DNA from: Auanema rhodensis
Lineage: Eukaryota > Animalia > Nematoda
Direction: 5' to 3'
NCBI GenBank assembly: GCA_964057225.1
Contig: OZ059898.1
Location: 11,532,001 to 11,596,000, forward strand
Length of the DNA stretch: 64,000 bases
Shown: positions 1 through 64,000 of the stretch, piece by piece
Numbering within the stretch: position 1 is the first letter of the stretch
Layout: the number at the start of each line of letters is the position of its first letter
Translations under genes and position numbers: made by a program
Notes under the pieces: model-generated
Seen by the model: the letters and a program-made list of their open reading frames with translations, nothing else
Told to the model about the DNA's origin: nothing
Database searches by the model: none

Positions 1-60
1 ATCGTTTTCTAAAAAGTTCAAAGTTGGAAATTTTAGAAACAAAATATCATTATATTCTAC

Positions 61-430
61 CTCAGCATCAGTTTCATTAAGTTTTATGTGAGCTGTAGGA
101 AACAAAAAGTGAGGAGATGCAATCATTAGGTAAGTTATGGCCATCATAATGGCACCTCCCCCGATCCATCTAGCTCGATTACCTCGTGAGCCCAAATATG
201 AAATCAGGAGCACAGAAGGAATATAACCGATATCACCTTAAAACAATAAATGATTTAATTGAACTTAAGTAGATAAGTATACTTGCTGATATCATGAATC
301 CAGAAAACTTGGATGGTATCTGGAATTGCTTCTCAATGTTCTGTATGGCAGCAATGATATAGCTTCCACCGATTGCCTCAAAAAAGTATACGAGAGAGAA
401 CAAAGCGAGGAAAACATATATTCGCTCCAT
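61..430 (-). CDS. Organic anion transporting polypeptide (OATP/SLCO family), first two exons; gene continues beyond the window start
   Basis: Exon 1 (430-283) MERIYVFLALFSLVYFFEAIGGSYIIAAIQNIEKQFQIPSKFSGFMISAS, a 46-nt GT..AAG intron (282-237), then exon 2 (236-61) DIGYIPSVLLISYLGSRGNRARWIGGG. IEKQFQIPS..SG and the ISYxG...R.RWIG.G pattern match the OATP N-terminus. Confidence 0.9.
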
Positions 431-3400
431 TTTGTATGTCGTGAACTAAAAGCAGAAAATTAATAAAAATGAAGAAAATGAAGGAACCTATGAAAAAATC
501 ACTAAGCGATTAATGATCATGGTTTAAAAAATAAAACAGTATTGCCGAAAAACGAGGGAAAATGAGGGAAAAGCAATACATCTTATAGCACTTATACATC
601 ATGATGCCGGTCATCATTCTGTAAATTCGATCAAGAAAATAAGATACAGAAAACATTAATGATCAACACACAAATTGAACTTAAATAGTTGAAAGATCAA
701 TTTTGTCAAGGCGCATTACGGAGTTGTTGGTCTGTCGTTAGCGAAATAGTATCGGTGATTAGGTTCACGGTAAGAGGAACGCTAATGTGGCTAAAGCAGT
801 GAAAATAGGCAAAGACGATCTATGATATGGAAAAGAAACAGGCGTGGACTTATACATATTGAAAAAACCATAAGTCAGGTTCGTTCGGAGTTAGATGCTT
901 AGCTAGTACGATTGAATGAAGGCGACATACATTGAAGTACACGCAAGCCATGTTCTCTATAGTATTTTGCCTTGACTAATGACTTAAATTCATTAGTTTT
1001 ATTTTAAGAATTTTAAACAAAATATGAAAAGAATAGGGGTAAGAGTAAGGGTAGAACAACTTCGAATATGTATTGTTATGTTACAGCTACGGATTCTGGA
1101 TTGGAGAAGAAGTGTGGGGCTATCGTATGAGGAACGCATGAAATGATTGATAATCAAAACGAAATTTTTGACTGAACGATTCCTTTAAATGTAATGATAA
1201 AAAAAGGTGAAAAATAAAAAAAAATAGCATAGATAACATATATCTTTAAACATGTTTTTGGTAGAATCTTTTAAAATAGAAGATGAAACAGCTTCATCTA
1301 GTTGTGTTTCTGGAAATATCTCTCTAAACGGATATAGTAATAGTACTAGAAACTATTTTATTATTATTATCGCTTTCTTCACAAAAGGATATATTTGATG
1401 ATGATAGTTATAGTAAAATGATAAGAAAATGTGATTTTAATGAGAAATATATGAGAAATTTGATGTTTGTATATGAAACAGTACTCATAGAAATAGTATT
1501 TCATCTTTAAAGAATCAAAAAATTGAAATTGAAACACTTTCGTCCTATACCATTGAGGATAGAGAACAATAAGAAAACAAAACAACAGATGAAAATTTGA
1601 AATTTTTGAATCAAGGAAAAAATATTTTTTGAGACTAGCTAGAAAATGTATTTATATCAATATGGTATAAGATGATGAAGAAGATAGACGGTATTTGAAA
1701 GATGAACAGGAATTGCATCACAGATCAGACGGACCTGTATGAGACGATAATCATGATCCAGTACTATCTTTAAAAGGAAGACAACATTGCTCTATCAAAT
1801 CTAATTTATGAAATATCGGCTGAAGAACGATTTTGTCGTTGATCATTGTAGTAGTGATGCAGAACGCTCATTTCACCAACAACCTCAGAATGGTACTTCA
1901 GAAGTTAGGGCTACGATGGCTTTAGCCACACCCTCTTCCCCTTTGAACTTAGTTCTACTTCGTTATGTTCTTCTTGATTCTGTTCTTTATTCGTTTCCTA
2001 GTTTTCTTCGAAGAACACGTCAAAGTCTTTAAATAAAAAACGTCTTACTAACACACAAAAGTTTTGAGATTGTTGACAAGAATTTCACTCGTCAAAAGTA
2101 TTGTAGAGTTAACCGTGTCATATCAATAACTGGTCAGATCAGAAAAAAAAAGATTCAAAACAACGAGCATCTTGCCGGGAAATGGCGATCATTTTAGATC
2201 AAATAGAAATGCCTAAACTTTATCGAATATTTTCTAATATAGTATAACCATTTGACTCTTCTGCATACTGATCGAATGCCTCCAAATTCAGCGAATTCCA
2301 ACACTAGAAAGAAATATTGCTATTACGTTCAAGTTCATCAATTACTGAAAAAAACGTATTTTTTGCTATTCAGATGTTCAGTATGATCTGCACCCATAAA
2401 TGTCTTTACTATCATCTATGCCACATAAGCAGAACCAAAGCTATTTCAGTCTTCTCTCTGATTGACAATTAATCAAGATAATTGATCTTTGAAGAATGAA
2501 GATAAATATGAACTTCTCTAATATTCGTCGAACCTGACCACTGACTTGATAACACACCCGAATATAGTAAATTAAATAACATAATAAGCCTTTAAGAGGG
2601 AAATATTTCTTTGATTATAGGGTCATTAGAAGTAAAAATTTGAAAAAGATTCCGGTTTACTTATTTTATTTCTATGTACTACTATAAATGGCATCACAGA
2701 TCGCCATGGGCAAGATGATCGACCAGGAGATGAAAGACTGTGGTGAGAGAGGAGGAAACCATACAATCATACGAACTGAATTGGGCGAACCGGCATCAAC
2801 ATCCACCATACGGGGTCTTCTCTCATTCTTTTTAAGGTTGTTTCTTCATCATACAGATGAAGAAAAGAATAGAAAGATATAAAGAAATGAGATGTATGAT
2901 GATGGTGCTAGGATGTTCAGAGAAAGAAGATGTAAGAGTCTGCTGGTATGCTACAACTACAAGAGGTAGATCGTAATTCACTTAACGGATAAGACCTGAA
3001 GCATTTGTCTCTGTTTTTCATGCTATACAGTTGAACGAGGACCCTGAACGATGTCATACAAATTGTTGAATTTGGCAAGTAACTTATTGAAAATCACAAA
3101 GCCTGATTCATTTTTTTTACGAACTGCTTTGGTAGCTGAAGAAATTTACATGAGTCAGCTTTCAATGGAATATACAATGCAAGAATAGGGGGAATCATCA
3201 GTTCTTATTATTCTTCTTCAGCAAACACACAATTCCATACCGCAAATCTACTCTTCTGTCAAAAAATAAAGAAAATATGACGTTAGTTAGCAGCCAACAT
3301 CGACCATCTTCGTTAATATTCCAGCAACTTGTGATTGTAGAAGAAGTGAACAAAATCTGAAAATCAAAACGCCCACTGAAGTATGATTTCAATCATTTTT

Positions 3401-3810
3401 CAGACTTTTCTCCTGGATTTTCTACAAAAATTCACAATTATTCGGACAATTTACAGGAAATTGCGAGTGGTTTGCATAGCAGCTCGAACTAATCCAAAGG
3501 AATTGGACCGGTTATAACACAGGCTGTGTCTAAACGTATTTTACTTGCCACATGAACCAAGAAAAAAAAAGATTCAATACATAATAAACTTTTTGTAATG
3601 TGCTAGAAATCATCAATAAAACCAAAATTTTCAGAGAAAATATTTTTATTATTATACTGGTAAATATTAATATATTTCAACGCTTTGAATACTAATATTC
3701 TAATATGACAACCCCGTGATGACGATCCACAACTCAGAAAATACAGAGGAATCTTTAACAGTATACATGTGTATATACAAAAATTATAAAATTCCTTTTC
3801 ATTAGCTAAA

Positions 3811-4474
3811 TCATTCAAATTGTTCTTGAACTCTCATGTAGCTATATTGATCTAATGATTCTTTTCTTTTTACGGAGATGGAATAACTTATAAGAAGTAA
3901 GACAGCGTTGATTAAGCAGAACCAGTAGAAGGAACGTTGATTTGCCTCAGCTATTTTAGAACAGGGACGATGCGCCAAAATTCCTGATTTTGTACAATTC
4001 AGACGATCAAAATACCCAGTTGTTAAACAATATTCTGGAAGAATTTTTGCTTAATCTGTTTTCTAGCAAGCAGTGTGCACTTACTTGTTTTCAAAGCATT
4101 TATTTCAAATTCAGAGCATTGCAAACATGATTGGATAACCTAAGAAGCAAAGTTTTTCATGAACAATAAAAACTATTGATATTACCTCATATGGTTCTTC
4201 TAACCAGCATTGACTTGAAGAATGTTTTCTATGCAGAGCTGAAAACCATGTGATTTTTAGGAAACAAAAATTTACAAGAATACCGTCATCTATCTTTGCT
4301 ATTTTCATTTTCATATCATTCGAACTTTCTTCAGCATATTCTTCAATAAAGAATACTACAACAGAAAATCTGAATATCAAGTTAAAGTTTGATTGAAAGG
4401 TTGCTATTAATCACGAACCCAACTAAGGTTAAAACCAATGTGAATATTCTATTGCTCGAACAATAATCTATCAT
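3811..4474 (-). CDS. JTB (jumping translocation breakpoint) family protein, 157 aa, 5 exons
   Basis: Exons 4474-4419, 4369-4284, 4238-4186, 4139-4085 and 4034-3811 join in frame (474 nt): MIDYCSSNRIFTLVLTLVGFSVVVFFIEEYAEE...QCWLEEPYEVIQSCLQCSEFEINALKTKYCLTTGYFDRLNCTKSGILAHRPC...FYWFCLINAVLLLISYSISVKRKESLDQYSYMRVQEQFE*. The six-Cys ectodomain, TM helix and basic tail match JTB. Confidence 0.88.
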
Positions 4475-4985
4475 GTCTTGTAAATTAAAATTGTTTTCAT
4501 ATCTTCATGTAATTTGGTAAATAAGGTATATGTATTTAATTCCAGGATATGACCATATAAAAAAAAAGAATAAACAGTTTGAAACTTTATAGTATATAAA
4601 TTTATATATGTATATGTATATAATCTAGTGATGTCTACATACAATTTAACGACCATATGAAACACGTAGTACTAGGAAGACTAAAACATGTACTTAGTCA
4701 TGAGCAAGACAAATGTATACAAGCTATTCAAAAATTAGCACAATCATACCCATAATAAACAGCAGTAAAAATATCTTATAAGAAAAAATTTGGCTCAGAT
4801 CAGATTTGGAAAATGGTACTGAGAACGTAAAAGAGGAGAGATCCTCTTTCCAATTTTGCGCATAATCAAAACAGCTTACACCGGACAAAAACAACCTATT
4901 TGATATAGCGCAGAAATTCTGAGATCGACCTATCAGACTACAACATTAACAAAGATTCTTTTGGACAAATTAGATATAAGCAATA

Positions 4986-7900
4986 TCAAGCAGCAACACG
5001 TGGAGCTGCTGGCTTAGTCGCCTTCGTAGCAGAAGTTATGCGATTCAATTGTGAAACAGTTCTTATGATAGCCAATAAATTTTTCTTGGCCATAATATCA
5101 CCAGAAGAGCATATTGATGCCTGCAAGAGATTTTGAAAAAATATTTAATTATAATATACTGCATACCTCAGGGACTCCTATTTTTTTACAAGCTAAAATA
5201 AAACCGTCCACATTTCGCTTGCATTTTAAAGGCGACAATTTCTTAAATACAAAATAGTAATGAATTTAAAAAAAGTTTTTATAAAAAACAAACCTCATTT
5301 TCAGCAGAATTGAGAATTGTTACTATCGACTTGGTACGCAACGCGTTTGCAAGCGTGCAAAGATGAACACCATCGGCTAAAGCGGCAGAGATGCTATCTT
5401 TACCAGCCGGTAGTCTGAAAATAATTACAACTTCCATAAAAAGCAAAAAATTACAAAGTACTTACGTTACTCCAATTTTTTCTTCAAAAATTTTCCGAAA
5501 TTGTTCTATCGAGCTAGCTTCGCTAAGTGTTGGCTTCGTTGCGATTGAGGACGAGCGTGAAGTAGACACAGCTGTAGTCGGTTTCTGAAAAAAAATAAAA
5601 ATAAATAGGCAACATTAAATAAAATACTTACTCTAGTTAAAAAAGAGCTGGACGATACTGAGTTTATAGATGATGGTACTCGAGAAGTTGTTGCTGCCAT
5701 CGTTTTGGTTCCTAAACAAGGAGGAAGTTCACAGGAAATGGATTCGTTCAACGAACTTGTTATGGACGAAAGATTAGATGGTGATGCTATTACTGGTTTC
5801 GTGCTAGAAGATACTGTTCGAGTGGAAATATCTTTATGACGAATTGGACCACCAATAGTTTTCTTAGGTACAGAAGTTGTATTAACTTTTGTCAATGAAT
5901 TCTGTAACTCAAAAACGATAAAACTTTATTTTCACTCATTCAAACCTTCGAATTTTCAGAATTGACATTTTGATTACCCTTTGTTGTATTCATCAAAGGA
6001 GCAACCTTTGATACAGGTTTTGTTTTGGTTGTTGTGGAAAGGGCTAAAGAAAGAAAAAATAAATATTCATGAAGTGTGAAACAGAAACATACGATTTTGA
6101 GCAATAGATCCTTTACTGTACGAATCTTTCACCTTCACAGTATTATTATTGCTGATATCAAGAGTATTTGTTGGCTTGTCTAAAATGTGAACGTAGAGAA
6201 TCAAGAAAACGATAAAACGATACATACTTTCAGCAATCGAAGAATTTCCGTTAAAGGCTTTTACATTTGGAACGCTATTTTCTTTTGCAACACTTTGCGG
6301 TATTGTTGGAAGAGGATCGGGTTTTTCGGTAGATTTGATATTGTTATGATTTGCATTGTCGACTTCTTTCTCATTTAAAGAATCTATAGAAGATGACTCT
6401 TGTGATCCTGAAAAAAAAATTATGCTTTAATTGGCTCATTGCTGTCAAACCTTCTACAAGATCTGAAGAAGTAGTACCATTAGGAGAATCTTGGGAATAC
6501 GAGGAAAATTCAGTTATTCCGTCTAGACCAGGAGGAATCTGAAAAGCAAAATCTCAAACATTATAAGCACTTCATAATTGCATCAAAAAAATTTGTAAGC
6601 GTAAATGTGATCCTTCAGTTTAAGCTTGATAACTTGAATGTTGTGGAATTATAAATTATAGAAAAAAAAATAACACTAAACTACTAGTAACTACTTAGTG
6701 AACGCTAAACTACATTTGAAATATAATAAAAAATTAATCACATAGTTATTTCGCTTATTACAATATCAATTTTAGGGAGTGCACATATCTAAGCATGCTA
6801 TTGCACGCACATACCGCATGAAGCGAAATCCCTCTAATCAGTCTGTCTAAAATATGACAACAACCGGATACTTTTTTTTCGAAGAAACAATATATAGTGA
6901 AATAAACAAAACTTTGCCTAACCTCATGCGATAATCTATGTTCATCTGCTGTGCTACCATATCCTGAATCGCTTCCAGTGATGGTATGGAATCGGTGAGA
7001 GCGTGATCGACGTTCCAAGGGGGCTGGTGCTGATGACTTACGTATCATATCAGAATCGCTGATACTAAATCAAATAAGGTGAAAACAGAAGAACATGCAC
7101 ACATACTTTTTATTCACGCCGTTCTTTCCTATATTTAAAGCTTTAATTGTGATGCTAGAAGTAGGAGCTAAATGAGATGGCAAGATGTCACATCCACCAG
7201 AAGCATTGTCCATCCATTTGAAAACATGTTCTCGACCCTATGAATAGCTATTAAACGATGCAAGCGATGAAATGCAAACTTTTGAAATAATGTCTGCTGG
7301 TGGTGATTGTAAAGGATTGTCAGATATATAGAACTCCATAAGAGTTTTCATTTTTCGTATATGCAATGGTAGATGAGTAAACCTATTTGCCGAAAGATCA
7401 AGCGTGTGTAAAGATAGTCTACATAGCTCTGAAACATTGTGATTGGTTAATTACCATTTCAATTGATCAATTAAACCTGATGGGAATTGATCTAATAAAT
7501 TTTTTCGTAAACAAAGGACTCGTAACATTTTGAGCAAGGCTATATCAGCAGGAATTTTCGTTAAAAAATTGTAACTAAGATCCTGAAATATATCAAATTA
7601 ATTTGGTTATTATATCAAGATGTATTACTAATTCGGTCAACGTAGATGAAAGCTGTCTAATTTCCCTCGGAATCGAATCTAGTCTGTTGCCGGTCAGTAG
7701 CAAAACGCTTAACGGCAGTTCAAATAGTGGCAATGGTAATTGAGATAACTGGTTATTACTGAAAACAACAAATGTCCCTTATATCGGTCCCAAGATGATA
7801 TTGTTATACAGATTACAAAAAGAGATTAGGCAGCTGTTAGTGGAAGTAATGTGTACTCTATACCAAAAACTTTTAAAAGGTCAATCAGCTTACCTTAAAT

Positions 7901-10039
7901 CCAAAAACGAGAGAGATATTAGATGAGTTATATTGGAAGGCACATGTCGTAAAGCATTCTGCTGTATCCGAAGAGTTTCCAGTGAGCGTAAGTCACATAA
8001 TCGTGTTGGTATATCAGCAAATCGGTTATTACTTAGATCTGAAAAATAAAATTAAAAAAATTGTCGCATTCTATAGCCCATCACGACAACAATTGAATTT
8101 GGATGCCAGATGGCCAGCAACATATGGTTTGGCGACAGAAAAGACGAAAATCACATTGAGAAAAACTAAAACTGTTCACAGGACTGGGCTTGAAGAAACG
8201 GCCAAAAATATAAAATAGATCCACAAAAAACAATGAACGGAATTAGCCTGTATGAGTAAGTCTTCATATGAAGAACAGGACAATTCATGAGACTATTAAA
8301 CCCGATTACTACGTTTTTTTCATACATTCTAGTCTCATATTACCCGGATCATGCAAAATTGAATCAGAGAGATAGCTATTTTTTGTTAGCCACACTTCAT
8401 TTGGTATATCCTATGGTCAGAAACGTCAAAGAAACTTAGAAAGATTCTATGATACATGATAAATGGCAAAATCGTAAGTCCCTTTTCTCGGCATGGAGGC
8501 TCCTAGCCTTGGTTTTTCGCCTCCCCCGGGGAGAGGGCGCTACTGACAGCATTGTCGCTACCAGGCAAACGCATACTCATCTTTCCCTTCTAAATGACAA
8601 AAGAACTTGTCAAATACGACCTACCCTTGAATTAGTAACACCAAGAATCGCTACGAGACATAGCGCATTTCTAAGAATTACATATTCAAACCAATAAGAA
8701 ATGATTCTTAAATCCCCAGGGAGGTATTCAGATGCTTTGCGACAAGAAAAATCCTTTGAACCCTGTTGATGATACTCACGCTTTTTTTTCACTTCTCTCA
8801 GAGAGATATTTTACATAGATATGGATATTTAACTCGGATCGAAAGGAAATCGCAGTGTGATACCAAGGACCAATTGATTCGGAGGCTAATAAAATAATCC
8901 ATTGAGCGAGTTAAATGGCGTCTGCCTTGCGCATCAAATAAATGTAGCAAGCCGGTGTTTACAACATAATAAGAACACGATAAATCTCGACGATGTACAA
9001 GAATAAGGTGGCTCAGCTGGGAAAACAAATAAGAAAGTGGCGGCAAATAAGCGGAAAGGGAAAGTACCAGCTAACTTATATAATAATGTACATAATAAAG
9101 CCGTTGAAGTACATTAATATAAGCAAAAGATGAAATAAAACTCACCAGCAGCAACTATGTCTGAAATGTCGTACTTCTCCGTAAGAGTCGTGGGTAATTC
9201 TTTCAATTGTCTTCCAACTAATGAGAGCACGCCATTTGTTTCTGCTTCTTCAAACATCTTCTCTGTGGAAGCTGATAATTGCTGAAAAAAATATATATAG
9301 TAAATAAAATAAAGAACAATCTAGGAAAAAACCTCATCTGTCATAACTTATAATTTATTTAGAATCAAAAATAAGCTTGGTCAACAACCGAAAAGTGTGC
9401 AAGCAGCTTTTAAGTAAAATGCCATTACGTGGTTTTCACGTATTTATATACTTTATGCTAATGAGGTACAATTCGCGCGTAAAAATAGTATAAATGAGTC
9501 AATGATTGTAAAATGAGAGCAAAAAAAGTGGCAAGTGAGAAAAACGATGCGTATTTGGGATTACAAGGATTACGAATTGCTTGACCAAGCTGCTGTGTGA
9601 TACCAAAAAAGGGAAGTAAAGGCTAAAGGTACTAATGCGGGCTAGGCGTCCAATCGATCGCAGCCTATAGGGTCTGCATAAGGAACTGTTCTCCTTAACC
9701 TCTCTCTCTTCCTCTCTCACTGTTCCTCAATAAGCAATAGGAAGCCCCAATGCATCAAAGCAAACAAAGCTTGTCATAGAAGGAGGTGGCAAGTAGATAG
9801 ATACGCATGATGTCTCACATAAATAGATCTTTGTAATAAGATTATAAAAGAATAAAACGACGACAAAATAATTAAATTATATTAGAAGCAAGCTGACTCA
9901 CCACTTGTTGGTATCGAATGGACGGTGGTAGAGGAACACTATCAGGACTTCTGATCTTCTCGGGCTCTTGCGCAGAAGGTACTGAGACGCCGACTGCGTG
10001 GACGACGTTCCGTCGCTTGCGCGACCAGGTACCCGACAT
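4986..10039 (-). CDS. Leucine-rich repeat and calponin homology domain protein (LRCH family)
   Basis: First exon MSGTWSRKRR... (10039-9901) follows a TTTCAG acceptor. LRR exons include DLSNNRFADIP..., SNNQLSQLP..., DLSYNFLTKIP..., DLSANRFTHLP...NPLQSPP, then GREHVFKWM. A DSGYGS motif lies near 6960, followed by an S/T-rich linker and a C-terminal CH domain ALADGVHLCTLAN...KCKRNVDGFILACKKIGVPE. Stop TGA at 4986-4988. Confidence 0.9.
9472..9479. promoter_or_regulatory. E2F/EFL-1-like TTCGCGCG motif upstream of a putative alternative LRCH first exon
   Basis: TTCGCGCG lies ~130 bp upstream of an ATG ACA GAT GAG|GT mini-exon (9344-9333) on the minus strand. Confidence 0.35.
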
Positions 10040-13000
10040 GAAGTGACTACCCGCCTGAAAAGGTATGAAGTACAGTTAAACAGTAAATATTGGCAGAAGT
10101 TATATAAAGGTATGAGACAGCAAATAAGAGCATGATCACATAGTAAAGCACGAAATCGGAAAAGTCATAAAGTAAAACAGTGTCAGCAAAGGAAATAATA
10201 TGATGCAGAATAATGGAGTGGGAGTGATGAGGTTAAAGCGAATACGATCATCAATCGATGCACGGCTCAGAATAGTATTGGATCAAAAGAATGAATCCGA
10301 TTATTTGCAAGAGAGAATATGAACAAGATGAGCAGCGAACTACCTCATTCCGAAAACTACTGCAGTAGCCAATATGATGCTATAAATCTGATAGTAGTAT
10401 GTTACTCATACAGAACAGAATGAGAGAATTGGATGCAAAGTATAAAAATGAGGGAAGGTGAAAACGGAAAAAGAGGAAACGAGAGAGGAAAGACGAGAGG
10501 AAATACAGGTCTAGGAAAACGGAGAGAGAAGAAGAGGTAACTAATATAAAGAGATCGCCAAAACTTTACTGATATTATTACTATGTTGAAAGAAGCTTAC
10601 AGCAGCTGTTTTTGATCGATGGTACAAGATATAATATGCCAGATGTTTGCCACAGAACGAGAGGCTAATTACCGCACTATGAGCACAGTCACATAATATA
10701 TTAGGATGCTCTTGAAAGACAAGGCAATGGATTGGCAAAAGAAAAAGGAACCGAATGACACATGAACATAAGCTATAACTAGGATGGAAACAACGGTAGT
10801 TATATGAAAAAGAAAACCATCGAAGCATTGGCAAAAGAGGAAATAATGAGGGAAAGAATAAGAAAAAGGAAGGTACCATAAAAAAAACGAAGAAGCTATA
10901 GAGATTGAGAAAAGACATGAGAAAAGGAGACATTATCTTTCTTTATTATCTAAAAAAGATAATCGAAAAAAGAGAGAGAAAATGCCCCTCAGGCTAATGA
11001 AAGTTTGAATAAAGGAGATGATGACAGCATCGTGGATATATAGAGATGAGGATGATAGATGGAAAAAAAGTGTATAAAACGAAAAAAAAGCCAATTGCTA
11101 TATGGAACAAGTATGTCAACGATATGGTCATAGTTTCAAAACAATTGACCAGAAAGATAGAAGGGAGCTAGGCGACTGCAGAAAAATAATGGACGTGTTA
11201 ATCTAATCTTGAGAGATATAGAGAAACATACAAAACTTATCACTAAACATTTCCGATCGGAAACAAATTGGCAGAGAAAGAGAGGATGGTGAGTGAGTGA
11301 GAGTGGATGGGAGATTTGGGGGATAGGCAAAGGACGACAGCGGAGTACAAGATGCAAATTGAGATGAGAACATAGACCAGAATAGGAAAATGGATGTCCA
11401 GTTATAAATATAATGCCCTTCGATTCAGTTTATATGCTTCTTTACGATAAGATGAGGTGTTGTATGTGAGTTAGTAATCAATAACAGGGGGGGACGATGG
11501 GTGGATGGGATGGCTGAGAGTGACGGTTCTGGGCCCTCGTCGGCCACGCCTCCCAAAGATGTTGAAGGAAAAGGAAGAAGATATATTCTTTGTTTCCAAA
11601 AGAAAATTGATAGTAAAAGAGAATGAGAGGCGAGGAGGAAAAAAAGAATAAAAAGAGATATTGAGTCAAATTGTGGATATAGAGAGTGAGAGAAAGAAGG
11701 ATAGGTAACAAAAAAATTCATTAAAAGTCGATTTGTCAACTTCAGGCCGCCATCACTAAGGTTTTAAAGTTTCCTGTCCGTGCTTTATACATTATGAAAT
11801 GGAATTACATGATGTGGAAGAGGAAGAATATTGCTACGGAAAGGCAGAAAAACGAAATATCGGAAGATGTCAGATCAACAAGACATTTAATGTAATTTTG
11901 AAGTTGAAAGTTGTGCTCACAAATTCGAAAAAGAGAATAGCAAACACACGTAATAAGTAATAGATGATAGATAAAGTCGAATGACAAATTGATGATCGTT
12001 TAATTAATGAGAAACATTGAGTTTGAGATGTGATCAACAAAGACAATGAGAAGAAACAAATATTGCATTAGGGATTGTAGAGTGGATTATGTATTTGAAA
12101 ACTAATGATGACAACTTCCTATTCGAGACAAAGTGATATTGTCGTTGGACTGATGTATTGATGGTTGGATGAGGTTGACTTAGTCGACAGGGATTAGAAC
12201 ATGAGAATATTTTCTTGAGACGGCCAAGGCTCTCAAATCTAAGCCCAATAAGTGAGGCAGGCTAAATTAATTTGATTCGGCTTCGCTGCAAAACTTTCAT
12301 TTTCTTTGAACAAAATTATTATGAATATTTGAAACTTCATAGTGCTAAATGGAGAAGGCCAGTTATTGCTAGAAATATTCTGGAACGAGCCCGAAAAAAA
12401 AATGGAAGAGAACAACATTGTGTCCGCTGGTCCCATAATGAGCCTTTAGGAAGTGGGGGTACTAGCTAGTTGGTGACTAAAACTTGGAACTTGACATCAA
12501 AAAAGATTCTTTTAACTTGACTCGTAAGGAATAGAATGTTAGACATCTTGTCAACGAGTAAATAATACAAGACGACCACAAAAATTATATTCTCAAGCTA
12601 CAGCAAATGTCTGAAATGAACGAAATTCGATGCTTGAACCACAGTTTACGGCACATTTCTGCTGCTGCATTTCTAGGGAGGAGAAGATGACTGGGCGAAA
12701 AAAAAAGCTGAAACGGGGCCATGACGTCTGTCATGTCATAATCATCACTATCGTTATGAGAGATCGTTTTTTAAAATCCGACACATTTCTTCTACTTTTT
12801 TTTTGATTTTCCGTTCTCCGCACGTTGCACTAATCTTCTGTTTTTTCGATAGCTTGTTCAGCGCCTAGCCTAAGCATCTTATATATGTTTTCAACATTAT
12901 CCAGCAGCATGATATCTATTACTTAATGAAATTTTAGGACAGTCCTTTACTCTCAATATACATATTACTTGCATTCATAACTTTTAGTTGGCATAATAGG

Positions 13001-13144
13001 ATTGTAGAGTCGTACATAGTAAATTGAAATATGAATACAATCTGAAGAATAATTCAGAAACCATAATAGGATGTGTGATAGAGACGTATAGCACTTTCGG
13101 ACATACTAACACCGACTTCTGAATTTGCAACATTTATGATATAT

Positions 13145-13218
13145 ATCTCTCTCACTCTCTCTCTCTCTCTCGTTATGGGTGCATTTAATTTTCTTCTATT
13201 ACTCTTTCTTTCTCCCTT

Positions 13219-13249
<31 letters not shown>

Positions 13250-13250
13250 T
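13145..13250. repeat. (CT)n microsatellite tracts
   Basis: Visible CT dinucleotide runs. Confidence 0.85.
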
Positions 13251-15239
13251 TCCGTTTATATATTTCTTAGCATCTCTATGAATTTTAGTAATTCATATAT
13301 TCCACGCAACATCTCAGGGGATCAGAAGACTATCCAGTGTAAAATGATTTCAAATTCTCATATAGATTTGCCTAGGAGCGCATTGATTTCCGGAAACGGG
13401 TCGTCAAGACGGTTCTTTTGGTTGTTAAGCAGCAAAAAGCGATTGAAGACATTGGTCGATGCATTAAGCTTACTGATTTTCATGTAAAAATTTACACATA
13501 AAGCCATAGACTATGGGAATATATCAAAAATCTTCAAAAAGAAGTTGTGAAGAACTTTGTATGAGATGATGCAAGCAAGCGAAAGATTGAGAGAAAAAGA
13601 TAGAAGCAGTAAAGAGAGCGAATAAGAAGTTTTGAAGACGAGCCAAATGTTGTCCACAATCGGTGGTCGAAAAGACCAAGACATATGAGTGTCAAGCAGT
13701 GGTCCGCTTATTTTGATGCCATAGATCTTGTCTCAGTACAACGGAGCAGCAGCAACAATTTTCCAAAAACTCGACATCGTGATTTTGTGATACAAAATAT
13801 AGCCGCTGCAAGATTAAACACAAAAAAATAAAAAAATATATACAACGGAATCATCTCTATATCCTAATATTGGGAATAGAGCAACTGGAACTAGATGTGA
13901 ATGTGGAAAAGAATCTGGGAGCTGCTGGCCAAGCAAATGCGGGGTTCAGTCGAGCAATTCTGGCAACTAAATGCTGTCTTAAATATTTTTTTTGTCTTGC
14001 ATCTCAGTCTGAAGCTGGAAAATTTCCTTTGCAACTTCTCAAAGTTTCAGATCATAATGGTAGGCACAAGTTTAAGACAATGATTTGATGACGCCGAATG
14101 AAGAATGGAGAAAACGAAAGTTACATGAAATTTCGCTTAAAAGTTATTTGAAAATTTAAAGGAAGGAAAGAAAGATGAAGCTCTTCATCCGCTTATTGAA
14201 GATTCTGTTACCGGATCTGCTTCATGGAATACTAGGCATGTTTAGCTCCGTATGACAGCCATCTATTTTTAGAATTGAATACTTAATGGCCTTTAAACAT
14301 AACTAATAACAAATGACATATTGGTTTTAGATTGAACGGTCAATAAACACGACATATCATTACAGGTGTTTCTTCAAAAAAATCTAATAAAAACTTCAAA
14401 AAAAGGAGAAAAAACATCAATGTATATGGATGGAAGCTGAAGGTAAATATTCAGCAGCACCAGCAGCTTATCTAGCTTTTTTAACCACAATTTGTGGATT
14501 TGATATTTTTGTGCTGGAAAAATTTAGGCAGCTCTGAGAGCTACTCGAGAGTATTAAATGATACAAGTGAGACGAAAAAACTGCACAAATGACTAAGAAG
14601 AAGCGCTGCAAAGGCATCTGTCTGTTATTTCCATGAATATTACATAAACGGACAAAGGAGATGTCGAAGTAGAAGAAAGCGGAATAGAAGGAAGTGTCCT
14701 TTGGAACAACGAATGTAATTTGGAAGAAGCTCGAGTAAAATGAGGTACACCAGAGTCTATGGATGGAAATCCTCATCGTTGTTCATCCATCCAGGCTCAT
14801 ACAGAAAATTAATGATACAACGAAAAAAAAAAGAAGGATAGATAAAGTCGACGACAAAGAACTCCAAAAGCAAAAAAAAAGAGAAATTTCAATTTCTGGA
14901 TGCTTCAACAACGCTCACAAGTATACGAGACAGAGCTGACGAAGGTAGAGAGAGAGTTAAATTGATTTAATTTTTTCTTATTCATTCCTTCAAAACTAAA
15001 TTTTCACGCATTTACAAATATGGTAACATTCTATTAATCTGAGTGAATTGCAAAGCATGGACCAATGCAATTAGAACCTGACACAACCTCTTTAGTGGAC
15101 GGAAAGATATAAAAGGAACGAAAATGGAGCGAAAGTAGGATAGAGAAGGGATAGGAACGAGAAAAGGAGCCTAAGAGCAAAAGACAACCGTTCAAGAGCC
15201 ATATCACTGATTCAAATAAAATTAATATCTACATTTAAT

Positions 15240-15280
15240 TGACGTATTACGTCATTTGACGTCAACACGTGTAGTACGTG
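15240..15280. promoter_or_regulatory. Cluster of ACGT-core sites (CRE/bZIP and E-box)
   Basis: TGACGTA-T-TACGTCA inverted repeat, palindromic TTGACGTCAA, ACACGTGT and TACGTG within ~40 bp. Confidence 0.5.
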
Positions 15281-17180
15281 GGAATATTCAAAATATAGTA
15301 GTGAACTAGACATTCTTATTATTATTGTTTTTGCATAAGATATGAGAGCGTTGAAATAGGATAACTTTTTTCAATGCTCATGCAAGCTTCTGGTTAACAA
15401 AATAAAAATACGATGAATAAAGATTATTATTTTAATCTGTTCAATAGAATAAAGAATGATATGCGAGGACAATAACGAGTTTTTTTTTTGTGAAAATCTT
15501 TTACTCACTTCTTACTATAAGTTAGAAGGCTCTTGTGTACTTTAGGAAACAATAGAGACGATTGGGTGAGAGACATAGGAAATGGCTGGTCTACTCACTA
15601 TCTGACTGCGTGTGTATATGATCTATGCATGTATTTACCTATTGACTATTAGAAATTTGTAAATAAAAAGACGAAAAAAAATCAAATGGAACATTATTTC
15701 TTCCGTAAAACCGATTGAAAATTCGTTTTCTGGAGGGTGCAGAGAAAAAAAAGAAACCATGATAGGCAGAATAGTAGAAACATAGAAGAGAAGAACGGAG
15801 AGAAAGAGAGAGAAAGAGGTAGATTAGAAATTAGAACGGGCTTCACAAAGCAAGCAAGACAGAGTCTGTTGAAGAAGAGAGAAAGAGATAAACAGGAGAA
15901 GGTGAAAGAATGAGGAGGAATATAAAAACAAAAAAAACCACTATGTGATAATTGAGATAACAAGAAAAGTTAAAAAAAAAGTGAAATCGAATGAGTGACT
16001 ACTACTAAGAGAAATTAAAGCTTGTTTTTCAGCTCAAAAGAAATATCGTATAGAAAACTAGACATTTTAATTTGACTTGTCAAATTATTCGACTCAAATA
16101 TTGATGTCCAGGTTTTTAAGAACGAAGAAGAAGATGGATAATGCTAAATCATCTTGTTTTACTCATGTGTGGATCGTCTGTTTGTTATCCGTTTTTTTGA
16201 AGTTTTTTCTGTTCGTCTTGCATGCATAGGCTTCAGTTGCACAGCAGCACAAGTTTTGAGAAAATAAATCTCAAAAAAAATTGAAAAAGGATAGAAAATA
16301 ATCAATATAATGAAATTAGAATTTATTTTGATGAAGCTAAAAATAAATATTTTCATTAATTTCTCATATAGAAATTGAAAAAAAATATATTAAGACTTTT
16401 ATAACTGTACTGAATATGATCTTTTGCAGAAATGTGAGATGTAGACAAGCAGACTAGGAGTAAACTCAAAGCTGAAATACTAGACGAGCGTACAAAAAGT
16501 TTGAAGATGTAAGCTGAACATCAACTTAAAATTATATTTAAAAACTATATTATTTCTAATTCATATCTATATTTTATAATTATAAGGTTTTTTTTGGAAA
16601 AAAAAAACAAAAAAAAATGAAATGAAATTTTGATCTTCTCAACATTTCCGTGCCCGAATTTTGGTCGGATGTTCGTAATGTTGATACAGATGGCTGCAAT
16701 TTCTATATAAAGACATCGTTTCACATTGCCCATTATGACGAGGATATTTTCTGATTCAATGTAAGATTCGTATATATTATAGTTATGATAATCATAATAA
16801 AATAAAAAAGTTGTATGTGTAACATAAGATAAAAGGCGTTAAAATGAATTAAAAAGTCTTTAAAGGTGGGAACGAGTTGGAAAATGACAAAATTGAAAAG
16901 AAGAGCTGAAATTGCACAAATATATGAGATGTTCTTGTGGTTAAAATAGTGAAATAAAAGTTTATGCAATACCAGAAGCATCATAAAAAATGATTTTTCA
17001 TCGTTTATTTCTTCCAAAAAATATATTGTAATCTTGATGTAGTTCTTTAAGCTTCTATGTGTGTGTGTATCTGGAAAATGTTGTAATGACAGAAATCAGA
17101 AACATATGCTAAACTTCTCTTTTTTTCTTTAAATTTCTACTTATTTGAATAGTTTTTATGACTGAAACCTGTGTATGTTT

Positions 17181-17197
17181 GAGAGAGAGAAGGAGAA

Positions 17198-17236
<39 letters not shown>

Positions 17237-17270
17237 GAGAGAAAGAGAGAGAAAGAGAAAGAGAGAGAGA
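17181..17270. repeat. (GA)n microsatellite
   Basis: Imperfect GA dinucleotide run. Confidence 0.9.
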
Positions 17271-17854
17271 AATGGAGGAGAATGTCTCGGTTTCTTCCAT
17301 GCTGTTCAATACAAATTATTTTTTACTCAATTAAGACAGATTCTTTTTATCTAACATCCATTAACTTCTAAGTTCAAATTGAAATCCATCAAACAATTGA
17401 GAAAGGCAATATGTATCTCCTAAGGCTAATTGACACAAAACAAAGTTACAACAACATCACTATCTCTCTAATTATTTCTTCAATTTTTTTACTCAAAAAA
17501 TTATTCGAATACCTAATTACATATGTTTTAAAGACAATATATTATTATATATTAATTCTATTTCTGAAAATATTTTTAATTTGCACGCAAACTGAATAGA
17601 ATAATTTGTGAGCCAGCTTATCAAAGCTTTTAGTTTTTGGAAAAAAAAAGTTATGTGAACATCGCAGTGAGCATCATGGCTCGCTGCCGTGCTGAGGGGT
17701 GCAAGCAATTTCTCATTTTTACTAACATAATCATACTTTGCGGTTGCACTCCTCGAATATGAGAAGATTAACGTTTCATCAAACATAGTTCTTATTGAAA
17801 TTGGAATTTTTACTTTGGAAGCATAGCAATATCTAAATAGAAAAAAGAAATAAT

Positions 17855-18998
17855 TTAAGCTTTAATAGGTTGTATGAGTTCATCGAATAGATCTTCTCGC
17901 AATGGCTTCCATTTCAATTCCATTTTGGTTGAACCATCAACTGTTTTCAATAAAAAATTTCCGTCTTTATCTTTCCATTCATTATAATGAAGAGTAAGCA
18001 ATGTCTGGAAAGTTTTTTTCTTATTTAAAAATAAAATAAGAAAATCATCTTTACCTGAAAACCTTCTTTATCTAAAAGTCTTTGATTAGCAACAGAAGAT
18101 GTTTCAGATACCATACCATCAACGTTATATCTCTTAAAAATTTATAAGATTAGGTTTGACACTGAAATAACTTCGAGTATTATTGAAATACCTTCACTAG
18201 ATTACGATTCATATAATACTTTTGCATTGTTGATCCAATTCCTTTACGTTGATGTTCCCGAGCTACGCTACTCATTTCACTGAAAGACGATGAAAAGTAC
18301 AAAATGAGAGAGTACTTCTGATGTTTTACCGATGAAGTACTCTATGAACAGTTGGATCAACCATTTTCCAAAATGAATCATGAACAATGTTTGTAACTTC
18401 ATCTGAGATTTCAGTTATTAGTTTGTTAGTTTCTCCATATTGTTACCATGAGCTGCAGCCACAATATCAGTTCGAGTACTAGTATCATAATATGCTTCAG
18501 GTTCTTCATCTCTCAACCATAAAGAGCAAAGTAACACTCCTACCAAGCTACCGCTTACTGGAATAATAGTACAAAGTTTAATCTTCTTAGAAATGTCCTT
18601 GGTTCTTTGGCATAAAATGCCATATACAGTTGCACTAATGATGAATTATTCACAATTGAACTTCGATACATTGAATTTCAAAAATACTTCTTTAGAAATT
18701 ACAACAGAATATTTTTGAAAATAGCATGTTGTCAACTACCTTTACACCGGCAAACAACAGATAGTTCATCCTGTAAACATCGGTCAAGAATAACTTTCAT
18801 GACTGGCTTAAAGTCAACATCACGAATATTAGCGGCCTGAATTTCGTGTTAAACCAATTCTTTTCGACAATTTTTCTTTGCATAATATTGGTTAGAACAA
18901 CATACTCTATTCAATGGTTCATCAAAAAGATAATATTTCAAAAGAAATTCTTCGATTTCCAATCGATCTGACAATTCGGCGAAACGAAAATCGTACAT
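17855..18998 (-). CDS. GNAT-family N-acetyltransferase (arylalkylamine/dopamine N-acetyltransferase-like)
   Basis: Spliced product MYDFRFAELSDRLEIEEFLLKYYLFDEPLNR|AANI...GSLVGVLLCS...EMSSVAREHQRKGIGSTM...SETSSVANQRLLDKEGF...IKA*. It has the AANAT-type DEPLN motif and the acetyl-CoA motif QRKGIG. Confidence 0.88.
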
Positions 18999-20133
18999 TC
19001 TCAAATCTGGAAGAAGACGAAAAAAAAATATTTTCATATGAAAAACTGAAAATAAAACATGTAAGCAAGCGTATGCAAGAAATTTAAAACAATTTAATTT
19101 TTTTTTTCAATGAAATGTTTATAAGAGGTGTCTTGTCTAAAACATAAAATTTTTATCTGAGAATTATGAAAGAAAACTTATTTTTTTAAAATATTTAATA
19201 AAGACATGTACATATATATATATATGTTTAATTAATTATAAGAAATCAAAAAAAAATGATGAAGATTTGTTCAAAGAATATGCTGCATAGCAACACCTTA
19301 TGTAGCCAGCTGGACGTCTCTCTCTCGCTCTCTTGTCTTTACTGATTATGAGAAATTTTTTTCGTTTTTTTTATGATAACTGATATCATCTTCAGACATG
19401 GGACAGGTACAGACTGGTCGAAACAAGTTCCAGTTTCGTTTCGTATATTCTTCCAAAAATATAATTGGTTACTTACTCTTTATCTTGATTCGAGGAACAT
19501 AATCAATAAAAAAAAAGAATTCATGATAATTGAAAGTCAAGAAGGTTCAAGGAAACCGATTTCAGAATAGTTTTTTTGCAGAAAGACAGACAAAGTTCAT
19601 TGTATTGTAATTATTATACTTATATTTTATTATTTTAAAACTTTAAAATATTTATAATATAATAAAATTTATTTATATCAACTCTACATAAGAAATAGTA
19701 CATAATGTTTGAAAGAATTTCACAAATAACTAGGAAATGAAGATTTTGAAGAGTCAAATTCTCTTACATGTGCTAATAAAAATAATTTGTATAAGTATGC
19801 TTAGATCATGGGAAATAATGACTATTTCAATCAGTTTGTTTTCATGTAGTAGTATGTATCTATGTATATAATCTGAGGTTGTATGTATGTGAGAGTTGAG
19901 CAGTTCTGAATAATTGAGGTAAAACCTGAAACATATGTTGGAAATATAAGATGAAAACGACAAAATAATGCAAAGACATGAAGGAAAGGATTGATGAACA
20001 TAACGGAAAAGAAGAAAAATGATTATTGTTATTTTGTCATTAGTTCAATGAATATAAGTAAGGCCATGGAAAGAGGAAATCAAGATCACCGGAATGTGTG
20101 AGAAGTATCATTTGAAATTCTAATAAAATCCTT

Positions 20134-23100
20134 TTAAATTAGAAATCGGAATGCGAAGCATGATTCAATGAGTGCCTGAATTTGTGTGCATGAAGCTTGA
20201 GGGAAATATCTGCAAAGACAAAGTTTAGTTATATATTCTCTCAATCTCATCTAGAACCTCTTAGCTATTTGGCAATTTCGTTGTGTCCATTCAGATGGAT
20301 CAGTGATCTTGAAGACTCTGGTAAACTTGTTGATTGCAGCACACTGAAATTCCGAATGAAATTAATTCTATTTTTAGGTAATAGAGTACTGTTGTGAGTA
20401 ATATCAAAGCTTATATTCGTACTTAGAAGAAATTTTGAAATTTTGATATGAATTAGTAAACTTTGAGAATTTCAATTCACATGCTGTACACTTATACATG
20501 CGTCTATTTTTACATCCAAAAGATTAAACAACATCTATTTCATATTATTTTCAATAATATGGATTTCAGAAAAATAGGAAGAAGGCTAGATTTCAAGTTG
20601 CTGTTTCAAGCATTTACCTGAGCTGGTCGGAGACGATATTTCACACGTTCAGTTGTTGTAGATTCAGGAGTAGTTGTGATTGATCCGAAAACTATTTCTT
20701 CTTGTTTTTCCTTAATCAAGCGGACACGTTCCTTTAAATTAGAAAATATGTTAACAACTATTCAGATAATACTAAACCTCTTCCAATCGTTTATGTTGTA
20801 AAAGGAGCTCTTGTTGACGTGCTTCAGCTTCACGAAGAACCTCAGATCGTCTTTTCATGTCTTGTTCTTGAGCCAGCATTTCGTCTCTCCAACGATTCTG
20901 TCTTTCCTGCTCTTCAACTTCATTTTGGCGTTCACGAGTTTCTTCTTCTTGCTTTATCTGAAACAAACTCAGTTGACTCGCATTGTCTTTGAATATTACT
21001 TGTTCAGCCTTGATACGTTCATCACGTATTTGTTGCTCATACTCAGCGGCTTCCTTCAAAGCTTTATTGGCTTGCATTCTTCTGATTTCACTGATTTTAG
21101 ATATTTCTGATTCAACTGGAGCAACAACAACAGGGTTCAACTCATTTGGTGGTGTTACAGTTACTTCACTAGTCAATTGGACATTTCTGAACATGATGCC
21201 AATTAAACACTGAGTTAAATAAAGCTTACGATGGAGCTCCAAAGTTGGGACTAATTAGTGGAGCTTGATGTTGTTGGAATGTCTTGGTTGCTTCTCCAAT
21301 CAATCCAGAGATAAGAGAAGTGATTGGATCTTGGGATACAGATGGAGGCATATTATGACTGAAATAAGAAACAATTTGTTTTGCAAGTTGAAAAGAAGAG
21401 CTTACTCAATGGTTTGATCACCGAAGTTGGATTTTTTAAATTGTTCTCTAGCATTTTCAATGGCAAAGGAAAGAGCTGGTGATTCATGAGTTGTTACCTC
21501 GAATACAGATGGGGCTGTGGTTTCGGTAATGCTGGAATCATCATCTTCTACATCATCATTGTTTGAGGACATGGTGATGAAAGCAGGACCAGAGTCGTTA
21601 GCCTTCTCTTCTTCGGTTGTTGTGGTTTCTTCAGCCTCAGTAGTTGTTTCAGGTGCTTTTGTGGTAGTGGTCTTTGGAGCCTTGGTTCGGTTTTTACGAT
21701 TTTTCTTTGTTATTGGAGCAGCAGTTGTTGTTTCTTTCTCTGTAGTTTCATCCTCTGTGGTTGTGGTTGCACTTTCAGTGGTGGTAGTAGCTTCGGTGGA
21801 GGTTGCAGCTTCAGTGGTGGTAGTAGCTTCGGTGGTAGTAGCTTCAGTGGTAGTTGTTGCTTCAGTGGTAGTTAGGTCTTCAGTAGTAGTAGCAGCTTCA
21901 GTAGTAGTAGTAGCTTCAGTGGTGGTAGCTTCGGTAGTGGTGGTAGCTTCCGTTGTAGTTGGAGCTTCAGTGGTAGTAGTAGCTTCCGTGGTGGTAGTAG
22001 CCTCGGTGGTAGTAGAAGGAATTTCAGTAGTAGTTGTTGTAGCCTCAGCTGTGGTTGTAGAAGGCTCCTCAGTGGTTGCAGCAACAGTAGAAGAAGCAGT
22101 TTCAGTAGTTGTTTCGATAGTAGTGGATGCAGTTGAGGTTTCTTCATGTATAGTATCATCTTTGACATCTTTGGCATTCTTTTCTTCATGTTTCTTCTTC
22201 TCTTGGTCTTCCAATCTCTTCTTGCTTTGTTTTAAAGATTCCAACTTGTTTTTCAATCGTTTTACAAGTTGACGCCAACGTTCAGGAAGGACCTTGAATA
22301 AATATAATTTCATTTGAATCTATTGTTTGAACAACTTACAACTTTAGTTACTGCACGACTTGTAGATGTTGTAGTTTCAGTTTCATCTGCTTTTTCAACA
22401 TCTGTAATAGGATAATGCACAAATGTACTCTCTTGATTCTTACCAGCAGCTTCTGTTGTAGTTTTTACTTCAGATTCTGACTTCTTTTCAATGTCAACAG
22501 GCTTTTTAGTTTCCGCGCTATCAAGAGATGAAGAAAATTCTGGCTTTTCAACTTTCTTTTCGGATTTTTTCTTCTCAGCCTTTTCAGTCGTGGCTACTAC
22601 TGATTCAGAAGTAGTGGTAGATGTTTGTTCATCTTCAGTTGTTGTTTCAACAGCAGCTGCACTTGTTGTAGATGGTTCTTCAGTCGTTGTGGTAGCAGGT
22701 ACATCCTCAGTAGTTGTAGTTTCAGATGTTGTTGAAGTTGGTTCTTCTGTTGTAGTACTTGTTGCCTCAGTAGTTGGCTCAAGTGTAGTGGTAGTAGTAG
22801 TGGTTGTCGTCTCTACAGTTGTGGTAGAACTTTCAGTGGCAGAAGTAGTTGGAGCCTCAGTAGTAGTTGTAGTAGTTTCAACTGTGGTTGTGGTTGGAAT
22901 AGTTGAAGTTCCTGTTGTAGTTGGTACCGTGGTGGATACTGTGGTAGTTGGAACAGTTGTAGTTTCAGTTGTGGTTTCAGGAGTCGTCTCAGTGGTGGTG
23001 GTACTAGCTTCAGTTGTGGTGGTAGTAGAAGTAGTAGTTGTTTTAGTTGGCTTATGCTTAGTAGTCTTGTGTTTAAATGCAGAAGTTTGAGAGTGTGTTG

Positions 23101-24439
23101 TTGTGGGAGCTTTAGTAGTTGAAGTCACTGTGGATGCTACTTCTTCAATTGTTGTGGTTGGCTCTTCGGTAGTTGTGGTTGGCTCCACGGATGTTGTAGT
23201 TGGCTTCTCGGGAGTTGTGGTTGGCTCTTCGGTAGTTGTGGTTGGCTCTTCGGTAGTGGTGGTTGGCTCTTCGGTAGTTGTGGTTGGCTCCTCGGTAGTT
23301 GTGGTTGGCTCCTCGGTAGTTGTGGTTGGCTCCTCGGTAGTTGTGGTTGGCTCCTCGGTAGTTGTGGTTGGCTCCTCGGTAGTTGTGGTTGGCTCCTCGG
23401 TAGTTGTGGTTGGCTCTTCAGTAGTAGTTGTTGTGGTAGTAGTCTTGAAAACCTTTGCTGGAGCTCTACGAATTTCTGATGATGTTGATAGTTCGAAAGG
23501 TTGCTCTGTGACTGTTTCAGTTGTTGTAGGAATTGGTGTTGTTGGAGCAATTGTACTAGAAACAACCTATAAATAGAAGATTTATTCAAAAACAAATCCA
23601 ATTTCTCATTAAAAACCGTTGTAATCATTTCATCAGCAGATTGTGCAATCTCGTTCACAACACTTTCTCCTGTTGGATTTGGATCTGGAGCTGGGTGAAC
23701 GTCAACATCATTGTTTCCACTAATTATCTGAAACATAACTCATCAATAAATGTAATTAAGAATTAGATGAAGATGAGAAATACAGTTTTGTTGACCAAAA
23801 TATCAGAAAATCGACATGTAATCTGATAAAAACCTATTTCAAAAACTTTTTTCGGTTCTTCTTCTTTTCTTTTTTTTTTGCCAAAGTTATATGAGACTCA
23901 ACAGCAGTTTCATTACCTTCTCCTGTGATTGAACATCAAAGGGATTGGTGTTTATCTCTGGTATGCATCGGCATGTACAATCACATGTATTCTGCTTGAT
24001 GTTCTTTTTTATGTGAAATTCTGAAAAAAAATTAATTTTAGCAATATACATGTATATCATGGCCATCAATTTCAATTAATAGAATCATTTTTTTTTCAAA
24101 AATACATGATGGGGGGACAAATCTTTTTGCAAATAGCCTTGACAAGTGATGAGATGACCGATTTTGTGAATAAACTTCGTTCTATATTGCCAACTTTGAA
24201 CTGATTATTACATTAAAATGTGGTCAGTATATGAATGATTACAGAATTTGTAGACATTATTGTACTTTTATGTACAAAAATTTTAATTTTTCTTAAAACT
24301 TAAGTTTTAAATTTTGAAAATTAAAGAAGCATAAGAATTTATGAAAACCTTTTGTTCCATCTGCGTGCAGAGTCTTGCTGAGCATGGAACTAGCAGAAAC
24401 TAGAGCCGGTATTAACCACAACAATATTAAAATTTTCAT
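20134..24439 (-). CDS. dpy-6: Secreted mucin-like apical ECM protein with N-terminal CxCxCxC, Thr-rich repeats, coiled coil and C-terminal 4-Cys cysteine-cradle-like domain (DPY-6-like)
   Basis: Signal peptide MKILILLWLIPALVSA, exon 2 with CDCTCRC, long T/E/P-rich exons (23567-22340 and 22291-21406) and an E/R/Q-rich coiled coil. The last exons read QCAAINKFTRVFKITDPSEWTQRNCQIAKRYFPQASCTQIQALIESCFAFRFLI*. This architecture matches what I recall of C. elegans DPY-6; orthology is inferred. Confidence 0.75.
21770..22015 (-). repeat. Coding tandem repeat of degenerate EATTT(T) units (15-18 bp)
   Basis: Repeated GTAGTAGCTTC-type units in the second mucin exon. Confidence 0.85.
23150..23420 (-). 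repeat. Coding tandem repeat, 21-bp unit encoding EEPTTTT (~12-13 copies)
   Basis: Near-perfect repeats of GTAGTTGTGGTTGGCTCCTCG on the plus strand. Confidence 0.95.
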
Positions 24440-25390
24440 CTAAAATGATAAAGAAAATTAAAAAAATTAAAGTTTTTCAAATAATTGGAAGTTTAAAAAA
24501 GAAACAAAAATATAAAAATATGTAATAGTCTTATATATGGTTAGAGAAAAGATTTGAGAATTTCATATTGCAGCTAAAAATAATTTTAAAAAACTTTGAT
24601 TCATCAAAGGTTTTTTGGAATTTTAAAAATTCATTTCAGATCTGGTCAGTGTTAACAATGAAAAATAAATACAGAGCATTATAAAGATTGAAAGAAAAAA
24701 ATATTTTGAAACTGAAACATGAACTAGAAATTAAAAATTTCATTGAATCGGCTAAAATGAAAGGATGAAGTGTAGATGTAAATATGAATTTTATTCCAAA
24801 GATACTCAAAAGTTTTAAATGGTATCTTAAACGAGAAAAGGGGTTGGGTGAATAGTTAAGAGAGAGAGAGAAAGATAGAGGGAAAAAGACCTTGAAGATT
24901 CCGACCAAAATCGATAGATATCAGCTCGAAAATTTGATGAAAAACATCTATTGCGCGAAATAACGAAGTAAGTTAGATACTTAATGATGATCCACTTTTG
25001 TAATTCCACAAAATTTCGAAAAAATTTAGAATTTCAAGAATCGAATAAGGTTTGAAGGCAAAAAACCTCTTAAGCAAATAGCGAGATTTTCAAGAGAGTT
25101 AACGTGTATCTACACCCACGAGCTAGAGCGCAGTTCAATGAAGAATGTTATAAAATGAATTTTTTCAAATTTTTTTGGGTAAAAAACGATAAATAAGGAA
25201 GAGTATGTACTGTCCTTCGTCGGCAGAGGACAATGATGACCGGACACCGTGGGGTGGGGACATTGCAGCATCTCAGAATCACACTTGACACAATCATTTA
25301 GGAGAAAAAGGACGATTAAGGAATAGGTAAAGATGATTATTCTGCATGTGTGTCTCTGTGTATGTATGTGTAATCAACTGATAGTGTAAA

Positions 25391-25436
25391 AGGTCATTTC
25401 AGTGCTCAAGGTTGCTTTTCCGAATTAATTAGGTCA
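25391..25436. promoter_or_regulatory. Nuclear receptor half-sites, including a ROR/NHR-23-type element, upstream of the dpy-6-like gene
   Basis: AGGTCA at 25391-25396, and TAATTAGGTCA at 25426-25436 matching the WAWNTRGGTCA consensus, ~1 kb upstream of the mucin ATG. Confidence 0.45.
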
Positions 25437-26609
25437 AGACAGTTGTGTCCATTGGCAGTCTTTGATTCGGAAGCCACTGACGACTCGTCGTTCCAGCCAC
25501 GAAATTCTCGCACGCACCCCACACCACAGTAGCATTACCCCTCCCATCATTGGACATTTATTCATGCGCTATCGTCATTAAAATATTTTTTTGTTCCCTT
25601 TTAAGAAAATGATTTTATGACGATTTTCCCTTACTCATGATCAGTAGTAGATTGGAATTTCAAGATTATAATTTGAAGAGAGGATCCGTAGCATGCGATA
25701 GTCATTGAAGGCATGTTGGCCATGTGGTGTTGTAAAACAATTTCCAGTCCAGTGGGCAGTGCATAGCATCAGAGAAAGTACCGAGAATGATTAATGTATT
25801 CTTCCTCAAATTCAATGTCATAGACTCACTCGTGTATGTTTCAACATTCATAAGCATAACTTGGTCAGAATAATCTTTTTTGTTCCTGATGATGATCATC
25901 AATCAATTTTCCTCCAATTCGATTCAGCCCTGTTCGACCACATGCTTTACAACCTGATCATAGTATACCTTTGAACTTTTTTTTTATTTGTAAAAATGGC
26001 CTATAATTTGATATTACTAATCATCTTAGCATCACCATCATAATCACCGTTTCAACATTTTTGTCCAACAAATTGGTAATAGCCATTCGAAGATTGGCCT
26101 TGACTGGACGTTTGGTGATGACCCTAACAATCTGTATTAAGGTGAAACGATAAAAAAGAAAAGCTTTTCGGCACTATTCGAGATTAATGTTTGAAAAACA
26201 ATTTTTTTTTATAATTCACATTCACATTTCAATAGATATAATATATAATTATATGTTTATATGTATATAGTTTAATTTAAACTTTGATTTTAGAAAATAA
26301 AAATGAGACACATGTAAAACATATGTTTCTTTACTAATTATGTGTTTTATCTAATAATTATAAGCCTCAATTTAGAAATATTCTGTTTATAAATATAAAA
26401 ACTTGCAACTTAGAATTATATATTATTATTGTTTTTATTGATTTTTAATGATATAATGAATTATTGCATTAAATTTGTATTTTTTAAATTTTTATTATAA
26501 TTAAATAATTATAAAAAATTTTCTTTTTTCTTTTTACATATTTGTTTTTAAAAATAAATGTTTACTATATTATAATAATAGCAATGTAAAATATTCTCCA
26601 AGTTCAAAG

Positions 26610-26632
26610 TTTCACGTGAAATCACGTGAAAA
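26610..26632. promoter_or_regulatory. Tandem palindromic TCACGTGA E-boxes
   Basis: TTTCACGTGAAATCACGTGAAAA, ~45 bp upstream of the phosphatase ATG. Confidence 0.5.
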
Positions 26633-26675
26633 TATTTCTGCTCTAATTCCATTTCTTGATGTCTCGGTAAGACTA

Positions 26676-28283
26676 ATGGTTGAACGAGATCCACAAAAAG
26701 TCAAAAAGTATGAAGAATTTCTGAAACGGCATATGGTTATTAACAATACACTGAATGATCAACAGGTTCATCCATTTTTTTTTTAAATTTGTTTATATAA
26801 AATTTAAAAAAATTAAAACAAAAGTTTTTCAAAAACAAAAAGAAAATTTGTAGATTTCTTATGAACGTGATGAAATAATTAATTTATGTAATGATGTATT
26901 GCCTCTAATCAAGAAAGATGAAATGTTAGCTGTTATGAGTCCTCCGATTGTAGTTGTTGGAGATATACATGGCCAAGTTAGTTGCTTCTATTCTGAATCA
27001 TATAAATCATTTTCAATATTAAATTTGTTTTATTTAAGTATTTTGATCTTTTACGATTATTTTCTTTATTTACAAAAGATTCTGTTCATGGAATCTATAA
27101 TATGAAGGTTTATAATACTTTATTATACAATATAATTATTATTTTCTTGTTTTAGTATGTTTTTCTTGGTGATTATGTTGATAGAGGAAGTCGATCAATT
27201 GAATGTTTATCTCTCATACTAACCTTAAAATTTCTTTTTCCAACTAAGGTTCTAATCAAATTTACAATTAAAATTATTTAAAGAATTAAGTATACCTTAC
27301 TGAGAGGCAATCATGAAACTCGTAGTATTAATCGTTTTTATGGATTTTTTGATGAAATATCAGCTCGATTTCCCGTTGAGGTATTATATTATTGTTTTGA
27401 ATACTTTAATTACATTCTGAATCACATGATTAAGGCAGATGCAGTGATGATTTGGACAGCTTTTAATGAAGTTTTTGATTGGATGCCTATTGCTGGTTTA
27501 ATTGGTAAGAAAGTTCTATGTATGCATGGTGGCTTATCACCTCTGCTAACTTCACTCGATGATATTCGTCAGGTTATTTCATATTTAGTTATATCTTTCT
27601 TAATTACTTTTAACATACATGTCCGGCTTAAGATCAATTCTTTCTTACTTTTCAGTTACCTCGTCCATTGGTTGATCCGAGTTATAACCCTTTAGCATTA
27701 GATATTCTATGGGCTGATCCTGCTCCAAACTTCAAAGGGTAATCAAAGAGCAACCAGGTGACATTTCGTGAATTATGAATTTCAGATTTGCACAAAACGT
27801 TAACAGAGGAATATCATGCATATTTGGAGATGATGTAATCAAGAAAACCTGTAAACGATTAAAAATCAATTTAATTGTTCGAGCTCACCAGGTCTTTCCC
27901 CATATTATGACGTCAGAATTATGTGTAACATATTATAATTAGGTTATGATGGGAGGCTACTCGTTCTTTGCTCAAAAGCAATTGGTCACTGTTTTTTCGG
28001 CTCCACGATATCAAGCTGAGGTGCTTGCACGCTACCAAACACTTCCTCATCCATCTGTTTTCAGGCGAATAGAGGAGCCGTTATGGTTATAAACAAAGAT
28101 GGAAAATACACTTTCAAGCTGTTGAATCCACGAGATCCTCCTGAACCAGTAGCAGCAATAGCATCAGCTGAACCAAAGACAGAAGTAACTCAAGGAAAGA
28201 CAACAATTACATGTGATGCAAGTATATCAAAAACAACTGTAACTCCAACTACAAGTACACCTCCAACAAAAAATGAAAAATAG
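26676..28283 (+). CDS. PPP-family Ser/Thr protein phosphatase (divergent PP1-like, nematode-expanded type)
   Basis: Ten exons giving GDIHGQ, GDYVDRG, LRGNHE, CMHGGLSP, DILWADP, IVRAHQ and VTVFSAPRY motifs, plus a T/P-rich C-terminal tail. Confidence 0.93.
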
Positions 28284-29840
28284 CAGATTGTTTATCATAT
28301 CTTATTTATAATTAATAATTATTAATTTGTATATGTTTCATCTAAAACAAGAAGCAATTTTATTTTTCATCTTATTATTGATTAATTGAAAAATTTTAAA
28401 TATGATTGTTGTGTTTTTCTCATAAGATTGAAACTCATGTAAACTCATGTAGCTTCAAGAATGTTCAGAATATATTTCGAAATATTGAAGAAAATAAAAA
28501 TTTATATCTTTCTTTCTTAATTTAATTTATAAATCTATTTATATACATAAGCGAGTTTATGTAATGAAAGTACGTATGTGGTCATATCTCTTCATATCAA
28601 AATATTTATAAATTCGCAACTTGTATTTGTAATTTTCTTTCTTCAACAGTTTTCTTTTTCATTCTGCTAAATGTAATTATCTATTTATAGGTGTAAACTG
28701 ATATTATTCCTATTTTTGACAATAAAGTTTTGATTACTAATATTACTACCGTATCAAAAATATTTACGAAAATACAATTTTTTGCTTGCTAGAGCTCCGT
28801 TAAACGAACTTGATTTTAACATTAACAAAACCTTTTTTTAAGTTTTATTTACTTCAATTTACTTTAAAAATTCAAATTATCATTGAATTATTTTCGTATG
28901 TATGATAAGAAACATCATTTTGGATGTAGGCTTATGATTAGAAAGCTGTTTGTATTGGATAAGCTTCATCGTTAAAAGCAACCAGACGAAGCTTTTTGAT
29001 CTCTGTTGATCACTACTAAGATTAAAATGAAAAGAAAACATTTTTGATTTCTCAATTTTATGCTCTTAATGAGCTCATTATAGTATTCAATCAAAAAGCT
29101 TTTGCTCATGTTTGATTACAACAATAATTTGAAAGCCAAGAGGTTGATGTTCAATCTGATTCAACACCTACCCCTCTTAAGTGCTCATTTAATATGCGTA
29201 GTCATTATACAATATCACAAACTACATAGTATTTAATCGAATAAAATATTTTTTATTTGTATATTTGTGGGTTGATCAGAAAATTTTTTTAGATTTTCAA
29301 TGCTCTAGCCTACGTAATCATATGCTGGCTTACTGGGTAATCAAATCCTATCATTCTATCAGCTTTTCCCTTTCTCTCTCTCTCTCTCTTTTCATCACTA
29401 GGTTATCCTTTGTAATATCTTTAGCTTAGCAACAACAGTCTTCTAACTAATCTTATTGCAATGTTTTATATGGTTTTCGGATGGAAAACTAATCATATAA
29501 ACTGATAATCTAAATCTGGACATAAATTTCATTAGTAATAGGAACTCCAGGCCAGAAAAACTCAACTCAGCTGGCTAGCTAGCCCTTCGTATTAACGTCT
29601 CATAGAATAATATGAATATGAATGTCCAGCCTACTAATTTTCGGGCACATATATGGTTATTAAAGCTTTCTTTCAACGTGTTTCAACTGAACATTTTTAA
29701 AATTTCTAATGCTTGAACAATGAAAATCTTGCTTCAAATCTTTTTTTTTTCATAAATTTTCTTATTATATGTCTTGATCTATAATATATAGATAGATATA
29801 TATAATATGTATGTATGTATTCATTTTTTAATATTAAGGT

Positions 29841-31318
29841 ATGACTGCAAAACTTGAATGCTATTTCAATCCCTATCCTGCATATTATATTTATTCTTTA
29901 TATGGTCTCGGGTGCATTTCAACTCCAATCAGTATCTTTGGAATGTATTGTATCTTAAAAAAAGTAATTATATTCACTAATTATGCAGATTATATGACTC
30001 ATTTCAGACACCGTCACATCTTAAAGATTATAGAAAAACCTTATTAGTTTATGAAGTATCTGTGTCATGCTTAGATTTTTTTATTTCCTTCATATGCACT
30101 CCAGTTATATTTTTACCTTTTCCATTAGGATATGAGGCTGGACTAGTATCATTATTCGGAGTTGAATCCATGGTATAAACTTGAAGTTTTTATTGAGAAA
30201 TCCTGACGAAAACAACAAAATTTTAGATATTATTGGCTGTACTTTTAATTATTTTAATCCAAGCATTTTGTGGTGTACTTCAACTATTTCACTACCGTTT
30301 GATGGTCATTTTACCACCTAACAGTAGATTCAGGGTAAATTATTGTCTCAAAAGGCTATTTTCAATTATATTTTCGTATTCAGTGGAAAAAAGGAACTGT
30401 GATTGCTATGCGATTTGTCATTAGTTTTATCTCGATCGCACCTATTTGTGCTTTACTTTTATTTTATCCAGAAACTGATCGTGAAGCTAACATTGCTGCT
30501 CTAAAAGAGGTAAATTTGGATTTAAGATCTCAGATTATATTTTTGATTTAATTATTTTCAGAAATATACATGTGTAGAAACTTTACTAAATTTTCCACCA
30601 ATGCGTATAACCGATTCAAAGTTATCCAGGATTATGTATCTGTATGTCGGAGTCGTAGGTATTGAGAGAGTTATTTTGAATTTGTGTTCATCATCTAGTA
30701 TTAAGGTTTGAGTTTATGGGTTATTGGCTTATCTTTAGCATTAAAAACTCATTTCTTGATGAAAAACATGCATGCCATATCAGAAAAGACGTTACAACTC
30801 CAGCATAAGTTCCAAAAAGCATTAATCATACAGGTATGTTCTATAATAATAGTTGATTAGAAAATAAATAAAATTATAATTTAAACATTTGGCATTCATC
30901 GAATTCTAATCATAAAATGTATTTTTAGACACTTATACCAGTTATTATTATTATTATTCCTGGTTGGGCTATGATTATTGTATTTCTTACGGACGATATA
31001 GCACCACAATGTTAGTTGAATCATTCATATTTACAAATTTCTTGAAAAATAAAAATAGAAAAATAAGAAAATACAGTACATTCTTTACGTTCATGTATTT
31101 CAGATTGTACAAACCTGTTCATGGCTTCTTTAGCTGTTCATGGATTATCCGGAAATATTGCTATGATCTTATTCAACACAGAATATTTAAGATTTGCCAG
31201 ATTAACACTGCATCGAATATTTGGTTTTGTGAGTAAGCCACGTGATCAAAGTACAATGAGTTCAATAGCACCGCCTAAAGAAGCATTTGCCACAAACTGT
31301 AAGTTCAAACAATCATAA
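29841..31318 (+). CDS. Serpentine 7TM chemoreceptor, srh-like (Str superfamily)
   Basis: ISTPISIFGMYCILKK|TPSHLKDYRK, TP.IFLP.PLGY..G, LFHYR, SEKTLQLQHKFQKALIIQ and HGLSGNIAMILFNTEY. Seven hydrophobic segments across short GT-AG introns. Confidence 0.88.
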
Positions 31319-32213
31319 CTTAGATAAAACATCTTCATTTCATTGTAACTTTATAAAAATAATTATTTTCAGAGAAAAAGAGAATAATACAGAGGTTGTA
31401 TTGCCAAGTTTATTGAATATAACAAGATTAATATTAACAATATCTTTTTATTACTTAAAAGATATTCTATTATGCAGTTATAATTGTATATTAATCAGAT
31501 TAAAGCTTTTCAAATTGCAAAATTCAAATGAACATTGAAGCTTAAATCAGCCAGAAAACTAAATTAAATGAATATAAAGCACTTTGTTAACTTTTTTCTA
31601 CAAATGTTCATAGAAAAGTATAGCAAATGTATAAAGAATCAATTTGTCTTTAAACATTTACAATTCTTTTTTGAAGTTATATCATTTTTGGTTATATATT
31701 ATATGGCTTATATAGAGATTGTGAAGACGTTTGTTTTTCAAATTTAGTTGTTAATTTTCTTTTATTATATTGTTTATTACATTGTTTTATATGTATAGAG
31801 GTCACTGTTTTCTTATCATAAAGATGAGTTAAAGAGAAACGAATATGAGTATTCGAAGCATGAAAGCATGAAAGCATGCAAATTGAAGTACTAGATGTAG
31901 TACGTAAGAAATAGAAAATCTAATTTAGAAAATGAAAAAAAAACTTTTTTTATTCTTTTGATCAAAAAAACAATTTATATACATACATATGTATATATCG
32001 ATTTATTAATTAAGTTTTATTTTTAATTATTTAATTATAACAAATAAATTAAATGAACGGCTTAATCTGATTTAGTTGAGTTCTTCATAATATTATCATA
32101 CATGACGATGTTGCACAGTTGAACTTACTTAACATTTGAAGTTGACACGCATAAGTATGTATATGGTTGAACGTATTTCACAACTTATTCTCTTCAAAAA
32201 AAAAGTTTTTTCA

Positions 32214-33041
32214 GTATTCAGCATAAACATACAGCTTTTAATCATTGTTATCTGTTGGCATGTATGCATGTTGTAAAATAGAGAATATCGTGATATTCTT
32301 CTCTTATACCATATCTTCGTTTCAATATCTGACTTTCTGTTATCTTTAGTCACAACACCCATAAGTGACAATAGGTCGTCTTGCATATTATCTGAATTTT
32401 CCGAAAAGAGTCACTTTCAGCTAAATGTTACTATTTGTCTCTTATTTGCAAAATAGTTCTCAATAATGACGTTCATATGTTTGTTGATAACTTTTATAGC
32501 TGAAATCACTTCTTTATTCCATTATCGCTTTATAGTTGTTGTATATGGTGTTGGGCTTGTTAGTTTTTTTTTTTTAAGAAAAAATTATTTTTTGAAATTA
32601 GCAAAACAAATTTTTAGAATGCTCATATATAGAAAAGTATTGTTTTGCGTTTAACATGTATCGCATAACATCTTCTATAATTATAATATTTACTGTGCCC
32701 AACAAGCATGACTTTCTTGACCTCTACACAAATTTTTATCAACTCATACTACACACAAACAAAAGAAATTTCAGCGAACAATAATTTTACAAGTAATCTT
32801 TTCAAAAATCATTCTCCAAGACAAATATTCGAAAACGTTTGTGTTCAAATCATTGTAGTCTAAGAGACGAACGCAAGCGGTCGCATTCTAATATTTCGAA
32901 TTTTTCAGTTTTTTACCATTCTGTGCTATTATAGCAACTATAGTTGCATGTGTAAGGTACTTTCATCGAACTTATCCAATAAAAGTCTCCACTAAATCTT
33001 CTTCTAAAATAATAATCAGCCTATACTATATCAAAGAATAA
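32214..33041 (+). pseudogene. Decayed srh-like chemoreceptor remnant
   Basis: Fragments EYRDILLLYHIFVSISDFLLSLVTTPI, ICLLITFIAEITSLFHYRFIVV and FLPFCAIIATIVACVRYF...VSTKS parallel TM2, TM3 and TM5 of the neighbouring srh gene. No intact spliced ORF could be built because of in-frame stops and missing TM6-7. Confidence 0.5.
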
Positions 33042-33397
33042 TTGTAATATCTATTAATGTTCATTCCTTAAATCATTGTAGTCACTATATTTAAACAAAT
33101 AAAAAATCAGTTAGGAATGCTTTAAATTAATTGCGAACATCGTAAAGAACAATTGTAAATTCATTCTCAATATAAGGCATCGTTATTGAACATAGCGCTA
33201 CAGTACAGCTAGAAGTACTCCAGTGAATAAAAAAAAACTGAATTTATATACAATTCTCCATATATACTGCCAGTATTTAAGTAATCAGAGAACTGGATAG
33301 TTAATCTGTAATCTCCAAGCGAAAAATTAAAAGACGTGAAAAGTATGAGTAAAAAAGGTTGTTTATCAAAACCGCTTAAAGATTGTATCAAACATAA

Positions 33398-35801
<2,404 letters not shown>

Positions 35802-36023
35802 CCTAAAGATATTGTATTATATTAACCACCTGAGGGTACTATTAGTCTTTTTTATCATAAATACGTTGCTAGAACATAATAAAAATAAAATAAAATGTGT
35901 ATATAATCAATTGCTATCAAATAATGTTAAACTTATTCTTTAAAAAAAGCAATTTTAGCTTGAAAAAGTATAAAAATAGTAAGAGCAAACGAATGATATA
36001 TGGAAAAGTGATTCGGCACATGG

Positions 36024-36096
36024 TTTAAAATCGCTCTGTTCGCGCGGGAACCTTTACGAGTATTTACGTACGAAATCTATGCCGTTTGCGCGAAAA
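36024..36096. promoter_or_regulatory. Bidirectional promoter with E2F/DREAM-type motifs
   Basis: TTCGCGCGGGAA (36039-36050), TTTGCGCGAAAA (36085-36096) and a CHR-like TTTAAA (36024-36029) lie between the divergent plk and microprotein starts, which are 510 bp apart. Confidence 0.6.
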
Positions 36097-36310
36097 TACA
36101 AATATCTTTTTTAACAGCCACTACCTTACTTCATACTATTAACTTAAAATTATTGTGATAATTAATAAATTATGTGAAAATTATAAAAACTATTCATTCA
36201 AAATCACAGGATACGCTCTTGTGTATATCAGCGCCTAAAAATTCTCAATTTCTTTATCATTTTTGTTATTTTCTTAATTTTATTAGTTTATATCTTACCC
36301 TTTTCAGTTA

Positions 36311-36527
36311 ATGGCAGTTGGTGGGGTTTGGTACCATTTGCGAAAACGTTTCCCAGTTTATGTTTGGCCAGTGTTAGCTGGAGGTGAATTTGCAATCTAC
36401 GCGTGAAACTTTAATGCCTTTCTTGTTTTCAGGTTTAATTTTTGTTGACTGGAATCATACTAGGCAATGGAAAGCAAACGGGAAACAATCTGTACTCGAT
36501 AAAGAAATTTTTGGAAAGGACGCTTAA
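36311..36527 (+). CDS. 55-aa single-TM microprotein, 2 exons
   Basis: TTTTCAG acceptor 3 nt before the ATG. Exons 36311-36383 and 36433-36527 are separated by a GTGAAT..TTTTCAG intron. Product MAVGGVWYHLRKRFPVYVWPVLAGGLIFVDWNHTRQWKANGKQSVLDKEIFGKDA*, followed by T-rich 3'UTR-like sequence. Confidence 0.8.
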
Positions 36528-37115
36528 GCCCTATAGTGTTTTTATAGTTCCATTAGTTTTCTTCCAATTTTTTAATTAGTATGATTGACTATGAAAGATA
36601 TTTATTAGACCCTCTATTTTGTCATGTTTATCAGTTTGGTTCTAAACCTTTGGTTATACTGTTTTATTTTATTAAATATCCGTTCGAACTCAAGCTAAGC
36701 AGAATATGATCCGCAATGTTGATCAGAGGTGACAGTGATTTACAGCAAAATAGATTCTAGTTAAAATAGTTGAAACTGCGCATTAACTCATATTTTTGTT
36801 TTGCGTGTGGTTTGTTTTGTTCTTTATGTATCTTTGTGATATTAATTAAGTTTGATGTGTCAATGATTTTATCTTCTTGAAATTTTGAACTTTATTTGAA
36901 TAGGCGTTGTTGATTTAATAACTCATGTAATATTCTTTTTTTTTTGTAATTTATTTGTCTTACTATTCGAAGACTAGTAAATCAGTCGTCAAGATTATTG
37001 TATTAATAAACAAATAAACATAACAGTAAACACGCCCTTGCGTACTGCGTACAAAACTCGAATTATGTGAACACACCCATTCAAGTTGTTACAGATGTGC
37101 TAAGTTGAACCCAAG

Positions 37116-37336
37116 ATGAAATGGTATTGCTTTCTGTTTTGGTTCTTCTTCAGGCTCACTTTGGCATGTCTGGCTCATTTCAATTGGTGAGTTAGCTATG
37201 ATTGTTTTTTTCGTTTATTTCGATTTTAGGGCTATGGCCGTTTATACAAATTGTATATATTTTCCATTATGGAAAAGTTATGACTTGTTATGGTTTTGGA
37301 TGCACCTTATATTATGCTCTTGTTTTCCCCAATTGA
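37116..37336 (+). CDS. Possible small hydrophobic, Cys/aromatic-rich peptide (2 exons)
   Basis: A 43-nt GTGAGT..TTTTAG intron (37187-37229) joins MKWYCFLFWFFFRLTLACLAHFNW and AMAVYTNCIYFHYGKVMTCYGFGCTLYYALVFPN*. No recognised homology. Confidence 0.3.
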
Positions 37337-37511
37337 GAAGAGAGAATTATCTTATAGGTGAATAACACCAAATATCAATTTTAATTTAATTTTTGTAGTT
37401 TGGACAAACATAATTTTTAAAAAATTTACAAAATATCAAAATATGAATTTCAAGGTTTGTAATTGAAAATTAAGTTTAAGTAAATGTTTAAAATTTCAGC
37501 AAATTTATCTC

Positions 37512-39189
37512 ATGTTGTATGGTTCAAGTTCGAAATATACAAAAGCGGAAAGAAGTTTGCAACGAATGGAAACAATAGAAAGAAAAGAACGGGAAAGTAG
37601 AAGAGTCAGAAAAAGTTTTTATCAATTTAGTATTGTATTCATTTCTGTTATGTTTCAGTAACACAGGGAAATTCTTCAAGTGACGAAGACGAGCCTCCAA
37701 ACAAAGCACCTTATGAGTAAGTTTCTATTTTATGTTTAAGTTGTATTATGTTCAATTCAGTACCAAACTTATTCAAACTATACCTGAAATATGTGTCGAG
37801 GAAGGGAATAGCGGAGATGAACTCATAACAGATTGTAATGGTATGCTCATGTTCCAGTACTATATATGATTTTTTCTTTTCAGTTGATCCTCCCATTGCA
37901 CCACCTAGGCGTAATCAACGGTCTCCATTACCGAATGTTTCCTTTCGTTAGTATTTTACTATTTTGTCCTCTTTATCAGATGTTTTGCAGGAAAACAGGA
38001 TTCTTCTAGTGGTAACGACCCTGTTGAAAAAGTTTCAATCGATTTGGGTGCTGAAGAAGGTTTTCTATAATCCTATTCCATATTCATATAGCAAATTTTC
38101 CTAGAATCTGGAGAAAGTGGAAATGATTCAGATTCTAGTACAAGTAAATGGATTAAGCGGGTACCTGATGTAATTAGAAATAGGTTTATTTGTATTATAA
38201 GTGTATAATTGTTATTTTCTTTAAAGGTTCCGGAAAAATCCCAATTCCCCAGCTAGTGTCTCCAAAGTTCCAACTGAAGATGCTACATCTGAAACCAGTA
38301 GTATATCAGCTTGGAGTCGTATTCGTGGAATTGTTCCTAATCCTTTAAAATTCAATAGATCGAATAGTAATGGCTCTACACCGAACGGTTGGTGTTTCAA
38401 AAGTTTTAAAAGTTTCCTTATTTCTTTAATTTTTAAGAAATTGATGTGTTGCGTCCTGATTTCACCAATACATATGATTGTAAAGATCCTAAAAAAGCTG
38501 CTCAAAGAGCGAAACGTGATAAAAAAGAATTAACTAAACGTGTTCGTTCTCGTATAAAAGCGGAGTTAAGGGTTGAAGCAGAAAAGGAAAATAGGTTAGC
38601 ATTGTTTGTTTTGTTGTATAGTTAAAAGTTACAATTTGAGACGTAAAAAGGTAACGGATTCTATTGAGCTCCTCTTGCAATTGCTAAGAATGATGGCTTC
38701 TTTCATGATATTAGTAAGCTTATTAAATCATCGAGATATATTCATTGTATATTTGATTTAGATTGGTAATATTCGCAAAACTTTCATTCCTGCACAGTTC
38801 AGATACTTAAAACCTGGACAACATCCATATGACAATTATGAACTTTTGCTTGTGTTTAGGTCAGAAAACATAATTTTCGAATATCTGAATATTATTTTTT
38901 CAGGGTTACAACATTTTTAGATATTTCTATGTTTTGGACAAATATGATGTGGGTGTACTGTCTTCAGTGGCATCTATGTATCCGACTTGGATTTTTCAGA
39001 TTTTGGGCTTGGCTTTCACTTCTTGTTACGGTAAAAAAGTTTATTTAATATCTTTTGTATTTGTTAATCTTTAAGATTGCTTTGGTTGTTATGATTATTC
39101 CTATGGCATATGCTATGGACCAAATGGACTTAAGTTGGTGTGTTTTCTTACCCGAAAGTCCTCTTCACAAGTATCAACCTACATGGTAG
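37512..39189 (+). CDS. Uncharacterised membrane protein: long S/E-rich disordered N-terminus, basic coiled coil, 3-4 C-terminal TM helices
   Basis: About 12 exons join in frame via short GT-AG introns. The C-terminus reads IELLLQLLRMMASFMILIGNIRKTFIPAQFRYLKPG...FLDISMFWTNMMWVYCLQWHLC...FWAWLSLLVTIALVVMIIPMAYAMDQMDLSWC...QPTW*. Confidence 0.75.
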
Positions 39190-39448
39190 TTGAATATTCA
39201 AAATATTTTTATAACAGTGATAATAATTTTATTTCAAACAGTCATATATGCTACTTAGCTTGCCTATAGAATTTTAGTTTTGTAATTTGAATATGGAAAA
39301 ATGATATCGTAAATGGCATAATATGATTGGTGCTTTTAACGTTTAACGTTGTAAAATTAATGAAAATGTTTTATTTTTGTACATACATTAATATACTTCT
39401 ATAATTTGAATAAATATTCTTTAATATACTCTGTGATTTTTTTTGTAA

Positions 39449-41303
39449 TTAATGAATCATATGGCCTACTCCTCCTCGATTACTGAGGGCTTTATTGAAG
39501 TATACAGGCCTTTTCATATTCGCTAACGTCCTAAGATCCATAATTGGTGTTACTCCAGATGGCTAAAATGATAGATAATCAAAGAAACCATTCAAAATGA
39601 TTATTGAACATGACTTACCGATGTTTCGATCGGATCTTCCCTTGGATGAAGAATGGGACCAGCTGATTTATCTCGTTCTAGTTTTTTCTTCACTCCTCCC
39701 CTGAAATTGAAAGGATATCGATCAATCATGTTCTTGCAATTTCTTTTTGAACAAACTTAGTTCTACTGCTACTTTCTCTTTCATTCTGTAGAAATCTGCC
39801 GCTCTTCTGCTCAGGTCGTGAACGACTTCTAGTTGCAGGAGATCCACATGAGCTAGAACTTGATGTTCCTCGAATCTGTAATACAGCATGTGTACAAAAC
39901 CCAAGAGAAGAAAAAGGTATTTTTACTCCAGAAAGTATAAAAGAGCCATTATCACTATCGCTTTGTCGATTTGCATCTCTGGTACATAATTCGTAAAAAT
40001 GATCTTCTCGACTCGCCGACTTTGACCGGTTCCACCTCGCTGCAGCTATGGGCGGAGGGGAGGGTGCCTTCATTGACTGCAAAAAAAAAAAAAGAAATAT
40101 ACTAAAATAGAATGATCAAATAGTATTACAGGTTGCGATAGGCTAGAAGAGGTTGAAGGATTTGATCTTAAAGAATTCGCAGAAATCATTGACATCATTT
40201 CAATTGCGATTACATGTATCAGGCAGATCCAGAGTGGTGTATCCAATGGTGGCGATGTAGTATTGAACTATAAAACTATTTATTAGAAAATAAATAAAAA
40301 TGAAAATCAACCGGGTGTTGCGTTAGTTAAAATGAAAATGAACTGTTTATTCTAATTTTGAGAATGCGTTGACACCTATCAAGGTCATTAAACTTAATTG
40401 TATTCAAATTAAATAAATGAAATAAAAATAATATTTAAATATTCTTTGTTAAATGAAATCCATATAAATAATTTTAAATGCAAAAGAATAAGTAGTCACC
40501 TGAATGCGCATGATGGCTTTTCGCTTTAGTCTATGAGAATCATTCGCTAACGGTCCTGATAACGAGTTCTTAAATCGCCTCAAATCGAAAATCTGAATAA
40601 AAAATGAAATAAAAGTTGAATAAAATTAATTTTATACCTTTTCAGGTCGTTTATCTACAATATAATTAACACCTTGACTACTAACTATAACTTTTTTTCC
40701 AGAATAATTTGTTAAATGAACATTTCCAAATGAATCAACTGACAATTCTAATCCCTAAAAAATGAAATTATTTAAAGTTTTTGAATTATATATATATAAT
40801 ATGTACTTTACTCATAGTTAGAATCATCATCTCTGTTGCTGGATCTCGAAAAGGATTTCTAAAACGACGTAATCCAATTCTGAAATATACATATTTTGAA
40901 TAAATTAATAGAAATATCAGTTTTATCTACTTGTATCCATCGAACTCGTGAGTAGAACCATCGATGCTAAGTTTTTGAGATCGTATATAAGCCTGTAAGA
41001 TAGAAGTACAACTCGAAAAATGATTTTTAGTTAGTTCTTACTTTTGCTGTTCTAGTACCTTTCTCCATAACAATAAGCTTTGCCCAAATTTCATTATCGA
41101 TATCATGAATTTTATTGTCAATTTCCAACAAGTTATCCTGAATATATAGGAGAATTATGAATCTGTTAAACAATTTGTGAACTAACTTCCTCAAAACGAT
41201 CCATATCCGTCCAGTTAGCAATCATTCGAGCTTCACGTGGATTATTAGATATAGAAGCTGGTTCACTTAGCATGCGATCAATAAGTTCCGAACGAAGCAC
41301 CAT
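39449..41303 (-). CDS. Expansion/Rebuf-like atypical MH2-domain (Smad-like) protein
   Basis: IWAKLIVMEKGTRTAKAYIRSQKLSIDGSTHEFDGYKIGLRRFRNPFRD...IFDLRRFK...PLWICLIHVIAIEM matches my recollection of the Expansion-type MH2 signature. It has no MH1 domain and a low-complexity C-terminus ending ..GHMIH*. Confidence 0.8.
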
Positions 41304-42642
41304 TTTGAGAGATCACACAACCAATTTTATATTTTCATAAACATATACTGAAGTGTTGATGCTTTAAGTTTCAAGTTTTGTTTTTGTTTAAAGCAATGAG
41401 TTAAAAACCGAATCACGATTAATGATATACCAACGAAGAAAAAGAAAAATTGATTGAATAATATGATTTCTAAGGAGGAAAGAACTTTATTCAATTATTT
41501 TACATATAAAGAGAGAAAGAGATAGAGAGAATCTTGACTAAAGTCATGTCAAATAAATGACAAATGAATATCCTGCTATAGGCGGAGGACAATGTATCAA
41601 AGTGGTCGGCGACCTGTCCTATGAATGGCAAATTTCATATATTAAAATTGTTCTTAGATCAAATATGAAAATATATAAAGAAATCTGGAAAATATAGCTT
41701 ATTCATTCATCAAAATTTCAAAAGAAAAGTTTTGAAAAGAAGCAATAAATCTAAAAAAATGCTGATTTTAAGGCATAATCTGTAAGAATCGCCAAAAATG
41801 AGTTAACTGATTAAAGCTGAGTAAAGCTTGAAATTGAATGAATATATATTGTAAAACGAATAAACATCATGTAAGAAGGTTAAACTAGACAATCGAGTAC
41901 ATTGAGTTCAAGATGATGAGGTTAGAACCTCCGGAAATGTGCTGGATCAGACCAGCTATAGACAGTATAGACTATGAACAATTAAATGACGCAAGGACAC
42001 AGTCAATTGACACTAGGTACCTGACTACCTGTCTTGCCTCTTTTTCTCTTGATCTATCGTCTCATATAATATCTTAGATGGTATTCTTATTTTTGCTTTG
42101 AAAAGGTATAAACTAGATGAAATACTTGAAGATGATTAAGAAGTTCTTTTTTTCAAGAGAAATGATTCGAGTTTGTAGTGACGGTCTCGAAATTCTATAA
42201 CAGAGTGCAATATGTGCTAAAGTTTTAGGAATCAAAACACAACTTATGAGGTTGGTCTTCAAAAAGTTCACTGCCTTCCAGAAAAATAAATTAACAGTTT
42301 TGACTCTGAAGATTTGACAATTTGTTTGAAAAGCTGGTCTGAAGTATTGAAATGAAAACAGGACATGGGAGGCAAAAGAGTAGACAGTTTTAAGATTATT
42401 GAAAATCTAAAAGGTGGAGTGAAGGCATTATGTTCCATTTAAAATAATTGCTCGTCTTAGCTCCTACTGATCTTTTATTTTTTTTGTAAAAGAAGCAATG
42501 TTACAAATATTTATTGTTTTCAAAAGAATGTAAGAAAATTGGAAAAACTCATAAGCCAATTGAAAACGAAAGAAATGAATTCTGGCTACGCTTATGCAGC
42601 TTTATGCTGCATCTTCCTTAAGCAAGATAGAAAGAAAGAGAT

Positions 42643-42644
<2 letters not shown>

Positions 42645-42696
<52 letters not shown>

Positions 42697-42708
42697 GGAG
42701 AGGGAGAG
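42645..42708. repeat. (GA)n microsatellite
   Basis: Long GA run. Confidence 0.92.
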
Positions 42709-44504
42709 TATAAAATATACAGAACTAGTCATAAGGTAAAAAGAGAGGAAGATGAAGATGACGTCGAAAGGGAGGACAATTAGACGGTATACATGACTTC
42801 GCTTTCTACTCTCAAGCCTTGTCGTGAGGATAATACAGAACATTCATGTATGGTGTTCAAAAGCAAAACACAGCAGGTTGTCAGAATATGCGGGTACATT
42901 ACGAATGACCGCTTTTTCAGCATAAATATCTTCAGCTTCTTAACAAAAAATCTAGACTTTCAAGCTATGAAGGTTATAAAATGAAATAAATTCTACAACC
43001 AATTATACATACATATTAGGAAATACATACATATTTAGAAATAATATAAAGTCTCTCAACACCAATCCATCTATGATTTTCAGATGTAACATGAACTTGA
43101 ACAACCAACTTAACTGCACATAGATTGATTGAATATGGAAATTTTTTTTTACCAACTTCAGTAAAGATGTGGTGCTTTTAGTAAACTTCAGTTTTCGCTT
43201 TGTTTGATCAACATTTTGCTTATAATTTTTCTTAATTTTTCGAATTATAAATTTTTGAAGATTATCTTTGAAATTCCTTTTCCAGGATTAATGAATAAAA
43301 TGAAATACTAACTGTACAAGTTGATAGTACATGATGTACATTATTTTTTGATTTTTTATAATGAAATCAAGTTTCGAACTAAATGACCGTGACACTTGAA
43401 GTTGTGCAATTTCACGTCATTCTGACGTCTCCATTCTATATAGATGAGAATGAATATGATAATACTGTTATCTTGTTCATTTACTACAAAAGAAAAAGAG
43501 GAAGATGCTGCCCAGGTTTGTATAGAAAAACCAGTTTTTCAAGAGATATTCGTGGCCTCGTTAACATTTGGTTAACCCAAGACAGGGAATAGTAAAAGTT
43601 GATGTGTGTGTGAGAGAGAGAGAGAGAGACGAGTACGTAAGAAGAAGGGAATGAAGATAGAGACAAAGAAAACGGAAAAAACCTCCAAATTGGAGATGTT
43701 AGGAAATTTTAAAAATTTTTGTTACTCTTCAATACTCCTCCCCTCTTCTAATTTTTATAAAATGGGTATAATGGAATTACATTCACATCGTCTATTCATT
43801 AAGGAATGACGTGATGTTGCTGGCTATTAGCTTATAACTAGCTAGTAGTATGAGTATATCATTATCAACTAAAACTATATAATATAGTTTTCTTAACTTT
43901 AATTTCTTTTTTTTCCTTCTAAATATTATGCCAAAATTTGACCTCTACATAGCAAATTATTATTCGCAAAATCATTTCAACAAGAATAGTCATATAGGAG
44001 ATAGTTCTTCGTTTTCTTCTTTCTTATTATAAAACTTATATGTTATGTTTGTCCTAAATTTTAATAAAAAATAACTTCAGAAATTATAAAAACAAGAAGA
44101 TTTTTCTTTTCAATAATCTTTGTCTTCTCCATTCATCCATTCATATAATCTTTTACTATTGCTACTGTTATAAGTTGCATATCATGCTGTTTCATAATGA
44201 TCAACACAGAAGCTACTTTGTTCTCAATCATTCCTTTTTTAGAAGAAAAAAAAACAAAAATGTCCTTAGATTCTCATTTGTGATCATTAATACAACAAAA
44301 ACGTCATTCACATCGATCGAGACATACTTGCATATGGGTGAACAGTCGCTGCCACCGAATAACCTTGATAGTTTTAGAACTTTTTAGGTGTATGCACCAT
44401 GATTTCCTCATTTTTTGCAATAGTTTCTCCTCGTGTTGTTTATATTTTGTATATTGTTTGATCATTCAAATGTATCTTTTAATTATTTTATTTTGAACTT
44501 AGTT

Positions 44505-45734
44505 ATGGCTCAAGTTCATGTAGAGTTAGGTCATTTACCATTTGATGATTATAAAGTGAAGTATAGATGCTGTTGTAGTTGTATGCATGTTAAGGTAAAT
44601 GACAATTTTCATTTTTTATTTTATTATAAGAATTTTAAAAATATTAGACTGGAACTTATGTAATGGGAGTACTTTCACTATTCAGCATAGTACGCTCATT
44701 CGGAGGGGTCACACGTTTGCACGACGGAGAATATTTGGACTTTGTTGATGTAAGTTTTTGTATAATAAAATTATAATAAAAAAATTAATCTTTGTTGATT
44801 TCGAAAGTTAAAAAAAATTTGTTTGAAAACTTTGGTGACATTTTGAGTGTAGCACAATCAAAACATATCAAAATCTATGGATATGACACATACTACATAT
44901 GCTCTTATTCGAAATGATGAATACAATTTGGTTGAGATTGTTGAAAATCTTAGAAACAATACCCTTATTCAACTTACTCTTTCAGCTGTTTTGCTTTTCC
45001 TATTACATCCAAATTTACAGACTGCTATTGGTCTAATTTCTCTGTTTGCTGTTATATGTTTGTTTGTTGGATTAGTAAAAAACAAGAAACACCTTCTGAT
45101 ACCAAGTATAGTTCTACAGGTTCCTTTTAATCTTTTTTCTTCAAAATCTTGATTATTTACAAATTATTTATGAAACAATTTACTTTTTTTAAGGTAGTAA
45201 CTTGTATGGTATCGGTAGCAATATGCATATCCCTAATATGGGCAATGATTGATCCCGATAGCTTACCTGGAAGAATTATCAGTGTAAGAATATATTTCTA
45301 GTTGCATACAATGGTTAGAACTTTTTTAGAATATAGTCCACTCAGAAGAACAAGTAAAGAAGACAATAACTGAGACCGAAGATCTTGAAAAAAAGACAAA
45401 AATACGTATGAATTTCTTACAAGTAACCTTGAATTATAAGAATTATATTTAGATATTGAAGCAATGGCCTTTTTATTTTTAGTTGCATTTGCTATTGCTG
45501 CTTTCTTACAATTTTTAATTTATCGACTATATAGGAAGTAAGTTTTCTTTCACTATCTTTCTCTCTTCCTCTCTCTCTCTCTCTCTTTTTTTCCTCTCTC
45601 TCCCTATCTCTTTTATGCATATTCTTCATAGATGCTACAACTACTTAGTTGATTTGGAAGAACATATCAAACAATCTGGAAACCACAAGGAATTCAACAC
45701 CGTAACACCAAGTGCACCATCTCAATCGTCATAG
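44505..45734 (+). CDS. Four-TM membrane protein (LAPTM-like nematode family), paralogue A
   Basis: YRCCCSCMHVK|TGTYVMG N-terminus, CLFVGLVKNKKHLLIPSIVLQ, and an RCYNYL-type motif after TM4; 7 exons. Confidence 0.8.
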
Positions 45735-46074
45735 ATATGAAATAATGTGAACAATCTCTTCTGAAAATTCGTGAATAAAATGTATAAAACTTATCATTTT
45801 TAAATTAAATTTGATATAAATTCTAAAAAATAATAAATTTTAACCAAAATATGGTTTAAAGTTTATATATTAAAGATATAATCATAAAAACCAAAGCAAA
45901 ACAGTCTTTAGTTTAATTTTAAAGATTACAGAAAATATCACAAAAAACAATTTGTAACAGTGCTCTTCTGTTCTTGTCCCGTGGACTGAACATCGAATCG
46001 TTTATTTTTTATATTTTATAAAATAAGTTTATTCTTAAAGTTCTTGGAATATATTATATAAATCTTTTAAGATT

Positions 46075-46961
46075 ATGCCAATTGAAAAAGAGAACAATTC
46101 GCTCTCAAACTTTAATCATGATGATCCAAAATATAAATTTTTTTGCAAACAAGTACATGTGAAGGTAATTTAAATTTAAAAATAATAATAATGAATAGTA
46201 AACTTTAGAAAGTATGCTATGTAGTTTGGAGCATTTGCGTCTTAATATTGGTTCAACAGCTTCCTTGTTTCGTTTCCTTTTTACATTCTAGAAGTCCCGT
46301 AGTTTCAATGCCTGTAGTGAGTGTCATTTCTCATTAAATATATTATATATTGTGGTTAACTATATGAAATTCAAGATCTTAAAAACGAAGATTAATATTG
46401 TTTCAGATAATTGGTTTTCCTCTACTCGTCATTGCTCTTACTTCTGCAATTATTGGATTATTAAACAACAGGAAAGCATATCTTTGGCCAATTCTAATAA
46501 TACTTGTATGTTGAACTTTTTGCACAAAATGCTTTACTGATTTGATATTTCATTTGTAGGTGACTTTCATAATCATTATGTTTTTTCTCTTAATCCATGG
46601 TGTTTATACAATCTTGGAAGATGACTATAAGAGTATGATGTATATGAGGCTCAAATGCTTCCCATCTTCAAGTAAATTCAGATACATTATCTTTGTTTAA
46701 TGTTATTGTTTTAAGCTGCTATTATGGAAACCATTCAACTTATGTTATCGTTTTCCCCCTCACTCCTTGCTCTAGCTTATATTCAAGGAGTATTTGGGAG
46801 GTAAATTTTCTCTATCTCTCTCTATCTCTATTGATCTCTTTACCCCCCCCCCCTCTCTCTCTCTCATGCATGTTGTTTATAGATGCTACAAGTACTTAGC
46901 TGATTTGGAAGAACATATCAAACAATCTGGAAACCACGAGGAATACCGTAACGCCAATTAA
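46075..46961 (+). CDS. Four-TM membrane protein, tandem paralogue B
   Basis: DPKYKFFCKQVHVK|, IIGLLNNRKAYLWPILII and RCYKYLADLEEHIKQSGNHEEYRNAN*. Intron positions parallel paralogue A. Confidence 0.72.
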
Positions 46962-47116
46962 AAACTGAACTCAAATACTCAGAACTCTTCAATTCTAGAA
47001 GTCTGTACTTCTACTTTCTTTTTATATTCTTAATGGAAATAACGATATAATAAAATTTATTTACTTTATTAACAATAATCAATAATATGTTTATTATTTT
47101 TTATTTGAAAAACAAG

Positions 47117-47970
47117 TTACTCTTTAGCGTTTTCAGCAAAAAATTTGTTCAAGGAAGCTACATCGTCTATGTGCTCTTTTTCCCAAGTAATCAAGCCTTT
47201 CAGTTGCTCAAGCTGTAATGTTTGTAGAAATGAGTTAAATCTTGAAATGAAATCAAACCGTTTTTTCTTTGCCTTGTTTTTCAGCTACATTACGAGAAAC
47301 CATCAAAACCGTTTTGGGAATGGCTTGAGTCAAGCTTCCCAGGCTTTTATATGAATCTTGGAGATAATCGGATATCTTTAATAATACAGTACAGCTTATG
47401 TTGTGTTTTAACAAAACAGTTTCTAACTTAGCTTTTTAGAATATAATTCTAATGCTTTATAGAAATTTTAATAAAAAGGTGGACAAACCTGTTCATCAGA
47501 TATTTGTTGATCAAACTCAGATATCATCTGTTGATTCATGGCTTCTAATACTTGAATATACTGTTTAGCTTCTTTTACAACTGCCAAATATTTTTGTTTA
47601 ATCTAAAATTTATAAAAGTAAAAGAATTCATTTGAAAAACAAATGGTTATCACATCTTTGTTTCCAAGTTTTTTTGCAAAATCCTGAAGAGTTTTTAATT
47701 GTTGTTGGGTGGTTTGGTCTGTCGTGATTCTTGTTATCACCTGAATATGATGAATGAATAGAAATGTGAGTATCGAACTGATTGAGTACAAACCTCATTT
47801 TGTTTCGCTGGTGGCAGTATATCTTGAAACTTCTGGGCCCAAAATGCATCAGAAAGTTTAGGAATCTGTTAAAATTATAGAATATAAGAGATATAAGAAA
47901 TATGAACAAATACCGTTACAGCTGCTGCTGAAAGAAATAATGTAAGAGAGATGATAGATGCTCGAATCAT
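47117..47970 (-). CDS. Small secreted alpha-helical protein (possibly SXP/RAL-2-like)
   Basis: Signal peptide MIRASIISLTLFLSAAAVT followed by Q/K/E-rich helical exons (KFQDILPPAKQNE|VITRITTDQTTQQQLKTLQDFAKKLG...) ending ..FAENAKE*. The family call is weak. Confidence 0.6.
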
Positions 47971-48245
47971 TGCTCTACACAGTTTTACCTAATACTGAAA
48001 CAGGAGTTCGTTTGTTTTCAGTAACTGTTTTCGAGAATCATTGTATTTATGAAACCGGTTGGATAAGTTTTTGAACAGATCGTCAATATTAAGTCTCACA
48101 GCCTAAGTGTCAATCAAAAACCTCCATATGTATGCATGTATGTGTGAAAAAATGAGAATTAAAAACTGATTTTCAAAAGAATTATGGATAAAAAAATGAA
48201 TATGGTACGTGGAAACACATACAGAACAGGTGTTTCATAGCTGAG

Positions 48246-48247
<2 letters not shown>

Positions 48248-48291
<44 letters not shown>

Positions 48292-48312
48292 AAAGAGAGA
48301 GAGTTTTAAAGA
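48248..48312. repeat. (GA)n microsatellite ending in a 16-bp direct duplication
   Basis: GA run followed by two copies of GAGAGAGAGTTTTAAA. Confidence 0.9.
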
Positions 48313-48772
48313 GGTTGTGTTTCATTAATGTTGTAGTCTGATTGAGAGAAGTACATTCAACATTTTTTTATGTTGAAAATTTCAGTGATGACAAGAGAAA
48401 TCCTAATGAAAACATGTATCTGCAAAAAAAAAAGAAAGAACGAAGTATATTTCAGAAATATATTTAATGGTAACTATATATACACATAGTTCTCTAACTA
48501 AACTAACTAAGTTGTATATAATATATAATAGTTGATGAAAGAATAACAATCAGTTTGTAAGATATCAATTCATGGCTTATTTCCTTTTTTTTTCGAGTAA
48601 TTTAAGGAAAAAAAAAGAAATAAAAAGTTATAATCTAATAATAAAATATAATAAAATTAATTATAAAATACATATATGTATATATATATTATGATTGGAT
48701 CATAAAAAATATTAAACGTTTCAATATCTCTTTGATGCATAGTTAAATAGAATTGAATGTATTTGGTTTTGC

Positions 48773-51189
48773 TTAAAATCGTAATGAAACTTCATCAGCT
48801 TTGATGAAGCTTTTTGAGCCAATGCCATTGAGTATGATATCTTTAGTGTCAGTCCGTTGCTCGTTGTCGTAATGATTATAGATGAAAGTTGGTATTTTCT
48901 AAACATATCCCTTCAATCATTCTATAATCAAATTGAAAGTACCGGAGATTCTCGGCGAAGGAGCGCTGGGGCTAGCAGCTGAATCAGCAATTGTCCAATT
49001 GGAGCAGTCACGAAAATGGATAAAATGGCTGCGGTCACAATCTGAAATAGGATTCAGTTGTGAAGGTTTGATGCGTAATTCATCTGAATTACAGTCTGAA
49101 TTTGTTCTTCCATTTCTGGATACATGCTAATGAATCCAAGGAGTGCGGGTGAGAGAGCAGCCTAAGGAGGTAAGTTTTGATGAAAACTCATAAACAACTT
49201 AGAAAAACATGTTTTGTGGTTAGTATATTTACCTGAACAGTTGCTTTAGGAAGCATTGTTAAAGCAGCAAAAATGCTTTCTTGCAAATTGAAGCAGAAAG
49301 AGCTTATGATGATAGTTGAAATAAACCTTCCAGCTAATCCAATAGCAATAAGTACAAGAGAAAGAAGTACAGTATCTTGATGAATCTATAAAAATCAATC
49401 AATATTTTTGTGAAACCACAGATCAATTCTATTACATAGCTAATATTTAGTTTCATTCCAATAGAAGCGAATAATAATGGCATGAAAATAAGAGACCATA
49501 AACTATCAGCTAAACTCTCTTGTACTTTGGTCTAAACAATTTGAAATTTCTCTCAAAGTTTTTAAAGTTTAAAAATTTACTCCTTTATCGTTATCTACTT
49601 TCCATTTACGTGAAGCTATTAAGCTGAGCATTATGGCAGATATTACTCCGGCACATGTCCATCCCAATGAATTGAAGCCTGCAAATATAGATTTTGGATT
49701 ACTGTAAGATACCGTAATCCATAGCTACCAATGAAAGCAGCTGAAGTTGCTGATCCTAAAATCAATGATCGCACTACTCCGCAATTTGCTTCTGTGTTCA
49801 AGGGGAAAAACCATAACAGAACTCCTGTAAAATACAATAATCCGATTATTTTTTTAAGAAAATTGATGTTTTTGTTTAAAATTTTGAAAAATTTGATTGA
49901 CCTACGACAATTCCTGCGATGATACCAGAAAATATTTGAAGGAAAATCAAGAGAACAGTCATTGATGGAACTTCTGAAAAACTACTTTGAGACTACTTCT
50001 GGATAACAGACTACCATTGGAAAAGATAGATGAAACAGAAGTTGTAACTCCAATAATACAAATAACATTATCCAAAGAAGCAGCAGCTAGAAGTCCAGGA
50101 ACAACCTAAATATCAACAAGAATTTGTGTTTAAGTTAGCTGGATTTTACTTTTTCTTCTCCTCTTCCATCATTTTGGATGTCAATAAGAATTGGAACTGT
50201 AACTGCTGGAGAGACGGCAGCCAATAGAAATCTGCAACGAATTTTAATTTTAATGCTGAAGCTTCTGAGAAAATGTTTTCGAAAAAATTGTTTTTTATCA
50301 TTAAATACTGAAATTGAGAAAAAGACAGAGTAATGAAAAGAAATATATGTATTAATATTTGAATTACCCGGCAAGAACAGCAAGAGCAACATCAATGTGA
50401 AACAGGAAATATGCTGCAACTCCAACGCAAGCAGCTTCAATAAGTGGAGTGAAAATTCCGACAGCCAATGGAAGAACCTATAATCCAAATACAAATATCA
50501 ATTCATATATTTTTATTTAAAAAAATGAAAACAGAAACATTAGAAGTGTCTTAGTTACCGGTCTTCTCCTGATTTCTGCCCATCTCAATCCAAGACCCCA
50601 TTTGGCCATGATGCAAGCCAGAGCAGCTACACGAATGATATTCTGCCAATTGCTGTTGATAGAAAATGTTTCCGATAACAAAGGAATATTTGTGAAAGCA
50701 ATTCCGGTAAGAAGAGCTCCTGAAGATAGGATATACAGTTGGACTGGCTACTCGTACATATGAGATTTGTATTACCAAAAAGTGCAGGAATACGAATAAC
50801 ACTCACAACCCATCCAAGTGCTAAAGATGTTAAAAGAAGGACAAATATGGACAAAATATTATTTGTCATCTCATCAGAGAATTCATTATTATAGCCAGTT
50901 AATGGATGTACTTAAAATATTTAAATATTACATATAATTAATAATATTTATAATATTAAAACTAACATATATTTCTAGATAGTAGAGCTATTATAGTTAG
51001 ATAGATGAATCCACTAATAAGTAAATATGTTATTGTTGTATTAACCTAAAACATTTAATTCTTCTTTTTTTTCTCATTAAAATATTGAAATAAATATAAA
51101 TTGTTTACATATTTATCTCGAACTGCTTTATAAAGTTCCGAAAAACAACCGTTGCCTTCAACTGATGAAGCCGTATCCGAATCTTTCAT
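48773..51189 (-). CDS. Na+/H+ antiporter of the SLC9B (NHA, CPA2) family
   Basis: FLLAAVSPAVTVP, GRGEEK.VPGLLAAASLDNV, PLLFASIG, PKATVQAALSP and IVTAAILSIFVTAPIG motifs, with multiple TM helices. Start MKDSD at 51189, stop at 48773. Confidence 0.9.
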
Positions 51190-51551
51190 TACCTGATTAG
51201 GATGATTACGGAAAGATTACCTGAAACAAAACGTTGAAAAGTAAGAAATAAACAGAGTTTTTCTGTAGTTTCAATAAAGAAACAACGTATTCAGAGCGAT
51301 ATGAATATAAACTGAAACGATGTGAATGAAAATTATGAAATGAGCCAATTCAGAGATTGACGTCGAAACAGTGTGAAGTTCAATAAATGATTATGCAAAA
51401 TCGGTCTGTCGTCCGAAAAACGGTAGAGTTATATGCTAAGACGATGAATAATTCAAAAATCAGCATATACTATGTCATTATGAATCATAATCCACTCGTT
51501 TAGTACATGCAACTATGTTACAAATGCTCTTTGTTTCTCAGAGTAATACAG

Positions 51552-51555
<4 letters not shown>

Positions 51556-51599
<44 letters not shown>

Positions 51600-51617
51600 T
51601 CACTCTCTCGCTCTCTC
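51556..51617. repeat. (CT)n microsatellite
   Basis: Long CT run. Confidence 0.92.
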
Positions 51618-52227
51618 TTTCTTTGTAGTGCTCTCTTTGTTATTCTTTCTATATCTTTGAATCTGATAATATTTCAATTTCAACAAGATATATTATAGTA
51701 TTACCTACTATCAATTTGAAGACTGTTTCACATTATTGAAGAGATTTGAGGAAAAAACAATTGGAATAACTTAATCACTATCAACATCTGATTAAAGATT
51801 AACGAAACATATCTCTAAGCCATCAATTCACATGACAAAAGATATATTGCTTCTAATTGAAATCTAAAATCCATGAAATGCTCAGCTTTCGATAGTTAGA
51901 GATCAACTTTTCAGATTGAAGAGTTGAAAATAATAAATTTTCTTAACTTCTGCAATATATTTTTGAACAATATATAGTATAGATTCATATACTTTGAGTT
52001 TTCTTCATAAATCTTCATTTATAAGCACTTGTTGTGTAATTGTCATCGTCAACTGGCCTGACAATCAGGATCGATTAGTTTCGTTTGTCAGCTGCTCATT
52101 CTTGGCTATTCTCTTTGAATTCTTAAATCCAGAATTTAACTGTTTATCTACCTTGATCAGCTTGATTAAAAATTTCAAAGCTATTTCCCTCAAAATACAA
52201 TAATTTCCATGGCTAATTCAGTTAATT

Positions 52228-55200
52228 ATGCTACCTGACAACTTGTATATTCCTATTATTCTTATAGTTTTAAATATTTTGTTGGATAGCTGCCAAGCTG
52301 CTTCATCATGTCCTGTTCCAGCCAGTGGTCGTCCAAAATATTGTCGAAGGTAGTAAAACAAAAAAAAAATGAGAAAAAAGCCTAGACACGGAAGTTATAT
52401 ACTTTTAGCCACATTTTCAAGCATCTTCTGAGAAATATAGGAGCTTGATGCTTATGAGGCTGCTTATGCTTTCGCACTAATCTACCTACCTTTTAGAGAA
52501 TGTTCAGCTGATGATGATTGCAAAAAACATAAAAAATGCTTATGTGATGGAGAATGTGGCTCAAGTTGTGTTAATCCAGGTACGTGCTTTTCGAACATTG
52601 GTTTTGTGTCATCGTTCAGCTTTTCTTCTTAAGCTTCAACTTGTCATGCTCTTCAAGAAATTGAAAATGGATTCTTTCGAACAGCAGGAGAGCTAAAGTA
52701 ATATCAGAAATGATTTTATTTATAATTTGAATTATATTCATCTAGATTTGGATCAAATGCCGAGTATTCTTGTAACAAAGGATATGTGCTTATTGGGCCT
52801 AGTCAACGACGATGTCAAGGAAATCGAGAATGGAGTGGAGCTCAGCCAATTTGTCGCTTACAACGTTTGTTCAAAGCTTCCAAAACAAATTTTTTGTTTT
52901 AAACCTTTGGAACATTTTTATTTTTTTTCAGTGAAATGTGGACCACCGCCAGAAATTCCGTATGCTATACATGATGGAGCATCATATACAGGAGAATATG
53001 ATCTTGATGCTGAAGTAACATATTCATGCGTACCTGGATATCATAAATTTAATTCAAAAGTAACCGTATACCCTTATATGATAATTTAAAAAAAAACTTA
53101 TTCAAGGGATTAGCTTTAGCTAAATGTTTGTTAAATAGGAAAAACATTGCTCAATGGTTTGGCCCCGAATTGAAATGCAAAGGTAGATAAGTTGATTATG
53201 CTGTTATACATATATAGATAAAAAGAAATATTTGTATGTTATAGCTAGATCATGTCCTGATCCTGGAAAACTTGAAAATGGCTTTCGTGAAGGTGAAGTA
53301 TTTGAGTATCCACATACAGTTGCTTACTCTTGTGCTCCTGGATTTTTACTATTTGGGCCGACAACGAGAAAATGCGAGAGTAACGGCGAATGGACAGAAG
53401 AACAACCTGTTTGCAAAGGTTTTCAACACATAAATTATTCTTAAAATATCTAGTTATCAACATATGCTTATGAGAATATATAATGCTGTAAAATTTTTAA
53501 AAGAATTATTTAAAAATGCAGCCGCTTCGCACTAAATTAACATATAAAATAACAGAATAGGTTGACGTACGTATATTCACGTAAAATAATAATATTATTG
53601 ATTATATAGATTGATAGATAGATAGATAGATAGATAATACAAAAATATAATTTAATGATGATAATGAAAAGAAGAGAAATTTTAATTTTTTTAAGAAAAT
53701 TTGAAATTTTTAGCAACTGAATGTCCGCGACCACCTGATCCATTATATGGAAGAGTTTTGGGTACATCACTTACATATGAATCAAAAGTTACTTATGAAT
53801 GTAAAGAAGGATATAGGTTAGTTTTAGAATTTTAAAATTTATCAAAAATAAAAATAAATTCTGCAGATTGGTGGGACAAGTTGAACGTACGTGTATGGCT
53901 GAAGGATTATGGGCTGGCATGGAGCCGAAGTGTGAAGGTAGCACTGTTATGTACGGTAGAAAATATTTTTGAATTTGGTTATTTGACACAGAAATTCGTT
54001 GTCCACCTTTACCAAATCTGGAAAATGGATATATTGAAGGTGGAGAATCATTCTATGGAGCTACAGCTACTTTTAGGTGTAATTTAGCAAATATATAGAA
54101 TAGACTAATTGAATGCTTGTATAGATGCTTGGAAGCTATGACTCATATAGGTGCTTCTGAAGCTAAATGTCTTGAGAATGGTCAATGGAGCCATGCAGTT
54201 CCACGTTGTCTTGGTAGGAATACAATCTATTAAGGATTATATTTGAATATATCTGTTTGACAGGATCATGCAAAGTTCCAAGAATCGAAAATGGAAAAAT
54301 AAAAAATAAAATTAGCGATCAGCTTGTTCAATCAGGTTCGTCAAGATTTTCATATTTTGTGAAAAATTTTTGATATTCTTTAAGGAAATATTGTTGAAGT
54401 TGAATGTGATAATAAGTATGAAACTAATATGAAAAATAAAATGAATTGTCATAATTCAACATGGAGTCATGTACCTATTTGTACTCCTTGTAAGTAAATT
54501 CTTAATTATTATCTTATAATATTCAAATATTTGAGTGAATTGTCATGATTGGCCACCAAGAGTTCCACATGCTCGTATATTATTTACTAAATCATCACAT
54601 GGAGCTGTTGCTAAATATGAATGTAAGAGTGGGTAAGTTGATAAATTTATTTTTCTCTTCTACTCAATACGATATTTTTGTTTTTATTTTCAGTTTTTAT
54701 CCGAGTACAGATGCTCAACAGCGTATAAAATGCTTATATGGTCAATGGACAAGAGAAGGTCCAACTCTTAGATGTCTTCCAAGTTTGTGATTCCTAAATT
54801 TTCTCGATAAACATAAACTTATAGCTTCATGTGAACATCCATCAAAAACATTTGGAACACTAGTAGGAGGCCAAATATTGCTCGAAGGTCAAATGGGAGC
54901 ATATGATTTTGCTCACTATATCCAAAAGTAAATTCAAATTTTCAATGAATAAAGTAATATAATTAATTTTTTTTTCAGAGTAGAACAAGGTCGAGCCATT
55001 GTATTTCAATGTAATAAAGGAAATTATTTGATTGGTAAGATTAATTATTCCAATTCATTCATATACGAATATCATTGTTAATTGAAGGAGCTCCGAAAGC
55101 TTCATGTGTAGATGGTGAATGGATGCCTAAGGTTCGACCAAAATGTGTTTCTCAAACACATCCTATGATTGAAGGACGAATCACATGGGATCGTAAGAAA

Positions 55201-58200
55201 AGAGAATTACAATGTAATTTCTTTAACTCATATTACTTTCAATTCATAATTTGATGTTTAAGATATTAATCGATTTGGCAGATATCGTCGAGATACCAAC
55301 TGCCCTATTCTTGAATCAAATGCCGAGCGTACGGTAATTCAGAATCAAGATGATAGTATCACTGTAAGTTTTTAATTACATTTGAACTTTATTTTTGAAA
55401 ATAATAAGATATTCATTGTATGAAACATTAATATTTTTCTGTTTTTTTTCTGTTTTCATTGTCTCTAATCTCATTTTTTCGTTACAAACCCTTATGCTTA
55501 AACTCAGCTTATAAGCGTATGCTAGAACTTGAATTCAATGATTTGTTAACAAATTCTTAAGTAAAATTCTATGATAGGATCATTCTAAAGTAAAACAAAA
55601 ACAACAAAAAGCAGTGAGCAAGGTTTGCCTCACATACAGCATTTAGATCGTTTGCAGGGAAGGCCATGAGTTCTCAGCAGAGTTTATGGATGGAACATCA
55701 ACATGCATACAAGGCAACTGGACTCCAGCTATTAAGAAATGTTATCCCAGTGAGACTTTAACCATAAAACAATCTCTCAAATAAGCTGAATATAATATTT
55801 TATATAATTATAATTGAAAAATATAAATATTATATATCATATAGTATTTTTTTTTTATTTGAAAAGAGAAGAAGAAAAAAGAAAAATTTGAAAATAATAT
55901 CGAAGAAGATAAATAGATTGTAATGTGAATTTGTTGTTAATCAGCAGTTTCTTTAATGAAATTTGAAGAAAAACATAAGATTTGTCTATAAAAACTGTCA
56001 AACAGATCTGAAATTCATACAATTATTCAGTTTTCGAAGATTTTTATTGTTTAGAGTCTTGTCGAATACCAGTCCGTTTACATGTGTTCTTCCTCAAGTT
56101 TAAAAGTTCTGAAATACTTCAATCAAATGATGTAATTGAACATGGAACATCAGCTAATATGGTTTGTTTACGAGGTTTTCATCTTATAGGTATATCATAT
56201 ATATATTTATTCATTATTTATATGTAAATAATATTATTTTAAGGTAATGGCTTTCTTGAATGTGATCGAGGTAATCTTGTTACTCAACTTGGTAATTGTT
56301 TGCCGCGTAAGTTTTAAGTTTAAGTTCAATAACATGCTCATAACTTTTTATTTTTCTATTAAATTGTATTATAGAAGAATGTAGTTTACCTTCATTAGTT
56401 GTTGGAACATTTGAGCCACATAGAAGAAGTGTATCTGATGGACAAGTTATTCAAATGAAATGTCCTTCATTCATTATGAATATTACATGTTCAAAAGGAA
56501 TATTATCACCACATCCAAGTTGTTTAACCAATGGTATACTATACAAAAACTTTTATTTAACTATATCATATAAACTTTAATTTATTGACAGCTACATCAT
56601 ATTGTGTTCCACCAAGAGATTCAACACCAGCTCTGATATATCGTGTTGTTGGAGTTAAACGAACAAATCTTGATCGCTATCAAGCTGTTTATCCAAATGG
56701 AACTATTTTTCAATATAAAGTATGATCTCTTTACTTATATCACATGACCAGTTTTCTTACTAAGTGCGTCGAGAACCGAGAAGAAGCCAGTGGTATTCAA
56801 TGTATAAATGGCCAATGGATTAGTAACTTATTACCTTGTGGTATGCATAACTACTAATAAACTTAAACTTAAACCTGAACATGCTGTTCTTTCAGTTTCA
56901 GCTAATGCTACTGAACTAGCTTTACCAACAGCACATGATATGTGTACGATTCCACAACTTAATTCATCATATCGTATAATGAATATTGATAACTATATAA
57001 GAAATGATGAACATAAATTCTCGCATGGAACTATTCTATTGGTTTGTTTGTTTGTTTGTTTGTTTGTTGATTAGATCATTTTAATTTTTATTTATATTCA
57101 AGTTTAACTTAATTAAAACATTTTTTATAAGTTGAAAACTTTATTTAGATTGGATGTGCTATATCTGGTGATATTTCAAGAACTATTGAATATAAATGTC
57201 GTCGAGGTAAATGGAGTAAAAAACGACAAGTCAACTGTTCATTTGGTATTTCTATTATTCTTTTTTAATTTTTAAAATAAAATTCCAGAAAAAGAACCTT
57301 GTGAATATAAAGTTCAACTTAATTCTCATATTGTGGCTTATGATGTTATGAAAAAGGAAAATGTTTTATTTAATGATTTCTTTAGAGGTTTGAAACAAAT
57401 CAAAAATTATTAATTTGTGGGGAACCTGCTAAGCTTATTAGCTTCAACTTTTTAAAACTTATTGAACTTAAGCTCTATTCCCTGAGGATAATCTCAATTT
57501 AAACTTTAAGTTGCAAAAGTTTCATCTTTCAGAAGGATCGAAGTTATCATTTCGATGCTCTAATGTAGGAAGTGAGATCTTAAGAGGTAATCGAGAACTT
57601 CAATGCATTAAAGGAAAGTGGTCAGCATCAATACCATATTGTATTCCATTAGATCCTTTAGCTAATAGTAAGATTCACTTCAAGTTTACATAAAATATCA
57701 ATTTTGTATCAGATGAAGTTCCACCTATACAGTATGATGTTGACGATGGAGCATATTCTATAACACCTAAAGGTGATTTGATTGTCAGTCGCAGCTCTAC
57801 TATCATCTTTTCATGTTTGGTTCCCAAAAAAAGTGGAAAACCAACCTGGGTAAAACTTTGTAAGCATACTCTGAGTGCTTAAGTAGTGCTTGTTTAGGAG
57901 CACTCTTCAACATATCGTTCATACGCTCAGCAGTGGGATACTGTAAAAGCTTTTGGTCATCTTAGTTTAGATGCTTATCAGGTTTTTTCCGTTTATGAAT
58001 AAAATTAATTTGAAAAATTGAATTCAGTTAACTATTGCTGGTGCGCAACGAGAAGATTCCGGTTTAGTTCATTGTGTTCTTCCAAATGGAAAACGAAATA
58101 CTCTTAAATTCTCTGTTGATGGTATGATTCTAAGATATTGAATTTGATGAAAAAACAAATTTTGTTGTAGTTGAAACATGTAGTCCTCTTCGAAATTCTT

Positions 58201-59210
58201 CACATCTTTATGTTTATTTTACACATCGAAGCTTCTTTATTGGTACTGTAGCACAATTCTCTTGTCCAGTTGGATATCGAATACATGGATCATCTACTTC
58301 GACCTGTCAAGCAGATGGAACATGGACTCATGTTGCTCCTAAATGCCATGGTTTGACCATGTCTCCTGATTATCTGTCTCTTCAATTGAATTTATAGCAG
58401 CACAATGTGCGCCTTTACCTGTTGATGGTACAACACTATCTGTAACTGTGACATCTTACAAGTTTGGAGGAGTTGCTATATTTCAATGTGCAAAAGGGTT
58501 AGAGCTTACAACATTCCAACTTAAAAACTTATTTTTTTCAAGTTTTACTCTGATCGGAGCTGAACATATTCATTGTACCAGTGATGGTGTATGGAGTGAA
58601 AAAATTCCTCAATGTGTAGGTATGCCAGTTGAATATAAAATATTTTTTAAAATTATCTCATCTCTGTTTGAAGTTGTGAAATGTGGACCAGTTATTCCTC
58701 CAAAAAATGGATTTATAATTGGTTCTATCAAAGATCAATATCAGAAAGGAGATATAGGTTTGTTATTATAAACTTTCTCACAGCTTAGAATCAACTTTGT
58801 AGCATTATTTGGTTGTCTTTCCAATCATTTACTCACGGGAGGCGATTTCGCAATCTGCCAATCAACAGGACGTTGGAGTCAAGTTGTAACCAAATGTAAG
58901 CTATAATCCGTTAATTTATGTTTTATTTTAATATAATTAATAACTAAAATTCACGTAGGCGATGCAATTTGTCGACATCCTGGACGTCCACTAAACGGGG
59001 ATTCAACAGCACCTGCTAAGGTTTGAATATTTATTTTTATCAGAAAACGAAATATTTTTGTTTTAGGATTATTATTTAGTTGGAGAAAAAATAGTTTTTT
59101 ATTGTCCGTCACCTGAATATAAGCTAAATGCTGAAAATGTATTAACTTGTATTTCAGCAGGCAAATGGTCAAGAAAAGTTCCATTATGCTTACCTGATTC
59201 GCGTAACTAA
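52228..59210 (+). CDS. lev-9: LEV-9-like secreted scaffold: signal peptide, WAP domain, many CCP/sushi domains, furin sites, Ig-like domain, further CCPs
   Basis: WAP domain [27 protein letters not shown], CCPs ([15 protein letters not shown]...[17 protein letters not shown]), [21 protein letters not shown], then continued in-frame exons including an Ig-like segment (FSC...W...EDSGLVHC), ending [10 protein letters not shown]. Confidence 0.9.
53613..53636. repeat. (GATA)n intronic microsatellite
   Basis: About 6 GATA units. Confidence 0.85.
57042..57066. repeat. (GTTT)n microsatellite at an intron 5' end
   Basis: About 6 GTTT units starting at the splice donor. Confidence 0.85.
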
Positions 59211-60138
59211 TTTTTACAAATAAATAACTAAATGAAAATATTTTAATATGTTTTATTAATAAAATTTATTAATTCAAGTTTGTTTTAGATGAAAATTATT
59301 TATAACATAGTTGGTCACAACTCAAACAAATGCTTGACGTATAGCCATACAGGCTCTCCTGCAGATGTTCCCACCCCTTTTGTGTAATAACAATATTATA
59401 AAAAAATAAATTCATTTTTCATTACCATACATTTCCAACAAATGTTTGCCCGTAGCCTCCGAAAACGTACTCCATGTCTACGAAGTGGTTGATGAACATT
59501 AGCTTAAGTCTTGAACAGTCAAGCTCATCTTCATTTTCAAGCCAAACATAACTATTCGCATAGCTGTACCTAGAGATCTAAGCTGTAGCTAAGATCAAAG
59601 AATAACTAAAGAAACTCTATTTCAAGCTTTTAGATAAACCATCAGTTTTAATTATCTCACAGTGTATGCTGTCATGAGATTCAAGTTTGACGTTCATGTC
59701 TTGTGAATAAAGAGTTGCAGCTTAAATGTGCGATAGATGTACTTTATCCACAATATTTCACATATATATGTATATATTCTATACAAATATATATATATAT
59801 ATATATATAATTCTATTATATATATAATGAATATTTAAAGAATTCATTTATATTTTCAGAATAATACACAACAATAGATGATCTCTGTTAATGTTTTTTT
59901 GACAAAACAAATTCAAAAAAAAAAAAAAAAAACCAAATATGATTTTTATATTTTTCATTACATTCATCTGTTTTATTATACATATGTATATACATGTATA
60001 TATATATATATTAAGGAACAAATGAATAAATATTTTATGATTAACCATGATATTATATTTTTGTTTTGTTTTATGTACGTAGTTATGACATATAAGTATA
60101 GTGTCTATATTATGTATCTATAGTACTGTTCAATTTAG

Positions 60139-60141
<3 letters not shown>

Positions 60142-60191
<50 letters not shown>

Positions 60192-60193
60192 TC
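60142..60193. repeat. (CT)n microsatellite
   Basis: Long CT run. Confidence 0.92.
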
Positions 60194-60341
60194 TTACTCT
60201 TTTCTAATAAAACTATTTATTAAGATTAAACTTACACAAGCTATCTCCTCCCTCGCACAATTGCCTAATATGTTATAAGTTCGTATAAAGGTATTAGAAC
60301 AAGTTGAAGAAGTTATTGTTTTTGGAATCAAAATATTTAAA

Positions 60342-61645
60342 ATGAAAAGGTAAATATTTTTTTATTTTATTCAACAAAAATATTTATTATAGTCAAATTA
60401 TTATTTATAATTCTATATATGCTGTTGCTTATCTGATTAATGTTGTATTTAGTCTTATTGTCATTACAATATGTATTCATCAATATCGTCTTCTATCTAA
60501 AACCTTACAACCTAAGCTTATTATATCATTATCATTAACTATTATTATATATTCTATACCTTTATTTCTTGTTATACTACCATGTGTCTTTACGAAATGC
60601 TTGTTACCGGAAATAGTAAATGAATATATGAATACTTTACCAACTTGCGCATACTTTCTACATCAAGCTACTCTATTACTATTAGGAATAGAACGTTTTT
60701 TTGTTTTCTATTGGAAACATTTACGAGTTGGATTTCTGAATATTGAGGTGAGAATCACGATTCTATATATCAATCACTGTTGCTTCAATCATATATTCAT
60801 AAATTCATATAATATGATATGTTGACGAAATTTTTTAGAAAGAAAATTAAAAAAATCATTAAAAAACAAATAATTTCAGACATATCTTATAATATTTATA
60901 TGGATTATAACTACAGTAATAGTTATTATGTCAACTAAAACTCTTTGTCATGTGCCATATGAACTATTATCTCATTTTATATTTATTTCCTGTCCTTCTA
61001 TATGGACTTTAGTCAACAGTGTGATGAGTAAGTATAATTATAATAATAATATTATAATTAAATATTCAATTATATTATTTGGATTTAAGAGTAAAACATT
61101 CCTTTATTTCAGCTCAAATTTTATCTTACAGTCTATTTATAATTTATTTTTTTATAAGTTATAAAATTAGATGTTTAAATAAATTAAGAATAAGTCAAAC
61201 AAGTGATACTATACGTCGAGAGATTAAGCTTGTATGTTCTCATATCATCTGATGAAACATCTCTGTAACTTCTGCTTTTCAGGCTATTCAATGTGGTATT
61301 GTATCGGGTGTTGGAGCTATTGGTGGATTAGCTTTTAACTTTATTCCAATTCTATTTCCAGGGTTAGTTTCATTTGCTTTTGCTTTTTTTAATTTTTTTT
61401 TCAAATTCAGAGATTCTGCTAATTCACAATTTGTTGTATTCCTGTTGGATTATATTAATTTTCTTTTAACAAATATATTTTTCCTTTTTTTCAACAAACC
61501 AGTATGTTTATTTGAATTTTTTTTTATTTGAAATAATAATTTTCAGTTTAAACAAGCTGCTCGACATACCTTAAGGATGAATTTCTCAAAAGTTTCTGGC
61601 ATAAAGGATACATCTGTTCAAGTTCAATCACGATTGGGCGCATGA
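60342..61645 (+). CDS. Serpentine 7TM receptor, srx-like
   Basis: Seven hydrophobic segments with LLLLGIERFFVF (TM3), RREIKL|AIQC (TM6) and FLFFNKP|FKQ (TM7). Stop TGA at 61643-61645. Confidence 0.75.
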
Positions 61646-63719
61646 TTGATGATATATGACTCAATTGGAAATTCTTATTTGAACAACAACGACAAAAAAC
61701 AAATGTTTTATACATAGTTAGGTACATATCATGTATTAATATAATTCATAAATAATAAATAATATCATTTAATCAATGTATTATATCAATGACTTCATCA
61801 TAAATATTCATATAATTTATTTATATATTCTATCTTTGATTTTTAAAAATTAAATTTTTAATTAATTACAATACGTATATCAATTCAACTCCTACTATTG
61901 TTTCAAGTTTCAAATTTTGAGGGGGGAGGGTAGGAATAGAGGACTTCTTCTCACGGGATAGAGTATAATCAGATCAACCAATTACAAATATACAAATCAA
62001 GAGTTCTATTTCAAATATTTCACTTCTTTTTCATTTTATTTTGAACGAATTACTACGATTCGATTAATTAGAAAAACAAAGATTTGTTAATTATATATTT
62101 TATTTTTAAAGTTAACTGAATATTTTCTAATAAATATGATAGGAGATACAGTTTTTGTATTTTATTTATTTATTTCTAACATTTTAAATATTTAGTTGAT
62201 CCAGAAAGAAGCTGACGTATTGAGTTGACGTATGACGCTTGTAAAATAATTTTTTTGGCAACATTTATCACAATCGGTTGCATTTGTACTGTAAAAATTA
62301 TAGAAAACTATATAATTATAAAAAATAAAAAAATATATTAATAATTATAAATTAATTAATTAACTAATTGAACCTTTAGAACGAAAACAAAAAAATAAAA
62401 TTAAAAAAATTTAATTTTAGATATTTTGCAAGTTCATATAGTATATATTTAATCAAAATATATGTTTTTATAATAAAAACTTATTTTAATAATATTTTTA
62501 AATTTATAAGGAAATATAGTATTATTTGAATAATTCATCTTAATATAACAAAATTTGAGATTAGCAACATGTTAATTCATTAGAAATAATTTTAAATGAT
62601 TCTAAGCACAAAGCTCGATAGCTTCAATAACAAGTGATCATCAACATCTGAATCTTCCTGAATATCTATGAAGAGAACAGTGTCGACGTACAACCAAGTT
62701 CTCCCAATTTAAAAGAAATATAGATAAAATTGAAATTTTTTCTAAATTTGTTTTCGTTTTTCAGCACTCAAAATAAGTTTTTTTTTCTAAATTTTTGTAG
62801 TTTGTCTGAAAGGGTTTAAAGATTTCTAAAGGTTGTCCGAGGATTTTTGCACAAGACTGTATGTATTTATTTATTTTTAATATAAAAGATTATGAGAGAA
62901 TCTATGAGATATTATCTTAAACTATGTATTGCTGTACTTATTCCGTAAATCTAAATATTGAATTTAAATTCATAATATAAACTAATTTTTTTAAAGTAAA
63001 ATTAGTTAAACTCATGTATTTCTCGTAACTGCTTTAAACAATTCTTGGAACATTTAAAAAATTGCTGGACAGAACTTGAGCTTACTGAAGTTTTTTTTTT
63101 CAAAATAATTGAAAACAATGATAGTTTTTTCTTCAAGAAAATGAAAAAGTCTTCTGAAAAGAAGAGTTTTTTTGATGTTTTTTTTTCACAATACCGTATG
63201 TCTGTACCTATTTTCATTATAAGTTTTATGATAATAAGTTGAATGTAAGTTTAAATATGGTAATTGATTTGTTAAAAATAAAAAACAAATCAAAGGTTTA
63301 TACATCAGATAATAGAAATATTCTATTTTTACAAAAATATTTACTGTTTTCACATTAAGATAAATTATTTCATAGGATAATACATAAAGATTTATGGTAC
63401 TTTTGAGGAAGTTCTAACATACGATTACAAATTAGTAACCATGATACCAGATTATTGACTATGTATCTGAACAACTTATGTTGTTAAGTTGTTCTAATTA
63501 AGTTTTATAATACAAATGTTTGATAGATTTGATATTAAATGATAAATATTAATCAAATTATCCTTTTTTTTGAGCAGTTTTTTTACAGAAATAATAGATG
63601 AACACATTGTAATTATAAATTTAAAAAAATATATATATATTTAATTATATTAAATAAATTTTATAATAAAAATAATTATAATAATAAATACAACTTGTGA
63701 TTATTAACTTTTATTCTTG

Positions 63720-64000
63720 TTAAGTCTTAATTCTTGAACTGCTTCGTGGTACAACACTATTTGAAAATTGAAAGTTTTTAAATTTATTTTTAATATAAAA
63801 TATGTGTTGTTCAACTCCTTTGTAAATTGTTTTATTTAATAAAATATAAACAATCGATGGTACTCCTGAAAATAATGTGTTAACTTGAGAAATCAAAGAG
63901 AGTAAAAGCATTTGAAATGTTACGACAGGCTGACCAGGTCCTACAACTTGCCGGATAACCGAACGAATGTGAGTTTTTTTGTGAGAATAATTGAAAATTT
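63720..64000 (-). CDS. 3' end of a serpentine receptor (srt-like); truncated by the window edge
   Basis: TM7-like SGVPSIVYILLNKTIYKG, then a short tail ..SSSRIKT*. Confidence 0.6.
   Translation of the reverse strand, partial: IFNYSHKKTHIRSVIRQVVGPGQPVVTFQMLLLSLISQVNTLFSGVPSIVYILLNKTIYKGVEQHIFYIKNKFKNFQFSNSVVPRSSSRIKT

Follow-up and report, generated by a model that had tools for sequence, protein, structure and literature searches.

AAG 3' splice sites predicted at about a fifth of short introns in the nematode Auanema rhodensis

The acceptor of Caenorhabditis elegans is described in the literature as a 'relatively invariant UUUCAG/R' and as having 'almost exclusively cytosines'. The 64,000-nt stretch of Auanema rhodensis DNA analysed here (the window; contig OZ059898.1, positions 11,532,001 to 11,596,000) raises the question of whether another nematode ends its introns in AAG and GAG as a matter of routine, as a first-pass annotation had proposed from 25 listed sites. 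On the strand given, each of the 25 coordinates matched an AAG or GAG to within 1 nt. Genes were predicted by dynamic programming (DP) with an acceptor requirement of 'AG' only, positions -3 to -7 being unscored, and 22 of the 25 sites were recovered as intron ends by this -3-blind finder, which indicates that the AAG and GAG acceptors are real. The remaining three (237, 39075 and 38640) were verified manually through reading frames and stop codons. No in-frame YAG alternative was present within 30 nt of most listed sites. On the gene models, about one in five short introns (41–55 nt) of A. rhodensis is predicted to end in AAG.

AAG and GAG acceptors in the window

Several of these ends are fixed by the reading frame. 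The flanking ORF frames of the OATP-like gene meet only over a 46-nt intron ending TTTTAAG (237..282, minus strand; ..FMISA/S/DIGYIP..), and use of the sole other AG would leave an intron of 17 nt. On the same strand, the neutral DP called a 59-nt GNAT-like intron ending TTTTTAAG (18133..18191), for which there is no YAG alternative, and two dpy-6-like introns. One of these (46 nt, 20732..20777, end TTTAAAG) has a downstream AAG as its sole alternative, and the other (47 nt, 22293..22339, end TTATTCAAG) is flanked by exons of 409 and 295 aa, both with very high coding scores. On the plus strand, the PP1-type phosphatase gene has two DP introns for which no alternative exists, one of 62 nt ending TATTTAAG (26977..27038) and one of 42 nt ending GAATTAAG (27249..27290), after which the exon begins ..LLRGNHE... 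Its 54-nt intron ending TGATTAAG (27381..27434) lies where the gap was placed by alignment with PDB PP1, and the CAGs 4 and 10 nt downstream of the acceptor are both out of frame. Two of the listed cases are weaker. The 47-nt srh-like intron ending GTATTAAG (30659..30705, plus strand) was called by the neutral DP and is not fully forced, given an alternative donor/GAG pair; the other is the acceptor at 55087, described below.

Exons were compared singly with reference profiles and proteins, and the polo-like kinase (plk) gene, on the minus strand, gave junctions exact to the residue. At the 43-nt intron ending CTTTTAAG (34147..34189) the POLO_box HMM is matched at 1-13 up to the exon end, its positions 14-61 beginning with the opening residue of the following exon, and at the 43-nt intron ending TTTTAAAG (34903..34945) the flanking exons correspond to residues 184-220 and 221-261 of the PLK1 chain 4j52_A. 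The 44-nt intron ending TGTTTAAAG (35323..35366) separates Pkinase HMM positions 46-106, which reach the exon's last residue, from 107-133, which start at the next exon's first. The neutral DP added a plk intron absent from the first-pass list (45 nt, 34304..34348, end TGTTTAAG), whose alternatives are available only with a poor donor.

The TM gene (plus strand) carries neutral DP introns of 43 nt ending CTTTAAAG (38184..38226) and of 50 nt ending TTTTTAAG (38388..38437), the latter with no alternative. A 45-nt intron ending TCTTTAAG (39031..39075) contains an in-frame stop, and splicing at its sole other AG would leave an intron of 9 nt. At 38595..38640 the frame ..AEKEN/RRKKVTDSIELL.. can be restored through two purine sites only, so that a purine at -3 is forced and the choice lies between the GAG at 38640 (46 nt, end ATTTGAG) and an AAG at 38628; the latter would make a 34-nt intron, below every intron length in the set.

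In the CCP ('lev-9') gene (plus strand), the 54-nt intron ending TTCTTAAG (52580..52633) restores the frame at the AAG only. The claim that this in-frame AAG is chosen over a TTCAG 14 nt upstream (52615-52619) was borne out: the TTCAG would yield a 40-nt intron, a frameshift and a stop. The acceptor at 53106 (end TTATTCAAG) is reached from either of two donors, giving an intron of 41 nt (53066..53106) or, from donor 53060, of 47 nt. GAG was likewise found to be forced at 54535, where the 46-nt intron ending ATATTTGAG (54490..54535) has no other AG and splicing to the following in-frame AG would cost the CCP module its first Cys. Neutral DP introns in this gene were of 49 nt ending TTCTTTAAG (54336..54384; next exon Sushi HMM 25-56), 49 nt ending TGTTTAAG (55214..55262), 54 nt ending TATTTTAAG (56190..56243), 45 nt ending CTTACTAAG (56720..56764), and 53 nt ending TAATTGAAG (55035..55087). 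The acceptor at 55087 is the earliest AG lying 40 nt or more from its donor, and in-frame AGs occur farther downstream too. No alternative exists for the 45-nt intron ending TTTTTTCAAG (58498..58542), after which the Sushi HMM match (33-56) begins with the first residue of the exon, and the sole YAG alternative for the 54-nt intron ending CTGTTTGAAG (58620..58673), at +18, would drop the module's first Cys. The Sushi and Metallophos matches are too short for exact placement of junctions, and Pfam gave no family assignment on many single exons.

Actin genes elsewhere in the A. rhodensis genome show the same ends. The introns inside ..PIYE/GYALP.. and ..ALAP(S)/TMKIK.. end in TTTAAG and ATTAAG, Pfam Actin coordinates are contiguous across them, and three actin junctions are residue-exact against HMM or PDB coordinates. 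The NCBI-annotated actin of Auanema sp. JU1783 fits its locus exactly, and three of its six introns end in AAG; a version of the pipeline held to the annotated gene ends and protein lengths recovered this gene exactly. At intron positions shared by the two species' actins, the -3 base differs. The AAG trait is shared by Auanema sp. JU1783. The same constrained pipeline applied to Caenorhabditis sp. 36 gave ambiguous calls (11 C, 4 T, 4 A, 1 G) in which no U-tract accompanied the purines, and these counts were set aside.

It could be argued that AAG ends are artefacts of the gene models, with true splicing at nearby YAG, at non-AG sites or to other exons. The sites were after all predicted from DNA, unfiltered predictions include false calls, and in-frame alternatives exist at 30705, 55087 and 38640. 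Such artefacts would not be expected to give residue-exact junctions at three plk and three actin introns, to leave most sites without an in-frame YAG nearby, or to recur in an independent NCBI annotation of a congener. We therefore consider this explanation very unlikely.

Base use, U-tract and intron length

The base at -3 was tabulated from DP gene models over about 180 kb of genome; in 150 kb of sampled genome, the C1 block was without genes and the C3 block was mostly retroelement. Among 116 short introns in the window the -3 base was C in 43%, T in 30%, A in 23% and G in 3%, and a filtered set drawn from several chromosomes (191 introns) gave T 81 (42%), C 70 (37%), A 37 (19%) and G 3 (1.6%). 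The subset in which the acceptor is forced (n=95) was similar in its order, with T 43, C 32, A 19 and G 1. G at -3 fell from 6-7% in unfiltered to 1-2% in filtered predictions, and some false calls are probably still present. The description of AAG and GAG acceptors as pervasive is therefore upheld for AAG (19-25% of acceptors), whereas GAG, at 1-3%, is rare.

A near-invariant C of the C. elegans type was not found at -3, where C made up 37% of the filtered set (70/191) and 43% of the window set. Position -3 is accordingly much looser than in C. elegans, as had been claimed, when set against published descriptions that give no frequencies. With the context of unused AGs as the reference, C was used 2.65x, T 1.21x, A 0.53x and G 0.11x, so that the preference order relative to intron composition is C > U > A >> G.

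The bases upstream of -3, unscored by the finder, carry a U-tract. T stood at -7 to -4 in 54%, 64%, 80% and 62% of introns against 43% in intron interiors, and U at -5 (about 80% overall) is the best-conserved base after the AG. This T was as frequent at AAG ends (81%) as at CAG (76%) and TAG (78%) ends, and was found at 43% of unused intronic AGs. Equal enrichment at a position that the finder does not score is a further point against artefactual AAG ends. Donors, judged by a matrix learned from the predicted introns, fit U2-type AG/GTRAGT: position -1 is G in 64%, +3 is A or T, +5 is G in 50-60% and +6 is T in about 50%. No branch-point consensus was found; CTAAY occurred at -10 to -26 in 10 of 177 introns.

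Intron lengths were very uniform, with a mode of 42-45 nt and with 5th and 95th percentiles of 41 and 65 nt; the modal intron is thus shorter than the donor distance of ~45-55 nt that the first-pass annotation had put forward. In 178 of 189 short introns (94-95%) the acceptor was the first AG to occur 40 nt or more from the donor, which indicates that site selection owes much to position. The proposal that acceptors are set largely by distance is correct to that extent, but distance does not act alone, as the U-tract is equal at AAG, CAG and TAG ends. Position as the first AG past this 40-nt limit, together with a U-tract, would already identify the site without the -3 base.

A stronger version holds that intron ends are chosen mainly by a ruler, as the first AG at least ~40 nt from the donor after a U at -5, with the -3 read-out of U2AF35 almost dispensable and the AAG share of ~20% following from the rule. 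We regard this as possible though doubtful. Purines (A+G) stood at +1 of about 70-81% of acceptors, with coding constraints uncontrolled, and G at +1 was commoner at AAG sites (57%) than at YAG sites (37-38%; p = 0.04). This hints at some compensation, and hence that -3 is not wholly neutral. No compensation by stronger donors was seen at AAG introns, donor strength being unlinked (p = 0.69).

The absence of a donor link also bears on whether acceptors ending in AAG are weak by design and regulated (alternative, NMD-coupled, perhaps of germline type) rather than constitutive. Non-consensus weak acceptors dependent on U6 m6A are used in the C. elegans germline (PMC4484395, PMC11347140), and the frame-shifting TTCAG upstream of 52633 could be read in the same light. 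AAG ends nevertheless occur within actin and the polo kinase catalytic core, where mis-splicing would destroy the protein, and their U-tract is complete, which sets them apart from the germline sites of C. elegans. We find regulation of this kind improbable.

U2AF35 and the cause of the loose -3 position

The first-pass annotation had suggested that U2AF35 or a second-step factor might have altered specificity. The U2AF35 gene was found at C4:14.294 Mb by a degenerate DNA pattern for GACRHG(D/E)xCSR, Pfam zf-CCCH having missed it, and reads GACRHGEKCSRTH and CRQHEVITCSKGGFCNFMH. It keeps His29, Cys33, Ser34, Arg35 and the glutamine equivalent to human Q157; GACRHGEKCSRTH and CRQHE... are unchanged at those residues from Schizosaccharomyces pombe U2AF23 (chains 4yh8 and 7c06). 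In the S. pombe U2AF23-RNA structures 7C06/7C07 those zinc-finger residues contact -3 and adjoin +1 (PMC7505975). Wild-type U2AF23 binds UAG best, with AAG about 3-fold weaker, CAG equally weak and G rejected (PMC7505975).

The U2AF_lg exon matches of the U2AF65 gene are collinear at C3:13.609-13.611 Mb, and a Slu7 match at C7:8.670 Mb marks the SLU7 gene. Both were located as single ordinary genes.

A change in U2AF35 or in a second-step factor (SLU7, PRP8, PRP18) that lets A, and sometimes G, be accepted at -3 would account for an AAG share of about 20% and for TAG being as common as or commoner than CAG. Human and yeast U2AF35 mutants S34F/Y do gain AAG use (PMC7505975), and residues next to the pocket differ from the yeast protein (K for R32, T in place of K36). 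The zinc-finger alignment, however, shows the -3 pocket and the Q157 equivalent intact, which leaves altered specificity unsupported. G at 1-2% and A at 0.53x its availability also follow the wild-type order and not the flat A/C/U use of S34F/Y, and SLU7 and U2AF65 look ordinary. Conserved pocket residues, as read from the gene, are no proof of unchanged specificity, and we hold an altered factor to be unlikely.

These introns are most probably ordinary U2-type GT-AG introns in which selection on the -3 base is far weaker than in C. elegans, and the evidence points to relaxed selection, not a changed factor, as the cause. The introns are near-minimal and very uniform in length (41-48 nt), and their short U-tract centred on -5 is presumably the U2AF65 site. 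Position and U-tract would already mark the splice site, and the -3 base could drift under AT-biased mutation, filtered only by the intrinsic C > U > A >> G preference of a normal U2AF35 pocket and the second-step active site.

Comparison with known systems and implications

Auanema and C. elegans both have a short U-tract abutting the AG, with U at -5 the most conserved base (UUUUCAG/R in C. elegans, read by UAF-1/UAF-2), tiny introns, no branch-point consensus, and both U2AF35 and U2AF65. They differ at -3 (about C 37%, T 42%, A 19% in Auanema, near-invariant C in C. elegans) and in the U-tract, which is looser in Auanema (T 54-64% at -7, -6 and -4). Use in Auanema, T >= C > A >> G, resembles the binding order of S. 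pombe U2AF23, with identical pocket residues; unlike in S. pombe, C is the most favoured base after correction for composition, so that factors beyond U2AF35 binding must contribute, as in human cells. The human U2AF1 cancer mutants S34F/Y gain use of AAG and CAG, and Auanema resembles them in using AAG appreciably, but its Ser34 is intact and A is disfavoured relative to availability. The proximal weak acceptors of the C. elegans germline (Ragle et al. 2015, PMC4484395) also depart from TTTCAG, and intron length influences them too. Those sites have no U-tract and are alternative, while the Auanema sites have one and belong to constitutive core exons.

Software trained on C. elegans TTTTCAG, whether for gene finding or for splice-aware alignment, would misplace about a fifth of Auanema intron ends, and probably do the same in related AT-rich rhabditids; the Auanema lineage needs its own acceptor model. 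The strict C. elegans acceptor would then be a peculiarity of Caenorhabditis and not a nematode rule, and a U-tract with a tight length rule may carry acceptor choice while -3 drifts. If choice by a ruler proved true, this worm would be a natural system for 3' splice-site choice with minimal reading of AG context; Auanema is reportedly transformable. The Auanema uaf-2 gene is followed, after a gap of about 140 nt, by an RRM gene, an arrangement like that of a C. elegans operon.

Recovery of the listed acceptors by an acceptor-blind gene finder

In order to avoid circular reasoning, introns were predicted with a custom exon-chaining gene finder whose score drew on codon usage, donor sites and the length of introns. 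An acceptor needed only an AG, and the finder was blind to positions -3 to -7, where -3 is the base before the terminal AG. Training sequence comprised the window (C6:11532001-11596000) and a further 150 kb drawn from three other chromosomes; none of the DNA resembles human sequence. The assembly comprises 180,911,798 bases in chromosomes ~24 Mb long, and also includes a contig, C2, of only 11,383 bases; the new germline assembly of Auanema rhodense reported in a 2026 preprint has 180.9 Mb in seven chromosome-level scaffolds. GC content was 31.6% in the window and the median predicted intron was 45-48 nt, and the published A. rhodensis genome (2019) has 32.2% GC and median exon and intron lengths of 109 bp and 47 bp.

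All 25 sites that the first-pass annotation had assigned to AAG or GAG acceptors fell on such a triplet, on the strand proposed, within 1 nt. The finder recovered 22 of these as intron ends, and the remaining three (237, 39075 and 38640) were settled manually. Position 237, in the OATP gene, provides the sole junction joining both flanking ORFs, the other AG giving a 17-nt intron, and the intron ending at 39075 contains an in-frame stop and has no other usable AG. The proposal that non-YAG acceptors are forced held for most AAG sites, which lack an in-frame CAG or TAG within 30 nt. In the polo kinase gene, the exon upstream of the 35323 acceptor matches Pkinase HMM positions 46-106 to its final residue and the downstream exon matches 107-133 from its first; POLO_box HMM positions 1-13 and then 14-61 are matched across the intron at 34147, and the exons flanking 34903 align to residues 184-220 and 221-261 of human PLK1 (chain 4j52_A). 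The phosphatase intron at 27434 is bracketed by a PP1 alignment, and neither of the two CAGs that closely follow it is in frame.

The GAG at 54535 is the sole AG in its 46-nt intron, and use of the next in-frame AG would cost a CCP module its first cysteine. The reading frame at 38640 can be kept open solely via the GAG there or via an AAG at 38628, which would leave a 34-nt intron, below the shortest in the set; both options have a purine at -3, so a purine is forced either way. A purine at -3 was thus upheld at both sites, but GAG, at 1-3% of acceptors, is too rare to be called pervasive.

A good-looking TTCAG (52615-52619) precedes the in-frame AAG acceptor at 52633 by 14 nt, and splicing to it would create a 40-nt intron and shift the frame. 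This TTCAG may see low-level use, its product being cleared by NMD, or it may be too near the branch site. On the minus strand, a predicted AAG end (20952-20999) has an in-frame TTTCAG 6 nt upstream (TGTTTCAGATAAAG). The two sites are candidate alternative acceptors lying side by side, resembling those described in the C. elegans germline.

Frequency and reliability of AAG acceptors

All -3 frequencies derive from our predicted gene models, over ~180 kb. Among 116 predicted introns of at most 120 nt in the window, -3 was C in 50, T in 35, A in 27 (23%) and G in 4. The filtered set from all sequence analysed (both flanking exons coding-like, donor score positive, length at most 100 nt; n = 191) gave C 70, T 81, A 37 (19%; 95% CI 14-26%) and G 3, and the subset without another in-frame acceptor (n = 95) gave C 32, T 43, A 19 and G 1. 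AAG is about one in five predicted acceptors, and TAG is at least as frequent as CAG. The near-invariant C at -3 of C. elegans, taken here from published statements, does not hold for the predicted introns of this genome.

T occupied -5, within the unscored positions -4 to -7, at 76% of CAG, 78% of TAG and 81% of AAG predicted acceptors, compared with 43% of unused AGs within the same introns. False AAG calls would weaken this signal, and it is undiminished; the AAG calls are therefore trustworthy. Three further lines agree. Introns ending TTTAAG and ATTAAG also occur in actin genes of chromosomes 1 and 6, at junctions ..PIYE|GYALP.., ..SKR(G)|ILTLK.. and ..ALAP(S)|TMKIK.., across which Pfam Actin coordinates are unbroken. 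The NCBI-annotated actin of the congener Auanema sp. JU1783 (P0024) maps exactly to its own locus with AAG ends in 3 of 6 introns, and in the neighbouring gene, reconstructed under the constraint of its annotated protein length, AAG ends 3 of 8. At intron positions shared between JU1783 actin and a related A. rhodense gene (L005), -3 differs (A vs C, T vs C, A vs T), which in this tiny sample of sequences looks like drift. A literature search found no description of AAG acceptors for Auanema. The finding is nevertheless modest, because AAG ends are already present in the congener's public gene models.

Three actin genes form a cluster at L001 and L003 (C1:16633536-16641877): one lies on the opposite strand to a tandem pair, and both members of the pair carry the same 47-nt intron, which ends in TTTAAG.

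Acceptor choice and splicing factors

The first-pass annotation had suggested that acceptors are defined largely by distance from the donor, with altered specificity of U2AF35 or second-step factors. Intron length was remarkably uniform (5th, 50th and 95th percentiles 41, 45 and 65 nt; mode 42-45). In 178 of 189 introns the acceptor coincided with the first AG located 40 nt or more beyond the donor, and 42 AGs that would yield 30-38-nt introns were skipped. Comparing used with unused intronic AGs, a preceding C was favoured 2.65-fold and T 1.21-fold, and A (0.53) and G (0.11) were disfavoured. The suggestion was thus half right: position matters greatly and the C. elegans rule fails, but acceptors keep an intact U-tract and the bases at -3 are preferred in the canonical order. 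G at +1, the first exon base, was commoner at AAG sites (57% vs 38%, p = 0.04); donors of AAG introns were not stronger (p = 0.69), and a search of the predicted introns yielded no branch-point consensus.

The U2AF35 gene was located by a degenerate pattern. Its zinc fingers 1 and 2 read GACRHGEKCSRTH and CRQHEVITCSKGGFCNFMH, against GACRHGERCSRKH and CRQHETSECQRGGLCNFMH in S. pombe U2AF23. In U2AF23-RNA crystal structures the -3 base is stacked on His29 and read by Cys33, Ser34 and Arg35, and the residue matching human Q157 adjoins -1 and +1 (PMC7505975). Wild-type U2AF23 binds UAG best and CAG and AAG ~3-fold more weakly, and rejects G; solely S34F/Y mutants flatten this preference (PMC7505975). 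All four -3-contacting residues and the Q157 equivalent are unchanged in A. rhodense, an alignment that lends no support to altered U2AF35 specificity. Genes for U2AF65 and SLU7 are present. The most economical reading is that selection on the -3 base is relaxed in this genome, whose AT-rich introns are minimal in length.

At L033:1363-2985 (C4:14293025-14296056), the U2AF35 gene ends near L033:2358 and an RRM-protein gene follows ~140 nt downstream (ATG 2500) on the same strand. The arrangement looks like the C. elegans operon of uaf-2 and an RRM-cyclophilin gene.

Other features of the window and sampled blocks

The gene labelled 'lev-9' (52441-59202) has at least 35 exons encoding ~1,300 aa; a WAP-like exon precedes some 20 CCP/sushi modules. 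This is far larger than the 8-CCP LEV-9, and the label is therefore doubtful. Its 693-nt 'intron' (55364-56056) probably contains a missed exon around 55655-55765, and a (GATA)n microsatellite (53608-53640) lies within a 295-nt intron. Positions 8000-17000 form a ~9-kb stretch strongly purine-skewed on the plus strand and devoid of convincing coding exons; its long minus-strand ORFs translate into low-complexity Phe/Leu/Ser runs.

Among the sampled blocks, C1:5000001-5050000 (L007-L011) contained no predicted genes. Retroelement-like ORFs of 676-1,537 aa occurred in C3:7000001-7050000 (L012-L016) and C4:8000001-8050000 (L017-L021), the latter also carrying tandem PGDSGPRSS... repeats. A. rhodense eliminates repeat-rich DNA from its somatic cells, and these features may be connected with that DNA.
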